From an uncultured archaeon (GTDB lineage Archaea; Iainarchaeota; Iainarchaeia; Iainarchaeales; GCA-2688035): a DNA stretch of 64,000 bases. Below are positions 1 to 64,000 of this stretch, piece after piece; positions within the stretch are counted from its first letter, which is position 1, and every line of letters starts with the position of its first letter. A program made the position numbers and the translations under genes. Location: assembly GCA_964354805.1 (NCBI GenBank), contig CAYHBD010000016.1, forward strand, positions 1-64,000, read 5' to 3'. The notes under the pieces are model-generated. The model did not search any database. It was not told where the DNA came from and was given only the letters and a program-made list of their open reading frames with translations.

Positions 1-2
1 TC

Positions 3-131
3 AGGGCAGGCGCTGACATTGTCCAGGTTGGAACAGCCTTTGAATCAGACAAAGGCAACCTGCAGCAGATGGCAAAGCACTTCAAGGAAATAACAACAGC
101 GGTTAAAAAAGCGGGAAAGGAAAAGAAATAA
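3..131 (+). CDS. 3' end of a gene truncated by the window edge, possibly geranylgeranylglyceryl-phosphate synthase (TIM barrel)
   Basis: Hand translation RAGADIVQVGTAFESDKGNLQQMAKHFKEITTAVKKAGKEKK*; AGADIVxVGT resembles the GGGPS C-terminal motif. Confidence 0.5.
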   Translation, partial: RAGADIVQVGTAFESDKGNLQQMAKHFKEITTAVKKAGKEKK

Positions 132-365
132 AATTTCGCTAATTCACTGCTGATTTTAATTATTGTGCCAAAGTCTACAGTGTTGCGCAATTATTTCGCA
201 AAATTCAAATTTTAATTAATTGGCAACATTATTTTTAGTTGTTTTGCCCCAAACAATCAAATCACTTTGCCCCCTGCTGCTTCTGTGAATTATGCAACAC
301 AGCACCCAGTGCATTCGTTAGAAATGTTTTTATACGCGTGCAGCTATATTATACCTGAAGAAGAT

Positions 366-695
366 ATGGCAATACTAAAAAAGCTAGCCCCCCGGTTGAC
401 GGGGGATGGGGCAACCCATGCAAGGATGCCTTATGCTGGCAAAGGGTTTCATTGGAAAAGGGCCCGGGTTGGATGGGGCGTGAGTAAGGGCAGAAAAATA
501 GCGGTATTCGATGTAACAGAATTTGCCCAGAAAGGTAACGATCAAGTAGCAAGGCCAATTTATGTCGGGCCTCAGCGTAGGGCACATTATCGAAGTTTTA
601 AACTCAGCGATCCAGCGAAACGCAGTGGTCTCCGAAATAAAGTAATTTATTCCCTTGCAAAGAATCCCAAGAGAGCTAAGAGAAAAAGAAAATAA
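366..695 (+). CDS. Hypothetical basic protein
   Basis: ORF from ATG 366; K/R-rich tail KNPKRAKRKRK; lies between repeats of the upstream gene end. Confidence 0.6.
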   Translation: MAILKKLAPRLTGDGATHARMPYAGKGFHWKRARVGWGVSKGRKIAVFDVTEFAQKGNDQVARPIYVGPQRRAHYRSFKLSDPAKRSGLRNKVIYSLAKNPKRAKRKRK

Positions 696-733
696 GCCCT
701 GCTTCCAGAGGCAACAACCAAATTCTGCTTTAT

Positions 734-795
734 TGGCGAAGCACTTCAAGGAAATAACAAGCGCAGTTAAAAAGGCGGGAAAGGAAAAGAAATAA
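734..795 (+). repeat. 62-bp imperfect copy of the gene end at 70-131; third partial copy at 811-843
   Basis: 57/62 identity by eye; encodes AKHFKEITSAVKKAGKEKK*; 811-843 encodes AVEKAGKEKR*. Confidence 0.9.
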
Positions 796-877
796 AGGGC
801 AGGCAATGCTGCTGTGGAAAAAGCCGGAAAGGAAAAAAGGTAAGGATTAAATTTTCCTCTGCGCTAATTCTTTTGTT

Positions 878-1651
878 ATGGGTGGATTGCGGAGGCTTAG
901 GAGACACGGTCAAGCTGGGCGGCCTTCTCCACAGCCAACCGAGTTTGAGCTTTTTTTCAGGCAGGTTGTTGGCGAGCAGGCGCCCGGCGAAAGAGCTGCT
1001 ATCTCAAAGATGCTTAGGCGGCGCTTTGGCAAAGAGCTTGAAAGCCCGACGACTTCTTTGCAGAGGCTGCGTTTCATTTGGAACCGGGCGGCCCCCTTCT
1101 GGAAAAAAATGGTCACTCTTGATTTAATGGAGCATGGGCTAAAGTGCATTCAAATGCACGGGAGAATACACCCAACTGACCGCATTGCAAGCATTGGCAG
1201 CGGTCTTGCCATTCAGGAGGCTTTTATTGCAAAGCGCCTTGTTCCAAACGGCTGGGTTTCATGCATTGACCTTTCGCTTAAAATGTGCAGGCTTGCAAGG
1301 CAGACAAGGGAAAAAGCGCAAGTGAGCAACATGTCTGTTTCTGCAAGAAGCGGGCGCAGGACAGGGTTGCCGGGTGCCTCACAGGACAAGGTTCTTTTGA
1401 ACCAGGCGGTGTCAGCTGAAGAAATCCATTGGCTGCCAATCCTTAAGGAAGTTAGAAGGATAATCAAGCAAAGCCCTGATGCAAGATTCATTTTTTCTTT
1501 TACAACAAAAGACATAGAGAAAACAAAAGAGCCAGTCCTCAAATCGCTGAAAGAGAACGGCTTCCAGAAAGAGTTTGCAATAAAATACATGGTCAGCGGA
1601 AAGCAAAATGCAATAATGATAATAGCAAAGCCAGTTCCATTACAAAATTAA
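878..1651 (+). CDS. Class I SAM-dependent methyltransferase with Arg-rich N-terminus
   Basis: IASIGSGLA motif I and CIDLS motif. Confidence 0.7.
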   Translation: MGGLRRLRRHGQAGRPSPQPTEFELFFRQVVGEQAPGERAAISKMLRRRFGKELESPTTSLQRLRFIWNRAAPFWKKMVTLDLMEHGLKCIQMHGRIHPTDRIASIGSGLAIQEAFIAKRLVPNGWVSCIDLSLKMCRLARQTREKAQVSNMSVSARSGRRTGLPGASQDKVLLNQAVSAEEIHWLPILKEVRRIIKQSPDARFIFSFTTKDIEKTKEPVLKSLKENGFQKEFAIKYMVSGKQNAIMIIAKPVPLQN

Positions 1652-2556
1652 ATTTTTCCCTCTTTTTTCAATTCAGCAATCGTTTTTGCAATCGCTTCCT
1701 GCATTCCAGTTTTCGCTTTCCATCCGAGCGCGTTTATTTTGCCTGTGTTGTAGCTTCTTTCTCTTGCCAGCCTTTCAATGTGTTCTGCTATTACAATGCT
1801 TTTTTTGCCCCTGAGCAAATAAAGCAGGCTCAGGGCGTTTGCCGCAATCACAGGCATTGTTTTCACTTTTACTCTCATTCCAAGCTGCCTCTGTATTTCA
1901 GCATAAAGCTCGCGCAGCGAGTGCTGTTCTTGTTCCGCAACAATGAACGTTTCTCCAAAGCATTCGCTTCGCATTAAAACAAATAACAGCGCGTTCACCA
2001 AATCATCAACAAAAATTGTTTGCCATATTTGTTTTCCGCTTCCTGGCAATGGAAAGCTTTTTTTCACTAATTTTATTATCTGCTGCCAGTATTTATTGTA
2101 TCCGAGCACCAGCGCGCTGCGCAGCACTGTTATTGGAATCATTTCCTGGAATTCCTGCACCAGCTTTTCCGCATGTGCCTTGCTTTGCTCGTATTTTGTT
2201 GCAGGCGCGATTTCAGCGCTTTCGTCAATTCTCCCTGAACTGTTTCCGTGCACTCCAACAGTGCTTAAAAAAATGAATTGCTTGCATCTTTGTTTTGCTG
2301 CTGCCTCAAGCATGTTTTCCGTTCCTTTAACATTCACTTCGAACAATTTTTTGCTATGCTCATCCAATTCCGCCGCCAGATGATATACGACATCAATTCC
2401 CTGCATTGCTTTTTTGCATTGCCCCAAATCAGTTACATCGTCGCCTATTGCTAGGTCAAATTCCCTCACCTTGTGGCCCCTGCCAAGCAATTGTTCAACA
2501 AGCCTTTTTCCAACAAAGCCCTTTGAGCCCGTTACAAGAATATTCAAGCAAAACAC
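1648..2556 (-). CDS. NAD-dependent epimerase/dehydratase (extended SDR)
   Basis: ILVTGSKGFVG, HLAA and YEQSK motifs. Confidence 0.9.
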   Translation of the reverse strand: MFCLNILVTGSKGFVGKRLVEQLLGRGHKVREFDLAIGDDVTDLGQCKKAMQGIDVVYHLAAELDEHSKKLFEVNVKGTENMLEAAAKQRCKQFIFLSTVGVHGNSSGRIDESAEIAPATKYEQSKAHAEKLVQEFQEMIPITVLRSALVLGYNKYWQQIIKLVKKSFPLPGSGKQIWQTIFVDDLVNALLFVLMRSECFGETFIVAEQEQHSLRELYAEIQRQLGMRVKVKTMPVIAANALSLLYLLRGKKSIVIAEHIERLARERSYNTGKINALGWKAKTGMQEAIAKTIAELKKEGKI

Positions 2557-2616
2557 TGCTATAATTAGCTTTAATCGATTTTTAATTATATTTCAGCCAT
2601 TATTTTTTTGGTTAAA

Positions 2617-3672
2617 ATGATTGAAATCGACGGTGGAGAGGGTGAATCCGGCGGGCAGCTGACCAGAACAGCCCTTGCCCTTGCTGCCTTAACAAAGCAG
2701 GAAATTAGAATTGTGAACATCAGGGCAAAGAGGCCAAAGCCTGGCTTGCAGCAGCAGCATTTGGCTGCTGTTAAAACGCTTGCGGAAATCTGCGGTGCAC
2801 AGCTGCAGGGAGCGCAGCTGCATTCAACAAAACTGCTTTTTTCTCCGAAACAAATTCGCCAGGTTAATTTGAATGTTTCAATCGGAACTGCAGGAAGCGT
2901 TGCCCTTCTGCTTCAACAAATTCTGCCAGTTGCCCTGGTTGATGAAATAAAGCTGCGCGTTATCGGCGGAACAAATGTTGCATGGAGCCCGCCGATTGAG
3001 TTCATGCAGCGCGTGCTTTTCCATTCCTTGCAAAAAATGGGCGCCAGGTTTAATTTGTATGTAAACAAGAAGGGTTTTTTTCCTAAGGGTATGGGGATGG
3101 TCAGTTTCTCAAGCAAGCCGGCAAAGCTTCCGCTGCGCGCAATCAATTTAACCGAATTGGGCAAACTTGAATTCATTGAGATTTTGAGCAGCAGCGCCTC
3201 GCTGCCAAAAGAAGTAAGCAGAACCCAGGCAATAGCAGCAAGACGCGCCTTGCAGCATTTGAATGCCGATTTGAACATTGAATTCAGGGAATCAATTGAA
3301 AGCAGCGAGCACGCGGAAACAATCGGCTCGGCAATTTCCGCTTTCGCTTGCTTTTCAAGCGGCGCTGTGTTAAGCGGCAGCGCTTTGGGCGAAAAGGGAA
3401 AGCCGGCAGAGCGCGTTGGCGAAGAAGCAGCTCGCAACCTATTAAGCGAATTGGGTCCAAAGCAGCCCTGCGATTCCCATTTGGCAGACCAATTGATTCC
3501 ATTCATGGCTCTTGCCAAAGGAAAAAGCGAATTGCGCTGCACAAAGCTTACGCAGCATTGCCTTACAAACATTGCAATCGTTGAAAAATTCCTGCCTGTT
3601 AAATTTGCGGTTGAGGGGGAATTGGGCAAGCCAGCGAAAATAAGTGTTGAGGGTGTGGCATTCCCTGGGTAA
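2617..3672 (+). CDS. rtcA: RNA 3'-terminal phosphate cyclase
   Basis: IEIDGGEGESGGQ, RPKPGL, HLADQLIPFMALA, HCLTN. Confidence 0.95.
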   Translation: MIEIDGGEGESGGQLTRTALALAALTKQEIRIVNIRAKRPKPGLQQQHLAAVKTLAEICGAQLQGAQLHSTKLLFSPKQIRQVNLNVSIGTAGSVALLLQQILPVALVDEIKLRVIGGTNVAWSPPIEFMQRVLFHSLQKMGARFNLYVNKKGFFPKGMGMVSFSSKPAKLPLRAINLTELGKLEFIEILSSSASLPKEVSRTQAIAARRALQHLNADLNIEFRESIESSEHAETIGSAISAFACFSSGAVLSGSALGEKGKPAERVGEEAARNLLSELGPKQPCDSHLADQLIPFMALAKGKSELRCTKLTQHCLTNIAIVEKFLPVKFAVEGELGKPAKISVEGVAFPG

Positions 3673-3708
3673 AAAATTTGTGCTTCAATTGCTGGCGCTA
3701 TGCCGCGT

Positions 3709-5976
3709 TTAGCATCCTGCTCCAGTTTTATATTGCTTCAGTTTCTGCATTAGTGTTAGCATGCTTATTTCTCCTCTTTTCCATTGGTCGATGTATTCCC
3801 CCATTTTTGTGGGGGTAATGCATCCTTGTGGGCAGTCTGCCGGGCAGTTTTGGTTGTTTTCCTCTTCAGCTGTGTCGCATCTGCCGTTGCCGCAGCATAA
3901 TATCATAAAATAGCCTTGGTCGTCTGTTAAGCCAAAGTAAGGGTTGATTTTGTTATCAAATGTTATATTGGCGTCACCAGCTATACTTAACTTCCATATT
4001 TTATTTTTGCTTTCATCAGGGACATTATTAATACTCAAAGGAAAATGGTTGCTGGATGCAGGTATGCTGCCTTCAGCTGCAGGTGTTGTTTCTGCGGGCC
4101 TGAAAACTTTAGCCCAGATTCCTGCTCCACTGCCTCCGTCTTTAAATTCAATGTTAAAATTGGGCGTGCTGCCATTGACCCAGAAAGTTAGCTCTTCGAA
4201 ATTTCGCGTTTCTCGGTCGAGATAGAAGTAACTTGGATTGATCGAATGGACCGCGGTTTTAGAATATAGCATTAGGGGGGCATTTGTTTTTGTTATTGAA
4301 AAGGCATTTCGCATTGGGTTTATTAATAGCAGATAGTAGCCTGTTTTTGGGGCATTAAATGAAATATTCCCACTTTCGTTTGCTTTAACATGCCCTTTTG
4401 TTATTTCGTTTCCTTCAGAGTCAATTACTGAATAAGTTAAACCGTCCATGTCATAGACCCATACTTTCTTGCTTGCTAGTTCTATTTCCACAGGTTTTCC
4501 TTTTTCAGTTTTGATTATAAAATTATGTTGCCCTCTAAGCCACAATTCTTTACCTTCAAGAGATAGAACAGGGAGCTCCCCCGTATGCTGTGCCACTGGG
4601 CATAGCCTGTCAAAATCAAACCCTATTATCGCAGGGTCTTCGTACATTTGAGGCTCTGATACTTCAATAGTACGGGGGGGAATCTTTCCGTCCAGTGCAT
4701 CCCTTGCAATATCCATCTGATCATAATAAACTCCAACTGTTTCATCATACTGGCTTTGGTTTTGGCAGTTGTATAAAGTGTCGTTTCTTTGGTTATAGCA
4801 TTTTAGGACTATGGATGGTGCCCAAGACTTTTTGATGTCGTCAAGACTCTCTGTAAATGTCCTGGTGGTGTAAATCCAACAGCCGTTTGTCTGATTAGCC
4901 GTGTTGAAAAGATTGTATGCCCAATTTGTTGGGGAATAATAGTAATTAATTAGCCCGCTGACATAGTATGCGTATATTTCTTCTCCATAAACCTCAGACA
5001 AATTATAATACGGTGGTGAAGCGTCAATTTTATTTTCACTCAAATTTGCAGGAATTGTTTCTGCACCGCCACCATAATAAGTTTCCGTTGCCCAAATAAC
5101 AGTTGGCTTGTCTGGGTCGCTCCACCCGTCAAAGATATTGTTGAGGTATTTTGCATGATCGGGTGAAGGGTAGGTTCCAATCAAAAAATTTTGGTTTACT
5201 TTTTCTACAGCCTCTTTCATGGCTCCAGCAAGACTTTTCAATTCCTCCCCAAGGAATGAATAGTAGCCATCGTCGCCATCCAATTTCCCGTTTGATGCCA
5301 GCCAATTGTATCTTTCCCCTGGATTTGTTGGAGGCTGGCAACCGCTGCATTTGGTGCTAATATACTTATTGAAAATGTGGTCTTCGAATCCCACCGTTTT
5401 ATCAAAATAGTGGGGGGTTTCTTTACCGCAGTCGTACAATTCAAAGTCAAACTGTATGCCATCTACCCTATACTCTTCCTTTAGGTCTAATTTTGCTAGG
5501 TTGACGACAAGATCTGTCAAATGCTGCCAATAGGTTGCATCCCAAGGGCTAACGAGTTGGCTCGTCCTGCAGCTGCTGTTATCGCAAAGTAAAACTGTGT
5601 TAACAGCGAAAGGGTCCTCGGTTCCAACGCAATGGACAAAATTAAGTCCCACGAAATTCGCTATGTTCTTTAGTTTTGCCCAAGAAGCAAACTGTTTAAC
5701 AGAATCAGGCACATTATCAGCGTATGGCAGCTTTGAGTAGTCTACGCTGTTACTATAGTAGGCTTGAGCGTCAGTGCCGTACCCTTTTCCTTTTATTACA
5801 ATTGTGTTTATTCCATGGTTTATCAATTCGTCTATGTCGTGTTCTTCTGTTTCCCAAGAATAAGTGTAAGCCGCCATTATCTTGTCTGGCAGCGCTGCAT
5901 AGCAGCCGCTGCTTGTCAGCAGGAACACCATTGCGCAGAGAATTGCAAGAATTGCATTGTTTTGCTTCATTTTCAT
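3709..5976 (-). CDS. Secreted glycoside-hydrolase-like protein with Cys-rich linker and shared C-terminal module
   Basis: Signal peptide; VDGIQFDFELYD; paralogous to 58463-59971; tail YIDQWKRGEISMLTLMQK. Confidence 0.65.
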   Translation of the reverse strand: MKMKQNNAILAILCAMVFLLTSSGCYAALPDKIMAAYTYSWETEEHDIDELINHGINTIVIKGKGYGTDAQAYYSNSVDYSKLPYADNVPDSVKQFASWAKLKNIANFVGLNFVHCVGTEDPFAVNTVLLCDNSSCRTSQLVSPWDATYWQHLTDLVVNLAKLDLKEEYRVDGIQFDFELYDCGKETPHYFDKTVGFEDHIFNKYISTKCSGCQPPTNPGERYNWLASNGKLDGDDGYYSFLGEELKSLAGAMKEAVEKVNQNFLIGTYPSPDHAKYLNNIFDGWSDPDKPTVIWATETYYGGGAETIPANLSENKIDASPPYYNLSEVYGEEIYAYYVSGLINYYYSPTNWAYNLFNTANQTNGCWIYTTRTFTESLDDIKKSWAPSIVLKCYNQRNDTLYNCQNQSQYDETVGVYYDQMDIARDALDGKIPPRTIEVSEPQMYEDPAIIGFDFDRLCPVAQHTGELPVLSLEGKELWLRGQHNFIIKTEKGKPVEIELASKKVWVYDMDGLTYSVIDSEGNEITKGHVKANESGNISFNAPKTGYYLLLINPMRNAFSITKTNAPLMLYSKTAVHSINPSYFYLDRETRNFEELTFWVNGSTPNFNIEFKDGGSGAGIWAKVFRPAETTPAAEGSIPASSNHFPLSINNVPDESKNKIWKLSIAGDANITFDNKINPYFGLTDDQGYFMILCCGNGRCDTAEEENNQNCPADCPQGCITPTKMGEYIDQWKRGEISMLTLMQKLKQYKTGAGC

Positions 5977-6069
5977 TCATTTAGAATAAGCATTTTGTTT
6001 AATAAAAATTTAACTAACAGGCAACGCTGCCCTAATGAAAAAGACAGCGGTGGCTTGTTTTTTCTGCGT

Positions 6070-6885
6070 TTACAAAAACAAAACGCTAATCAAATCAGGC
6101 GCTGCCAGTGCAGCAATGCACCCGAGCAATACAAACGGCGCAAATGGCGGCATGTCCCTGTAAACAGGAACCTTTTTCAATCCCATTTTGCGCAGTATTG
6201 CAATTTCTTTTTTTCCAAAAACGCCCTTCAAATGCAGCCTCAGCCTGTGCTTTGTTTTTTTGTTCAAAAACTCTGTGGCAATCACTTCATCCTCGTCCAA
6301 TTCCTTCAGCTTTACGTATCGCAGGAAAAAACAGCGTCTTATTCCATGTTCAAAAGCCATGAATAGCAGCGCGAGCCCTAGCGGCAAAGCAAGCAGTGCA
6401 ATCGTTGTTAGTGCAACCGCACCCAATTGGGCAAGTGCAACCAAATATGCCACAATGATTATTGCAAACCCGGCTGCCTTTTGCGTGCTGCCCTTGTTCT
6501 CTTTCCAGCTTATGCCCTTTCGCGCATATTTTGTAACAAAAAAGATTGCGTAAAAGGTTACTGCAAACAGCGCTGCAACAAACAAGGAATTCAACAAAAA
6601 CAATTGTTTTCCATAAAAGGGCAGAAGGAAAGCGATTGCGGTAAAAAGCTTCACATCCCCGCCGCCAATCTTTCCCAAATAATAAACAGCGTAACCGATT
6701 GCGAAAACAGCTGCGCCGATTGCAAGAAAAAGCAGGTTCCATTCAATCAAATCCAGCAAAATCCCTGCAGCAATCATCGGATAGGTGATTTTGTCAAAAA
6801 TCAAGCCGGTTCTTGCATCAGTGTAAGCGCCGGCAGCACAGCCCGCAAGCAAAACGGCAATCCTTGCGCTTATAAATAAATCCAT
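6070..6885 (-). CDS. A24 family prepilin peptidase
   Basis: AYTD, IGGGDVK and PFAPF motifs; multiple TM helices. Confidence 0.9.
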   Translation of the reverse strand: MDLFISARIAVLLAGCAAGAYTDARTGLIFDKITYPMIAAGILLDLIEWNLLFLAIGAAVFAIGYAVYYLGKIGGGDVKLFTAIAFLLPFYGKQLFLLNSLFVAALFAVTFYAIFFVTKYARKGISWKENKGSTQKAAGFAIIIVAYLVALAQLGAVALTTIALLALPLGLALLFMAFEHGIRRCFFLRYVKLKELDEDEVIATEFLNKKTKHRLRLHLKGVFGKKEIAILRKMGLKKVPVYRDMPPFAPFVLLGCIAALAAPDLISVLFL

Positions 6886-6965
6886 TATTTTTCACCATAA
6901 TATTTTTTGTTTTTCGCTCACCATTTTTTCAAGTGTGTTTATTTTTCACCATAATATTTTTTGTT
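6885..6965 (-). repeat. 27-bp exact direct repeat of the yjjX 3' end (6885-6911 and 6939-6965)
   Basis: TTATTTTTCACCATAATATTTTTTGTT occurs twice, 27 nt apart. Confidence 0.9.
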
Positions 6966-7478
6966 CACTATTGGCGCCAGAGCCATGAACAGGCCCATTT
7001 CGTGCAGCAGGTGCCTTGGCACCTTTCCTTTTGTAAGCCTGCCAACACCGCCCATTTCATCCCGCAAATCTTCGTTCCACTCTTCCAGAAAAACATCGCT
7101 TACCTCTTTTCCCTCGCGCAGAATTTTTTCAACAACCTTTTTCGGATACTCAAAAGCGGGGGTTAAGCCAAGGTGCACCTGCTTTCCGTCAAAGATTGCA
7201 ACAGCAGCAGCATCCATATACCCTGTTTTCGTTAGGGGAACCTTAAACAACCCTGCTTCAATTCCAACACTGTAATCGCATTTTCCATGTTCCGCACGCC
7301 AAGCGTTCTTTGCCCTGTTGACTGCTCCCTGGACTGTTTCAGCAAGAGTCAGTGGCTGCGCGTTCACTCCGCTTTGTGTTTCAATGCCCTTCACTTTCAG
7401 CGCCTTGAAGAAGTGCGCGAAAGCGTTTTCAACTGCCTTGACCTTTGCAGGATTTTTTGAGCCGACGATTACGAGCAT
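6939..7478 (-). CDS. yjjX: Inosine/xanthosine triphosphatase
   Basis: VGSKNPAKV, SGVNAQP, GAVNRA, VGIEAG; start placed at ATG 7478 behind a GGTGA Shine-Dalgarno. Confidence 0.9.
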   Translation of the reverse strand: MLVIVGSKNPAKVKAVENAFAHFFKALKVKGIETQSGVNAQPLTLAETVQGAVNRAKNAWRAEHGKCDYSVGIEAGLFKVPLTKTGYMDAAAVAIFDGKQVHLGLTPAFEYPKKVVEKILREGKEVSDVFLEEWNEDLRDEMGGVGRLTKGKVPRHLLHEMGLFMALAPIVNKKYYGEK

Positions 7479-7483
7479 TTTTT

Positions 7484-8020
7484 TCACCGTTTGTTTTTTT
7501 TCTTTCTGTCTTTTGCCCACTGTTTCTCCAGTAGAACTTTGCCGCTTACCATCCCCCTGTGGCTTCTGTAATAATTTGTTTCATCCTCAAGGTATTGTTC
7601 AAAATAGTGCATAAACTGCCTTGCGCCTCTTTTGCCTATAAGCAAGCCGAGCTTTGCTTCCGCTGCCCCCCAATTAACGCGCGTTTCTCCGCTTAAAGAA
7701 ATTTTTCGCTTCTTGTAAAGGTCCTTTATTATTCTTCTAATACTGTGGTTTGTTTTTCTGTTGAAAACCCCGTATGAGTCAACCATTGACCACAAAGCCC
7801 TGTGCGCTGTTCTCTCCAACAGTAGCTGCCTGATGCCTCCTTTTTTGGCAGCCAAGTCAAAATTCCACCCCGCTGTTTTCAAATTCGGGATGGTGCCTCT
7901 TAATTTCATCACAACTGCCACCCGCTCTAGCCTCTGGCTTGTGCCATTGAATTTTATTGTGCCTTTTCTGGCAATTGGTTTCATTCTGCTTTTTGGTTTC
8001 CTACTAATGGGGTTCCGCAT
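7484..8020 (-). CDS. Hypothetical basic protein flanked by 14-bp direct repeats
   Basis: K/R-rich termini; GCATTTTTTTCACC at 7475-7488 and 8017-8030. Confidence 0.7.
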   Translation of the reverse strand: MRNPISRKPKSRMKPIARKGTIKFNGTSQRLERVAVVMKLRGTIPNLKTAGWNFDLAAKKGGIRQLLLERTAHRALWSMVDSYGVFNRKTNHSIRRIIKDLYKKRKISLSGETRVNWGAAEAKLGLLIGKRGARQFMHYFEQYLEDETNYYRSHRGMVSGKVLLEKQWAKDRKKKNKR

Positions 8021-8066
8021 TTTTTTCACCTTATCTTAAACTTCTTTTTCAGTTTTTTTCCCCGCC

Positions 8067-9425
8067 CTATCTTATCTTAAACTTTTTCTTTTTCTTCCTT
8101 CCGAACATCTGCGCGAGCTTCTGCATGTCCAAGCCGCCTTTTTTCTCAAGCATTTTCTCGTCCAGCTTCCTGAATTTTTTGAAAACCCCTGCCATCTGCT
8201 TGAATGCCTTTAACAGCTCCCTTACCCCTGCCTCGTTCTTTCCCGAGCCTTTTGCAGCTCTTTCAATCCTGCTTCTGTTCATCAAATCTGGATTCAGCTT
8301 TTCCTGTTTTGTCATTGAATCCATAATCACCCTGAACCCGTCAAGCTTTTCCTCCGTCATTTCAAGCATTTCTTTCGGCAACTGCATCTGCATTCCCATC
8401 ATTTCAGCAACCTTTGTAAGCGGCCCCATTTTCCTCGCTGCCTTCAGCTGCTTGTAGAAAACATCCAGATTAAACTCGCCCTGCAGCAGTTCTTCAGGGG
8501 AAAGCTCTTCCTCTTCTCCCACTTCCTTGGCTTTCTCAAGCAACGCCTGCAGGTCTCCATACCCCATTATTCTGCCCAGATACCTTTGTGCATCAAATTG
8601 CTGTAAGTCATCAAGCTTTTCGCCTGTTCCAATGAAGTAAACAGGGCATTTTGCAACATGGCATGCTGACAATGCTCCGCCGCCTTTTGCACTTCCGTCA
8701 ATTCTCGTGATGATTACTCCGTTCACTCCAACAGCATCGTGGAATGCAGTTGCCTGCTTTTTTGCAAGCTGCCCAACATCAGCGCCGATTACAATCCATT
8801 TCTCGTCAGGCCTCAGGGCTTTGTCAATTGCCTTTATTTCAGAAACAAGTTCTCGGTCAAAGGCATCCCTTCCTGCGCTGTCAACAATTACAGTGTCGGC
8901 TTTTTTGAATTCCTTTAATCCCTGCTCGACAATTTTTGCTGCGTTCTTTTCTTTCCTATTTCCGTAAAATGGTATTTTTGCTTTTTCGCTCAACTGCTGC
9001 AGCTGTTCGAATGCAGCAGGCCTGAAAGAGTCAGCGCAGATTACACCCACATGGTGCCCCCTTTTCATGAAATACTTTGCAAGCTTTGCTGTTGAGGTTG
9101 TTTTTCCCATTCCGTACAATCCGACAAGCAGAATCCGTTTTGGCTTTTCAGGCGCCTTTTTTTCCGTTCCGCCAAGCAGTTCAACCAGGCTGTCATAAGT
9201 TACCTTTATCACATGCTCCTTTCTTGTCAGGCCAGCAGGCAACTTTTCCAGCATTGCGTCTGATTCGATTTTTTTGGTTAAATCAAGGACAAGCTGCACT
9301 TCAACATCTGCCGCAATAAGCGCTCTCTGCAATTCTTTGACAGCTTCCTTGATTGTGCCCTTGTCAAAGACAGTTGCCTTCCTTAAAGCGTCAATTGCTG
9401 AACGCAGTTTTTCTCCAAGACCCAT
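8067..9425 (-). CDS. srp54: Signal recognition particle protein SRP54
   Basis: GLYGMGKTT, DSAGR, DGSAKGGG, Met-rich M domain. Confidence 0.97.
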   Translation of the reverse strand: MGLGEKLRSAIDALRKATVFDKGTIKEAVKELQRALIAADVEVQLVLDLTKKIESDAMLEKLPAGLTRKEHVIKVTYDSLVELLGGTEKKAPEKPKRILLVGLYGMGKTTSTAKLAKYFMKRGHHVGVICADSFRPAAFEQLQQLSEKAKIPFYGNRKEKNAAKIVEQGLKEFKKADTVIVDSAGRDAFDRELVSEIKAIDKALRPDEKWIVIGADVGQLAKKQATAFHDAVGVNGVIITRIDGSAKGGGALSACHVAKCPVYFIGTGEKLDDLQQFDAQRYLGRIMGYGDLQALLEKAKEVGEEEELSPEELLQGEFNLDVFYKQLKAARKMGPLTKVAEMMGMQMQLPKEMLEMTEEKLDGFRVIMDSMTKQEKLNPDLMNRSRIERAAKGSGKNEAGVRELLKAFKQMAGVFKKFRKLDEKMLEKKGGLDMQKLAQMFGRKKKKKFKIR

Positions 9426-9487
9426 TTTGAACCACTTTTATCTAAATTTCTGGGGAAAAGGGTTAATAACCTTTTTAGTTTCTTTAT

Positions 9488-10573
9488 TTGAAAATGCGGA
9501 ACAGTTATTTCGTGGAGTTTTTTGTAAGCCTTGCAGTAACAGTGGCGGCTATTTTTATTCCAATTCTGGCTGAGCAGCTTGGCCTGAATTTCATAATGCT
9601 TGGATTGGTTACTGCTGCATTCAGCTTGGGCGCTTTCATAAGCTATTATGTTTTCGGCGCATTGAGTGACTTAACTGGCGACAGGAGACACATTGTCATC
9701 TTTGGATTGCTTGCCTGCGTTTTTGTTTTTCCTTTGCAAATTTTTATTGCCGACTTTCTTTCAATGCTTGTGCTTCGCTTTTTAGCAGGATTTGCAATGG
9801 GAATTTACACTTTTCCTTTGGTTGCGTTGGTTGCAGAGTATAGCAAGAAAAAGAGGGCGCTTGCTTTCCTTTCAGCAATTGGCAGCCTGGGTGCGTTCGT
9901 CGGCAGCATTGCAGCCGGCTTGGTGCTGGATTTTGCCACAATCTTTCTTCTGTCAGGCTTTTTTTGCTTAATCGGCTTGTTTTTTGCCCTGCACTTGCCT
10001 AAAGCAAAATCCCTCAAATTGAATATTTCACTTCTGCCTGTAAGGCTGATTAGAAACAACGAGGCTGTTTATTCAACCTTTTTCCTGAGGCATTTGGGCG
10101 CGAACATGGTTTGGGTTATTCTGCCATTGTACATGATTTCGCTTGGCGCTTCGCTTTTGTGGGTCGGCATATTGTATGCGGTGAACGCAATTGCGCAGGT
10201 TGCTTTTAGTGAGTTTGCGGGAAAGCTGAGCGATAAAACAAGCGAGGTCAAATTAATCAAATACGGGCTGGTTTTCTCAATAGCAGGTTTCCTCAGCTAT
10301 GCTGTTGCAACCCACTTCCTGCACCTGCTGGTTTCAGAGCTGCTGATTGCAGTGGCCTGGGCTTTCCTTTACATCGGCTGCCTGATTAACCTCACTGAAA
10401 AAAACCCTGAAAAGGCAACAGCAACAGCCCTGCTTGGAGACACAATAAGGCTGGCAATGATGCTAGGGCCGCTGCTTGGCGGCATAATCGCCTTTTTCTT
10501 CGGCTTCAGGGCAACAATAATTGCGGCTTTTTTGCTGAGCACAGCAGCGCTTGCTGTAAGCAGGAGAATATAG
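9488..10573 (+). CDS. MFS transporter
   Basis: About 12 TM helices; GALSDLTGDRR and GKLSDK motifs. Confidence 0.9.
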   Translation: MKMRNSYFVEFFVSLAVTVAAIFIPILAEQLGLNFIMLGLVTAAFSLGAFISYYVFGALSDLTGDRRHIVIFGLLACVFVFPLQIFIADFLSMLVLRFLAGFAMGIYTFPLVALVAEYSKKKRALAFLSAIGSLGAFVGSIAAGLVLDFATIFLLSGFFCLIGLFFALHLPKAKSLKLNISLLPVRLIRNNEAVYSTFFLRHLGANMVWVILPLYMISLGASLLWVGILYAVNAIAQVAFSEFAGKLSDKTSEVKLIKYGLVFSIAGFLSYAVATHFLHLLVSELLIAVAWAFLYIGCLINLTEKNPEKATATALLGDTIRLAMMLGPLLGGIIAFFFGFRATIIAAFLLSTAALAVSRRI

Positions 10574-10725
10574 CAGGCAACACAGGTTTATGAATTTTTT
10601 TTCAAATTAGCAGCTTTTGTTGCAGGCAGGAATTTGCAATTTTTTCAAAAACATTGATTTAAAACCTTTTTCGCCCTATTTTAATTGATTTAAATTTTTT
10701 TTTAATTTTCAAGGAGGTTAAAATC

Positions 10726-11319
10726 GTGTCTGGTTTGATTTTAATTGGTCTAGATTTGATTCTGCTGGCTCTTGTTGCAGTAATAGTCATAATCGTCGTG
10801 GCACTGATAGTCATCTACAACAGCCTGGTTGGATTGCAGAAGAGGGTTGAAAACGCCTGGTCGCAGATCGATGTTCAGCTGAAAAGAAGGACTGACCTGA
10901 TTCCAAATCTCATAGAAACCGTGAAGGGATATGCAAGATTCGAGAAAAAGGTTTTAACAGATGTAACAGCAGCAAGGACAGCAATGATGGGCGCAAAGTC
11001 ACCGAAAGAGAGTGCTAAGGCAGACAACATGCTTGCCGGCGCATTGAAGACAATTTTCGCTGTTGCAGAGAGCTATCCGCAGCTGAGAGCAAGCGAGAAC
11101 TTCAAGTCACTGCAGGAAGAGTTTTCCTCGACAGAGAACAAGATTGCGTACGCAAGGCAGTTCTACAACGATTCAGTAATGAGCTTCAATACGGCAATCG
11201 CACAGTTCCCGGGAAACGTTGTTTCAGGCATCTTCGGATTGAGCAAGCCAAAAGAGTTCTTTGAGATGGCAGAAGCAGAGAAAAAGCCGGTGAAAGCGGA
11301 CTTCAGCGAACTCGCATAA
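10726..11319 (+). CDS. lemA: LemA family protein
   Basis: YNSLV...NAWSQIDVQLKRR.DLIPNL, ESYPQL. Confidence 0.95.
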   Translation: MSGLILIGLDLILLALVAVIVIIVVALIVIYNSLVGLQKRVENAWSQIDVQLKRRTDLIPNLIETVKGYARFEKKVLTDVTAARTAMMGAKSPKESAKADNMLAGALKTIFAVAESYPQLRASENFKSLQEEFSSTENKIAYARQFYNDSVMSFNTAIAQFPGNVVSGIFGLSKPKEFFEMAEAEKKPVKADFSELA

Positions 11320-11442
11320 AAAGCTGCTGTAGCCAAGGCTTGAATTGCATGAACCGCGAAGGTTCTTTTCAGGCCTTGCTTAAATTTTTTCAGGCGATGG
11401 CAAGGCATAAGCTTTGCAATAAATTCCTTAAGGTGAGCTGTT

Positions 11443-12342
11443 TTGTCTTTCTATGAAGAGATTAGTGCAAACAACAGGATGACTTTTTTTCTTTTCATTG
11501 TCTTCTTCTTTTTGATACTCATACTTGGGATTGCCATATCCTATGCTTTTGGCAGCTATTTGTTTGTTCCACTTTTTGGCATAATTGCGATTATTTACAT
11601 TCTTGTTTCATATTACAACAGCGACAGGATTGTTGTCGCAATAAGCAGCGCAAAGCCGGCTGACGAGCAGCAATTCCACCAGCTGCACCACATTGTTGAG
11701 GAAATGGCTATTGCAGCCGCTTTGCCAAAGCCAAGGGTTTATGTAATTGATGACACTGCAATCAATGCCTTTGCAACAGGCAGGGATCCGGCGCACAGCG
11801 TAATATGCGTTACAACCGGCGCAGTGCAGTTCCTGAACAGGGAGGAATTAACAGGGGTTGTAGCGCACGAAATGAGCCATATCAGGAACAGGGATATAAA
11901 GGTAATGACAATGGCTGCGATTCTGGTTGGAATAACTGTTTTGTTAAGCGATTTCATGCTGAGAATGTTTTTGTACGGCGGATTCAGGGGCGGTGGCAAA
12001 AGCGAGGGAAAAGGCGGTGCTTTGGTTATTGTGGGAATCGTTGTTGCTTTGCTTCTTGCAATTCTCACCCCGTTGATTGCACAGCTGATTAATTTCGCAA
12101 TAAGCAGGAAAAGGGAATACCTGGCTGATGCAAGCGCTGTCCAGATTACGCGCTATCCTCTTGGTTTGGCAGGCGCGCTGCAGAAAATAATGAATGACAA
12201 GGAAGCCCTGGAGGCAGCGAACAAGGCAACAGCGCACTTGTACATTGCAAACCCCCTGAAGGGCCAGAAGCTTTGGATGAAGAGCATGTTCAGCACCCAT
12301 CCGCCCATAGAGGACAGGATCGCCAGGCTGCAGAAAATGTAG
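11443..12342 (+). CDS. htpX: HtpX (M48) zinc metalloprotease
   Basis: NAFATG, HEMSH, SRKREYLAD, FSTHPP. Confidence 0.95.
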   Translation: MSFYEEISANNRMTFFLFIVFFFLILILGIAISYAFGSYLFVPLFGIIAIIYILVSYYNSDRIVVAISSAKPADEQQFHQLHHIVEEMAIAAALPKPRVYVIDDTAINAFATGRDPAHSVICVTTGAVQFLNREELTGVVAHEMSHIRNRDIKVMTMAAILVGITVLLSDFMLRMFLYGGFRGGGKSEGKGGALVIVGIVVALLLAILTPLIAQLINFAISRKREYLADASAVQITRYPLGLAGALQKIMNDKEALEAANKATAHLYIANPLKGQKLWMKSMFSTHPPIEDRIARLQKM

Positions 12343-12438
12343 CGTGGCTTGAATTGTAGGATTAGTTGGTCTGGCTGAAAAAATTACTGGGGATTTAGTT
12401 TTTTTGAAACAGGGCTTATTTGAGTTATGCTGCTGCAG

Positions 12439-12843
12439 CTATTTTTTCTTGTTTGGTTTTTTTGCCTGTTTTATGCCTTCCATTATTTTGTCCTTGCTTG
12501 CGATTCCAACTCCAAGGTAGAAAATAATCAGCACGCTTACCCAGATTGAAATCAGCTCATATCTGTCACCTGTAAGAATAAGTATCAGCAGCGGGCACCA
12601 TATTGCGAGGAAAGCTGTCTGCATTATTAAATAAATCTTGTAGCCTTTTTGCCAGTGCGCTCCAACGCCATGGTGAATCCATGCCCCCAATGCTGCATTC
12701 AGCAGGACCAATGCTCCGATACTCAAGGGGATTAAATGGTATGCCCTGAAGTAAAGGATTGCGAAAAGGCTGGCAAGCCATGCAATCATTATAACGAATT
12801 CGTCAATGCTGAACAAAATCTTTTTTCCCTGTGGTGTGCCCAT
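12439..12843 (-). CDS. Hypothetical membrane protein
   Basis: Four hydrophobic segments. Confidence 0.65.
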   Translation of the reverse strand: MGTPQGKKILFSIDEFVIMIAWLASLFAILYFRAYHLIPLSIGALVLLNAALGAWIHHGVGAHWQKGYKIYLIMQTAFLAIWCPLLILILTGDRYELISIWVSVLIIFYLGVGIASKDKIMEGIKQAKKPNKKK

Positions 12844-12897
12844 ATTAATCCACTAACATATACAATTTTGCCCTATTTAAATTTTGCTGCCTTGGTT

Positions 12898-14856
12898 TTA
12901 GCCTGCTCCTCCGCCTCCACCGCCCCCTCCGCCTCCGCCACCGCCACCAAAACCGCCACCGCCGCTTGTAGCCGAGGCAGAGGCAAACGCAGAGGAAAAA
13001 GCGCCTGCCATTGAGCCAATGCCCATTGTGCTGAACGCAGCATACTGCCCTGCAAAAATGTGCCCTTGGTATTGCCCTTTCAGTCCCTCAAATGCATGGT
13101 CCATTGCCTTCTGCACTGTTTTTGCAACTCCCAAAGGGATGCTGTAAACAAGGTATTTTTCCCACAGGATAATTGCGTCAGGTGGCATGTTGCGCAGATT
13201 GCTGAAATCGCCCAGGAATTTCTTTAACAGCTTCCACCTTTTGTAATGCAGTGCTCCCTTCTCTGTCCTGTTCGGCAGGGCATCTGGGAAAGCAGCTGCA
13301 AGCGCAGCCGCCTCAACTGCTATAAAAAATATGAGAACAGGCTGCACAAAAAAAGATGCTGCCGCAAGAGCTGCTGTTCCGCCAATGAACGGCAGGAAAG
13401 CAGTTTTATTGCCGAAAAAGCCCTCTGCCTCTGCCTCTTCCTTGACTGTGTTCTGCCATAGCTCGGCAAAAGCCCTGCTTCTGAGCCTATCAGCCAAAAG
13501 ATATTTCTTTAGTTCCTCAAGCGTAACCATGTCCGGCGTTTCATCAGATACCTGCTTCTTGAAAATGATTCCCTCATACTTTGTTGCAGCCGCTTCCGAT
13601 AGCAAATCAAAGATCCTTTGCTCGCTTTCAGGCAGGCCAGTCATTGACCTGTCCAGAATGCGTATTTCAAAGTTGTCCTTTCCGAACACACCCAAGAATT
13701 TTTCTTTTTTTATCGGCGTTATCTGCAGCTTTCCCTTCAGGCACAAATCAAGGATTTCCGCTGTAATTGATTCAAGCTTTGGCTTTTTGCTGAGCTGGTG
13801 GGTTAAAGCATCAACCACAGCCGGGCTGTAATCGTATGGTACTTCCCTTTCATAAATTGCCTCGTGCAGAACAACTGGCTCCCTGCCAAAGAAATGCCAG
13901 CACAACGCAAAAACAATAATCTCAGCCACCGAGAATAAAATGGAAAGAAAAGCTCCAGCGAACAAAAATACTGGTAAAAGGAACAAAGCGCACATGGCCA
14001 ACCCAGCGATTATTGCAAAAAATGCCCTTGAAATAATCGTAACTTTTTCAGAGAAAATCCTTGACAGAATGCCCACAATTATTATGAGCACAAACATCAT
14101 CATGTAAATGCCGGCGAAAAAATCAAAGCCCTTAAATATGGCATCAAAGCTGCCGAGTGCAGCGCTTGGTTTCCAGTTTTTTTCCTCTTCAATTATGCTT
14201 TGCAGCCCTGGCTTGTTTAAAGCAATTGCCTGTTCAGTGCTTTGCAGCAGCTGCATTGGGAAAGCAATCCTTATTTCAACCCACTGACCGCTTGGCACGT
14301 TGAATGTTTGGAAAATAAGTTTCCTGTTTTCAACCAAGCCGATTTTTCCGTTCAGCGCTGGGTGCCCCCAGCTGTAAACCTCTTTCGGGTCATTTACGGC
14401 GGCAGGCAGCTCTATTTCGCCGTACAATTCAGCCAGGCTGTTTTCCCAGCTGCTGCCCCAGACCTTCCAGTAGAATTCTGCAACATCGCTGTACGCTTTC
14501 ACTGCCCCACTTAAATCGTATTTTATTGTAAACGTTCTTGTTTCATTCTGTGCGCTGTAATACCATTTTATTCTAGTGCTGCTGCCCTGGTCAATGGTAT
14601 CGAATTGCAGTGGCATTGAGCCTTCAAGCACTTGCACATTGTTCAGCTGCCATTCGCCCTTTTCTATGTCCCTGTACGCAAAAGTGAAGTTGCCGTTGAA
14701 ATTGAATGTTATCTCCTCTTTTGCCTCAACCAGGCCGTCAGGATTTATTTTGTAGTAAACATCTGCTTTTTCAAGCGAGTATGTTTTCGCTGCCGCATTT
14801 AAGGCAGTGCATAAAAGCAGGAAAAGCAAAAGCGCAACCAAAATCTTTTTTTGCAT
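12898..14856 (-). CDS. DUF2207 family membrane protein
   Basis: Signal peptide, WEKYLVY..LGV, Gly-rich tail. Confidence 0.85.
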   Translation of the reverse strand: MQKKILVALLLFLLLCTALNAAAKTYSLEKADVYYKINPDGLVEAKEEITFNFNGNFTFAYRDIEKGEWQLNNVQVLEGSMPLQFDTIDQGSSTRIKWYYSAQNETRTFTIKYDLSGAVKAYSDVAEFYWKVWGSSWENSLAELYGEIELPAAVNDPKEVYSWGHPALNGKIGLVENRKLIFQTFNVPSGQWVEIRIAFPMQLLQSTEQAIALNKPGLQSIIEEEKNWKPSAALGSFDAIFKGFDFFAGIYMMMFVLIIIVGILSRIFSEKVTIISRAFFAIIAGLAMCALFLLPVFLFAGAFLSILFSVAEIIVFALCWHFFGREPVVLHEAIYEREVPYDYSPAVVDALTHQLSKKPKLESITAEILDLCLKGKLQITPIKKEKFLGVFGKDNFEIRILDRSMTGLPESEQRIFDLLSEAAATKYEGIIFKKQVSDETPDMVTLEELKKYLLADRLRSRAFAELWQNTVKEEAEAEGFFGNKTAFLPFIGGTAALAAASFFVQPVLIFFIAVEAAALAAAFPDALPNRTEKGALHYKRWKLLKKFLGDFSNLRNMPPDAIILWEKYLVYSIPLGVAKTVQKAMDHAFEGLKGQYQGHIFAGQYAAFSTMGIGSMAGAFSSAFASASATSGGGGFGGGGGGGGGGGGGGAG

Positions 14857-14899
14857 TTTATTAAAAAAGTATGCAAGTTATTAAATATTCTTTACCCGT

Positions 14900-16225
14900 T
14901 TACCCGATGACCTTTTCCAAAATGAATTCCGGATCAAATTTCTGCAATTGCTTGTACAGCTGCCCTGTTCCAACAAACAAAACAGGCTTGCGCATTTTGT
15001 ATAAGAGTGAAATTGTTGTCCCCCCCTTTGCATCGCAGTCAATTTTTGTCAAAACAAAAGCATCAATGCCAACCATTTTATCGTACTCCGCTGCCTGCTG
15101 CAGCAGCGCCTGCCCTGTGAACGCTTCCCCAACGTAAATTTTAAGGTCTGGCTTTATCACCCTGACAATCTTCTGCAGCTCCATCATCAGGTTCCTGTTT
15201 GTTTCCTGCCTTCCGGCGCTGTCAATCAAAACCACATCAATCTTTTTTGCCTCAGCTGCTTTCACTGCATCGAATGCAACAGCTGCTGGGTCAGCACCGT
15301 ACTGGTGTTTTATAACCCGCACCCCAAGCTTGCCTGCGTGTTTTTCCAATTGCTCAATGCTTGCAGCCCTGAATGTATCGCCGGCAGCCCAAATCACCTG
15401 TTGCCCGCTGTTTTGAAGCAGGTAGGTGAGCTTTGCAATCGTTGTTGTTTTTCCAGCACCGTTCGGGCCAAGAAAAAGAATTTTGTAAGGCTTTTCTTTT
15501 TTTGCATGCACTGCCTTCAATAAATCAGTTTCCTCTGTCTGCATCATCTGCAGCAGAATTTCCTTAATCTCTTTTTTTATCGCAGCTTCCAGGTTCTCTT
15601 TTCTCCCGATTTTTTTCCCAGCCAGCCTTTTACTTATTTCAGCGCAGATCTCTTCCGCTGTTGTCTGCTCAACATCGGCTTCCAGCAGCGCAAGTAGCAG
15701 CTCTTCCAAAAGCGGCTGCAGCTCTTTTTCCTCTAACTCAACTGCCCCCTTTATCGCTGCTTTTAATTTCCCCCTAATTGAAACCCTGGGCTTTATCTCC
15801 CTTATCTTTTCAGCAGGCCTCTCAATTGCAGCAGGCTGCTCTATTTCAGGCGGAGCAGCGATTTCTTCTTCTTCAATGGCAGCTGCTTCTCTTTCCTCTT
15901 TCGCAGGTGCTTCCTCTTCAATAAGCTGTTCTTCTTTTTCCGGCTCTTCTTCGATTGCCGGTTCTTTTTCTGCCTGAGCGCTTTCTTCCAATTCAATTTC
16001 TTTTTCAATTGCAGATTCTTTTTCCTCTTCCGTTAGTTCTTCCGCAATTTCAGCTGCCCGCTTCTCTTTTTTAACAGAAATAGTTTTTTTGGCGGCCGGT
16101 TTTTCTTTTTCAGGCGCTTCTTTTTCAACAACTTTTTCCTTTTCGGCGGTTTCTTCTTTTTTTACTACTTTTTCAGATACCCTTTGCGCAAATTGCTGGA
16201 TTTTCTTTTTCAGCAGGTCGAACAA
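14900..16225 (-). CDS. ftsY: SRP receptor FtsY
   Basis: Acidic N-terminus; GPNGAGKTTT, DTFRAA, DSAGR. Confidence 0.97.
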   Translation of the reverse strand: MFDLLKKKIQQFAQRVSEKVVKKEETAEKEKVVEKEAPEKEKPAAKKTISVKKEKRAAEIAEELTEEEKESAIEKEIELEESAQAEKEPAIEEEPEKEEQLIEEEAPAKEEREAAAIEEEEIAAPPEIEQPAAIERPAEKIREIKPRVSIRGKLKAAIKGAVELEEKELQPLLEELLLALLEADVEQTTAEEICAEISKRLAGKKIGRKENLEAAIKKEIKEILLQMMQTEETDLLKAVHAKKEKPYKILFLGPNGAGKTTTIAKLTYLLQNSGQQVIWAAGDTFRAASIEQLEKHAGKLGVRVIKHQYGADPAAVAFDAVKAAEAKKIDVVLIDSAGRQETNRNLMMELQKIVRVIKPDLKIYVGEAFTGQALLQQAAEYDKMVGIDAFVLTKIDCDAKGGTTISLLYKMRKPVLFVGTGQLYKQLQKFDPEFILEKVIG

Positions 16226-16226
16226 T

Positions 16227-16721
16227 TCAGCTCACGCTTCTTGGGTCGCTGTCCTGTGCAGGCTGGCGTTTCACGTTCTGTTCGGAAATTTTCTGCCTTA
16301 CCTGCCTGAAGATGTTCTCAAAGTTTTGGATATTCCTAAGTGTTGCCTGCTGTTCACTGAATGTTTCTCTGATGCTTGCTTCAACTTTTTCCCTTTCACC
16401 CTGCAGTTTTTTTTCCGCTGCCTCGCTTTCTTCATCCAAGAGAACATTGCCGGCAAGGCTTGTTTTCACTTTGCTGGTGCCGCCGATTTTTGCTTCAGCG
16501 TAAACCCCTGCCCCGAGCGAAACCAGGATGTTTTCCTCTTTCTTTGTTTTCCTCAGCTCTTTTACAGCTTCCTCGGCTGTAACGATTTCGTTTAAAACCA
16601 GCTGCATTTCCTGCATTCTTCTCTGCAAAAAATCCATTTTCGCCTGCTCGTTCCTGTAGGAATCCATCAACTGCTGTTCGCTTAACCTAACTTCTTTTTT
16701 CTCGGACATATCTTTATTCAA
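16227..16721 (-). CDS. pfdA: Prefoldin alpha subunit
   Basis: ILVSLGAGVY hairpin between coiled coils; conserved synteny. Confidence 0.9.
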   Translation of the reverse strand: MNKDMSEKKEVRLSEQQLMDSYRNEQAKMDFLQRRMQEMQLVLNEIVTAEEAVKELRKTKKEENILVSLGAGVYAEAKIGGTSKVKTSLAGNVLLDEESEAAEKKLQGEREKVEASIRETFSEQQATLRNIQNFENIFRQVRQKISEQNVKRQPAQDSDPRSVS

Positions 16722-16830
16722 CCCCTTTAATTTTTTTTTTACTCTCCGGCTTATTTTTCCGTGTTTTTTTACATCTTTTAAATACTCTTTATTTTTCTGT
16801 TTTTTTCTTTTTTCGCCTCTTTAAATTCTT

Positions 16831-17046
16831 TTATTTTCTGGCATCTTTTTTCTTTGTTTCCTCTGCCTCTTTTACCTCACGTAAGAATACATTGTTTCTT
16901 TTTAACTTGTTTTTGCTTCCAAACAGGCACAGCACTTTTTCAGCTGCAAAAGCGCTGCTTTCTGCCTTCACCTTTTTGCTGAAAGCCTGCTTTTTTCCCT
17001 TTACTGCTATTTCGCCTTCAACCAAAAAAACCTTTTCCTCAGCCAT
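16831..17046 (-). CDS. rplX: 50S ribosomal protein LX (eL20/L18a)
   Basis: FLVEG...FGSKNKLKR; synteny. Confidence 0.9.
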   Translation of the reverse strand: MAEEKVFLVEGEIAVKGKKQAFSKKVKAESSAFAAEKVLCLFGSKNKLKRNNVFLREVKEAEETKKKDARK

Positions 17047-17110
17047 TTTCCATTCACCCTGTGTTCCGCCATCATTCGCCAATTCAAAAACTGTTGTTTC
17101 TTCAATCCCC

Positions 17111-17776
17111 TCAAGTTCCGCTCAATCCTTCCTCAATCCGCATTAATTCGTGCGTTGTTGTATGCGCTCCAGCCAGTGCTGCCTGGCTGTTTGCTATAAC
17201 GCTGTTTGCAATGAATGCATCCCCGTGGTTTGCTGTTGCGAAAGCAGTTGGCAAGCCAAAGTGCTTTTTTATTGCATTTGTTTCCTTTTCCTGGGCGTGC
17301 GGGTTGAGCAGAAAGCCCTTGTCTGTTGCAAGGCAGCTTGCGCCAACCAAATCGCTTTCAGCAATTGTTGCAGGCATTAACTCAATTGAAAGAAAGCGAG
17401 CAATCTCTTTCCGCTGCTTTTCGCTGAATGCGTGCTTTGCGCAGATTCCCTTGCTGTCGTTCACTGCTATAAGGTTTCCAAGCGCGCTGATTTCTTCAAT
17501 CACCTTTACCCTTATCCCGTTTCGCTGCAGCGCATTCACCTCATACTGTTCGGCAATCTTCGGCAAAACAATGCCCCTGCTGTTTGCAATTGCAAGCGCG
17601 CCAAGCAGGTTGCTGTTTGCTACAGTTGCCTGCATTACCTCCGCATCAAACAATTGCCGCACCGTACTCATCTCCCGCTTTGTTGTTGCAGCCGGAACAA
17701 AAACAATTTTTTCGGTTGCAATAGCGAAAATCCCGACAAAAGGGCTTTGCCTGATTGTCCCAAGCTCTATCTTCAT
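17111..17776 (-). CDS. eif6: Translation initiation factor 6
   Basis: SPFVGIF, LGNLIAVND, VIANS; synteny. Confidence 0.92.
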   Translation of the reverse strand: MKIELGTIRQSPFVGIFAIATEKIVFVPAATTKREMSTVRQLFDAEVMQATVANSNLLGALAIANSRGIVLPKIAEQYEVNALQRNGIRVKVIEEISALGNLIAVNDSKGICAKHAFSEKQRKEIARFLSIELMPATIAESDLVGASCLATDKGFLLNPHAQEKETNAIKKHFGLPTAFATANHGDAFIANSVIANSQAALAGAHTTTHELMRIEEGLSGT

Positions 17777-17823
17777 AAGCCTTTTTCACTCCGTGAAAAA
17801 TCCTTGGGAAAATTTGCTTCGCA
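17777..17823 (+). repeat. Hairpin element copy A
   Basis: AAGCCTTTTTCAC-TCC-GTGAAAAATCCTT followed by GGGAAAATTTGCTTCGCA. Confidence 0.8.
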
Positions 17824-17870
17824 TCAGCCAACCCCTATTTTTTAATTGCTTCCTTTCGCCCGCACCCTGA

Positions 17871-18317
17871 TTACATTCTCCCTCTTTTTATTGCGCTTGT
17901 ATCTGCTGCCCTTTCAACAAGCCTTTTCTCTCCTTTCTTTCTCTCCCTTTCCTCTTCAGCTTTCTTTTCGTCCTCTGTTTTCTTTTCCTCTTTCTTTTCC
18001 TTCTTTTTCTCTTCCTTTGGCAGCTCGATTTTCTCGTTTTGCATGAAAACGTTTGCCTTGCCCTTGTCTAAAATGATTTTTATTGAAATCTTTCTTGGAA
18101 CGCTCTCCCTTCCGTGCTTCCATATTTCTTCGTTCACCTTGTTGCTCAGCAGAACAAACTCCGGATTGATTCTCGTGTGCTTTGTAACTGTTCTTTTAAT
18201 GAAAGAAATCGCCTTTATTGTCCGCTCGTTTCTCTTGAAATGGAACACATGCCTCAAGCTGATAGTAAGATTTTTTTCAATCGCAGGCAACCCCTTTTCC
18301 TTTTTCTTCTCAGCCAT
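17871..18317 (-). CDS. rpl31e: 50S ribosomal protein eL31 with charged C-terminal extension
   Basis: TISLR...RTIKAI...VNEEIWKHG..PRKI. Confidence 0.92.
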   Translation of the reverse strand: MAEKKKEKGLPAIEKNLTISLRHVFHFKRNERTIKAISFIKRTVTKHTRINPEFVLLSNKVNEEIWKHGRESVPRKISIKIILDKGKANVFMQNEKIELPKEEKKKEKKEEKKTEDEKKAEEERERKKGEKRLVERAADTSAIKRGRM

Positions 18318-18354
18318 AACCCTCACTTAAATTTTTTCCCTCGCTTGCTGTCCT

Positions 18355-18576
18355 CTACTCGTTCTGTCTCCGCAGCGCGGCTTTTTCCTTGTGCTTTCTC
18401 CGCCTGTACATTTTTCCAAGGTCAACCTCTTTCCAGGCTCTCTTTGCTTTTGGGTTCCATATTCTCTTGCCCGCCTTCTGCAGCACCCAAACAGGCGCGT
18501 TGGTGAAGCCAGGGCCTATTTTTTTCCTGCTGGCAATCAAAAAATCCTTGAATTCCTGATCCTTATTTTTTGCCAT
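18355..18576 (-). CDS. rpl39e: 50S ribosomal protein eL39 (extended)
   Basis: APVWVLQK...KRAWK; synteny. Confidence 0.8.
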   Translation of the reverse strand: MAKNKDQEFKDFLIASRKKIGPGFTNAPVWVLQKAGKRIWNPKAKRAWKEVDLGKMYRRRKHKEKAALRRQNE

Positions 18577-18686
18577 AAAAAATCACATTCATTTTTTTTT
18601 TAATAAAAATTATTTTTCCTTTTATTTCATTTTTTCCCTTGCGCATTTTTTTTTATTTTCTCCTTTTTTCCCCTGCAATTGCCCAA

Positions 18687-18992
18687 TCATTTTCTCCTTA
18701 TCGTTATTTCCCTTTTGTTGCGCAGCGTTTGCAGCAATTGCAGCAGTTGTGCTTCGCTGATTTTTTCCCGGATTTTTCCGCTGTTGTAAAGGTAAATTAT
18801 TGCCTGCACTGCCTTCATGTACAACTCGCTGTTAACAAGCTTTACATTGTTCAGCCTTTCCCTGGCAGAGTCATCAAGCAATGTTTTAACAACCCTGTTC
18901 AGCTGCGCTTCGGCTTCAAGCGCTTTCTGCCTTTCAAGCAATTGCTTGCGCAGCCCAGCGAGCTGTTCTTCTTCAGAGTTATTTTCATCCAT
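18687..18992 (-). CDS. PDCD5-like DNA-binding protein
   Basis: LLDDSARERLNNVKL...REITIRRK; synteny. Confidence 0.9.
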   Translation of the reverse strand: MDENNSEEEQLAGLRKQLLERQKALEAEAQLNRVVKTLLDDSARERLNNVKLVNSELYMKAVQAIIYLYNSGKIREKISEAQLLQLLQTLRNKREITIRRK

Positions 18993-18998
18993 TGCAAC

Positions 18999-19598
18999 TC
19001 ACGCGCCCTCTTTCGCTTTTTCGCCCTCCTTCTCCTTTTTCTCAGCATGGTGCTTTTCTTTTTCTTTCTCTTCAGCCGGTTTGTGGGGCTGCTCTATTTT
19101 TTTCAGTGCATCAGCAACCATTTTCTCTTCTGCTGTTTTCTCAACGGGCTTTCTCTGTTCAACAGCCTCTTTTTTTGCCGCTTCCTTCAAAATCGCTTCA
19201 ACCTGTTTTGCTTTCTTGTTCAAAAAATTCTGGCCCTTTCCTGAAACAACCCTGCCCTTTTTCACTTTCTTGATGTAACCATGCTTCTCCAGCAGTTGCA
19301 GGCAGGTTCTGGCAATTTTGCCGCTTGACTTGTAAAAATGGTGTTTTTGGGTTCCCCTTGCCTTTCTGCCGCCGTAGTATGTCCGCAGTGATTCTGTTCC
19401 AACAGGGCCGTCCTTGAAAACCCTGTACAAAACGCTTGCAAGCCTAACTTGAAACCAGTCAACCCTGTCCGGGGCCCTCTCCCTGTGCATGCCTGTTTTT
19501 GCAAACACGCTCCAGGCAGGCGCATGCATGCCCTGCTGCTTAAAGTCCTTAGCAATCTCATCAATCAATGCAGTTGCCGGAACATCAAAAATTCCCAG
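18999..19598 (-). CDS. rps19e: 30S ribosomal protein eS19, probable CTG start
   Basis: PAWSVFAKTG..RERAP..DWF, YGGRK; CTG at 19598 behind a GGTGA Shine-Dalgarno gives MGIFDVPATALI. Confidence 0.93.
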   Translation of the reverse strand: MGIFDVPATALIDEIAKDFKQQGMHAPAWSVFAKTGMHRERAPDRVDWFQVRLASVLYRVFKDGPVGTESLRTYYGGRKARGTQKHHFYKSSGKIARTCLQLLEKHGYIKKVKKGRVVSGKGQNFLNKKAKQVEAILKEAAKKEAVEQRKPVEKTAEEKMVADALKKIEQPHKPAEEKEKEKHHAEKKEKEGEKAKEGA

Positions 19599-19788
19599 AA
19601 ATCATCACCTTTAAAACGCCTCGCGGCGCATTTGCTCAAATCCCCGCATTTTGCAGGGACAAGCTTCCAAAAATAGAAGCTTATACCAATTTCCCGCCTG
19701 AAAGCTTTAAAAATGCTACTTTTTCGCCCCTTTCCCCCTCTTGAAAGAGAATCACGTTTTGGGTTCGGCGAATATTATTTTTTTGTTT

Positions 19789-20043
19789 TTATATTGCTGC
19801 AATTAGCCGTGGTCTTAGCTGTAAGGCGCTTCTTTTTTCCAGCACGGTTCTCCACTCTTCGTGTGTTTTTTCTATTAGCGGATACTTGTCCACGAAATAC
19901 TGGCTTCCGCTTGTTGAGTTTAATCTGTAGTTTCTTAGGACCACCGCTGTTTGGATTTTTTCCATTCCTTTTTTTTCCTTTTTCCTGATTTCCGCTGCTG
20001 CCACCCATTTTTCTGGCCCTTTTAATCTTGCATTAGCTGTCAA
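19789..20043 (-). CDS. Small hypothetical protein
   Basis: TTG start with upstream GGGGTG; a competing overlapping ORF exists at 19775-20008. Confidence 0.4.
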   Translation of the reverse strand: MTANARLKGPEKWVAAAEIRKKEKKGMEKIQTAVVLRNYRLNSTSGSQYFVDKYPLIEKTHEEWRTVLEKRSALQLRPRLIAAI

Positions 20044-20269
20044 AATGACACCCCCTTGTCTTTCGGATTTCTTTGTCTTTATATTAAATTAGTAGTCCGA
20101 TGTTGATATATACCCGTTTTTTTGGTTAATTCAGTGTTTTTGCGCAGAATAAAACGCCGCTTTCCTTTTCCTGCCATTCTTTCTATTTCCGCTTCTCTTT
20201 TGAGTATTGCTTGTTTTGGGGTAAACTATATTAAACAAGAAAACGCTTATATTACTGTTTGGTGATGTT

Positions 20270-21325
20270 TTGGCTGAGAAACCATCTGCATTACTTACCG
20301 TCGTTTTTCTGGTAGGCACATTGGGCTCTTTTGCTTTAACTTTGCTTGTTGACGGTTTCTGGCTATTCTATTTTGCAGGGATTGGATTACTGGATTTTTT
20401 TTCAGCATTGTGCTATTACTTTAATTTTAAAAAATTTTTGCTGCGTTTTCCGCTAGCTTTTGAATTGCAGGGATACGACCTTAGCATCATTAGTGGGAGA
20501 GTTTACGGCGAAGCAACTTTCAACGGGTTTTTTGCCGAACTAATAAGGCTTGCTGAAAAAAAGGCCTTATTCTTAAAGCTTAAGGGCGACCAGCTGGAAA
20601 TAGAAATCAACCGCAAGTCTTCTGGAATTTTGCCAAAGCACCAGAAGCTGATTTTACAAACACTTAAAGACGGTCTGCAAAAAACATTTTTTACCTGGAA
20701 AGAAGCAGTAGATTCCGCCCCCGAAATAAAAAACCGTTTAGACATTGAGCTTAGCAAAATAAAAGCAACAAAAAAATCATTAAAATATTTCTTAACAGGC
20801 ACGATTTTTGGGTTTTTCGTTTCAATTATTCTCTTGTGGATTGCGATATACGCAATCGGGTTTTTTCTCCTTTTTTTTATAAGCAAAATCCAAAACAAGA
20901 GTTTCCCCACAGACGCAGAGTATCGCTTGCTTGATAGCGAAGACAAAAAGAAAGTTGAGCGCCTTCTTGTTTGGGTTTTTTTACTTTTTTTTGCAATATA
21001 TTTCATTCTGGTTCTTTCTGCGTTCTTGTTCTCGGGGTTAATCGCAGGGATCTTTATTTTATTGGCAACAAATGCCTTCGTTTTAATTATTCTCCCGTTT
21101 TTTGGGGTTTCTTCCAACCAAAACCCCCAAACCAAAGACGATACACTAATTCAGGTTTATGATTCAATAAAACAATACTCTGAATTAGAAAACCAAGAGG
21201 AAATATCATATTTCTTAATGTTTGGGGAATATGCTGCTTGGGCGCTTGCACTAAAAATGAATAACACTTCGGTTGACCCCAAAATACAAGACTTGTTATT
21301 GAACGCGAAAATCAAACTAAATTGA
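20270..21325 (+). CDS. Membrane protein, possibly a divergent DUF2207-like C-terminal region
   Basis: ELIRLAEKKAL and GEYAAWALAL echo 12898-14856; AT-rich. Confidence 0.55.
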   Translation: MAEKPSALLTVVFLVGTLGSFALTLLVDGFWLFYFAGIGLLDFFSALCYYFNFKKFLLRFPLAFELQGYDLSIISGRVYGEATFNGFFAELIRLAEKKALFLKLKGDQLEIEINRKSSGILPKHQKLILQTLKDGLQKTFFTWKEAVDSAPEIKNRLDIELSKIKATKKSLKYFLTGTIFGFFVSIILLWIAIYAIGFFLLFFISKIQNKSFPTDAEYRLLDSEDKKKVERLLVWVFLLFFAIYFILVLSAFLFSGLIAGIFILLATNAFVLIILPFFGVSSNQNPQTKDDTLIQVYDSIKQYSELENQEEISYFLMFGEYAAWALALKMNNTSVDPKIQDLLLNAKIKLN

Positions 21326-21366
21326 AGCTGTTTAATTTATTGCCAAATTGGAACTTATGCTATTGG

Positions 21367-21660
21367 TCACTTTCCCTTCTTGAAAGCGAACCCGCATTCA
21401 GTGCATTTTATTTCAATCAACGGCCCGATCTCTTTCCATTCCGCGTTCTTTCCCTTCACCAAAAAAGCCCCGCATTTTTTGCAGAATTGCTTTTTCAGTT
21501 CGCTTGGAATCGGCGCCTTGTTTCGAGTACTCAACTTCCTTGCCAGTTCCACATAGCGCCTGCTTCTCTCAGAGTGTTCAGCGAATTCTTGCTCCGCTAA
21601 CTCAAACAGCCTGTAAATTCTCTCCAAAGCTATCCTGCTTCTGCTGTTCTTGCTTGGCAT
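21367..21660 (-). CDS. rnp4: RNase P subunit Rpp21
   Basis: IALERI..LF, RRYVELAR, FCKKC...CTECG. Confidence 0.95.
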   Translation of the reverse strand: MPSKNSRSRIALERIYRLFELAEQEFAEHSERSRRYVELARKLSTRNKAPIPSELKKQFCKKCGAFLVKGKNAEWKEIGPLIEIKCTECGFAFKKGK

Positions 21661-22193
21661 TATTTTCTTCTCCTGACTTTTGGCTTCTGCTGTTCTTTTC
21701 GCTCATTTCTATTCGTTCTGTTTGCCGGCCATCGTATGCTTGGGATTGGCTTTTCTGGCTTTGGGTGGATGAGCGGCCTGTAGTGGTATTCCCTTACCTC
21801 CCTTCCTTTGAATGCTTCCACTATTGCTTTCTTGGCCTCGGGTGCTATTGTGGCATAGCATATGTCTTTATCCCCCCCAAACGAGATTACATTAACCATC
21901 TCACGCGCACCGCATTTTTTCACAAGGCTATTGACAATTTTCAAAAATTCTTTTTCATATGGCGAAAACCAAGGGCGTGCCGCGTAATCACCAATTGGCT
22001 TAACAAAAATAAATTTGTCCCTCTGCGCGGGAAATTTTTTTGCCAAGTCTTTTAGAATCTCTTTTTGTAAGCTACTCATTGGAAACAAGAGATAGTATGT
22101 TTTTGGGTCTTGCTTGAACTGGTGTTCCAAAAGCCTTTGGAGCGTTTCTTCGCTCATTAAAAGGCCCATGTGTATGTCTAGCACTATTCTCAT
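21660..22193 (-). CDS. Hypothetical protein with basic tail
   Basis: Starts 4 nt after tRNA-Gly; stop overlaps the rpp21 ATG; tail KPKVRRRK. Confidence 0.7.
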   Translation of the reverse strand: MRIVLDIHMGLLMSEETLQRLLEHQFKQDPKTYYLLFPMSSLQKEILKDLAKKFPAQRDKFIFVKPIGDYAARPWFSPYEKEFLKIVNSLVKKCGAREMVNVISFGGDKDICYATIAPEAKKAIVEAFKGREVREYHYRPLIHPKPEKPIPSIRWPANRTNRNERKEQQKPKVRRRK

Positions 22194-22197
22194 AAAT

Positions 22198-22268
22198 TGC
22201 GTCCGTTGGGATTTGAACCCAAGTCATCACCTTGGAAGGGTGAGATCCTGCCACTAGACGACGGACGC
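22198..22268 (-). tRNA. tRNA-Gly(TCC)
   Basis: Cloverleaf GCGTCCG...GGTTCAAATCC...CGGACGCA; anticodon TCC. Confidence 0.95.
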
Positions 22269-22331
22269 GACTATAAGAATTCTTTACCCCCGAATATCAT
22301 TTAAATAACTTTGTTGCCACAGGATTTTTGG

Positions 22332-22964
22332 ATGAAGGGCAAGCTGATTGTTTTGGAGGGCATGGATGCTGCCGGCAAGGCAACGCAGGCAAAGCTGCTG
22401 CTAAAGCGCCTGCGTTCAGCCGGAAGGAAAGCCGAATTGATTTCCTTTCCCAGGTATAGCTCTTTTTTCGGGAAAATGATCAAGGAATATCTGGATGGGG
22501 GGCTTATGGGCAAGGCAGACCCTGCTTCTGTTGCTTTGCTTTATGCCTTGGACAGGGCTGATGCAGTGCCAGAGATTGAGGCTGCTTTGCGCAGGGGCAG
22601 GATTGTTGTTGCCGACAGGTACAGCTCAAGCAATTTGGCTTACCAGACAGCAAGGGTTAATGGCAAGAAAGAGCAAGAGTGTTTTTTTAAGTGGCTAGAG
22701 CAGATTGAAAGCTGGCTTCCAAAGCCGGATGCCTGCTTTTTCCTCGATGTTCCGATTGGCGTCAGCCAGAGGCTGATGCATGGGAGAAAAAGAAAAAGGG
22801 ATGAGTATGAAAAGGATGTCGCGTTTCTGCGCAAAGTCAGGGCAATCTACTTGCAAATGTGCAAAAAGAATTTTGTGCGAATTAACTGCGTTAAAGCAGG
22901 CAAAATGAGAAGCAGGCAAGAAATAAGCGAAGAGATTTGGAGAACGGTTCAGAAACTAATTTAA
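22332..22964 (+). CDS. tmk: Thymidylate kinase
   Basis: IVLEGMDAAGKAT, FPRY, VADRY. Confidence 0.95.
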   Translation: MKGKLIVLEGMDAAGKATQAKLLLKRLRSAGRKAELISFPRYSSFFGKMIKEYLDGGLMGKADPASVALLYALDRADAVPEIEAALRRGRIVVADRYSSSNLAYQTARVNGKKEQECFFKWLEQIESWLPKPDACFFLDVPIGVSQRLMHGRKRKRDEYEKDVAFLRKVRAIYLQMCKKNFVRINCVKAGKMRSRQEISEEIWRTVQKLI

Positions 22965-22975
22965 AATAAGGAAAA

Positions 22976-22996
22976 TTGCGACCGTCGGGATTCGAA
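22976..22996 (-). repeat. 21-bp copy of the tRNA-Gly(GCC) 3' end (att-like scar)
   Basis: TTGCGACCGTCGGGATTCGAA identical to 23075-23095. Confidence 0.9.
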
Positions 22997-23038
22997 AAGC
23001 CTTTTGCACTACTGTGCAAAAGCCTTGGGAAAAAACAG
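22997..23038 (+). repeat. Hairpin element copy B
   Basis: AAGCCTTTTGCAC-TACT-GTGCAAAAGCCTT followed by GGGAAAAAACAG. Confidence 0.9.
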
Positions 23039-23075
23039 AACCCCGATAACCCATTTCGCTTCGCTCAATGGGTTT

Positions 23076-23146
23076 TGCGACCGTCGGGATTCGAACCCGA
23101 GCTACGACCTTGGCAAGGTCGAGTCCTACCACTAGACTACGGTCGC
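23076..23146 (-). tRNA. tRNA-Gly(GCC)
   Basis: Cloverleaf GCGACCG...CGACC-TTGCCAA-GGTCG...GGTTCGAATCC...CGGTCGCA. Confidence 0.95.
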
Positions 23147-23247
23147 AAGCCGTCTCGTCCGGCTGGTACGAATCGGATTGCCTTATGGCAATCCAATGTG
23201 CTCGCCCTTCGGGCTCGCGCACCCAAACGCCAGGCGATTTAAGAATT

Positions 23248-23274
23248 ATTTTGACAACAATTCTTTTAAAAGAA
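23248..23274 (-). repeat. 27-bp exact copy of the transglutaminase gene 3' end (23334-23360)
   Basis: ATTTTGACAACAATTCTTTTAAAAGAA occurs twice; both copies encode LLKELLSK*. Confidence 0.9.
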
Positions 23275-23291
23275 GCGGGATTGCATAATGT

Positions 23292-23333
23292 GCTTTCTTT
23301 CACGAGGCTTTCTTTCTTTAGAAAGAAAGGCTC
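23292..23333 (-). repeat. Hairpin element copy D
   Basis: Minus strand GAGCCTTTCTTTC-TAAA-GAAAGAAAGCCTC followed by GTGAAAGAAAGC. Confidence 0.85.
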
Positions 23334-25074
23334 ATTTTGACAACAATTCTTTTAAAAGAAACCCAATTACAACAACGCCGATTATTATGGCGATTATTAT
23401 GATGTTTTCAATTTTTGCAATTGAGGATAAATCCGGCAATTCGAATGGCAGGCTGCCTGGCTGCGATGCACTACCGTTTGGCTTTGTTTCCACCACTGCA
23501 ATCCCCTCTTTTGCTGTTACCGTTGTTTCGTAATCCAGTGAAGGGCCTTTTATTGAGACAGCGTATGGCTGCATTGAAAAGTTTTCAATCGTTATTGCAA
23601 CAACGCTTTTTTGCAGGGGTTCAACTGTTATTTCTTTTGCCTTTCCATTGCCTACCTGCACTGTTGCCGTGCCTTTTTCTGCCCCCTGGTTTTGCAGGGT
23701 TATCTCTATTTCAAGGTTTTTCCCTTTGATTAACGGCAGCAGGTCAAGCAGAACAATTTTTGCTTCCTCTGCTGCAGCAGCGCTGCTTGTTACTGTCAAT
23801 TTTTTTTCAATCGCCATATTCAATGAAACTATTTTGTATGTTCCGCTCAGGTATTCGTTCTGGGCCAGATTTTTGTTCATTCTGATTCGCCAGCTGACCT
23901 GCTGCTGTTGCAATGGCTCAAACAACAGCAATTTGTTTCGTTCCTCCATCAGCATTCCCTGCACTTCGCTTAAAGTGGTTGGAACAATCAGGTGACTGTC
24001 CAGATTGTTTTTCACTTCAATATTCAAATCAAACCAGCTATTTGCTGGAAAGCTGATTTCCTGCGCATCTATTTGCACTATGTTTGAAAAATACTCGATT
24101 TTTTCCAGTTCCACATCCACTGCTTTTTCAGAAATAGAAACATTTGCTGTTTCAGGCGTGGTAATTTTTTCAACAGCGCCTGTTGGGTCGGAAAAATTGC
24201 CTATGAAAAAGTGCGTTCCATTGATTAAGCCTGCTTCCCCAAAAGTTGGGTCGATTGCAATCCAGCCGCTTTCCGGATTGAATGCCTCAATCCAAGCGTG
24301 GTTTCCCCAGTTGCCTTCCCCAAAGCTGACGCCTGAAGCAAACCTTACAGGAATGCCCCTTGCCCTCAGAATTGCTGCCGCAAGAACACTGAATTCATCG
24401 CACGTGCCCCTTCTTTCATCCAATGTTTCAATCGCGCTTTTGATTGCAGGGTAAAATGATTTATCGTATGTTACATATCCGTGAACCCATTCTGTCACAT
24501 CCCTTGCTGTTTCAAGCCAGCTGTTTGAATCAAAGTTGTTCAAAGCAATTGTCCTTATCTGCTCGCTGTTTGATTCGACCTTTTCTGTTGGAGCAGCGAA
24601 TTCAGCAAACTGGGTTATTTTATTGCTTAAATCATACTCCTGCAAATTCCCGGGCTGGTAATTTGTTTCAACCAGTGCCTTGATTTTGTAGGTGAATGCC
24701 CCTGTTTCGTTTACCATGAAAACTGCATAGCTGTTTCCCTGCCCGTCCTGCTCTCTTGTTGCATAGATTGTTCTCCCGTTTATTGAAAGTGTTTCTTGCT
24801 GGCTAAGAATTTCTTGGTTGCTGTTTTCCATGAAAGAAAACAGCCTGATTTCAGCATTCCTCCCCTGCAAATCGCCAGTTATTTCGCCTTCCCCGCTCAA
24901 AGTAACAGTTGCCTTAACCGACTGAATTGGGGTAGTGTCCTCGATTTCAACAGCGCAGCAGTATCCAATCAGCAGCAGAAAAGCAAGTGTGGCAGCCTTT
25001 TGCTTCGCAAAAGCCTGGGGAAAAAACAGCAATTGCTTCGCAATTGCAATAAAAAAAAGTTTCCCCTTCTCCAT
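23332..25074 (-). CDS. Membrane-anchored transglutaminase-like protein
   Basis: RGTCDEFS...RARGIPVR, HAWIE, WIAIDPT; signal peptide and C-terminal TM helix. Confidence 0.9.
   Translation of the reverse strand: MEKGKLFFIAIAKQLLFFPQAFAKQKAATLAFLLLIGYCCAVEIEDTTPIQSVKATVTLSGEGEITGDLQGRNAEIRLFSFMENSNQEILSQQETLSINGRTIYATREQDGQGNSYAVFMVNETGAFTYKIKALVETNYQPGNLQEYDLSNKITQFAEFAAPTEKVESNSEQIRTIALNNFDSNSWLETARDVTEWVHGYVTYDKSFYPAIKSAIETLDERRGTCDEFSVLAAAILRARGIPVRFASGVSFGEGNWGNHAWIEAFNPESGWIAIDPTFGEAGLINGTHFFIGNFSDPTGAVEKITTPETANVSISEKAVDVELEKIEYFSNIVQIDAQEISFPANSWFDLNIEVKNNLDSHLIVPTTLSEVQGMLMEERNKLLLFEPLQQQQVSWRIRMNKNLAQNEYLSGTYKIVSLNMAIEKKLTVTSSAAAAEEAKIVLLDLLPLIKGKNLEIEITLQNQGAEKGTATVQVGNGKAKEITVEPLQKSVVAITIENFSMQPYAVSIKGPSLDYETTVTAKEGIAVVETKPNGSASQPGSLPFELPDLSSIAKIENIIIIAIIIGVVVIGFLLKELLSK
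24993..25047 (+). repeat. Hairpin element copy C, within the predicted signal peptide
   Basis: CAGCCTTTTGC-TTC-GCAAAAGCCTG followed by GGGAAAAAACAGCAATTGCTTCGCAATTGC. Confidence 0.85.
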
Positions 25075-25128
25075 CAAATCCGCACCCTTTTCCCTTTTGC
25101 CTTGGCATGCAAAGCATTGCTTCACTAA

Positions 25129-25311
25129 TTACATCCTCATTTTTTTCTCTTTTGCCATGCTCTCAATGTTGTGCTTTATTACAGGGTTCTTGCTTGCGTC
25201 AATCAAATCGCGCAAATCATCTCGCGATGCCTTGATCGGCTGGAAAACAAGGTCTCCACCGCTGCCCTCCATAAGCACTTCAATCGTAACCTTTCGCTTC
25301 TCTTCAGGCAT
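25129..25311 (-). CDS. Small hypothetical protein
   Basis: ATG start, protein-like composition, fills an intergenic gap. Confidence 0.6.
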   Translation of the reverse strand: MPEEKRKVTIEVLMEGSGGDLVFQPIKASRDDLRDLIDASKNPVIKHNIESMAKEKKMRM

Positions 25312-25415
25312 GCAAAAATAGTGGTTGAAACAGCTATTTAATTGTTTTTAGTTCGGCGCTTGTGCTGCTAACAATTGGGAAAAGCTTTTAAACGAGTTAA
25401 AACAATAGTAAAAGT

Positions 25416-26753
25416 ATGGCAAAGCGTTTTTTTGCAATCGCATTAGCTTTGCTGTTTTTGAGTGCGAGTGTTTGCGCGGATGGGATGGTTGTTAGGCCGG
25501 TAAACGGAGAGTGGGGTCCTTACAGGGAATCGGACCAGAGAGCAATAATTAATTATGAAAATGGCTACGAGAACTTGTTGCTTTTTGTTAAAACATATGG
25601 CAATCCGGGAACCGAGAAATTTGTTTGGATTTTTCCCGTTCCGTCAAAACCAGAGCAAATTGAAATAATGAATTTGAAGGGATTCCCAAACTTTTATGGA
25701 ACGGAGCAGAAAGGGCAATTCAAAACCAATTTAATGATTCTTGCTGGGTCAAATTTTGTTGCGGCGTTTCCTCCAGTGGCTCTGCTGGCATTAGTTACTG
25801 GTATTGTCAGCAGCCCTGCAGGTGGGGGACCTTCTTACCAGGCAGCAGAAGGCGTTAGGGGCCCGGGATATGAAATCTGGAAGCATATTGACAGATTTGG
25901 CATTGCAACCGAAGTGGTAACCGCTTATGACAGTGAACGATTTTACCGCTTTCTTGCCGCTCGGGGCACAAATCTTTCAAGCGATGCAAAGCAAAGAATT
26001 GACGAATACATTGGAAAGGATTATTCTTTCATTGTGAGCTGGATAAGCAATCCAGAGGAATACAGGAATCAGGGGTCAAGCACATATTATGATGAACCGA
26101 TTGGCGTTTTTGTTCGGTTTCCAACAGAACAAATGTATTACCCCATGAAAATGACCAGCGTTTACCAAGAAAACCGCATTCTAACAGAAATTGATGTCAT
26201 AAACTACAGGGAGCCGGAAATATATCAAAATATTTCAAAGGAAACAGCGGTTGGCTATTATTTCAGCGACAGACTGCAATATGGCTTGAATGAAGAGGAA
26301 AGCATTAGAACGGTATTCAATGGAACAATTCCACAGCAATTGCGTTTCACACGCATCAGCATCAATACCCAAGCAAGATATTTCGTTCAGGATTTATGGA
26401 TAGCGAACAATGCTTCAATCGCTGCATCCGCGCTTGAAGTAATAAACGCGCTGTGGCTTCTATTGGCAATAATTATTTTCTTCGCTTTGTCTTTCGCATC
26501 GCTCTTTTTGGTAAACAAAATAATTCTTGCAAACTTTTTGAATAGGAAAAGAATGGCATTACTTGCTCTTTCAAACTTTTTAACAATATTCGGCTTCATT
26601 GTCGCAGTATTCCTGCTGAGAGCCAAATTGAGTCAAAAAGAAAGAAACAGATTCAGGTTCCTCAGGGCAATGGCTGGCTTTTGGGCAATATTCTTCGGCA
26701 TAGCAATACTGTTCCTAATAATTGCAATATTGGCCACGGTGGCAATAAAATAA
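25416..26753 (+). CDS. DUF2330-like secreted/membrane protein
   Basis: Signal peptide, ADG...QRAII, FVWIFPVPSKP, YYPMKMTS; C-terminal TM helices. Confidence 0.7.
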   Translation: MAKRFFAIALALLFLSASVCADGMVVRPVNGEWGPYRESDQRAIINYENGYENLLLFVKTYGNPGTEKFVWIFPVPSKPEQIEIMNLKGFPNFYGTEQKGQFKTNLMILAGSNFVAAFPPVALLALVTGIVSSPAGGGPSYQAAEGVRGPGYEIWKHIDRFGIATEVVTAYDSERFYRFLAARGTNLSSDAKQRIDEYIGKDYSFIVSWISNPEEYRNQGSSTYYDEPIGVFVRFPTEQMYYPMKMTSVYQENRILTEIDVINYREPEIYQNISKETAVGYYFSDRLQYGLNEEESIRTVFNGTIPQQLRFTRISINTQARYFVQDLWIANNASIAASALEVINALWLLLAIIIFFALSFASLFLVNKIILANFLNRKRMALLALSNFLTIFGFIVAVFLLRAKLSQKERNRFRFLRAMAGFWAIFFGIAILFLIIAILATVAIK

Positions 26754-26863
26754 TGAGATGGCAACTAATTTTTTTGGTCCAACCATAATTGAAAAACCTT
26801 TTGGGAAATGTTTGCGAAGCCCGCGGCTCCAGCGTGCATCATTTGCTGCTCCTTAATAGTATA

Positions 26864-26936
26864 TGGGCCCGGCCGGATTCGAACCGGCGACCTCCACCTT
26901 GTAAGGGTGATGTCATAGCCACTAGACCACGAGCCC
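26864..26936 (-). tRNA. tRNA-Val(TAC)
   Basis: Cloverleaf GGGCTCG...GGTTCGAATCC...CGGGCCCA; anticodon TAC. Confidence 0.95.
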
Positions 26937-27001
26937 CTGAAAAAATTTAATGAAACCTAACATTTAAATACTAAAATGCGTTATTGTTTAACTGATTTGT
27001 T

Positions 27002-27394
27002 ATGGTTAGGTCATATTACTTTTTTGGCAGGAACAGGATCTTTTTGCCAAAGCTTGCCGGCGCATTTCTGCTGATTGCAGCGCTTTTCATGTTCATTGTT
27101 GCAAGCGGAAAAATGTTTGACACCTGGGATGCGTTGAAGAAATACCCCGAATGCCCAAAAGACACGCTTGCCAATACCCAGTACTGCAAGCAGAGCTTGG
27201 CTGACATAACAGGCCTGCATTTGAGACCAGACCAGCTGAAGATTTCCACAAGGCAGTTTGTTGTTACCCTGCTTCCGCCTGTGGCAGAATTGCTTTTCTG
27301 GGCAACTGTCTTCATCATTGGCTTAATCTTCTACCAGACAGGAATAGTAAAGCAAGCGCTGCCAGTGAAGCACAAGGTCAAACACGGAAAATAA
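27002..27394 (+). CDS. Hypothetical membrane protein
   Basis: Two TM helices with a Cys pair in the loop. Confidence 0.7.
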   Translation: MVRSYYFFGRNRIFLPKLAGAFLLIAALFMFIVASGKMFDTWDALKKYPECPKDTLANTQYCKQSLADITGLHLRPDQLKISTRQFVVTLLPPVAELLFWATVFIIGLIFYQTGIVKQALPVKHKVKHGK

Positions 27395-27399
27395 GCCTT

Positions 27400-27465
27400 A
27401 AGCCTTTCTTTTTTAAAAAAAGAAAGCCTTGTGAAAGAAAAAAATGCAATTGCAAAGCAATTGCA
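27400..27465 (+). repeat. Hairpin element copy E
   Basis: AAGCCTTTCTTTTTTAAAAAAAGAAAGCCTT followed by GTGAAAGAAAA...TGCAATTGC-AAA-GCAATTGCA. Confidence 0.85.
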
Positions 27466-27504
27466 AGAACGACTTTTTGGAAAAAGAAAAAAATGGGGGC
27501 GTTT

Positions 27505-28965
27505 TCAGTACATTGAAAGGATTTTTACTTGCCCTGTTTCCTCTATTTTTCCCTTTTTTACTCCGACCAAAACTTTTACTCCGCTTTGGGCAGCCTGTTC
27601 AGCCAAGCGCTTTGTAATAATGCCGTCAAAAACGATTGCGTGAACATTGCTGCTGCTCTGCATTTCCTGCAGCAGGTCTCTTACGCTTATTTCTTTTATT
27701 GCCTGCATTTTTTCATCCAAAAAGCGTGCCCTGAGGCTGTTGCTTAATTCCTGCATCTGCTGTGTAAATTCGCCCAGGTCATTGGGCTGTTGTTCAATAT
27801 GATATGGTTCCATTGGCGCTGAAAAGCGTTCGCTTCTTCCCCTGCCGCCGAAGCCTCTTCCGCTGCCCCTGCTTCCGCCTGGTCTTCCCCTGCCGAACCT
27901 TCCGCTTGGTCTGCCACCGAATCCTCTTCCCATTCCGCCTCTGCTTCCTTCCCCGAAACCGCCGCTTCTTCCGCCTCTGAATCTGCCGCCTGCTCCGCTT
28001 CTGAACCCTCTTCCGCTACTTCCTTCCCTGAAACTGCTTCCGCTTCTTTCGCTTCTGAAGCCCCTGCTTGGGCCTCTTTCACCAAATGGTTTTTTTCTTT
28101 CGCCGTAATCGTCTGTGGATTCGATACCTTCCGGCATTCTGCTCATTGCCGACCTTTCGGTAAGAGGCCTTTTTTTCCTCAGTGCGGCGAGGATTTCTTT
28201 TTGCGTTAATTCTTCAACCTCTTTTCCGCTTGGTGCCCTTGCTGTGAAATCAATTTTTGCCACTTGGGCAAGCTGCCTTGCAACAAGGTAACCGCCCCTG
28301 TCTCCGTCCATAAAGAGAGTTGTGGTTTTCAGCCTGCTTAGGTCAATCACTGTTTTTGGCGCGGCTGCTCCGTTTAATGCAATGCAGTTTTTTATCCCGT
28401 ATTTGAGCAGGTTTAAAACATCGGCCCTGCCTTCGACAATAATCAGTTCCTCGTTTTTGTCAATGTCCGGGCCGGCTGGAAGCTTGTCTTCGCCGTATTC
28501 CTGCATTTCAGCTCCCCGCATGCCGCCTACTATTTCCGAGGCAAGCTCGCTGGTTTCCGGCATTGTTTCCCCCATTTTTTGCAGCAGCTCTTTTGCCCTT
28601 TCCGTTACTGTTTTTCTTTTTTCGCCCCTTGTGTCCTCTATTGCGATTGTTTCGAATTTGCTGTCGCAGGGGCCGACTTTGTCAACTGTTTCAATTGCCG
28701 CCGCAAGCAGCGATGTCTTGACTTTGTCCACTCCGCTTGGAATTGTTATTGTTCCGCTTGTTTTCCCGTTGTGGGTTGTTGCTTCAACATCGATTCTGCC
28801 CAGCTTTCCGCCTTGCTGCAGCTCCTTCAGGTCCATTTCTTCGCCCATCAGGCCTTCGCTTTGGCCGAAAACCGCGCCGATTATGTCGTGTTTGTCAACA
28901 ATTCCCTCTATCGAGAATTTTGTTTTAATCAGGTACTTTACAGTACTCAGATAAGTTTTTCCCAT
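27505..28965 (-). CDS. dnaG: Archaeal DnaG (TOPRIM) with RGG-rich insert
   Basis: DIIGAVFGQSEGL, IVEGRADV, DGDRGG, AIVFDGIITKRL. Confidence 0.95.
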   Translation of the reverse strand: MGKTYLSTVKYLIKTKFSIEGIVDKHDIIGAVFGQSEGLMGEEMDLKELQQGGKLGRIDVEATTHNGKTSGTITIPSGVDKVKTSLLAAAIETVDKVGPCDSKFETIAIEDTRGEKRKTVTERAKELLQKMGETMPETSELASEIVGGMRGAEMQEYGEDKLPAGPDIDKNEELIIVEGRADVLNLLKYGIKNCIALNGAAAPKTVIDLSRLKTTTLFMDGDRGGYLVARQLAQVAKIDFTARAPSGKEVEELTQKEILAALRKKRPLTERSAMSRMPEGIESTDDYGERKKPFGERGPSRGFRSERSGSSFREGSSGRGFRSGAGGRFRGGRSGGFGEGSRGGMGRGFGGRPSGRFGRGRPGGSRGSGRGFGGRGRSERFSAPMEPYHIEQQPNDLGEFTQQMQELSNSLRARFLDEKMQAIKEISVRDLLQEMQSSSNVHAIVFDGIITKRLAEQAAQSGVKVLVGVKKGKIEETGQVKILSMY

Positions 28966-28998
28966 TTCGTAAATCACCTTTCTATTTTTTGTGTAGAA

Positions 28999-29319
28999 TC
29001 AGGTTTTTTTGTTGCCCAAAAGGCGGGAAAGGTGTTCAGTTACTTTTTCGGCTGGTGCAAAAACAAGCAGTTTTTTTTCGCGCTGTTTTTCGCCAGCTGC
29101 AATTTCAACATGTGTGTTAAAAATTTTTTCAAAATTTTCAAGCAATTCCTTGTTTGCCTTTCCCTTTTCAGGTTTTTCTCGCAGCCTTACTTTCAGGCTG
29201 CCTGTCCATTCATCAAAGCCAGAGACCGCAAATTTTTTGCAGCCTGGCGCAACGCGCACTGGCATTAAAATGCCCTGCGCTGTTTTCACCAAATTTTTTT
29301 CAAAATCCCTTGCAACCAT
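28999..29319 (-). CDS. DUF167/YggU family protein
   Basis: VRVAPG...LKVRL..PEKGKANKEL...GEKQREK. Confidence 0.9.
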   Translation of the reverse strand: MVARDFEKNLVKTAQGILMPVRVAPGCKKFAVSGFDEWTGSLKVRLREKPEKGKANKELLENFEKIFNTHVEIAAGEKQREKKLLVFAPAEKVTEHLSRLLGNKKT

Positions 29320-29481
29320 TCGAAGCAAATAATCAAACAAACGCTTTTTCAATGAAATGATTGCAATATGGCAATTTGATAAATTCCCAAATTTTTTAAT
29401 TCCTTTAAAAGGCAACTTTCCAAAAGCCGCCCAATTCTACCAAAATAATTATGTAGAGGAAAGCATTAAAAAGCTGCCCTT

Positions 29482-29940
29482 TCACGCCATCCCATGCTCT
29501 TTTTTCCACTGCTGAATTTTCTCCAATTCAGCAGTGTCTTTCTCAATCATTTTTTGGTAAAACTTCTCAGCATCACATTGTGTTGCTTCCAGCATTAACC
29601 TATTGATTGCTTTGGCTGTTCCCCTGCTTTTATTAGTTTTCAGCAACCTTCCCGCTGTTCTAATGCTTTTATTCAGTTCCAGCAGCCTCTTGCCTGCGCT
29701 GCCGATTCTTGTTTTGAGCAAGGATTCACAGTTCATTATGGACCCCACATTTGGGTTGGGGCTTGCAAGTTCCTTAGGTAGGGTTTCCAACAAAGGCTTA
29801 AGCGCTTTGTTTATTCCATCCAAACCCCCTGCATTAAGCCTCAGCCTAACAGCCCTTCTGGTAAGAATCAGCTGCCTGTCAAAAAAATGCGTTGTTTCTC
29901 TTTTAGCGCGTGCAGTCTTTTCCGCCCTTTTTTCAGCCAC
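29482..29940 (-). CDS. Hypothetical basic protein
   Basis: ORF only. Confidence 0.6.
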   Translation of the reverse strand: MAEKRAEKTARAKRETTHFFDRQLILTRRAVRLRLNAGGLDGINKALKPLLETLPKELASPNPNVGSIMNCESLLKTRIGSAGKRLLELNKSIRTAGRLLKTNKSRGTAKAINRLMLEATQCDAEKFYQKMIEKDTAELEKIQQWKKEHGMA

Positions 29941-30038
29941 TGCCCTACTTTTCCTTCCCCATGTTTTTTAGTCATTTTGCTTCAACCGCCTGTTTAATTT
30001 TTATGCCCTTTCTTCTTTTTAATAATTAGGCTTTTTTT

Positions 30039-30755
30039 ATGGTAAAAAATGTTGGCAAAAAAAGCGATTTTTGCCTGTGTGAATTGTCGCATTTAACGAA
30101 AGTGGACTTCTTTTTTGACCATGAACTGGTTAAGGCCAAACTGAAAAGCTTGCTTCTCATGGGAAAAAAAACAATTGAAGCCGAAACAAGGCCAGGGGAT
30201 CTGGTGCTGCTTGAGGGTTCGTACAAGCTCACGTATGAAACATTCCTTAAACTGCTTGGCAAAAGAAACTCGCCAAAATTGTTAAAGATATGGAAGAATG
30301 GCATAATGCAGAACCAAAATTTTTATTATGAGTTAAGACAGTATGCCGAGCGCAATGGGCGAATTGTTGAATCGCTCGAAACAAGCCCGTTCATTCCAAG
30401 GAGTAGGTTCTCCAGGCGCATAGCTAAATTTTCCGCTGAAACAAGTGAAAGGTTGCTTCAAATAGTTGGTCCGCGAAGGAATCTTTCTTTTGAGACAAAA
30501 ATTCGGAGAGCAATTGCAAGGGAAGTGCCACTGGGCAAAAAGATTTTGGCAATTGTTTCAGAGAGTCATGCAACGTATTTGGAAGAAAAAATGCGACCCC
30601 GCAAAGTTATTTGGCATGGTCCGTCTTTGCCAGTTATTGAGGAGCAACCGCTAACTAGGACACAGGTCCAACGGCTTAGAAGATTAACCGCATTGCAAAG
30701 GCGCGCAACCGCAAAAGCAAAAAAGCCCTTTCGCCGAACAATGAAAAAAATTTAA
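30039..30755 (+). CDS. Hypothetical basic protein
   Basis: ORF with Arg/Lys-rich C-terminal tail. Confidence 0.7.
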   Translation: MVKNVGKKSDFCLCELSHLTKVDFFFDHELVKAKLKSLLLMGKKTIEAETRPGDLVLLEGSYKLTYETFLKLLGKRNSPKLLKIWKNGIMQNQNFYYELRQYAERNGRIVESLETSPFIPRSRFSRRIAKFSAETSERLLQIVGPRRNLSFETKIRRAIAREVPLGKKILAIVSESHATYLEEKMRPRKVIWHGPSLPVIEEQPLTRTQVQRLRRLTALQRRATAKAKKPFRRTMKKI

Positions 30756-30794
30756 GACGGTTTTTTATCCCTTTTGCGCTTTCTTTCTTGCGTT

Positions 30795-31181
30795 ATGGCT
30801 CAGTACAGCAAGGGAGCGAATGCGGAAAGAGAGTTAATCCACGTGCTTTTTGATTCTGGTTTTTCTGTTGTGAGGATTGCAGGGAGTGGCAAAACAAGCC
30901 TGCCAGCACCAGACATCATTGCCCTGAAAAAGGGCAGGGTTATTGCTTTTGAGTGCAAAGCCTGGAGCGCAAAAAACCTTGCCATTCCGGTTGAGCAAAT
31001 GCAGGAACTCAGGCAGTGGTGCAGCAGGGCTGGAGCAGAGGCATCAATCGGTTGGAAGGTTCCGCACCGAGGCTGGTTTTTTTTGAAACCAGAGCAATTG
31101 CACAACAGCGGAAAGTATTTCCTGATAAGCCTGAAGGATGCAATGCAAAAAGGCAGAACACTGCAGGAGTTAATCGGCTGA
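30795..31181 (+). CDS. hjc: Holliday junction resolvase
   Basis: KGANAEREL, VRIAGSG, PDIIA, FECK. Confidence 0.95.
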   Translation: MAQYSKGANAERELIHVLFDSGFSVVRIAGSGKTSLPAPDIIALKKGRVIAFECKAWSAKNLAIPVEQMQELRQWCSRAGAEASIGWKVPHRGWFFLKPEQLHNSGKYFLISLKDAMQKGRTLQELIG

Positions 31182-31417
31182 TTTTTCCATGCCTTTTTAA
31201 ATCTTTTTTAGGGAATGTTCTTTTATGCGTCTTTCTGTTGAGGATATGATTGCTGAACTGCAGCTGCGCTTGCAGGAAACAAAGGGCTTGCACAATAAGG
31301 TGTTGTTGCAGGATGCGTTGAAATCACTGCAGGATTTTAAGAGAGTGAATGAGAAACCCCTCTGATTTTTTTTTGGGGTTATTGCTTTATCGGCTTTTGG
31401 CTGTTCGGCTGCCTTTT

Positions 31418-32080
31418 TTACGGCTTTATTACTGCCAGGTAAATCATTGTTACCAGTACAACGCCGATTGTTGCAATCAGCATCAGGGTCTGCGGTGTCA
31501 GTGCCAGCGGTGTTGTGAATAGCAGGTAAAAGCTTGCTGCAATCAGGGCAAGCTGCATTGCAATTAAGGCTGTTGACGCCGCTTTTATTAGCTTGCTTCC
31601 GAATACCCTTTGTTTTATTGCCCAGGAATCCCTTTCAATTCCGGCAAACCTGCCGTTTAATTCATTGATTTTTGCTTTTGTTTCCTCGTGCAGTTCAACG
31701 ACGTTTTTCACGCTTTGGTTTACCCTTGCCTGGAACATTGTTGCCTGGTTTTCGATGAAGCGCTGGTCTTCCTTGAACGCGTTCAGCGCCCTTCTTTCAA
31801 CCTTGTCAAGCATTTCATCGCTTATTCTGCCCACTTCTTCCCTAATGAATTCAGACAGCCTCGGTTTTTCCGCTTCAAAATAGTTTCCTACAATCTTGTT
31901 TATTTCGTTCTGCAGCAGGGCAAAGGTGTTTGCTTCCCCGAGCAACAAAAGCCTTCGCGCCTGGTCAGGCTTCACCCCAAGTTCAGCCAGGCTTTTGATT
32001 ATTTTTTCCTCTGGCTCGCCTGCCTTAACCATGTCCTGGATTATTGTAATAATGCTTGAAGCACTCTTGGCAGCTGGCAT
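31418..32080 (-). CDS. Hypothetical coiled-coil membrane protein
   Basis: Helical N-terminal region, two C-terminal TM helices. Confidence 0.75.
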   Translation of the reverse strand: MPAAKSASSIITIIQDMVKAGEPEEKIIKSLAELGVKPDQARRLLLLGEANTFALLQNEINKIVGNYFEAEKPRLSEFIREEVGRISDEMLDKVERRALNAFKEDQRFIENQATMFQARVNQSVKNVVELHEETKAKINELNGRFAGIERDSWAIKQRVFGSKLIKAASTALIAMQLALIAASFYLLFTTPLALTPQTLMLIATIGVVLVTMIYLAVIKP

Positions 32081-32312
32081 TTAACAAAACCTCTTTTGAA
32101 TTTCCTTTTTGGAATTATTGGCTTTCAAGTTAATAAAATCTCTTTTAACTCGGAATTATTTAGCGCTTTCAAATTAATAAAAGTTTCCCTTGTTAAAACC
32201 GAGCCAGTTGCATACATATATTGAATAGTTATATATGTGCAACCCCCTGGAAATCATTTGCCAGAGCCGGGGGCGTAATGCTTAAATACAATTTCGCCCA
32301 TTATCTAATGAA

Positions 32313-32837
32313 ATGCAGCACAAAATTGTAATCGCGTTAATTGTTTTCATTGCAATAGGCTTAGCCTTCTTTTTCTTGTACGGGCAGCAGCAAAGCCAGC
32401 CGATTGAAGAAGATTTTGAGCCAGACTTCGGGCCAGTGCCGGGCGTTGTTGTTGAGCCAGGGAACCTTGCGCCGACAGCAGGAAACTGCGTCAACCAGGC
32501 AACCCAGGAGGACAAGGACTTGTGCTGGAGTTGGCAGGCCGGGGATGAAAAAAACGTGCGCTTGTGCGATAACATCAAAGGTGAGCCTGGGGCAGGCGGC
32601 ACCATAAACGAAAGCAAAAAAATAATCTGCATTGAGGCAGTTGCAATTGAACTGCTTGACGAAGCAATATGCAGGCAGGAATTCACAGACAACAACGACA
32701 GATTGTACCACTGCATCACTGTTGTTGCAGCTGAAAAAATGGATTACAGCCTGTGCGAAAGCATGCCAGCAGTATACAAAGAACGCTGTCTTAAAGAATT
32801 AGAGGAAGAAGAAGGCAGCCCAGTAAGCTGGGGCTAA
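32313..32837 (+). CDS. Membrane-anchored Cys-repeat surface protein
   Basis: N-terminal TM helix; repeated C...A...D...C units. Confidence 0.7.
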   Translation: MQHKIVIALIVFIAIGLAFFFLYGQQQSQPIEEDFEPDFGPVPGVVVEPGNLAPTAGNCVNQATQEDKDLCWSWQAGDEKNVRLCDNIKGEPGAGGTINESKKIICIEAVAIELLDEAICRQEFTDNNDRLYHCITVVAAEKMDYSLCESMPAVYKERCLKELEEEEGSPVSWG

Positions 32838-32840
32838 AAC

Positions 32841-33182
32841 TTAAAGCAGCCGCAGCTTTCCTGTAATCCTGTCAATCTCTTTTTCTTCTGCCGGGCCAAT
32901 TGCAATGCAGGTAACAGTGCCCTTTTCCACCTGGGTGAAGCCGGCATCCCTTACAAGGGAAACAGCAAAGTGTTTCTTCGCCCTCTTATACAAATCAATC
33001 AGTTCCTGCTCGCTGCCAACTTTTAAAACAATTTTTTTCATTCCATCTGTGTTCCACTCTTCAAAAACATCTGGCGGCAGCTCATTCAAAACAGAGACAC
33101 TTGCATGGCTTGCCTGTGCTGCAATCTTCCCCTTGCCCATTTTCAAATCGCTTCTGACAACGATTGCCTGTTTCAAAGACAT
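32841..33182 (-). CDS. pth2: Peptidyl-tRNA hydrolase Pth2
   Basis: KQAIVVRSDLKMGKGKIAAQASHA, DAGFTQ, IGPA. Confidence 0.97.
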   Translation of the reverse strand: MSLKQAIVVRSDLKMGKGKIAAQASHASVSVLNELPPDVFEEWNTDGMKKIVLKVGSEQELIDLYKRAKKHFAVSLVRDAGFTQVEKGTVTCIAIGPAEEKEIDRITGKLRLL

Positions 33183-33289
33183 TTTCCCATGCCTCCAAAT
33201 ATTGGTTTTCTTACAGAAAATAAGCCACTTCTCTCAATAAAAATTTAATTGCCCTGCGCCTTTTACCCCTCTTTCTTCCATTGCCGGCA

Positions 33290-35422
33290 CTATGCTGGCG
33301 TTGGGCATCCTGCTTTGTTCCATAATCTCATTCTCTGCATCAGCGCCAGCATACTCATTTCTCCCCTTCTCCATTGAGGAATGTACAGGTTCATTAATGT
33401 ATCCGTGTTAACGCATTCTGGGCAGTCGCTTGGGCAGGTAGCAAATGTCTCGCCTGTTTCACATATTCCGTTGTTGTTGCAGTTTGTCTGGCATACATTG
33501 CCTTCATCTATTTCGCCATCGCAATCATTGTCTTTGCTGTCGCAGATTTCATCGCCGATGTAGCTGGCGAATTTGTATATGTGGACAGCGTATGGGCCGA
33601 ATGTTTCGGTTAAACTGCCAGCATTTAAGCTTCCCAGCTCTTTGCCTGAGTCAATTGTTTTTTGAACACAATATTTGTTTGCTGTAATGCCTGAAAAGCT
33701 TAGGTTGCCTGCCAATGTTTTTCCTTTTCTGAGGACGTCTGCCTGCTGCGTTAATTTTAGGAATTCAAGATTATTTTCCAAGCTTATGACGCCGATTCTA
33801 ACATCCCTGGCATAGACTTTCACACCAGGGGTTGAAATTTGAATTAGTAAAAAGTAGGTTCTGGTGTGTTCTAGCTCAATTCCCCCATTGGGCAATGTAA
33901 ATTCTTGCAGCCCAGTTCCGGAAATTTGTGCTTCGCCTTCAATAATTTTTGTATCAGGAGCCGCGTCCCTGTTTGGGTCAAAGTGCTGGTCCTCATTAGG
34001 GTTGGAGTTCACATATCCCTTCTTTCCATCGCTGTAAATTGCATACTTAAAGCTTATGCCTGCTTGCGGCAGCTCAGCAAAGTAGAGGTTAAATTTGTTT
34101 ACTCTCTTGTCTTCATTTGTTACGCCTGTTGAAAAAACCGCAATGTTCAGTTTGTTGGTTAAAAGCTCTGTTGGCCCTATGGGGTTCTCACCAGTTTCTT
34201 CATCATCTTCTGCACTTTCGCAGTCTGGGTCTTTGCCATAATCTATTAAGTTATCCCAGTCATTGTCGATGCCATCACTGCATTCAAATGCAGGGAAAAC
34301 ATTGCCCAAACTGTCAAAAAAGTGCGCTTTTAAAAGCATGGTTTCGTGGCCATCTGTGTAATCAAAGTATTTTGAGGTTTCCTCTGCAACGTTTGCGCAA
34401 ATGACATAATTAGCTGTTTTTCCGTTTTCCTCTACATCCCATACCTTGCAGTTAATGTTTCCAGGTGATGTGATTGAAATCCCTGTTGAGAATGGTGAAA
34501 GAAATATATTGCTGTGCCGTTGTATATCTAGGGCAAACTTTTTGATGCCCTCAAAAAGCCTTGGCGAATCCAGAATGCTATAGTTTGAGGCTGGTAGCTC
34601 AAAATCGTCATCTCTGTCACCGTCAGCTTTTCTGAACGCATACATCACAACACCTTTTGCTCCGTGAATAATTGAATCATATGCCTGCACTCTGATTTCA
34701 TCAACTGTGGGCTCCCTCTCAAACCGCCTATATTTATCTGGCTGGTATCCGGTTATACTCAAGGCAACTATTGCAGGTTTTTCCTTCATGTTTTCTACAG
34801 CGCCCTGCATGCTTTCCCCGCAGCCTTTTACATCCATCCTGGGCACTCTATACCCTGCTTGAACTTGAGCAATGTCAACATACGGGTATTGTTCTGCTAG
34901 GTATGGCCCGTGTGCACCAGTTATTGTTGGAGTAATGGAAACAAACCTGTTGCAGAGGTCGTTGGCTCTAATTGTATCACTGTACAAGCGCACATTCCCC
35001 CTTATATCTGTATACAAATTTGGTTCTCCGTAAACTTCCCAGCCTATTACGTTTGGGTTATTGTGTTGGCTGCCTAACGTGTCCAATTCTAATTTTCCAT
35101 CTACTACCTTTAAAGCCGATTGCGCCACCATTTTAACCTTGTTTCCTACAGCCGGGTCCTTAATGTAGTCAAAAGCATATGGCGTGTCATGTATTATGAA
35201 ATTGAAATATCTGCTGTATTCGTAATCTTTGAGGGTTTCTGTGAGGGTTTTATTTAGCCCCCAGCTGTAAAAACTCCAGAATCCGATTGGAAAAAACCCC
35301 TGCCTGTTAATAGCAATGTTACCTTGGTCAATAGTGACAACAGGGCAGTATTCCGGCAGCGCGCTCGCTGCATTGGTTAAAACTAAGAAAAATAAAATGG
35401 TGGCAATTACATTGGCTTTCAT
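33290..35422 (-). CDS. Secreted clan GH-A-like protein with Asp/Cys repeats and shared C-terminal module
   Basis: Signal peptide; FFPIGFW, VIGWEVYGEPN, IIHGAKGV; EICDSKDNDCDGEIDE; YIPQWRRGEMSMLALMQR. Confidence 0.65.
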   Translation of the reverse strand: MKANVIATILFFLVLTNAASALPEYCPVVTIDQGNIAINRQGFFPIGFWSFYSWGLNKTLTETLKDYEYSRYFNFIIHDTPYAFDYIKDPAVGNKVKMVAQSALKVVDGKLELDTLGSQHNNPNVIGWEVYGEPNLYTDIRGNVRLYSDTIRANDLCNRFVSITPTITGAHGPYLAEQYPYVDIAQVQAGYRVPRMDVKGCGESMQGAVENMKEKPAIVALSITGYQPDKYRRFEREPTVDEIRVQAYDSIIHGAKGVVMYAFRKADGDRDDDFELPASNYSILDSPRLFEGIKKFALDIQRHSNIFLSPFSTGISITSPGNINCKVWDVEENGKTANYVICANVAEETSKYFDYTDGHETMLLKAHFFDSLGNVFPAFECSDGIDNDWDNLIDYGKDPDCESAEDDEETGENPIGPTELLTNKLNIAVFSTGVTNEDKRVNKFNLYFAELPQAGISFKYAIYSDGKKGYVNSNPNEDQHFDPNRDAAPDTKIIEGEAQISGTGLQEFTLPNGGIELEHTRTYFLLIQISTPGVKVYARDVRIGVISLENNLEFLKLTQQADVLRKGKTLAGNLSFSGITANKYCVQKTIDSGKELGSLNAGSLTETFGPYAVHIYKFASYIGDEICDSKDNDCDGEIDEGNVCQTNCNNNGICETGETFATCPSDCPECVNTDTLMNLYIPQWRRGEMSMLALMQRMRLWNKAGCPTPA

Positions 35423-35829
35423 TAATTACTTTTAACGCTTTTCCCCTTTTTATTTCTATAGTCTTCAATCGCTTTCCGCAGGCCGTCCATTGAAAGAACA
35501 GAGCAATGCATTTTTTGCGGCGGCAGGCCATCGAGCTGGGCTGCAATCTTTCCCTTGTCGATTTCAAGCGCTTCCTGCAAAGTCATTCCCTTAACCATTT
35601 CGGTCAGCTTGCTGCTGGTGGCAATAGCTGCAACGCACCCGAAAGTTTTCACTTTAATATCCTTAATTATCTCTTCCCCCTTCTTGTTCTTAGCAACCTT
35701 AATGTAAACCCACATCAAATCGCCGCAGACAGGATTGCCGACTTTTCCCAATCCATCCGGCTTTTGTATTTCACCAATATTATGCGGGTGCCTGAATTCA
35801 TCCAAAACTTTATCCGAATACATTTTCAT
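35422..35829 (-). CDS. iscU: Fe-S scaffold IscU/NifU
   Basis: GNPVCGD, FGCVAAIA, KMHCS. Confidence 0.95.
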   Translation of the reverse strand: MKMYSDKVLDEFRHPHNIGEIQKPDGLGKVGNPVCGDLMWVYIKVAKNKKGEEIIKDIKVKTFGCVAAIATSSKLTEMVKGMTLQEALEIDKGKIAAQLDGLPPQKMHCSVLSMDGLRKAIEDYRNKKGKSVKSN

Positions 35830-35837
35830 TCCTCCAA

Positions 35838-37055
35838 TTAAAATTCATGCCCATGTTCATGCCTGTGCTCTACCTCGCTCTCAAACTTGCTTATGTCAAC
35901 GCCCTTGTGCAGTGGGCTAATTGAGCGCAGCTTTTCAACAATCGGCGGCAGCACTTTCAGAACAAATTCAATATCTTTCGCTGTAGTGCTTCTCCCCAAC
36001 GTAAATCTCAATGAACCGTGGCATTTCACATGCGGCAGGCCAAGCGCTCTCAGCACATGGCTTGGCTCAAGGTCTCTGGTTGAACAGGCGCTCCCAGTGC
36101 TTGCAGCAATTCCCTTATCGCTCAGCATCAAGACCATGCTTTCCCCTTCAACGAAATCAAACCCGAGGTTTGCGTTGCCTGCAATTCTCGGTTCAGCCGC
36201 CCCATTCAGCCAGCTGTTTTCAATCCGCAAACAACCCGTAACCAGCTTGTTCCGCAGCTTTCTTTCCCTTGCATTCTCCTCTTTCATCTCCTTTAATGCA
36301 ATCCGCAGCGCTGCTCCCATTCCAACAATTCCTGCAACGTTCTCTGTCCCGCTCCGCAATCCTTTCTCCTGCCCGCCGCCGTGCATCAGCGGATTGATTT
36401 TCGTGCCCTGCCTTACATACAAAAAGCCAACTCCTTTTGGGCCGTAAAATTTGTGGGCTGAAGCAGAAAGCAAATCAATGTCCATTTTCTGCACATCAAT
36501 CTGCTCTTTTCCAACCGTTTGCACAGCATCGGTGTGGAACAAAACCCCTTTGCTTTTGCACAATTCGCCAATCTCCTTAATCGGCTGCACTGTTCCAATC
36601 TCGTTGTTTGCGTGCATTACGCTCACAAGAATTGTTTTCTCATTTATTGCGGAGCGCAATTCATTCAAATCAACAAACCCGTTCTTGTCCACGCTGAGAT
36701 AAGTTACATCAAATCCCTGTTTTTCAAGAAACTGGCAGGTGCGCAAAACAGCGTGGTGCTCTATTTTTGTTGTAATCAAATGATTGCCCTTTTTCCTGTT
36801 GGGATAAGCTGTTTCCTGCAATGCAATATTATCGGATTCAGTGCCGCCGCTAGTAAAAATTATTTCCTCTGGCCTTGCGTTAATTGCCTTCGCAATCTGT
36901 GCCCTTGCCTTCTCCATTGCCTCTTTTGCCTCCTGCCCGAACAAATGCAGGCTGCTTGCATTTCCAAACCGCTGGCTGAAATATGGTTGCATTTCCCGCA
37001 AAACGCGCTTGTCAACAGGCGTTGTGGCAGCGTGATCCAAGTAGATTCTTCGCAT
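35838..37055 (-). CDS. iscS: Cysteine desulfurase with His-rich tail
   Basis: IYLDHAATTP, SAHKFYGPKG, STGSAC. Confidence 0.96.
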   Translation of the reverse strand: MRRIYLDHAATTPVDKRVLREMQPYFSQRFGNASSLHLFGQEAKEAMEKARAQIAKAINARPEEIIFTSGGTESDNIALQETAYPNRKKGNHLITTKIEHHAVLRTCQFLEKQGFDVTYLSVDKNGFVDLNELRSAINEKTILVSVMHANNEIGTVQPIKEIGELCKSKGVLFHTDAVQTVGKEQIDVQKMDIDLLSASAHKFYGPKGVGFLYVRQGTKINPLMHGGGQEKGLRSGTENVAGIVGMGAALRIALKEMKEENARERKLRNKLVTGCLRIENSWLNGAAEPRIAGNANLGFDFVEGESMVLMLSDKGIAASTGSACSTRDLEPSHVLRALGLPHVKCHGSLRFTLGRSTTAKDIEFVLKVLPPIVEKLRSISPLHKGVDISKFESEVEHRHEHGHEF

Positions 37056-37056
37056 T

Positions 37057-37374
37057 TTATTCCCTCCAGCATTTGCAGCCGTGGTCAGCATAGTGCTTTT
37101 CAAGCGCTGTAAAAATATCGCATTCATTTATTTTTTGCATGAATTCCTTCCGCAGCGAGTAAACAATTTTCTTTCCCCGCCTTTTTGTTTCCACAAATTT
37201 GCATTTTCTCAGCACTGCAAGGCTGTGGCTTACTTTGCTCTGCTCTTCGCCTGTTTCCTTAACAAGCTCTCCAACGCTTAGCTGCCTTTTCCTCAGCAGC
37301 TGGATTATTTTAATTCTCAGGGGGTTTCCCAGAACCTCAAAGCACAAATGAAAAGGGGTTGAATCAGATTTCAT
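37057..37374 (-). CDS. ArsR/SmtB family regulator, Cys-rich
   Basis: LGNPLRIKII...SKVSHSLAVL...YSL wHTH; C-terminal HGCKCW. Confidence 0.9.
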   Translation of the reverse strand: MKSDSTPFHLCFEVLGNPLRIKIIQLLRKRQLSVGELVKETGEEQSKVSHSLAVLRKCKFVETKRRGKKIVYSLRKEFMQKINECDIFTALEKHYADHGCKCWRE

Positions 37375-37391
37375 ATGAAATATGTTTCATA
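37368..37391. promoter_or_regulatory. Overlapping inverted repeats at the ArsR start (candidate operator)
   Basis: ATTTCATATGAAAT and TATGAAA-N4-TTTCATA; TTTATAAA at about 37397-37404. Confidence 0.6.
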
Positions 37392-37441
37392 TAAGGTTTA
37401 TAAAGCTTGCGCCTGGGCAATGAATTTTTTGCCCTGCATTT

Positions 37442-39538
37442 CTACGCCAGCGTCAATCCGTATGCGATGATGAATGATGCGAAGACAATGCTCACCATTG
37501 ACATTAGTTTGATTAGTATGTTTAGTGATGGCCCTGAGCAGTCCTTCAGCGGGTCGCCAACAGTGTCTCCGACTATTGCTGCCTTGTGCTGTTCGCTGCC
37601 TTTTCCGCCCAAGCCGCCTTCTTCTATGAATTTTTTTGCGTTGTCCCATGCTCCCCCGGCGTTTGCCATGAATATTGCGAGAACAAAGCCGCTAACCAGT
37701 GCGCCAATAAGAAGCCCCACAACTGCGCCCACTCCAATCAGCAAACCTACTGCAATTGGGGCAATTATTGCCATCAAGGAAGGCAGAATCATTTCCCTCT
37801 GCGCTGCTTTTGTTGTTATGTAAACGCATTTCGCGTAATCCGGCTTTGCCTTTCCCTGCATCAGGCCTTTTATTTCCCTGAACTGCCTTCTTACTTCAAG
37901 CACTATTTTTGAAGCAGTGTTGCCAACTGCCCTCATTGACAGGGAGGAGAAAAGGAAAGGAAGCATGCCTCCAATGAGTAATCCAACAATTATCTGCGGA
38001 TTCATCAAATCGAGGCTAAATTCTTTTCCAAGCAGGTTAACGTGCTCTTTGTATGCTGCAACAAGGGCAAGGGTTGTCAGCGCAGCCGAGGCAATTGCAA
38101 ACCCCTTTCCTGTTGCTGCTGTAGTGTTTCCCAGGGCATCAAGGGCGTCTGTTCTTTTCCTCACAATCGGCAGCTGTTTTGACATTTGCGCAATGCCGCC
38201 AGCGTTGTCTGCAACAGGTCCGTAAGCGTCAGATGCGAGGGTGATTCCAAGTGTGCTCAGCATTCCGACAGCAGCAATGCTGATTCCGTACAATCCAAGA
38301 TTCGCGTTTGCTGAGCCGCCTGAAAGGTAAAAGCTTGCAAGAATTGCGACAGCAACAGCAATTATTGGCACTGCTGTGCTCAGCATGCCTGTGCTCATCC
38401 CGCTTATTATTACAGTTGCAGACCCTGTTTTGCTGCTTTCAGCAATTGATTTTGCCGGCCTGTATTTGTTTGAAGTGAAATACTCTGTTGAGATTCCTAT
38501 CACAAGCCCTGCAACAAGGCCGCTCAATATCGAGAAAAAAATCCCGATGTGCTCTGCTCCCAGAGTGAATTGGACAATAAAGAAGCTGATTATTGCCACA
38601 ATGATTGCCGTGCTGAACACGCCTTTTCTCAAAGCCAGCAGCAGAACCGATTGATTTGCTTCCTCGCCGCTTCTTATGAAAAAAGTTCCAATTATTGAAG
38701 CAATTATTCCAACGCCCGCAAGCATTAATGGGACAGAAACTCCTTCAACTCCCAAGCCTGCTGCAACAGCCAGTGCCATTGTCGCAATTATTGAACCCAC
38801 ATAGCTTTCATACAAGTCAGCCCCCATTCCCGCTACATCGCCGACATTGTCCCCAACCAGGTCAGCGATTACAGCAGGGTTTCTGGGATCGTCCTCAGGA
38901 ATTCCTTTCTCTATTTTTCCAACAAGGTCAGCGCCGACGTCAGCTGCCTTTGTGTAAATCCCGCCCCCAAGCCTTGCGAAGAGGGCAACGCTGCTCGCCC
39001 CCATTCCAAAAGTCAGCATCGCTGACGTAATGTACTGCATTCTTGCTGCAACATCCAAGCCTGAATAAAACCAGTTGAGAAACATGAACCAGATGCTCAA
39101 ATCAAGCAAGCCAAAGCCGACAACAACCATACCCATTACGGCTCCGGCTGAAAAAGCAATCCTGAGCCCGCTGTTCAGGCTTTTTTTCGCGCCGTTTGTT
39201 GTCCTTGCATTCGCTTTTGTTGCGATAAGCATGCCAAGATAGCCGCAGAGGCCGGAGAAGAATCCGCCGGTCAGGAATGCAAACGGGACAAAAACAGTTA
39301 AGTGCCCCAAAAACACCAGCGCAATTAATATCACTTCAACAGCAGCAAAGAACAGCGCAATGATTAAATACTGCCTGCGCAAAAAAGCCTTTGCGCCCTC
39401 GCTTATGGCTGCGCTTATTCTTTTCATTTCATCCGTGCCCTGGTCCTTTCTCAGAATTGAAAAAGAAGTGTAAGCCGCAAAAGCAATCGCGGCAAGGCTC
39501 ATTACAAAAACGAATTCAATCAAGGCAACACCAAGCAA
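37442..39538 (-). CDS. hppA: Membrane-integral pyrophosphatase, K+-dependent type
   Basis: DVGADLVGKIE, PEDDPRNP, GNTTAATGKG, GDTVGDPLKD. Confidence 0.96.
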   Translation of the reverse strand: MLGVALIEFVFVMSLAAIAFAAYTSFSILRKDQGTDEMKRISAAISEGAKAFLRRQYLIIALFFAAVEVILIALVFLGHLTVFVPFAFLTGGFFSGLCGYLGMLIATKANARTTNGAKKSLNSGLRIAFSAGAVMGMVVVGFGLLDLSIWFMFLNWFYSGLDVAARMQYITSAMLTFGMGASSVALFARLGGGIYTKAADVGADLVGKIEKGIPEDDPRNPAVIADLVGDNVGDVAGMGADLYESYVGSIIATMALAVAAGLGVEGVSVPLMLAGVGIIASIIGTFFIRSGEEANQSVLLLALRKGVFSTAIIVAIISFFIVQFTLGAEHIGIFFSILSGLVAGLVIGISTEYFTSNKYRPAKSIAESSKTGSATVIISGMSTGMLSTAVPIIAVAVAILASFYLSGGSANANLGLYGISIAAVGMLSTLGITLASDAYGPVADNAGGIAQMSKQLPIVRKRTDALDALGNTTAATGKGFAIASAALTTLALVAAYKEHVNLLGKEFSLDLMNPQIIVGLLIGGMLPFLFSSLSMRAVGNTASKIVLEVRRQFREIKGLMQGKAKPDYAKCVYITTKAAQREMILPSLMAIIAPIAVGLLIGVGAVVGLLIGALVSGFVLAIFMANAGGAWDNAKKFIEEGGLGGKGSEQHKAAIVGDTVGDPLKDCSGPSLNILIKLMSMVSIVFASFIIAYGLTLA

Positions 39539-39649
39539 ACTGCATATTAAAAAAATGCGCGGTGTTTAAAAATATTTTGCAGCGGGATTCGCGGAAAAAG
39601 TCAGTAAAAAAGCGTGCAATTACCCGGCAATTCCCCAAATAGCGCTTTT

Positions 39650-40003
39650 TCAGTAAGTTATCTCTTTCAACCGCAGGCTTTTTGTTATTCCGTCGTTTCC
39701 CCACAAGTAGGTGAAGTTTGTTTCGTCTATTTTTCCAACCCAGATTTGCCTGTTTCTCGGGTGCTCGTGCCCTTTCAGTGTGAACAGCCTGTGGAATTCA
39801 ACCAGCGCCTTGTCGCTGTCGCATTTAACCAGCTTGAACACAAAGCAGTTCGGCGTCTGCATCTGGTCAAAGCTTTCGCCTTCCTCCACAGCCACTTCGT
39901 TGCTTGCAACAGTTGCATTGAACGGCGGCTGCCATTTGTGAATCATGCTTTTCAAAAAAAATACTGCTTTCGGCAAAAATAACACATTCCTTATTTTTTT
40001 CAC
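39650..40003 (-). CDS. Hypothetical protein
   Basis: ORF with globular composition; start uncertain. Confidence 0.6.
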   Translation of the reverse strand: MKKIRNVLFLPKAVFFLKSMIHKWQPPFNATVASNEVAVEEGESFDQMQTPNCFVFKLVKCDSDKALVEFHRLFTLKGHEHPRNRQIWVGKIDETNFTYLWGNDGITKSLRLKEITY

Positions 40004-40176
40004 GTTTTTTTTTCAATTGAAATTCAGCGTAAAAAATAGGTTGCCCAGAATTTAAATAGCTTTCTGTTTAAGGGCGCTACATAATTGGTTTTTTTCTTTC
40101 AATTTATCTTTTGGGGTTGTGCTCTTTTTGATTGCAGGGAAATTATTTAAAGCAGAACCCACCATCAAATCTATCG

Positions 40177-40761
40177 ATGGCCAAGATAGCTATTCAAAGT
40201 GTTGACCTGCTTGTTCACCCTTTTTTTGAGATTTCAACAGCAGCAGGTTACAATGAGTTATCCCCAAAGCAGAGGCAATCCCTTGGGCGCCTTGTGTCAG
40301 TTTGGGCCAGGGCAATAAAAAGCGCCAAATTGAAAGAGGGCAACTTGTTTATTTTAATAAGCTACCCGCTTGCAAACCCCGAATGCCGCAAGGCACTTGG
40401 GCAATTGAAGCGACTTGCAACAAAAGAGCTTGGCTCTGCAAAATTCAGAGAAACGCCATTTAGCTTAAGCCAGATTATAAAAGAAAGGCACCGGCCAGTT
40501 TCATTAGGAAATCCCCCATTCAACAACATCCTGTTTTTGAACAAAGAGTCAATAAGGATAAATCCAATGGGCGAAAGAAAAGGAAAATGCCCTATTATAC
40601 AAGCCGGGCTGCTGCGGTCAGCCCTGCTAAAAGAAGGGCTGTCAGTAAACATTACGAGAAGAAAAAATCTTTCCGGTGCAAAAACCCGTTCCGTGCGGAA
40701 AAAGATGGTTAAGCCTGCGCTTTCAATGCGACGCAAAAATAGGGCATTCAGGCCAAAGTAG
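40177..40761 (+). CDS. Hypothetical basic protein
   Basis: ORF; VDLLVHPFF near the N-terminus; basic tail. Confidence 0.7.
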   Translation: MAKIAIQSVDLLVHPFFEISTAAGYNELSPKQRQSLGRLVSVWARAIKSAKLKEGNLFILISYPLANPECRKALGQLKRLATKELGSAKFRETPFSLSQIIKERHRPVSLGNPPFNNILFLNKESIRINPMGERKGKCPIIQAGLLRSALLKEGLSVNITRRKNLSGAKTRSVRKKMVKPALSMRRKNRAFRPK

Positions 40762-40773
40762 CCATCCAGCGGA

Positions 40774-40817
40774 AAGCCTTTTTTGCTGTTGCAAAAAAGC
40801 CTTGGGAAAAAAGCAGC
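40774..40817 (+). repeat. Hairpin element copy F
   Basis: AAGCCTTTTTTGC-TGTT-GCAAAAAAGCCTT followed by GGGAAAAAAGCAGC; flanked by CAGCGGAA repeats. Confidence 0.9.
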
Positions 40818-40873
40818 GGAAGCCCGCTCTTCCAGCAGCTTTTTAAATGCCCTGAGCACCTTATTTTACTGCC

Positions 40874-41971
40874 ATGCACTTGCACCAGGTGATTAGCGAA
40901 GCAGTCAGCAACATTGCTGCAATGGACAGGAAGAGAAGGCAGCTTGCATCCCAGCTGCTGCCGCTGTGCAATCAAGACCTGCTTAAACTAAATAATAATG
41001 AATTGCTTGAAAAAAAACTTATTTCACCAGTGGACAAAGCTGAATTGAATTGCAGCATTGCTGGCGTTGACTCCGGTTTTATTGGAAAGGATTTGCTTGC
41101 ATTAGACCTTATCCTGATCAGGACAGTTGGAGCGGTGTTTGATTACAAAAAGGGCAAGGTTGCAAAAGCCCAGTATTTTCCGAACGCTTACGCTTTTCCA
41201 GAACCACATTTGAGCAGCGCAGGCCTTGAGTTTGACGAATTCCAGTGCAGCAAAAGCATACAGCGCCTGATGCAGGAAGTGGATACAGCAAAAGAACTAA
41301 TTGAAAGATTCAAGCCAAAATACTGCTTTTTAGATGGAAGCATTGTCCCGCAGTACGCTGACAAGCCCAGAAAGGACAGCAAAATAAAGAGTGCTTACCA
41401 TGAAATGCTGCGGCAATTCCAATCGCTTTACGAAACAGCCGAAAAAAATAATTGTGAATTGGTTGCATGCGTTGAAGACAGCAGGGGCTCGCGCTTCAGG
41501 CAGATAATGCAGCAACACCTGCTTGCAGAACAAAAGGGAATGGCTGAACAACTTGAAAGCTGCTATGATGCAATCCTTTTGGATTACCTGCTCAAAAAGG
41601 GTGAGAGAAGCAGCGCGTTCGCTTACACCACTGATGTGAAAGAGCACCCCATTCTGATGGATTTTGATGAAAAGTGGGCAAAGGCAGTCAGGGCTTTCTA
41701 CATCAAGCCGGCAGCATTTGACAGGCCATTGAGGGTTGAGTTCCTGCACCCGAACGGAGAAAGCATTTCAACGCATGCAGATGCGATTGCATCCCTTGTT
41801 TTTGCGCAGAGCAGCATGCACAGGGAATACGCTTTTCCGGCAATTCTGATTGAAGCCGATTTGCATGCAAGGCTGACTCCGCAAGAGATTGAGGTTGTTT
41901 TCGACAAAATTTTAAACAAATTGGGGCGAGGATTTAAGTTAAGGATGAGGCGCGACAACAGGCCGTTTTAG
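40874..41971 (+). CDS. nurA: NurA nuclease
   Basis: IAGVDSG, FLDGS, PAILIEAD; adjacent to herA. Confidence 0.92.
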   Translation: MHLHQVISEAVSNIAAMDRKRRQLASQLLPLCNQDLLKLNNNELLEKKLISPVDKAELNCSIAGVDSGFIGKDLLALDLILIRTVGAVFDYKKGKVAKAQYFPNAYAFPEPHLSSAGLEFDEFQCSKSIQRLMQEVDTAKELIERFKPKYCFLDGSIVPQYADKPRKDSKIKSAYHEMLRQFQSLYETAEKNNCELVACVEDSRGSRFRQIMQQHLLAEQKGMAEQLESCYDAILLDYLLKKGERSSAFAYTTDVKEHPILMDFDEKWAKAVRAFYIKPAAFDRPLRVEFLHPNGESISTHADAIASLVFAQSSMHREYAFPAILIEADLHARLTPQEIEVVFDKILNKLGRGFKLRMRRDNRPF

Positions 41972-42024
41972 GTGAAAGGAATAAAAGGGAAAAAAATTAT
42001 AACAAAGCATTTTGAGGCGAGAGA

Positions 42025-42207
42025 ATGAAAGAAAAAGAATTATTGGTTTGCCCCCAGTGCGGTTCAACTGATTTGCACTGGCTGCTTGGCGGTCAAACAG
42101 GCGACCAATACAAGTGCCCCAACTGCAATTACCAGGGCATTGCATTGAAGGGAAACATTAGGTTCATTAAGAAACTGCAAAAGAAGGGAACTGATTTGAA
42201 TGGCTGA
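42025..42207 (+). CDS. Small zinc-ribbon protein
   Basis: CPQCGS...YKCPNCNYQG. Confidence 0.8.
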   Translation: MKEKELLVCPQCGSTDLHWLLGGQTGDQYKCPNCNYQGIALKGNIRFIKKLQKKGTDLNG

Positions 42208-44761
42208 AGAGAAAGAGGAAATCGGCACAATCATTTCAACGCTTGACTCGCCTAGCCCGAGCAGCGTTGACTTTGTTGTAAGCAAGGGCATTGTGCATCG
42301 GGGCCAGTTTGTTGAAATGGACTGCAACCAGGGAACAATGGTTGCGCTTGTGAATGATGTAATCAAAACAAACCGCTACTTTGAGAGAGCTGACTCAGTG
42401 AAAGAGTTTGAAAGCAGTGGCTCGGCTTTATTCGAGCAGTTTCCAACAGCGGAATGGGAATACCTTGTTGCAAAAACAAGGCCCCTCGGTGTTTTTGCGC
42501 CAGACGGTTCAACAAAGAGGCCGACCTTTCCACCTTCCCCCGGATCAAGGGTGAGAATTGCAGAAAGGGAATCGCTGCAGCACTTCCTCAACTTTGATAC
42601 CGAAGCAGGGCTGCACTTGGGAGAAATAGAGCACCACCAGCTGCCCGTGAAGCTGAACATGTCAGCGCTATTCAAAAAACACCTTGCAATATTGGCTCTC
42701 AGCGGAGCGGGAAAAAGCTACCTGGTTTCTGTTCTGCTTGAGGAATTGCTTGAGAGAAAAAAAGAGCAGGGCAGGATTGCCGCGATTATTTTAGACCCAC
42801 ACGGGGAATACAGCAGCTTTGCAGAGCCGGTGAAGGGAAAAGAGTTCAAGGACTACAGCGGCAAAACAAAGCTGGTTAGGGCAAGGGATATTCAGATCGG
42901 CGTGCCGAAGCTGAGCGTTGGCGTTGTTGCAGGAATAATTCCAGGCTTGAGCGAGCCGCAGAAGAGGGATTTGAACAGGTTAATAGGCAAATTGAAGGAT
43001 GAAATGCGGCAGGGCATTGGCCCTTTTGATTTGAATGATTTGAGGGATGCGATTGCAAGGGATGAAGGAATCAAAGAGAACAGCAAGGGTCCGCTAATCA
43101 GCTGGATTGATAGTTTGCGGGAAATGCATTTGTTTGGGAAAACGGATAATCCAAGTGTTGTTGACTTGGTGAAGCCGGGGCATTTGACAGTGATTGATTT
43201 GAGCGAACTGATTGATTTGCGGAAAAAGCAGATAATTGTAAGCTATTTCGCGCAGCGCCTTTTTTACGAGAGAAGGGAGAAGAATGTTCCGCCATTCCTG
43301 CTTGTTCTGGAGGAAGCGCACCAGTTCTGCCTGAGTGAAGACACGGAGTTGCTTACTTCCAAGGGGTGGATGCGATACACGCAGGTAAGGAAGGGGGATA
43401 AAGCCTTTTCATACAATACGCGTGAAAATAGGCTGGAATTGAATCAAATCAAAAAAATTCTTATAAGAGAGCATACTGGTGATCTGGTAAAGTTGTTCAA
43501 TGAAGACAGCATAGACTCGTTGGTTACCGGTGACCATCGTGTTTTGTGTTGCACTAGGACAACAGGCAAAGATCGAAAGTGGAAGTGGTCTGGGCCAAAG
43601 TTTATTCCTGCCAAGTGTTCCCCTAGTGGAATGAAAGTGCCTGTCGCGGCACCAATGCACTCTAATTCAAAATGTGACTTGGATACTGATTTGATAAAAG
43701 TGTTCGGTTGGATAATAACTGATGGAACATTGCATTCTTTCCGTGGCCGGCATTCCTATTATGAAATATTTCAATCAAAAGTAAAGGGCAAGATTTTAAA
43801 CGAGATGAAAGAAGTCATTACGCGCCGTTTTTCTGAAGCTCGCATCCATTCAAGAGAAAGGGCAGACCGGTTTTTAAATTCCAGGCGGATTAAAAGCAGT
43901 GAAGAGTTCATTTTTTATTTGGGCGCAAAAGCTAGCCGCGAAATCAGGCCTTGGCTGGTGGATCAGACTCATCGTATCCCAAGAAAATTTCTGGAAAAAG
44001 CGTCCTATTCGCAATTAAAAATATTATTTGATGCACTTGTGCAGGGGGACGGTCACGTACAAACAACAAAAAACAACTACAAATATGTAATGTTCTATGC
44101 CGGCAAAAACACTGAGCTGGCTGATGATTTTCAAGAGCTTTGTGCAAAACTCGGGTTTTCCGCTGTTATTAAAAAAGTTCCTTCAAATGGGCAGACCAAA
44201 GTTCTGGTTTCGTTCAAAAGAAAGTTTGCCTATATTAGAAAAACTAAAAAAGAATTTTTTTCGGGAAAAGTCTGGGACATAACTATAAAGCACGGGGCTT
44301 TTGTAGCTAGGCGAAACGGAAAAGTTTTCATAACTGGCAATTGCCCAGAGATGGCAAAAGCAGAAACAGCAATTTCCCGCTCCATTATCAGGACGATTGC
44401 AAGAGAGGGAAGAAAATTCGGCGCATCTCTTTGCCTTGTTTCACAGAGACCTGTGCAATTGGATACAACAGCGCTTAGCCAATGCAACACGCATATTATT
44501 TTGCGGATCACAAACCCCTATGATTTGAAGCACATTGGCGAGAGCAGCGAAGGCTTGGACAGCAAAAGCCTTGACATGATTACCTCTTTGCGCGTTGGAG
44601 AAGCCCTGATTGTCGGCGAGGCAACCCACTACCCTGTTTTCTTCAAAGTAAGGCAGAGGAAAAGCGCTCCAAGCAGGCACGAAATCTCGTTGGAACAGGC
44701 TGCAATCCAATTTGAGGAAGGGGAAGAAAAACAGGAAAAAGAAACAGAGGAACTGCTGTAA
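42200..44761 (+). CDS. herA: HerA helicase containing an intein
   Basis: HLAILALSGAGKS, LEEAHQF, AREGRKFG, SQRP. Confidence 0.95.
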   Translation: MAEEKEEIGTIISTLDSPSPSSVDFVVSKGIVHRGQFVEMDCNQGTMVALVNDVIKTNRYFERADSVKEFESSGSALFEQFPTAEWEYLVAKTRPLGVFAPDGSTKRPTFPPSPGSRVRIAERESLQHFLNFDTEAGLHLGEIEHHQLPVKLNMSALFKKHLAILALSGAGKSYLVSVLLEELLERKKEQGRIAAIILDPHGEYSSFAEPVKGKEFKDYSGKTKLVRARDIQIGVPKLSVGVVAGIIPGLSEPQKRDLNRLIGKLKDEMRQGIGPFDLNDLRDAIARDEGIKENSKGPLISWIDSLREMHLFGKTDNPSVVDLVKPGHLTVIDLSELIDLRKKQIIVSYFAQRLFYERREKNVPPFLLVLEEAHQFCLSEDTELLTSKGWMRYTQVRKGDKAFSYNTRENRLELNQIKKILIREHTGDLVKLFNEDSIDSLVTGDHRVLCCTRTTGKDRKWKWSGPKFIPAKCSPSGMKVPVAAPMHSNSKCDLDTDLIKVFGWIITDGTLHSFRGRHSYYEIFQSKVKGKILNEMKEVITRRFSEARIHSRERADRFLNSRRIKSSEEFIFYLGAKASREIRPWLVDQTHRIPRKFLEKASYSQLKILFDALVQGDGHVQTTKNNYKYVMFYAGKNTELADDFQELCAKLGFSAVIKKVPSNGQTKVLVSFKRKFAYIRKTKKEFFSGKVWDITIKHGAFVARRNGKVFITGNCPEMAKAETAISRSIIRTIAREGRKFGASLCLVSQRPVQLDTTALSQCNTHIILRITNPYDLKHIGESSEGLDSKSLDMITSLRVGEALIVGEATHYPVFFKVRQRKSAPSRHEISLEQAAIQFEEGEEKQEKETEELL
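43328..44341 (+). mobile_element. Intein (338 aa) with LAGLIDADG homing endonuclease
   Basis: CLSEDTELLTSKGW, VTGDHR, GWIITDG, ALVQGDG, VWDITI...FITGN/C. Confidence 0.93.
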
Positions 44762-44824
44762 TTTTTTTTATTTTAATTCGCCGAAACCCTTAAAAATAAC
44801 CTAATTCATTATAGTAATGATTTT

Positions 44825-45583
44825 ATGCCTTGGCTTATTTTGCTTGGTTTCGCGGTTGTAGTAATCTTTTTCATTCTGGCGGCAGGCATCAGGATTTTGA
44901 CCGAGTGGGAGAAAGGCGTTTTATTAACACTTGGAAGGTTCAGCGGAGTAAGAGGCCCTGGCTTGAATATCATTATCCCGATTTTTCAGACCCTGATAAA
45001 GGTTGACATGCGAATCAACACTGTTGACATTCCAAAGCAGGAGGTAATAACAAAGGACAACATTACCCTGCTTGTAAACGCCGTTGTTTACTTTAAGGTT
45101 GAAAACGCCGCCGATGCGATAATAAAGATTTCAAATTACACTTACGCTTTAAGGCAATACGCCCAGGGGGCGCTGAGGGACGTTATCGGGAACAGTGAAA
45201 TGGATTCGGTGTTAAGCGCCAGGGAGAAAATCAGCGAGGAGATAAAAAAAGTTGTTGACGCTGAAACAAGCGAATGGGGAATTGATGTAAACTCGGTTAA
45301 AATACAGGAGATTGAGTTGCCTGCTGAAATGAAGAGGGCAATGGCAAAGCAGGCTGAGGCTGAAAGGGAGAAGAGGGCGGCAATCATAATCTCAGACGGC
45401 GAATTGCTCAGCAGCGTGAACCTTGCAAAAGCAGCCGAGAACCTTTCAAAAACAAAAGGCGCACTGCATTTGCGAACCCTGCGAACAATAAGGGAGATTT
45501 CAGCTGACCCAAGCGAGAAAATCGTTGTTTTCCTGCCAAGCGAAACAGAGGACATGCTGCGCAGGGTGTTTTCAAAAAAGTAA
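44825..45583 (+). CDS. SPFH/band 7 (stomatin-like) protein
   Basis: QEVITKDN, AMAKQAEAEREKRA. Confidence 0.95.
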   Translation: MPWLILLGFAVVVIFFILAAGIRILTEWEKGVLLTLGRFSGVRGPGLNIIIPIFQTLIKVDMRINTVDIPKQEVITKDNITLLVNAVVYFKVENAADAIIKISNYTYALRQYAQGALRDVIGNSEMDSVLSAREKISEEIKKVVDAETSEWGIDVNSVKIQEIELPAEMKRAMAKQAEAEREKRAAIIISDGELLSSVNLAKAAENLSKTKGALHLRTLRTIREISADPSEKIVVFLPSETEDMLRRVFSKK

Positions 45584-45593
45584 ATAGCTTTTT

Positions 45594-46265
45594 ATGCACA
45601 AACTTGATTCAGACAAAAGGTACCTGCAAATTGCATTCAATTACGACATTGGCTTGGCCGAGCGAATTATCCCAACCCTGCCACAAAGCGACAGAATCCT
45701 GATCGAGGCAGGCACTCCCTTCATCAAAAGATACGGAGAAAACGGCATCAGCAGGCTGCATCGCTTATGGAGGGGCATTATTGTGGCAGACATCAAAACA
45801 GTTGACGGAGCAGAGCAAGAGGTTGAGGAATCTTACCACGCCGGAGCTTCAGCCGCAACAGTAATCGGCACTGCCAGCAAAGAGACAATCGATTTGTTCA
45901 TTAAAAAATGCGACGAGCTTGGAATGGACTCAATGGTTGATTTGCTGAATGTTGAAAAAGTGATGGCTGTTTTGTGGCCCCTTAAGAAGCCGCCCTCGGT
46001 TGCGGTAATCCACAAGGGCAGGGACGAGGAGTCAAGCTTCGGCGCGGTAATAAGATACAAGCAGGTCGTGAAAGTGAAAAGCAAATACGATGTCCTGATT
46101 TCAGCAGCAGGCGGCGTTGACCTGCGGGAAGCAGCAAGCGCGGTGTTCAACGGCGCGGACATAGTTGTTGCAAACATCGTAAGGCCGGGCGACCCATGGG
46201 CAGGCATTTCAACCGAAACAAACATTGCTGAAATGGCAAAAAAGTTTTTAGATACCATCGAATGA
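45594..46265 (+). CDS. 3-hexulose-6-phosphate synthase / OMPDC-HUMPS family
   Basis: LQIAF, IEAGTPFIK, VADIKTVD, AAGGV. Confidence 0.85.
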   Translation: MHKLDSDKRYLQIAFNYDIGLAERIIPTLPQSDRILIEAGTPFIKRYGENGISRLHRLWRGIIVADIKTVDGAEQEVEESYHAGASAATVIGTASKETIDLFIKKCDELGMDSMVDLLNVEKVMAVLWPLKKPPSVAVIHKGRDEESSFGAVIRYKQVVKVKSKYDVLISAAGGVDLREAASAVFNGADIVVANIVRPGDPWAGISTETNIAEMAKKFLDTIE

Positions 46266-46278
46266 ATGGGTGAAAAAT

Positions 46279-46638
46279 ATGGGCTTGATGTCAAAATTCT
46301 TCGGAAAAGAAAGAATGGAGCAGGAGAAAGCAAGCGCAACAGCGCCCCTGCCATCAGAGGGCAAGCAGCAAACAGCAACAGGCAGCGGCGCTTTATTGGT
46401 TCAGGATGTGTTTGAAATAAAGGGCGTTGGGCTTGTGCCTGTTGGAACTGTTCAAAGCGGCTCGCTTTCCCTAGGGCAGCACGCAACCATAAACGGCAAA
46501 ACTGCAACAATCAAATCAATTGAAGCCCAGCACAAACAGCACAGCATTGTTTATGCAGGGCAAAACGTAGGCATCAATCTGCAGGGAATCACAAAAGCTG
46601 ATGTCAAGAGGGGTGATTTGCTGCAATTCAACTGGTGA
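46279..46638 (+). CDS. Stand-alone EF-Tu/EF-1A domain-II-like protein
   Basis: VQDVFEIKGVGLVPVGTVQSG...IKSIE..H...GQNVGINL...DVKRGD. Confidence 0.85.
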   Translation: MGLMSKFFGKERMEQEKASATAPLPSEGKQQTATGSGALLVQDVFEIKGVGLVPVGTVQSGSLSLGQHATINGKTATIKSIEAQHKQHSIVYAGQNVGINLQGITKADVKRGDLLQFNW

Positions 46639-46645
46639 AAATTTT

Positions 46646-46816
46646 ATGGCAATTAAAAAACCCGTTAGAATAACAACAAAGAAGTCGCAACTGAGCAGAG
46701 CAGGTCATGACTTGGTCAAGCGGATTGCAAGAGCGCAAGGAATAACTCTTGCAGAAGCAGAAAGCCGGGTAACAAGATACAGAATAAAAATGAAGCACGA
46801 GTGCCCAGATTACTAA
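46646..46816 (+). CDS. Small basic hypothetical protein
   Basis: ATG behind a GGTGA Shine-Dalgarno. Confidence 0.5.
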   Translation: MAIKKPVRITTKKSQLSRAGHDLVKRIARAQGITLAEAESRVTRYRIKMKHECPDY

Positions 46817-46968
46817 GCGCAAAATTTTTTTTTCAAATTTTTTCAAAAATTCAAAAATTTGCGGAAATTTTTTTTCAAAAATCGGCAATTTTTCGCCAAA
46901 ATCCCGATTTTTCCGCAAAAACACGCCAACGAAAAATTTTTAAATAAAAAAGTGTATTATTTAAGCAC

Positions 46969-47349
46969 ATGCCTTTGCAGCGTCTTGTTACAGAAGCGAA
47001 AAAAAATACGCCGACACTATTTCGAGCGCAGCCTGCAGCAGCGCAAGCACAAGTAATGGTTGAGCAAGCACAGCCAGCAGCAGTCCAAGCACAGCCAGCC
47101 ACGGCCCAGATGTCTCCAACTGCAATTCAAGCACAGCCTGGACCCAAATTTATTGATGCTGATGCTGTAACAGCCGGCAGCGAAGCAGAGCCAGAGCTGC
47201 CAACCTGGCAGAAATGCCAGTATGTAAAGAACATCAACGGCAAAGCAGTCTGCACCCAGTACTCAAGCCTGTGCGTAATGGAAAAATGCAAGCAGCGCTA
47301 CATGATAAACGACTACTTCGCATACAAAAGATTCATGATTAAAAAATGA
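46969..47349 (+). CDS. Hypothetical protein with QAQP repeats and four-Cys C-terminal domain
   Basis: Repeated QAQP; four Cys near the C-terminus. Confidence 0.65.
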   Translation: MPLQRLVTEAKKNTPTLFRAQPAAAQAQVMVEQAQPAAVQAQPATAQMSPTAIQAQPGPKFIDADAVTAGSEAEPELPTWQKCQYVKNINGKAVCTQYSSLCVMEKCKQRYMINDYFAYKRFMIKK

Positions 47350-47463
47350 GAAAAATAATCTCCCTTATTGTTAGGCAGCGGAACGCGCATTAGGGAGCAA
47401 ACCAGCGGAAGCTCACTCTCTTCCTTGGTTGTTTAAATACCCTGAATTGCTTCCTTATTCAGT

Positions 47464-49074
47464 ATGGCTCCCACCCCCGACAGTTTTTGGTTAACGGATG
47501 TTAAATATTTGGAGGACAAAAGGGCGGTTCTGGCTGATTTCTCCAGGCTCAACATTAGGAGAAATTTATGCCTGCCCTTCGTTCCCTCTTTTTTTGCAAG
47601 CAAAAAACGCGTTAAAAAAGAGCAGCTGCTTTCCGCTCTATCTGCATTGGGAAAACAGCCCTTTGAATTAAACGAAGAAAAAAGCGCATTCAAAATAACC
47701 GCTGCCACTTTCGCTGATTTGAACAAAGCTGCAAACGCGCTTTTTCAGGAAATGAATTTTTCGCCGATTGTCCTGCAGCCGGAGCGGCAGTTTCTGCTGC
47801 AGCAAAACTGGAGCTATTTTGACTGCTTTCACTTTACTTCAGAAAAAGAACCGCAGAAAATTGAATGCAATGAATTGCCTGGCATAAATCTGCCTTTCTT
47901 CTCAGAGCCATTGAATGAAACAGTTCAGCAGCTTCTGGGCGTGGATGCGAACAGCGCAATGCGCATCCTTGAATCAATTGCATTAAGCAATGCGCTGCGT
48001 TTGCCTTTAACCAATTTATCGCCTCGCAATGACACGCATGCCGAGGCCCTGTTTGAGAATATTTTCTGGTTTAATGGAGAAAGCAGGCACTTGCCGTGCA
48101 AAAGGCTAGGCTCACCACCCGCATGGCATGTGCCTTCTTTTTCTAATGCAACGTTTTTCGATTTCAGCCAGTTGTGGCCGACGATTCTGACAAAGCCGTT
48201 CTATAACGTTTCCCTTGAAACAATTGACTGCCACTGCTGCAAGCCTTTTGCTGTTGCAAAAGCCTCCTTGCAAAACCAAGGGTTTTGCGAGGTCCCGCAA
48301 AAGCAAAGCTTTTGCAGGATGGGAAAAGCAGCCTTCGGCGAGCCAATTGGAATTGATGCCAGAAACATTCTGCCGAGCAGCACTGTTTCGGCTGAATTCC
48401 TGCAGGACGGCTTTTATTTTGACAGTTCGTTCCCTGAATTCGCCGCAAGGTTTCACGCAGAAAATGAGGGCAGGGAGAGGAGGGAGCGGAGAATGAGGGA
48501 ATTCTGCCTGCCGTTTCCCCCAATCGGGCCCTTTGACAGGGGCAGCATTGCTGCAATTCCGTTGAATGATGCAATTGCTTTAACCCAGAGAAACAAGGCA
48601 AGAATAATTTCGTTGAATGAAACGCACTGGTTTTGCCTAAAGCAGGAATCTGCTGTGGCAAAGCAAATCATCTTGTTGCAGGCAAAAATAGCATTGATTG
48701 AAAAGGAAGCCAATGCAACCGAGAGCGTTTTTTTGAAAGAGCACGGATTGAATGCAATCCAGCTGTTGAATAACGACTGCAATTTTCTTTTCAATAAAGC
48801 AAAGGCAAAGGTTTGCGCACAGCTTCTCTCCTCAATTGCACAGCATTTGCAGGATAGAAACAGCGCTTTCTTTGATGAAAACCTGGGCAATGCCGTTGCA
48901 GGCATTGCTGCCCTTATTTTAAGCGAATTCCAGCTATTCTCGCAGCAGCAGGGCAGCAGGGTTGTTCTGCTGCAGCAGGGAAACGCTCTTGTAAAAAGCG
49001 AAAAGCCACTGAGCTTAATTGAGCAGTTCAGCATGGTGCAGAAAATCCCTGCTTTGATCAGGCTGCGGAATTGA
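47464..49074 (+). CDS. Degenerate (likely inactive) family B DNA polymerase, PolB2-like
   Basis: FDFSQLWPTIL...NVSLETIDCHCC resembles motif A of PolB2; no DTDS motif. Confidence 0.7.
   Translation: MAPTPDSFWLTDVKYLEDKRAVLADFSRLNIRRNLCLPFVPSFFASKKRVKKEQLLSALSALGKQPFELNEEKSAFKITAATFADLNKAANALFQEMNFSPIVLQPERQFLLQQNWSYFDCFHFTSEKEPQKIECNELPGINLPFFSEPLNETVQQLLGVDANSAMRILESIALSNALRLPLTNLSPRNDTHAEALFENIFWFNGESRHLPCKRLGSPPAWHVPSFSNATFFDFSQLWPTILTKPFYNVSLETIDCHCCKPFAVAKASLQNQGFCEVPQKQSFCRMGKAAFGEPIGIDARNILPSSTVSAEFLQDGFYFDSSFPEFAARFHAENEGRERRERRMREFCLPFPPIGPFDRGSIAAIPLNDAIALTQRNKARIISLNETHWFCLKQESAVAKQIILLQAKIALIEKEANATESVFLKEHGLNAIQLLNNDCNFLFNKAKAKVCAQLLSSIAQHLQDRNSAFFDENLGNAVAGIAALILSEFQLFSQQQGSRVVLLQQGNALVKSEKPLSLIEQFSMVQKIPALIRLRN
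48241..48340 (+). repeat. Composite hairpin element copy G, in frame in the PolB2-like gene
   Basis: AAGCCTTTTGC-TGTT-GCAAAAGCCT, two 27-nt hairpins, then TGGGAAAAGCAGC. Confidence 0.9.
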
Positions 49075-49151
49075 GCGAAAACCCTTCTCTAATACCCATT
49101 TTTAAATTTTCCCTTCCCTATTTTCTTATATTAGCTTTTTTTCTGATTTTT

Positions 49152-58462: not shown

Positions 58463-59971
58463 ATGAAAAACAAAAAAACACTTCTTGCGATTGCCTTTGC
58501 AGCAGCATTCCTGCTCGCAAGCACAAATTGCTATAGCGCAAATGGGGCCCCGGAAGGAACTGTACCTCAAAAGATAAAGGCCATGTGGGTTTATAAAGAT
58601 GTAAATGATGAACAAAAAGATTTAACAGTTTCTAACGGGATCAACACATTTTGCACAAAAATTGGGTGGGTGGATGATTTTGATTTGGATGATCCAAATG
58701 AGTGGGATAATATTATGATAAGAAAATTCGCAGCATATGCAAAAAATAAAAATATAGCCTTCTTTCCAGTGATAAATTTTGGAATTTGCGCACATGATTT
58801 TCCTGGAACCCAAGAAAAAACCTTTTATTATAGTGGAATAGACAACCAAATGAAACAAGGCATCCTGGTGCCTTTGTTAAATGAAGCGTATTGGAATTAT
58901 TTCACAGAAAAAGTAAAGGGCATTGCTGAATTAGCTAAAGAAGAAGAATATAGAATTGACGGCATTAAAATAGACTTTGAATTATACGACGACAGCGATT
59001 GTAACCCAGACCAGGAAAGATACTATTACTACAGATACTACGGCAATTTTGACGATACCGCTTTTAACAAATTTGTAGAATTAAATTCATTAAACCCACC
59101 TGCAGAAAGAGAAAAAAGATACGACTGGCTTAAGGAAAACCGCCTTTTAAATGACTATAATAACTTTGTAAAACAAAAAGTACAAGAACTCGCAAGAAAA
59201 TTTAAACAAGAAATTAATACAACGAACCCAAATTTTTTAATTGGAGAGTATCCCTCCCCAACCCAATATTATACCCTGACCGCCGATATCCTCAAAGGAT
59301 GGGAAGAAGGAAAACCAGGCATTTTATTTGGACACGACACCTACACAATAAATAGCCCAGAAAAAGAAAAATACAACCTAACACAAACCGGCGACGGCTA
59401 TTTTATTTACAAAAGAGAACCCCTCCCCCCAGTTAAAGTATATTACGCGGGAGGCTTTTTGTTAAGCAGCTATAAACCAGAAAACTTTGACCAAGTTTTA
59501 GAAATTGCCGAAAATTGTAACGGCTACTGGTTATTTAGCTCCGCAGGGATGTTTAGAAAATGCGAAGACCTAACAGGCAATGCAAGCGGGTTCAGGATTC
59601 CTGTTAATTGTGAACAAGATCAAAATGATCCTGGATGCTGCACCAACCAACAGGGTGCAGATGATTATTATTGGCAAACAAAATGCTGCCCACATATTGA
59701 AGAAGCCAGGCAAGAATACTGGAACGCAATAAAACTAACAAATTACAAACTGGACTGCCAAAAAACAAACAACGGTACAGAAATATGCGACTCGATTGAC
59801 AACGACTGCGACAACGAAATAGATGAAGATAATGTATGCGCTCAAAAATGTGTTGACACGGATACATTAATGAACCAGTACATTCCCCAGTGGAAAAGAG
59901 GAGAAATAAGCATGCTCGCACTAATGCAAAAGATGAGGCAATGGAAAACAGGACCAGATTGCCCTAACTAA
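58463..59971 (+). CDS. Secreted glycoside-hydrolase-like protein with shared C-terminal module
   Basis: Signal peptide; RIDGIKIDFELYD; EICDSIDNDCDNEIDE; YIPQWKRGEISMLALMQK. Confidence 0.65.
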   Translation: MKNKKTLLAIAFAAAFLLASTNCYSANGAPEGTVPQKIKAMWVYKDVNDEQKDLTVSNGINTFCTKIGWVDDFDLDDPNEWDNIMIRKFAAYAKNKNIAFFPVINFGICAHDFPGTQEKTFYYSGIDNQMKQGILVPLLNEAYWNYFTEKVKGIAELAKEEEYRIDGIKIDFELYDDSDCNPDQERYYYYRYYGNFDDTAFNKFVELNSLNPPAEREKRYDWLKENRLLNDYNNFVKQKVQELARKFKQEINTTNPNFLIGEYPSPTQYYTLTADILKGWEEGKPGILFGHDTYTINSPEKEKYNLTQTGDGYFIYKREPLPPVKVYYAGGFLLSSYKPENFDQVLEIAENCNGYWLFSSAGMFRKCEDLTGNASGFRIPVNCEQDQNDPGCCTNQQGADDYYWQTKCCPHIEEARQEYWNAIKLTNYKLDCQKTNNGTEICDSIDNDCDNEIDEDNVCAQKCVDTDTLMNQYIPQWKRGEISMLALMQKMRQWKTGPDCPN

Positions 59972-59979
59972 GGCGCGGT

Positions 59980-60531
59980 TTATTCTTCTTGCACTACTCC
60001 AAACGGAACGCTGAAAACAACGCTGTATTCTGGGCCAGCCTTGTGCAGAATGCTGCGCATTAGTTCAATGCTTTCAACCTGAATCTTTTTTTTGAATCCG
60101 ATGCCCCGCAGTTTTTCAATCAGCGCATCTGTTTCCTGCTTTCCCGCGCCCCTGTTTCTTGCAAGCGTAACATGCGCATGGAATCTTTCATCATGCGTTC
60201 CAATTATTTCCTGCAGTTTCCTGTTCAGCAGGTTGAATTCTTCTGTTCCCTTTCCAACCCCAATCCAAAGCACTTTGCCCCTGAAGTGCCCAACGCAGTT
60301 CAGCTCTGTTTCAAATGGTTCAAAGCGCTGCAATTGCTGCAAATCTGCCTGCATTCTGTTCACAGCTTCCCTCGGCAGATACCCGAGAAACTGCATTGTT
60401 ACATGCAAATTTTCAGGCAGAACCTTTCTCCATTTATCCGCAGGAATCAACGGCAGAATCTTTTCAGCAATTTCCTGCTTCACTTCTTTCGGAAGATTCA
60501 CCGCAAAAAACAAGCGCAATTCTTTATCCAT
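59980..60531 (-). CDS. thpR: RNA 2',3'-cyclic phosphodiesterase
   Basis: RLFFAV and two HxT motifs (HVTM, HVTL). Confidence 0.95.
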   Translation of the reverse strand: MDKELRLFFAVNLPKEVKQEIAEKILPLIPADKWRKVLPENLHVTMQFLGYLPREAVNRMQADLQQLQRFEPFETELNCVGHFRGKVLWIGVGKGTEEFNLLNRKLQEIIGTHDERFHAHVTLARNRGAGKQETDALIEKLRGIGFKKKIQVESIELMRSILHKAGPEYSVVFSVPFGVVQEE

Positions 60532-60589
60532 CGCATTCGCCCTGTGCATTAAAAATCATTCAAAAATACTCACAGCCCTTTGCAATCGC

Positions 60590-61195
60590 TTACATCAACG
60601 CTGCCCTGCACTCTCGTTCAAACCTTTCAAGCATCTGGTAGTTTTTGCCCAGCTTTTCATTCGCTTTCTTTACCAGAAAGCGCAGGAAACCATCATCAAC
60701 CAGAATTTTTTCCCTGTGTTTTACTGGCACGCTCATTTCCTGTGTTCCCTGCAATTCAACCAGGAATTTTCCTTCCTTTGCAACAATCATGCCGCCTCTT
60801 TTGATGCCTGCTTTGTACATTATCCTGAGGATTTTTCTCGCATTCTCAAGCGAATTCGCCCCAATATGCAGAATGAACGGCTCCATTTTCAGCCACACCT
60901 CGCCTTTTGTTTTCTCCCCCAGCGCTTCTTGTGCTTCCTTGAAAGAAATTTCCCTGTGCCACCGCCTATGGAATTTTGCGTCCCGCTTGCTTTCCCCCTT
61001 GGGCAGCTGAATAAGCAGAATCCTTCCAGCGCATCCGCTTGAAGTGAAAAAATTTTTTGTACCGGCAACAAAAGAACACAATGGCACAAGCCTTTCGTCA
61101 GCGAGGTTTTTCTCAACAGCTTCCTCAAAAGTGCCCCTGTGCCTCTGCTTTACAGCGCTGAAGCGCACTTTGGCAACATTTTCAAATTTCTTCAT
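60590..61195 (-). CDS. taw3: tRNA wyosine-derivative methyltransferase TYW3
   Basis: FTSSGCAGRI, WH, EPFILH. Confidence 0.88.
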   Translation of the reverse strand: MKKFENVAKVRFSAVKQRHRGTFEEAVEKNLADERLVPLCSFVAGTKNFFTSSGCAGRILLIQLPKGESKRDAKFHRRWHREISFKEAQEALGEKTKGEVWLKMEPFILHIGANSLENARKILRIMYKAGIKRGGMIVAKEGKFLVELQGTQEMSVPVKHREKILVDDGFLRFLVKKANEKLGKNYQMLERFERECRAALM

Positions 61196-61264
61196 TCAAT
61201 CAACGCCTGCCTGCAATTTCATCCTTTTTCATTTCAATTCAATTATTTTGCCGCCCTTTTTTTC

Positions 61265-61906
61265 CTACAGTTCAATTTTCTCCCATTTCAATTTGCCGTC
61301 CAATTCAAGCAGCAGGGCTTTCCCATCTTTCACTGCGCCAACATTGATGCTGGTTGTTGCACCGATTTTTTCTTCGCCAGGTGCTTCGTGGCAGTGCCCG
61401 CACAAGTGCAGCGCCGGCTGGTGTTTTTCAATTATTTCCCTGACTGATTTGCTCCCTATATGCTTTCCAATGTGCGCGAAATCAAGCTTTGTTCCATACG
61501 GCGGAACGTGGGTTAAAAGAATCGCGTTTTTTTCTCCCTTAATTAATTTTTGCAGAGTTTCCTTTATTTCCTGCTCGCTGAAAAGAAACCTGCCTGGGTC
61601 ATTGTGCATGCTTCCGCCGAATCCAACCAGCGTCCATTTCCCAATGCATAGTTTTTTCGCGTGCAGTGAAATTCCCTGCCTTTCAATCTCTTGCTGCACC
61701 TCTGGCAATTCAAAGTTTCCTGCAAAAGCAAGCAAGCGCGCCGGCTTTAGCGCATCAATCACCTGTTTTGCTTCCTTTGCTCCACCCATTTGGGTTAAAT
61801 CCCCAAGCAGGATAACCAAACCAATTTTTCTGTTATGTATAATTTCATTTGCTTTTTCCAATTTTTCCCTGTTGCTATGTATATCGCTCAAAATCAGTGC
61901 AATCAT
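61265..61906 (-). CDS. Calcineurin-like metallophosphoesterase
   Basis: SDIH, GD, GN, THVPP, CGHCHE. Confidence 0.92.
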   Translation of the reverse strand: MIALILSDIHSNREKLEKANEIIHNRKIGLVILLGDLTQMGGAKEAKQVIDALKPARLLAFAGNFELPEVQQEIERQGISLHAKKLCIGKWTLVGFGGSMHNDPGRFLFSEQEIKETLQKLIKGEKNAILLTHVPPYGTKLDFAHIGKHIGSKSVREIIEKHQPALHLCGHCHEAPGEEKIGATTSINVGAVKDGKALLLELDGKLKWEKIEL

Positions 61907-62042
61907 ATTGGGAACCTTTTTTAATTTTCTGTGGCATATATAGTTTATGTATTGCCACTTTTTTTGATGAAACTTTTTCCAAAAGTTTCTTGAAGTGGTA
62001 TATTATATTGTTTGTTGTTAATTTATTTAAAGGGGTGCTAGT

Positions 62043-62825
62043 TTGTTTAAAAAATTGCTGGCGTTGGCTATTCTGCTGCTGTTTTGCAATAGTGTTTTTG
62101 GTACTGTTTTTCTGGTTGAGCCAGTTGATGCAAAAGTGCAGAGCGGCGAAGAGATTGCTTTGGGCAAGGCAGCCAAGGGTGAAACTGTTCGCATTGTTCT
62201 AAAAAAGAAAAGCGAGCTTTCAGTTGAGTGGAACAGCATTGCTGTTGGGCAATTGCCTCAGGGCTGGAAAAGCAGCAGTGTTGAAACAGACAAGACCCTG
62301 ATTGCCCTTATTTCAATTCCTGCAAATGCTGTTGTGAGCACGCAGAGGATTCAGTTTGTTTTAAGCAACAAGAGCCAGCCTTTGTTTGCTGAAAGCTTTT
62401 TCGGCAACCTGAGTGTTCGGGATAACCTGCTCACTGTTACAATTGACAACCTCAACCAGCAGACTATCGTTGGAGAAAAGGTTCGCTTCAGGCTGATTGC
62501 AAACAATGATTCAATCGCTGAGCACACTGTTTCCATTGCAAGCGATTTGCCTTCTTATTGGCTGCAGCCTTTTTCAGTGAAATTGAATCCGTCTGCTGCG
62601 ACAGAAATTGATTTGAATGTCAACGCTGTTGCTTACGGTGAAAGAAGATTCAATCTGATTGTGAGCTCAACGCATAATGAAAAGAAATTTGTTTTCCCTG
62701 CTTCGCTCAGCGTAAACCCAACGCTGAAAGGAAAATACACCGCTGCCCTGTACGGCTTTCCCTTCTTTTCCCCTTCACTGATCAGCAATTACCTGGTAAA
62801 CGCCTTCCTTGCGCTGCTTTCGTGA
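62043..62825 (+). CDS. Hypothetical secreted beta-rich protein
   Basis: Signal peptide; hydrophobic C-terminus. Confidence 0.75.
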   Translation: MFKKLLALAILLLFCNSVFGTVFLVEPVDAKVQSGEEIALGKAAKGETVRIVLKKKSELSVEWNSIAVGQLPQGWKSSSVETDKTLIALISIPANAVVSTQRIQFVLSNKSQPLFAESFFGNLSVRDNLLTVTIDNLNQQTIVGEKVRFRLIANNDSIAEHTVSIASDLPSYWLQPFSVKLNPSAATEIDLNVNAVAYGERRFNLIVSSTHNEKKFVFPASLSVNPTLKGKYTAALYGFPFFSPSLISNYLVNAFLALLS

Positions 62826-62851
62826 AGCCTTTCTTTAGAAAAGAAAGCCTT
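62825..62851 (+). repeat. Hairpin element copy H
   Basis: AAGCCTTTCTTT-AGA-AAAGAAAGCCTT overlapping a stop codon. Confidence 0.85.
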
Positions 62852-62967
62852 GGCACAATGTCAAGCAATGAAATAAAAAAGAATATTTTGATGCTTGACA
62901 TTGTGGGGAAAGAAATAATAAATTGGTATAAAAACATTGCAGCATATTCAAATTGAAGTGGTTCCTG

Positions 62968-64000
62968 TTGGATACTTTGCGCGCATACTGCCTGGATTTG
63001 ATTCATTCAATTGAATCAGGGGAAATAAAAACAAGGCAGCAGCTTAATGAAAAAAAGATTGAATTGTGCAAAAAGCACAGCCTGCCCCAAATGCCAAAAA
63101 ACCCGGTAATTCTTTCCTTTGCAAAGCCTTTTTTCCTCACGGAAAAAAGCCTTGGGAAATTCGCTTCGCAAGAAAAAAGTGAAACTCTTTTGAGGCTGCT
63201 TTCAGTCAAGCCTACAAGGGGCCTGAGCGGGATTGCAATTGTTGCAGTAATGACAAAGCCGCACAAATGCCCTGGAAAATGCATTTACTGCCCAAGCTCG
63301 CTTCTCCCTGGTAAGCGCACGCCAAAAAGCTACACCGGAAGAGAGCCTGCAACAATGCGGGCAATAAGCGCAAACTTTGACCCAGACCAGCAAATCAAGG
63401 ACAGGCTGAGGCAGCTGCAGGAAGCAGGGCATCCTACAAACAAAATTGAATTAATTGTAATGGGCGGCACCTTCCTGAGCCAGCAGCTTTCTTTTCAAAA
63501 AAAATTCATGCTGAGTTGCCTGAATGCATTTAATGGGCAGAAAGCAAAAACAATTGCCGCTGCTGCAAAGGCTGCTGAAAGCGCTGCCAACAGAATCACG
63601 GGCATTACCTTTGAAACAAGGCCTGATTTTTGCGGAAAAAAAGAAATAAGCAACCTGCTTTCTTTTGGCGGCACAAGATGCGAGCTTGGAGTGCAAACAA
63701 TTTACGATAGCGTTTATAAAAAAATTAACAGAGGGCACACAATTGCGGATGTAATCAATGCAACCCAGCTGCTGAAAGACAGCGCTTTCAAAGTAACCTA
63801 CCATTACATGCCGGGCCTGCCTGGCGTGAGCTTCCGGGAAGACGAGCAGGCATTGCGAAAAATTTTTTCTTGCCCAGAATTCAAGCCCGATAGCCTGAAG
63901 ATTTACCCCTGCCTGGTGATTGAGGGCACTGAGCTGTTCAGGCAATGGCAGCGCGGTTCATATGACCCTTTTTCAACAGAGAAAGCGGTTAAGCTGCTTG
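62968..64000 (+). CDS. elp3: Elp3 radical SAM/tRNA acetyltransferase (truncated by the window end)
   Basis: Hand translation from TTG 62968: KPTRGLSGIAIVAVMTKPHKCPGKCIYCP, KSYTGREPA, MGGTF, ETRPD, ELGVQ, INRGH, LKIYP. Confidence 0.95.
   Translation, partial: MDTLRAYCLDLIHSIESGEIKTRQQLNEKKIELCKKHSLPQMPKNPVILSFAKPFFLTEKSLGKFASQEKSETLLRLLSVKPTRGLSGIAIVAVMTKPHKCPGKCIYCPSSLLPGKRTPKSYTGREPATMRAISANFDPDQQIKDRLRQLQEAGHPTNKIELIVMGGTFLSQQLSFQKKFMLSCLNAFNGQKAKTIAAAAKAAESAANRITGITFETRPDFCGKKEISNLLSFGGTRCELGVQTIYDSVYKKINRGHTIADVINATQLLKDSAFKVTYHYMPGLPGVSFREDEQALRKIFSCPEFKPDSLKIYPCLVIEGTELFRQWQRGSYDPFSTEKAVKLL
63124..63170 (+). repeat. Hairpin element copy I, in frame in elp3
   Basis: AAGCCTTTTTTCC-TCAC-GGAAAAAAGCCTT followed by GGGAAATTCGCTTCGCA. 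Confidence 0.9.

Follow-up and report, generated by a model that had tools for sequence, protein, structure and literature searches.

Among the closest described systems are BoxC, PIT and TM_ECO, bacterial intrastrand-triplex repeats, and the review that covers them states that RNA does not form triplexes of the purine motif (Holder et al. 2015, PMC4666352). Like the archaeal repeat analysed here, they are short, dispersed and multi-copy, run as pyrimidine, purine and mirror purine (class II) with a complementary strand of the pyrimidine-motif class, are independent of gene orientation and are tied to local genome variability (PMC4666352). They are G/C-rich with short loops (PMC4666352), whereas the archaeal repeat is A/T-rich. 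The archaeal repeat also differs in that a conserved 5-bp foot, which contains a C-C opposition, separates its duplex from the putative third strand, in often carrying a GCTTCGC mini-hairpin, and in its archaeal hosts. Its gain and loss between close relatives is shown below, and it occurs in frame in proteins and at the start of tRNA introns.

REP/REPIN sequences are imperfect palindromes of 20-40 nt with a conserved stem base, single or clustered, mostly intergenic and present in about a hundred copies per genome; a RAYT gene co-occurs with them, flanked by its own REPs. The archaeal repeat matches them as an imperfect palindrome of this size, in its conserved stem base, in its occurrence as singles or clusters, in its mostly intergenic placement and in its copy number. 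To our knowledge, however, REPs neither duplicate their target nor occur in frame within genes, and the resident Y1 genes of the archaeal genome, unlike RAYT, have unrelated ends and are not tracked by the copies. IS200/IS605 ends and their miniature derivatives (PATEs) resemble the repeat in their asymmetric, subterminal imperfect hairpins and implied ssDNA logic, and the genome does have a resident IS200-type transposase, but the repeat is unrelated to the resident IS ends, has no fixed target tetranucleotide and is accompanied by target duplications.

Rickettsia palindromic elements (RPE), bacterial palindromic repeats of 100-150 nt reportedly described by Ogata et al. in 2000, are said to insert in frame into protein-coding genes and also into RNA genes, with the added peptides tolerated by the host protein. 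The archaeal repeat is likewise palindromic and inserted both in frame in proteins and in RNA genes, but it is 40-60 nt long and of putative triplex type; we know of no mirror third tract in RPE. Archaeal tRNA introns at 37/38, with intron transposition in Thermoproteales, were reportedly described by Fujishima et al. in 2010. As there, a single genome has related sequences in many of its tRNA introns, and close relatives differ by intron gain or loss; the repeat differs in lying mostly outside tRNAs, in its DNA target duplications and in being translated inside genes. We conclude that the nine hairpins analysed here probably represent one family of non-coding mobile DNA repeats of about 40-60 nt with a putative fold-back-triplex anatomy, perhaps spread without a fixed-stagger transposase or HUH enzyme.

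Nine copies in the window and the wider family

The window is a stretch of 64,000 nt (contig CAYHBD010000016.1, assembly GCA_964354805.1, forward strand, positions 1 to 64,000) from a 1.38-Mb genome that is 88.5% complete. An initial annotation had placed nine copies in DNA of an archaeal host; relatives of the host bear the label Candidatus Diapherotrites, and all nine copies were recovered at their positions, that at 23304 on the minus strand. The copies and their associated duplications are as follows.

17777..17824, plus strand: copy 1, foot-hairpin-foot (17777-17806), then GGGAAAA link/flank and GCTTCG tail; adjoins the start codon of gene 17111..17776 (minus strand)
22976..22996, no strand: orphan 21-nt duplicate of the tRNA-Gly 3' end (functional one at 23075-23095); the pair flanks copy 2
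22997..23074, plus strand: copy 2, element 22997-23038, spacer and second small hairpin 23047-23073; abuts the tRNA-Gly(GCC) 3' end in reverse orientation to the tRNA
23248..23274, no strand: downstream member of a 27-nt target-site duplication, the true end of the gene being the other member, 23334-23360
23275..23333, minus strand: copy 3, 59-nt unit of foot-hairpin-foot (23304-23333), GTGAAAGAAAG mirror flank and 18-nt tail
24993..25047, plus strand: copy 4, then a GCAATTGC-TTC-GCAATTGC hairpin; antisense in the N-terminal region of a transglutaminase-like gene (23332..25125, minus), read in frame
27393..27444, plus strand: copy 5, solo foot AAGCCTT overlapping the TAA stop of gene 27002..27394, then a full element with interrupted arm and matching mirror flank
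40774..40813, plus strand: copy 6, 14 nt past the stop of gene 40132..40761; bracketed by CAGCGGAA (40767-40774 and 40814-40821)
48241..48344, plus strand: copy 7, inside gene 47464..49074; hairpin 48241-48266 opens a modular in-frame array of 99-100 nt (33 residues), with a second hairpin module (CCTTGCAAAACC...) in place of the 3' link
62825..62915, plus strand: copy 8, hairpin 62825-62851 overlapping the TGA stop of gene 62043..62825; GCCTT and the mirror flank GGGAAAGAAA (62906-62915) are separated by a palindromic element of 54 nt whose inverted ends are 14 nt long (62854-62867 and 62892-62905)
63125..63169, plus strand: copy 9, hairpin, GGGAAA and GCTTCGC tail; in-frame insertion of 45 nt (15 residues) close to the N terminus of an Elp3-like radical-SAM gene (62953..)

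The annotated contexts were borne out, with stop codons at 62825, 27400 and 23304, a start codon at 17777, tRNA-Gly adjoining 22997, and intragenic copies in either orientation at 24993, 48241 and 63124. The GGGAAAA or GTGAAAGAAA and GCTTCGC continuations are present, and the single copy described as having an extra mismatch is 17777, with T instead of G in its right foot.

We counted 8 matches to the exact pattern AGCCTTT-N6-30-AAAGCCT in the window; 100 dinucleotide-preserving shuffles gave an expectation of 0.11, and none of them reached 8. Across the whole genome the pattern has 97 matches, and a covariance-model scan returned 106 copies at E<=0.01. The foot pattern also turned up elsewhere in the family, in 19 of 22 other genomes and with as many as 137 copies, whereas controls with the reversed pattern stayed near zero; foot and link are kept in at least seven genera, but the arms vary. 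The repeat is specific to one family of small DPANN archaea of the Iainarchaeota/Diapherotrites type. Arrays and nested copies are common.

Stem covariation and the mirror flank

The 5' part of the unit is the foot (nAGCC / GCCTn'), which contains the C-C opposition; the middle is a T-rich arm, a loop and a complementary A-rich arm; and the 3' part is a 3-nt link (GGG, GTG or GCG) followed by a purine tract that mirrors the A-rich arm. A GCTTCGC-type mini-hairpin often closes the unit. We assessed covariation in 78 distinct copies from the window and one relative of another genus, in an alignment fitted to the covariance model. The stems covary, as had been proposed, with 99.7% of cells paired and compensatory changes in 7 of 12 pairs; the covariation score is 0.287 against 0.091 in shuffles, and 0 of 500 shuffles reach it. 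The closing pair covaries as well (A-T 72, C-G 3, G-C 2, G-T 1).

The C-C opposition at position 4, which the initial annotation took to be invariant, is present in all nine copies, but in the family it is dominant (about 90%) rather than constant: in this genome the foot AGCC/GCCT occurs 80 times against 8 for the fully paired AGCC/GGCT. Copies with G for the right-arm C have C for the flank G. The triples (l4,r2,f2) are (C,C,G) in 55 cases and (C,G,C) in 6, the triples (l3,r3,f1) are (G,C,G) in 62 and (A,T,A) in 18, and among 150 matches listed from five relatives the combination GCC+GGG occurs 134 times, GGC+GCG 12 times and mixed forms 4 times. The C-C position covaries with the 3' link, and we suggest that it is part of a fold-back triplex junction and not a recognition mismatch. 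With the flank folded back, the right-arm C would be able to pair with a link G, and the foot could therefore switch between two pairings. The 3-bp foot beyond C-C is unpaired in most centroid folds, and the GTG link (5-6 copies) and an ACACC/GCTGT+ACC subfamily fit a simple C-G swap poorly.

The 3' flank mirrors the purine arm and changes jointly with both arms. In interrupted arms the first G is equidistant in arm and flank in 18 of 26 copies here and in 17 of 22 in another genus, the failures in this genome being mostly copies that have no flank, and the mirror identity of arm and flank exceeds their direct identity throughout. Arm/arm/flank triples are (T,A,A) in 56 cases, (C,G,G) in 11 and discordant in about 6 (Fisher 1e-8, relatedness ignored). 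Since the two arms and the flank covary, as a fold-back (intrastrand) triplex requires, the unit probably adopts such a structure, class II on the element strand and class IV on the other. Linked changes inherited by descent within subfamilies could also be a source of this covariation, and the weakness of A/T-rich purine-motif triplexes counts against the triplex reading.

Gain, loss and insertion of copies

The repeat is still moving, being gained and lost between species of one genus, and its presence differs between 90%-identical relatives at most sites. This agrees with its annotation as a mobile, non-autonomous and structure-conserved element: a comparison of filled and empty sites revealed a same-genus relative with empty sites for 17777 and 23304 and a second relative with an empty site for 48241, the structure is conserved, and the element is non-autonomous because it contains no ORF. 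At the orthologous site in the same-genus genome L071 all 48 nt of copy 1 are missing, and CAT stands at both ends of the copy. The first two bases of copy 3 create a new TGA stop for the transglutaminase-like gene; the same-genus relative lacks the element and has a single copy of the 27-nt sequence, so the duplication arose with the insertion. Copy 7 is missing in 12 family orthologues and in a 92%-identical same-genus protein, where the empty site is visible in the DNA, and in a 91%-identical relative it has an extra 39 nt nested in its hairpin loop. Copy 9 is missing from 21 of 21 family orthologues, and a 37-nt stretch of it (hairpin and link, 63123-63159) recurs without change in a unit that the same-genus relative has at another locus. 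For copy 4, the same-genus homologue has the extra 18 residues and three homologues of other genera lack them. Copy 2 is common to the same-genus relative, there with a 5-nt deletion in the hairpin tip; the site of copy 5 holds a different array of three units in that relative; and copy 6 is shared with the same relative, in which an extra 58-nt unit lies directly 5' and 94 nt are inserted between GCCT and GGG. Insertions found in the relative only lie in nurA (with a 7-nt duplication) and after tRNA-Val; one forms a tRNA-Gly intron, and others are nested within copies 40774 and 48241.

Insertion takes place at the DNA level, with target duplications of variable length. Those of recent insertions measure 0-1, 3, 4, 7, 8, 21, 27 and 28 nt (about eight events), with no constant target word seen 5' of the element among them, and anchored duplications of >=13 nt flank 6 of 89 copies, whereas about 0.1% of random sites have them. 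The foot forms a sharp 5' end, the left duplication copy stopping exactly at the first foot base in four cases; the 3' end is ragged, with unique tails for which no donor was found in the genome. In-gene inserts of 45, 99, 54, 48 and 39 nt are multiples of 3 nt, contain no stops and keep the frame; the in-gene copies are translated. Older copies are frequent targets of new insertions, which enter their hairpin loop or foot/link junction. We think it more likely that spread relies on breaks or stalls at single-stranded stretches of the folded DNA, whose repair with microhomology would copy an element from another place, than on a fixed-stagger transposase or an HUH enzyme.

Alternative routes of spread and function

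A dedicated, still unrecognised trans-acting nuclease or transposase could instead recognise the folded foot and link, its sloppy second-strand cutting giving variable duplications. We regard this as possible but doubtful: the constancy of foot and link across genera with variable arms, the sharp 5' end with its four exact duplication boundaries, the identical hairpins at different loci and the targeting of older loops would all suit such an enzyme, but no candidate gene was found in this 88.5%-complete genome, the 3' tails are ragged, unique and have no donor in it, and duplication lengths scatter over 0-28 nt. The initial annotation favoured analogy with HUH substrates (REP/RAYT, IS200/IS605) or attC sites, that is, an ssDNA hairpin moved in trans by a Y1 enzyme or by attC-like recombination, with C-C as the recognition mark. 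Two Y1_Tnp genes do lie outside the window (C35:614-967 and C13:1382-1729), the hairpin foot is conserved with its fixed mismatch, hairpin loops hold nested copies on their 3' side, and neighbouring loci in this genome are co-oriented in 42 of 58 cases, a clustering that replication-linked ssDNA insertion could yield. However, the Y1 genes are flanked by their own G+C-rich IS200-type hairpins, unlike the element, and TnpB was not found. Copy number does not track the enzyme: among 41 relatives, genomes with 40, 36, 28 and 23 copies have no Y1 found (one of them is 91% complete), whereas one with 9 copies has 7 Y1 matches. A copy-rich relative does not show the co-orientation on its largest contig (among the matches listed), and copy orientation corresponds to neither GC skew nor third-position skew. 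HUH transposition uses a fixed target word and leaves no target duplication, in contrast to the 3-28-nt duplications and the lack of a constant 5' word here. The analogy is therefore not sustained, and we consider this route improbable.

That the copies are selected functional signals and not selfish DNA (transcription terminators whose T-runs lie on both strands, elements for RNA stability, or marks for processing tRNA and mRNA ends) also seems unlikely. Many do lie where genes end, at the 3' ends of tRNAs or on the first bases of tRNA introns, different genera share the conserved foot, and T5-7 runs, at which archaeal RNA polymerase can terminate, are present on both strands. Against this, copies stand in frame and in either orientation in conserved genes such as Elp3 and nurA, their orientation to flanking genes is mixed (20 same, 13 opposite), their presence varies at most sites between the 90%-identical relatives, arrays and nesting are common, and the purine-motif triplexes would not form in RNA (PMC4666352). 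Spread at the RNA level as an intron, by excision and re-ligation through the tRNA splicing endonuclease and ligase and copying back into DNA, strikes us as highly improbable: a reverse transcriptase was not found, there are target duplications in the DNA, the in-gene copies behave as if translated and not spliced, and both orientations occur outside tRNAs. The tRNA introns themselves nevertheless speak in its favour, as a tRNA-Gly(GCC) intron of this type is present in the same-genus relative and missing here, and 13-14 of 24 predicted tRNA introns start with this type of hairpin, all in the sense orientation. Standing outside our main account of DNA-level insertion, the single orientation of these 13-14 copies could reflect an RNA-level or strand-specific constraint.

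Copy number, stem and foot of the element

We assessed the nine sites in the window at which the initial annotation had placed hairpins, and all nine hold them as described. A unit of the family comprises a foot (nAGCC/GCCTn'), a T-rich arm, a loop, an A-rich arm, a 3-nt link and a purine flank. The exact pattern AGCCTTT-N6-30-AAAGCCT has eight matches in the window; the expectation from dinucleotide-preserving shuffles, a comparison proposed by that annotation, is 0.11, and 0 shuffles reached eight. The ninth copy, 17777 (copies are named by their window start), is the one said to have an extra mismatch, and has T for G in its right foot.

The window is positions 1-64000 of contig C16 in a 1.38-Mb assembly of 49 contigs that is 88.5% complete; the source given for homologues of its proteins is Candidatus Diapherotrites archaeon. 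In the whole genome the exact pattern has 97 matches, and a covariance model trained on six copies of the window gives 106 at E<=0.01, scattered across more than 30 contigs and lying within genes and introns. The wider scan that had been suggested covered 22 other genomes of the family and found the foot in 19, at up to 137 copies each, with reversed-pattern controls near zero; outside this family but within the order, the foot is rare or lacking. A literature search returned no account of the element in archaea.

Stem covariation was analysed in 78 distinct copies, taken from the window and from 380 kb of DNA of a relative that belongs to another genus. In this alignment, which was fitted to the model, 99.7% of cells pair, 7 of 12 pairs show compensatory changes, and the covariation score of 0.287 was reached by 0/500 shuffles, which scored 0.091. 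The closing pair covaries as the initial annotation had claimed, with A-T, C-G and G-C all seen. Its invariant C-C opposition within the foot is the dominant state and not an invariant one, as the fully paired AGCC/GGCT also occurs: among all T-run/A-run hairpins of the genome, 80 have AGCC/GCCT and 8 have AGCC/GGCT.

Replacement of the right-arm C by G is accompanied by replacement of G by C at the middle base of the link. At this level (left arm, right arm, link), copies of this genome read (C,C,G) 55 times and (C,G,C) 6 times, and among the 150 matches listed from five relatives there are 134 GCC+GGG, 12 GGC+GCG and 4 mixed combinations. The adjacent level covaries too, with 62 (G,C,G) and 18 (A,T,A) in this genome. 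Two bases of the right foot therefore have a choice of partner, the left foot or the link. Folding of the DNA, which covered the duplex part only, leaves the 3 bp of foot beyond the C-C unpaired in most centroid structures. If the C-C simply resulted from direct repetition of the 7-mer AAGCCTT, the compensatory closing pairs and the link covariation would be left unexplained. A base triple of one G and two C at the mismatch level would fit the main type and the GGC+GCG variant and is a partial account; in strict form it fails for copies with a GTG link and for a subfamily with the foot ACACC.

That sister subfamily has the foot ACAGC/GCTGT, fully paired, or ACACC/GCTGT, with C opposite C, followed by the link ATC or ACC and a mirror flank like that of the element. 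It is found on contigs C2 (3202), C10 (64343), C11, C16 (53480), C38 (2347), C9, C39 and C42; the window copy, at 53475-53520, lies directly after a tRNA-Arg gene.

The mirror flank and the intrastrand-triplex reading

The purine tract after the link is a mirror image of the purine arm and not a direct copy of it, and mirror identity always equals or exceeds direct identity. Where the arm is interrupted by G, arm and flank have their first G at equal distance in 18 of 26 copies of this genome, the non-matching copies mostly lacking the flank, and in 17 of 22 copies of another genus. At least five arm types occur, each with a matching flank. In the model alignment, left arm, right arm and flank read (C,G,G) in 11 cases and (T,A,A) in 56, with few discordant triples (Fisher 1e-8, uncorrected for relatedness). 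As in PIT class II repeats, a pyrimidine tract, a complementary purine tract and a third purine tract mirroring the second stand on one strand, and the three change jointly between copies.

To our knowledge, no copying process produces mirror repeats, so the simplest account of these patterns is selection for a flank that folds back along the purine arm. The fold would be an intrastrand triplex; by the nomenclature of PMC4666352, this strand would be of class II and its complement of class IV. On the comparative evidence assembled here, the best account of the element is a mobile fold-back-triplex repeat, closest in form to bacterial BoxC/PIT repeats and, in its in-frame insertions, to Rickettsia palindromic elements (RPE).

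If this reading holds, the family would provide comparative evidence, from about 100 natural copies per genome, for a three-stranded DNA fold under selection in living cells, and would be the first repeat family of triplex type in archaea. In DPANN genomes the copies also mislead annotation, giving rise to spurious ORFs, to false gene starts and to orphan copies of gene ends.

Gain and loss of copies between relatives

We compared window 15.5-60.8 kb with two loci of one 216-kb metagenome contig from a relative of the same genus, which is syntenic with the window and 80-94% identical over most of the stretch. Family orthologues were used for copies within genes.

Element sites in the window and in the syntenic relative
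17777: empty in the relative
22997: common to both; flanked by a duplicated 21-nt tRNA-Gly end
23304, minus strand: empty in the relative
24993: common to both; within 18 extra residues (54 nt) of a transglutaminase-like gene, confined to this genus
27400: filled in both, with differing arrays
40774: common to both; the relative has a further 58 nt on the 5' side and 94 nt between GCCT and GGG
48241: first part of a 99-100-nt, 33-residue insertion in gene 47464..49074, missing in 12 family orthologues; the relative has a further 39 nt nested in the loop
62825: split at the foot/link junction by a 54-nt palindromic element
63124: 45-nt, 15-residue insertion in an Elp3-like gene, missing in 21/21 family orthologues
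nurA, relative only: 48-nt in-frame insertion with a 7-nt duplication
tRNA-Val, relative only: ~115 nt inserted after the gene
tRNA-Gly(GCC), relative only: 54-nt intron that starts with a foot variant, opposite window 23110 (gene 23075-23147, minus strand)

Empty orthologous sites, which the initial annotation had proposed to look for, are thus found, for example at 17777 and 23304, and its view of the family as a non-autonomous mobile element defined by structure is supported. Species of one genus differ at most element sites. The 48241 site is hypervariable within the genus: one protein, 92% identical, has no insertion and is encoded by DNA with a bare site, a 91%-identical protein has 13 additional residues, and an 89%-identical protein has a different array. 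The 37 nt of window 63123-63159, comprising hairpin and link of copy 63124, are identical to the extra unit of the relative at the 40774 locus. The in-gene inserts measure 45, 99, 54, 48 and 39 nt, all multiples of three. As with RPE, copies stand in frame in conserved protein genes and are missing from orthologues (Elp3, gene 47464..49074, the transglutaminase-like gene and nurA).

The comparison also revealed other differences. In the reverse complement of the relative's DNA (L071), two tandem 40-nt units with the foot variant TTAAAC/GTTTAA lie at 15879-15959, directly before a start codon and opposite window 32313, where this genome is empty. The herA (DUF87) gene at window 43328-44341 carries a 1014-nt LAGLIDADG intein-like insertion that is missing in the 91%-identical gene of the relative. 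Two blocks of ~2.2 kb, at 33183-35440 and 37408-39637, are missing in the syntenic contig; one contains a 710-residue ORF without a Pfam match and the other an H+-pyrophosphatase gene.

The anticodon loop of tRNA-Gly(GCC) is uninterrupted in this genome. ARAGORN with intron search predicts 42 tRNAs, 24 of them with introns, and 13-14 of the 24 predicted introns start with an element-type hairpin, all in sense orientation. One and the same unit is found between genes, at the start of tRNA introns and as added peptide in conserved enzymes, and would offer a concrete, testable source for the origin of archaeal tRNA introns and protein insertions.

Outside tRNAs, 20 copies have the same orientation as neighbouring genes and 13 the opposite, by a crude ORF-based gene set. 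An archaeal transcription terminator would be an oligo-T signal that follows a gene in sense orientation and ends its transcripts; oligo-T runs do occur on both strands of the element, but copies also lie inside essential genes in both orientations. Adjacent loci share their orientation in 42 of 58 cases (binomial p ~0.0009). Orientation has no relation to local GC/AT skew, gene strand or third-codon-position skew, and clustering is absent on the largest contig of a copy-rich relative; we therefore do not use it as evidence for replication-linked insertion. Between 17 and 108 kb of contig C16, 14 successive loci share one orientation whatever the gene strand, with a switch at 138 kb, a pattern for which compositional skew does not account.

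Mode of spread and neighbouring modules

Flanking sequences were examined for traces of insertion. At 23248-23274, the 27-nt copy of the gene end is a genuine target duplication, since the relative contains this sequence once and lacks the element. A 28-nt duplication lies on another contig, and further duplications measure 8, 7, 4, 3 and 0-1 nt. In the four longest, the end of the left copy coincides with the first base of the foot. Anchored duplications of at least 13 nt accompany 6 of 89 copies, compared with ~0.1% of random sites; at so few copies, long duplications are not the rule, and it is variation in length that is general. At its 3' end the element is ragged: the core stops after the flank, and 9-18 unique bases follow, often with GCTTC; for the tails of 22997, 23304 and a copy at contig C9:82689, no donor loci were found in the genome. 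Junctions often have A, AA or AAG in common with the foot. Nested insertions, of the element and of two other small modules, hit the hairpin loop or the foot/link junction.

The initial annotation had proposed an HUH or attC mechanism, with an enzyme encoded outside the window. Two genes for Y1_Tnp, the IS200-type HUH transposase domain, do lie outside it (C13:1382-1729 and C35:614-967). Both are bordered by their own G+C-rich IS200-type hairpins, unlike the element; a miniature element derived from IS200/IS605 would have ends identical to the left and right end hairpins of a resident IS, and this element does not. Nor are the two genes bordered by inverted copies of the repeat, as a REP/REPIN system with RAYT would require. 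Neither gene has a TnpB partner, and searches of this genome found no TnpB and no reverse transcriptase. Across 41 relatives, Y1_Tnp does not track copy number: no Y1 match was found in genomes carrying 40, 36, 28 and 23 copies, one of which is 91% complete, and genomes in which Y1 matched 7 and 5 times have 9 copies apiece. This lack of co-occurrence between repeat and Y1 (RAYT) is only suggestive, because the genomes are incomplete. A more divergent full-length Y1 group (E 1e-10 to 1e-13) is present in four relatives and absent from this genome.

IS200/IS605 elements land on the 3' side of one particular tetra- or pentanucleotide and do not duplicate their target; the element shows neither trait, with duplications of 3, 4, 7, 8, 21, 27 and 28 nt and varying 5' neighbours. 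HUH and attC chemistry would account neither for duplications of variable length nor for the absence of any constant word on the 5' side, and on these points, as on Y1 ends and copy numbers, the proposal is not supported. Integron attC sites bound gene cassettes arrayed next to an integrase gene and attI, whereas the copies are dispersed, and the two tyrosine recombinase genes of the genome lie elsewhere. A classical MITE has the terminal inverted repeats of an autonomous IS and a duplication of fixed length. The element differs in both, being an asymmetric unit of hairpin and flank with no parent IS seen and duplications of 0-28 nt.

Variable duplications, junction microhomology, ragged 3' ends and a preference for the single-stranded parts of older copies instead favour movement by repair of breaks or stalls over an enzyme with a fixed stagger, and suggest a repeat that may spread by DNA structure and host repair and not by an enzyme of its own. 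It is also possible that a dedicated, as yet unrecognised enzyme moves it. For the repair reading we can propose a full scheme, which we advance tentatively and consider improbable as a whole. The element would fold into an intrastrand DNA triplex in the cell, and its single-stranded loop and foot/link junction would be places of DNA breaks or replication stalls, so that each copy would be both donor and landing pad. The family would then multiply without a transposase, through microhomology-guided copying during repair, and as it spread, tRNA introns and protein loops would arise anew in these reduced archaeal genomes.

Several other small modules adjoin or interrupt the element.

Modules neighbouring the element (C, contigs of this genome)
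Window 62852-62905: second palindromic element, ~52-54 nt, with 14-nt inverted ends (CACAATGYCAAGCA ...)
Window 48267-48344, C8:3921, C30:20011, C32:13013 and C35:43545: third module, CCTTGCAAAACC-N3-GGTTTTGCGAGG with a competing CGCAAAAGC tract, in place of the GGG link in five copies
Window 25029-25047: example of a GCAATTGC-TTC-GCAATTGC hairpin, a type that often adjoins the element

The CACAATGYCAAGCA-ended element has at least 10 copies, also on C8, C9, C10, C16 and C30, most of them precisely at the boundary of GCCTT and GGG in a triplex-type copy, with a few elsewhere or in tandem. In the relative, the third module is inserted in copy 40774 at the same junction. The palindromic 8-mer GCAATTGC has ~317 sites genome-wide, compared with ~21 expected.

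What the first reader, a model, noticed from the sequence alone, without database searches (positions are those of the whole stretch)
48241..48344. Nested triple hairpin adding about 33 codons in frame to the PolB2-like protein
Seen: the consensus AAAAGCCT|TGGGAAAA is split by two 27-nt hairpins (48266-48292 CCTTGCAAAACC-AAG-GGTTTTGCGAGG; 48293-48319 TCCCGCAAAAGC-AAA-GCTTTTGCAGGA), each also mispaired at stem position 4. AGCC recurs 99 nt apart (48242, 48341). Knowledge: Rickettsia palindromic elements create new protein segments by in-frame insertion. Inference: an archaeal analogue in which hairpins insert into each other.
Basis: partly seen in the sequence, partly recalled or inferred. Interest (0 to 1): 0.72.

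Follow-up and report, generated by a model that had tools for sequence, protein, structure and literature searches.

The report
Nested hairpin repeat inside polymerase-like gene
A 99-base stack of small hairpin-forming repeats, copies of a repeat family that litters this tiny (DPANN, Iainarchaeum-like) archaeon's genome, has landed in frame in a degenerate DNA-polymerase-like gene and adds a 33-residue floppy loop. Close relatives still have the empty site or carry a further nested copy.

Summary
Window 48242-48339 holds three abutting hairpins, a purine tail and a mini-hairpin. AGCC recurs 99 nt apart.

- About 35 orthologs lack residues 261-293.
- Two relatives with about 92% identical DNA have the empty site (TGCAAA|CCAATT and TGCAAGCCAATT).
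- A third relative has the same insert plus a further 39-nt element in the outer hairpin's loop, still in frame.
- A fourth appears, from protein sequence only, to carry the outer element without the two inner hairpins.

The outer hairpin is one copy of a family-wide repeat, AAGCC-T(n)GC-loop-GCA(n)-GCCTTGGGAAAA. The two 27-nt hairpins form a 54-nt twin module. It occurs five times in this genome, always exactly at GCCT|TGGG, and also in other Iainarchaeum genomes.

The insert has no stop codon in any of six frames. AlphaFold models it as the only disordered segment of a confident family-B polymerase fold. The same repeats sit in frame in Fic and Elp3, in a relative's NurA, and at two other loops of this polymerase-like protein in relatives.

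The mobilising enzyme is unknown, and IS200-type Y1 genes do not track copy number.

This scan had already described the repeat family on other DNA of this genome. The new points are the allelic series at one coding site and the module's fixed landing point.

The parts
47464..49074 (+). Host gene: 536-aa degenerate family-B DNA polymerase-like protein (P0001), conserved across Iainarchaeia/Diapherotrites.
   Evidence: ORF. Orthologs were found in 37 of 41 related genomes. The top Foldseek hits are archaeal PolB (5mdn_A, E 5.6e-10). The motif A remnant is DFSQLWPTIL, and motif C YGDTDS aligns to LLQQGNA. Differences from L017 by codon position are 32/21/73, which indicates purifying selection.
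48244..48342 (+). The 99-nt in-frame insertion (33 codons, residues 261-293). Its boundaries can slide by up to 4 nt because of the AGCC repeat.
   Evidence: It is absent from L016 and L046 at the same site and from all more distant orthologs. It is stop-free in all six frames. Residues 264-292 are the only segment with pLDDT below 50.
48242..48265 (+). Outer hairpin AGCCTTTTGC-TGTT-GCAAAAGCCT, the hairpin of the basic genome-wide repeat unit.
   Evidence: Inverted repeat I9. The same unit occurs in 90 strict copies in the genome.
48266..48292 (+). Inner hairpin H1, with a T.G wobble at stem position 4.
   Evidence: Exact-pattern copies occur in other Iainarchaeum MAGs, including GW2011_AR10.
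48293..48319 (+). Inner hairpin H2, with C.A at stem position 4. It is an H1-like hairpin in inverted orientation.
   Evidence: Ten H2 variants from different genomes show compensatory stem changes, and 9 of 10 keep C.A at position 4.
48320..48328 (+). Purine tail TGGGAAAAG of the basic unit. It is the mirror image of the A-run arm, and the junction GCCT|TGGG is the centre of that mirror.
   Evidence: Covariation of xAAAGCC-TT-GGGAAAx across the genome: 8 G-G, 57 A-A, 2 mixed.
48331..48339 (+). Trailing mini-hairpin GCC-TTC-GGC. A variable second hairpin follows most copies of the basic unit.
   Evidence: Sequence. Comparable trailing hairpins appear in the copies listed.
48242..48245 (+). Left AGCC of the flanking direct repeat. 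It is also the conserved head of the basic unit.
   Evidence: AGCC occurs once in the empty site of L046 (TGCAAGCCAATTGG) and twice in the filled site.
48341..48344 (+). Right AGCC of the flanking direct repeat.
40773..40810 (+). Intergenic basic unit with an intact (empty) GCCT|TGGG junction. Its ortholog in L017 carries a 94-nt twin-hairpin module at that junction.
   Evidence: L017 against C16 indel list.
63125..63159 (+). Another copy of the basic unit, read in frame inside the Elp3-like radical-SAM gene (62932 to beyond the window end).
   Evidence: Census. The copy lies inside the ELP3_N match. The G000 open frame is 568 aa against 524-540 aa for most full-length matches in relatives.

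Best explanation
The feature is a composite copy of a miniature hairpin repeat family found in one family of Iainarchaeia (DPANN). It was inserted into a loop-coding part of a catalytically degenerate family-B polymerase-like gene and is translated as 33 extra residues.

Inferred order of events:
1. A basic unit landed at CAAGCC|AATTGG. The unit consists of an AAGCC head, a T-run/A-run hairpin, the GCCTTGGGAAAA tail and a mini-hairpin. AGCC now lies on both sides.
2. A separate 54-nt module of two inverted imperfect hairpins (H1 and H2) entered exactly between the two T's of GCCT|TGGG. That point is the centre of the unit's mirror repeat.
3. In one sister lineage a third unit entered the loop of the outer hairpin.

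The copy survives in the gene for three reasons. Its length is a multiple of 3. The repeat has no stop codon in any frame. The site is a tolerant loop just after the conserved CxCC motif.

Shown here: the insertion as a derived state, the empty and fuller alleles, the module's recurrence at the fixed junction, the stop-free property and the disordered model.

Inferred: the order of steps 1 and 2 at this particular site, and translation of the insert.

Unknown: the enzyme or process that moves the units. The landing points are a hairpin loop, the mirror centre and short flanking repeats of variable length. My best guess from these is a process that acts on folded single-stranded DNA. This guess is weakly supported.
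For: **Derived insertion**
- About 35 related genomes match residues 4-264 and 294-536 contiguously.
- Alignment A1 shows a gap of exactly 33 columns in 11 orthologs of 31-58% identity.
- Empty sites at DNA level are L016 TGCAAA|CCAATTGG and L046 TGCAAGCCAATTGG.

**Repeat identity**
- The AAAAGCCTTGGGAAAA motif occurs 125 times at up to 2 mismatches, and there are 90 strict units in 1.38 Mb.
- The 14-mer AAAGCCTTGGGAAA is found in 18 of 22 other genomes of the same family, at 0-143 copies each. It is found in only 3 of 18 genomes from other families of the order. The reversed control gives 0-1 hits.

**Nesting**
- L017 has a further 39 nt in the outer loop at this site.
- L017 has a 94-nt module at GCCT|TGGG of the unit that is empty at window 40795. 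The same 94-nt module is seen in G000 contig C28.
- Five 54-nt modules in G000 all lie at GCCT|TGGG. Four have identical stems, and the fifth (on C30) has the two stem cores swapped. Their host units differ in T-run length, loop and trailing hairpin.
- L034, from another MAG, has the same architecture.
- P0003 reads ...KKALGKAAFGE, which is what an uninterrupted AAAAAAGCCTTGGGAAAAGCAGCCTTCGGCGAG would encode (protein-level inference only).

**Structural constraint**
- The H2 stem varies with compensatory changes across 10 genomes, yet keeps the position-4 C.A mispair in 9.
- All 18 archaeal H1 hits have a complementary S-S pair, although the search pattern allowed four combinations.
- Mirror covariation is 65 concordant against 2 discordant.

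**Tolerance in coding DNA**
- All six frames of the insert are open. This holds for 25 of 20000 random genomic 99-mers and 1 of 20000 shuffles.
- pLDDT is below 50 only at residues 264-292, in a model with mean pLDDT 86.8.
- The host gene shows mostly third-position differences from L017.

**Generality**
- A 108-nt composite lies in the Fic gene. It is absent from the G004 ortholog, which is about 87-89% identical in the flanking protein segments.
- A 48-nt unit lies in nurA of L017 and is absent in the window.
- Two tandem units lie in another loop of this protein in L053.
- Coding indels are 99, 39, 48 and 108 nt, plus a 15-residue insert in P0003 known from protein only. All are whole numbers of codons. 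The two intergenic indels are 58 and 94 nt.
Against: - No transcript or peptide data exist, so translation of the 33 codons is inferred.
- The tree of the four close orthologs is unresolved (support 81/71). The empty alleles could be ancestral, or could result from precise loss.
- The base-only intermediate (P0003) is known from protein sequence only, because its DNA could not be fetched.
- Polymorphisms cannot by themselves tell gain from loss of a module.
- Flanking repeats are short and variable (AGCC, AAAGCC, GCAGGA/GCAGCA, none for the module). They could be microhomology rather than true target duplications.
- No mobilising gene is linked to the repeats. The two Y1 transposase genes are IS200-type and are not flanked by the repeats. 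Across 41 genomes they do not track repeat number. G001 has 30 copies and no Y1 match. G023 has 5 Y1 matches and no copies.
Confidence: 0.85

Rival explanations
1. The composite (outer unit plus twin-hairpin module) moved into the gene as one ready-made 99-nt piece. On this reading nothing was nested at this site, and 'hairpins inserting into each other' happened elsewhere or not at all.
For: Five near-identical composites exist in the genome. Complex composites recur as units, for example the 94-nt module with a nested unit in both L017 and G000 C28. The stepwise order at this site rests on a protein-level reading of P0003.
Against: Host units of the five composites differ in T-run length (4, 6 or 7), stem, loop and trailing hairpin, while four of the five modules have identical stems. 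At window 40795 the same orthologous unit is empty in one lineage and filled in the other. P0003's peptide KKALGK matches an uninterrupted junction.
Confidence: 0.2
2. The inserted RNA is cut out of the transcript, for example by the archaeal splicing endonuclease. This would fit earlier scan notes that the same repeat forms tRNA introns. On this reading the protein is not lengthened.
For: Earlier notes of this scan report the repeat at tRNA introns (e1-2787989, e1-5623651; not checked here). The insert folds strongly.
Against: Every coding-region copy examined is a whole number of codons and stop-free, while the two intergenic indels are not multiples of 3. An excised intron would not need either property. 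The minimum-energy fold shows no exon-exon helix or bulge-helix-bulge at the insert's borders (read by eye, not an exhaustive search).
Confidence: 0.07
3. The segment is an ancestral part of the protein that was lost in other lineages, and its palindromes are coincidental or selected for a protein function.
For: Three of five close lineages carry it, and the tree is unresolved.
Against: All orthologs of 29-58% identity lack it. The DNA is a copy of a repeat present about 100 times in the genome, mostly outside genes. The same peptide KPFAVAKA...GK appears in an unrelated Fic protein, encoded by the same repeat.
Confidence: 0.02
4. The repeats are moved in trans by the genome's Y1 (HUH, IS200/RAYT-like) single-strand transposases, as REP/REPIN elements are moved by RAYTs.
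For: The genome has two intact Y1 genes. The twin module is two imperfect hairpins in inverted orientation with a conserved mispair, which resembles a REPIN (REPIN concept from PMC3116915). Landing points lie in hairpin loops, which fits a single-strand mechanism.
Against: Both genes score as IS200 type (108 and 103 bits against a cut-off of 55). They score below the REP-associated model's cut-off (39 and 34 bits against 80). No repeat copy lies near either gene, and the flanks of the C35 gene that were read carry unrelated hairpins. Y1 presence does not follow repeat number across 41 genomes. Incomplete genomes weaken this last point.
Confidence: 0.2

Closest known systems
Rickettsia palindromic elements (RPEs)
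   Same: Both are a dispersed palindromic repeat family in a small genome whose copies sit in frame inside unrelated protein genes and add a peptide segment without destroying the protein (RPE facts from the review PMC10969869, read). Here the same holds for the PolB-like, Fic, Elp3 and NurA genes.
   Different: The host here is an archaeon. The units are far shorter (about 35-60 nt against about 150 bp) and modular. They nest inside one another at fixed points (hairpin loop, mirror centre). No sequence relationship is known.
REP / BIME / REPIN elements with RAYT transposases
   Same: Both are short imperfect palindromes with a conserved mispair that gives them polarity. They are clustered in mosaics. 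The twin module is two inverted hairpins, like a REPIN doublet (PMC3116915).
   Different: No RAYT-type gene flanked by the repeats was found. The Y1 genes present are IS200-type and do not co-vary with repeat number. REPs are extragenic, whereas these repeats also colonise coding DNA.
MITEs (non-autonomous derivatives of DDE insertion sequences)
   Same: Both are small, multicopy and lack a gene. Their presence or absence varies between close relatives.
   Different: No terminal inverted repeats bound the unit: it has an AAGCC head and a variable hairpin at the other end. Flanking repeats are not of fixed length (0, 4 or 6 nt here; longer in earlier scan notes). No parent IS was identified.
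Intrastrand-triplex (mirror) repeats such as BoxC/PIT of proteobacteria
   Same: The basic unit has a hairpin followed by a purine tract that mirrors the A-run arm and co-varies with it. The comparison comes from earlier scan note e1-5623651, which cites PMC4666352; that paper was not read here.
   Different: Triplex formation is untested. Here the mirror centre also serves as the landing point of a second element.

Membership tests
Rickettsia palindromic elements (RPE) | Dispersed palindromic repeat with copies inserted in frame in protein genes whose orthologs lack them | tested here: met
Rickettsia palindromic elements (RPE) | Sequence membership in the RPE-1 to RPE-10 families of Rickettsia (about 100-150 bp units) | not tested
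   No RPE sequences were on hand. Unit size (35-60 nt) and host (archaeon) differ. The likeness is treated as functional only.
REP/REPIN-RAYT system | A RAYT-type Y1 transposase gene associated with, and usually flanked by, the repeats | tested here: not met
   The two Y1 genes score as IS200 (108 and 103 bits) and below the REP-associated cut-off (39 and 34 bits against 80). No repeat copy lies near them. There is no co-variation across 41 genomes.
REP/REPIN-RAYT system | Imperfect palindromes with conserved asymmetry, occurring as inverted doublets | tested here: met
   H1 and H2 lie in inverted orientation. The position-4 mispair is kept through compensatory stem changes.
MITE | Terminal inverted repeats bounding the element, and a target duplication of fixed length | tested here: not met
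   The ends are an AAGCC head and a variable trailing hairpin. Flanking repeats are 4 nt (AGCC), 6 nt (AAAGCC; GCAGGA/GCAGCA) or none for the module.
Family-B DNA polymerase (host gene) | PolB fold | tested here: met
   The AlphaFold model has mean pLDDT 86.8. The top Foldseek hits are all archaeal PolB or E. coli Pol II, best E 5.6e-10 with TM about 0.5.
Family-B DNA polymerase (host gene) | Catalytic motifs A (DxxSLYPS) and C (YxDTDS) | tested here: not met
   The motif A remnant is DFSQLWP. Motif C aligns to LLQQGNA, which has no acidic pair. Pfam DNA_pol_B gave no match. The protein is likely inactive. Membership of the PolB2 clade was not tested by phylogeny.
Archaeal bulge-helix-bulge intron | Two 3-nt bulges separated by a 4-bp helix at the two borders | tested here: inconclusive
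   None is evident in the minimum-energy fold. No dedicated search was run. The in-frame, stop-free pattern argues against excision.

The most novel reading that the evidence does not exclude
The 54-nt twin-hairpin module is a mobile unit in its own right, a parasite of a parasite. It homes to one nucleotide position, the mirror centre GCCT|TGGG of the basic hairpin repeat, while basic units home to each other's hairpin loops. On this reading insertion is directed by folded single-stranded DNA rather than by sequence. The family is also shaped to be stop-free in all six frames, so it acts as a recurrent source of new protein loops in genome-reduced DPANN archaea. The mechanism would match no described transposition pathway.
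Probability: 0.35. Interest if true: 0.8.

Novelty: new variant of a known kind. Interest (0 to 1): 0.62.

Why it matters
In-frame colonisation of genes by palindromic repeats is a textbook curiosity known mainly from Rickettsia. This case provides an archaeal counterpart, in a lineage with tiny genomes where every insertion should be costly.

Four allelic states are seen or inferred at one coding site: empty, base unit only (protein evidence), base plus twin module, and base plus twin module plus a loop-nested unit. That series shows how a protein loop is built stepwise from selfish DNA.

The fixed landing points (a hairpin loop and a mirror centre) give concrete substrates for finding the unknown mobilising activity.

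My searches of the held paper library found no description of this repeat family. Earlier follow-ups in this scan have already described it on other parts of this genome.

Tried and rejected
- **Extra conservation of the insert.** I asked whether the insert is more conserved than the gene between the window and L017, which would point to DNA-level constraint or homogenisation. There were 4 differences in 99 nt against 8.3% in the flanks (p = 0.076). This is not significant and the claim was dropped.
- **Polarity of the empty allele.** A tree of the four close orthologs was built to tell whether the empty state is ancestral. It came out unresolved.
- **Y1 transposase link.** The genes are IS200-type, no repeat copy lies near them, and there is no co-variation with repeat number.
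- **Orientation bias.** I compared repeat orientation with a crude gene set made of long ORFs. There was no bias: 13 sense and 12 antisense inside ORFs, and mixed neighbours outside.
- **Known RNA families.** Rfam found nothing in the window other than four tRNAs. Rfam and ARAGORN found nothing at the conserved twin-module sites L048, L033 and L041.
- **Sequence-based family assignment of the host protein.** Pfam and NCBIfam gave only sub-threshold hits, so the fold had to be used instead.
- **DNA for P0003.** It could not be fetched because the sample file was too large.
- **Other composite copies.** The other four composites in the genome lie at ORF edges or in short open frames. None is clearly deep inside a gene.
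Full report
**1. Observation**

The region 48241-48344 reads caAGCCTTTTGC-TGTT-GCAAAAGCCT | CCTTGCAAAACC-AAG-GGTTTTGCGAGG | TCCCGCAAAAGC-AAA-GCTTTTGCAGGA | TGGGAAAAGCA-GCC-TTC-GGC-GAGCC.

- The repeat finder reports both 27-nt hairpins at 92% complementarity, plus the outer hairpin 48242-48265.
- As single-stranded DNA, 48230-48355 folds into exactly these three hairpins. The energy is -31.8 kcal/mol, z = -3.4, and none of 200 shuffles folded as well.
- The inner-hairpin pattern occurs twice in the window against 0.08 expected.
- The split motif AAAAGCCTTGGGAAAA occurs intact at 23018 and 40795 and, with one mismatch, at 17797, 25009 and 63145.
- AGCC lies at 48242 and 48341.

**2. Host gene**

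ORF 47464-49074 encodes 536 residues. Sequence models give only sub-threshold hits.

- A profile of 15 orthologs finds one PDB chain, the Pyrobaculum family-B polymerase 5mdn. The alignment pairs DFS.LWP...YNLG.DT with motif A. It pairs LLQ.G.ALVKSE with the YGDTDSLFVK of motif C, so the catalytic aspartates are gone.
- An AlphaFold model built on 39 orthologs has mean pLDDT 86.8.
- All top Foldseek matches are archaeal PolB or E. coli Pol II, best E 5.6e-10.
- The gene is present in 37 of 41 related genomes.
- Homolog names and contig titles place the organism among Candidatus Diapherotrites / Iainarchaeum, a DPANN lineage.

**3. The insertion is derived**

In about 35 related genomes the protein matches as two pieces, residues about 4-264 and 294-536. 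The two pieces abut or overlap in the target DNA.

In alignment A1 the orthologs of 31-58% identity run CxCC(K/R/T/I/M/A)-P with nothing in between.

The four orthologs of 89-92% protein identity, and one further close relative, give an allelic series.
- P0004 (NCBI GCA_030692205.1) has CHCCK-PIGIDA. Its DNA, L016, reads TGCAAA|CCAATTGG.
- A JGI contig, L046, reads TGCAAGCCAATTGG, with AGCC once.
- The window has the 99 nt.
- P0002 (JGI 3300035659, L017) has the same 99 nt plus 39 nt replacing the TGTT loop of the outer hairpin. Those 39 nt are themselves a basic unit (AAGCCTTTTGGAAAAAGGCTTGCGAAAA...). The insert there is 46 residues and still in frame.
- P0003 (ENA) has a 25-residue insert at the same site ending ...KKALGKAAFGE. 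That is the translation of an uninterrupted AAAAAAGCCTTGGGAAAAGCAGCCTTCGGCGAG, meaning the outer unit without the inner hairpins. This is a protein-level inference, because the DNA could not be fetched.

The tree of these close sequences is unresolved. The empty alleles may therefore be ancestral or may result from precise loss. The distant orthologs fix the ancestral state as empty.

Differences between the window and L017 fall 32/21/73 on codon positions 1/2/3, so the gene is under purifying selection in insert-bearing lineages.

**4. What was inserted**

The genome is 1.38 Mb in 49 contigs, and the window is C16:1-64000. It carries about 90 strict copies of a basic unit: AAGCC, a T-run, a few bases of stem, a variable loop, the complementary A-run, GCCTTGGGAAAA, and usually a second small hairpin of variable stem.

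The purine tail mirrors the A-run arm and co-varies with it. For xAAAGCC-TT-GGGAAAx the counts are 8 G-G, 57 A-A and 2 mixed. Copies are not independent, so this is descriptive. It agrees with an earlier scan note that reads the unit as a possible fold-back triplex.

The exact 14-mer AAAGCCTTGGGAAA occurs in 18 of 22 other genomes of the same family, at 0 to 143 copies. It is almost absent from other families of the order. A reversed control gives 0-1 hits.

**5. The two inner hairpins are a separate module with a fixed landing point**

The genome holds five 54-nt H1+H2 modules. All five lie exactly between the two T's of GCCT|TGGG.

- Four have identical stems and differ only in the two 3-nt loops. 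The fifth has the two stem cores swapped.
- The host units differ in T-run length (4, 6 or 7), stem bases, loop and trailing hairpin.
- At window 40795 the junction is intact. The orthologous unit in L017 carries a 94-nt module there: H1 plus a second hairpin that itself holds a nested basic unit. The same 94-nt module occurs in contig C28 of this genome.
- H1 occurs in other Iainarchaeum MAGs and three times in the complete GW2011_AR10 genome, each time followed directly by a second hairpin.
- In L034 the whole architecture is repeated: unit, then GCCT | H1 | H2' | TGGGAAAAG.

Ten H2 variants from different genomes differ at many stem positions in a compensatory way. The outer three pairs vary as TCC/GGA, TCT/AGA, CCA/TGG and CCT/AGG, and the inner stem cores GCAAAAGC, GTGAAGC, AAAAAGC, GGAAACC and ACAAAGC each pair with their own complement. 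Nine of the ten keep a C.A mispair at stem position 4.

H1 has T.G at the same position. H2 is therefore an H1-like hairpin in inverted orientation. This conserved polarity resembles REP doublets (REPINs).

**6. Compatibility with coding DNA**

The 99 nt, and the 54-nt module alone, have no stop codon in any of six frames.

| Sequence set | All six frames open |
|---|---|
| Random genomic 99-mers | 25 of 20000 |
| Shuffles of the insert | 1 of 20000 |
| Basic units | 39 of 90 |
| Random 36-mers | 7% |

The only part of the protein model with pLDDT below 50 is residues 264-292, which is the insert.

**7. Generality**

- The Fic-domain gene on C8 carries a 108-nt composite (36 residues, including KKPFAVAKALGK from the same unit in the same frame). 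It is absent from the G004 ortholog, which is about 87-89% identical in the flanking segments.
- nurA of L017 carries a 48-nt unit that the window lacks.
- P0003 has a second insert, SLLPEQKPGENMLRN, at another site. Its sequence matches a basic unit read in another frame (protein-level inference).
- L053, a 41%-identical ortholog from another lineage, has two tandem units in frame in yet another loop (SLFSAEKSLGK twice). This was verified at DNA level.
- Units also lie within the Elp3 open frame (one copy at 63125 in this window) and within open frames for Dus-, DHH- and LeuRS-like proteins.
- All coding indels seen are whole numbers of codons: 99, 39, 48 and 108 nt, plus 15 residues in P0003. 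The two intergenic indels are 58 and 94 nt.

**8. Mechanism**

Flanking repeats at polymorphic sites are short and variable.
- AGCC at this site.
- AAAGCC before window 40773.
- GCAGGA/GCAGCA in nurA.
- None for the module.

Earlier scan notes report much longer duplications for related elements in other genomes (not checked here).

The genome has two IS200-type Y1 transposase genes. No repeat copy lies near either gene, and the flanks read on C35 carry unrelated hairpins. Across 41 genomes Y1 presence does not follow repeat number.

The mover is therefore unknown. The landing points are the tip of a hairpin and the centre of a mirror repeat. They suggest recognition of folded single strands. 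This is inference.

**9. Comparison and novelty**

Functionally this is the Rickettsia-palindromic-element phenomenon (PMC10969869) in an archaeon. The units are much smaller and modular, and they nest at fixed points.

It fails the tested defining features of MITEs (terminal inverted repeats, fixed duplication) and of REP-RAYT systems (an associated RAYT gene).

My searches of the held paper library found no description of the family.

The scan itself has already described the family elsewhere in this genome. This report adds the allelic series at one coding site, the module's single-nucleotide landing point, its conserved polarity across genomes, and the six-frame stop-free property.

Noticed in passing
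G000 C8:48841-50217 (L021) vs G004 C1:5174-6412 (L045): The Fic-domain gene is about 87-89% identical between this genome and a genome of another genus, whose PolB-like ortholog is only 44% identical. In G004 it lies about 850 bp upstream of the PolB-like gene. This suggests recent transfer of the Fic gene between lineages.
   Followed up: partly
G000 C11:996-1051 (L048) and L041:7343-7398: A twin-hairpin module lies outside any basic unit, between ...TTATATGCAA and AAAGCAATT..., at what looks like the same site in this genome and in a LacPavin Iainarchaeum MAG. Rfam and ARAGORN find nothing there. It may be a conserved functional site rather than a recent insertion.
   Followed up: partly
G000 C8:~49900-49950; C35:~43640; C9:~34140; L017:3033-3070: There is a further dispersed module of the form GTGGCA(A)TA...TAT(A)TGCCAC. 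It is AT-rich in the middle and resembles a TATA box. It often lies next to basic units and is polymorphic between L017 and the window near 40001.
   Followed up: no
G000 C35:572-1015 (-) and C13:1268-1786 (+): Two intact IS200-type Y1 transposase genes lie near contig ends. The C35 gene has its own unrelated flanking hairpins, and no TnpB-like ORF is visible beside either gene.
   Followed up: partly
L017:4754-4801 vs window ~41508: The relative's nurA gene carries a 48-nt in-frame basic unit that the window's nurA lacks. GCAGGA lies on both sides in L017, and the window's empty site reads GCAGCA.
   Followed up: partly
L053:~930-1040 (gene 301-1866): A 41%-identical PolB-like ortholog from another lineage has two tandem basic units in frame in a different loop. 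They encode SLFSAEKSLGK twice.
   Followed up: yes
window 27400-27437 and 62820-62858: A subfamily of the basic unit has TTTCTTT/AAAGAAA stems and the matching tail GGGAAAG (or TGTGAAAG). It shows the stem-tail covariation within the window.
   Followed up: partly
window 62932-64000 (gene runs to C16:64635): The Elp3-like open frame holds two basic units, at 63125-63159 and at C16:64319-64350. The open frame is 568 aa against 524-540 aa for most full-length matches in relatives.
   Followed up: partly
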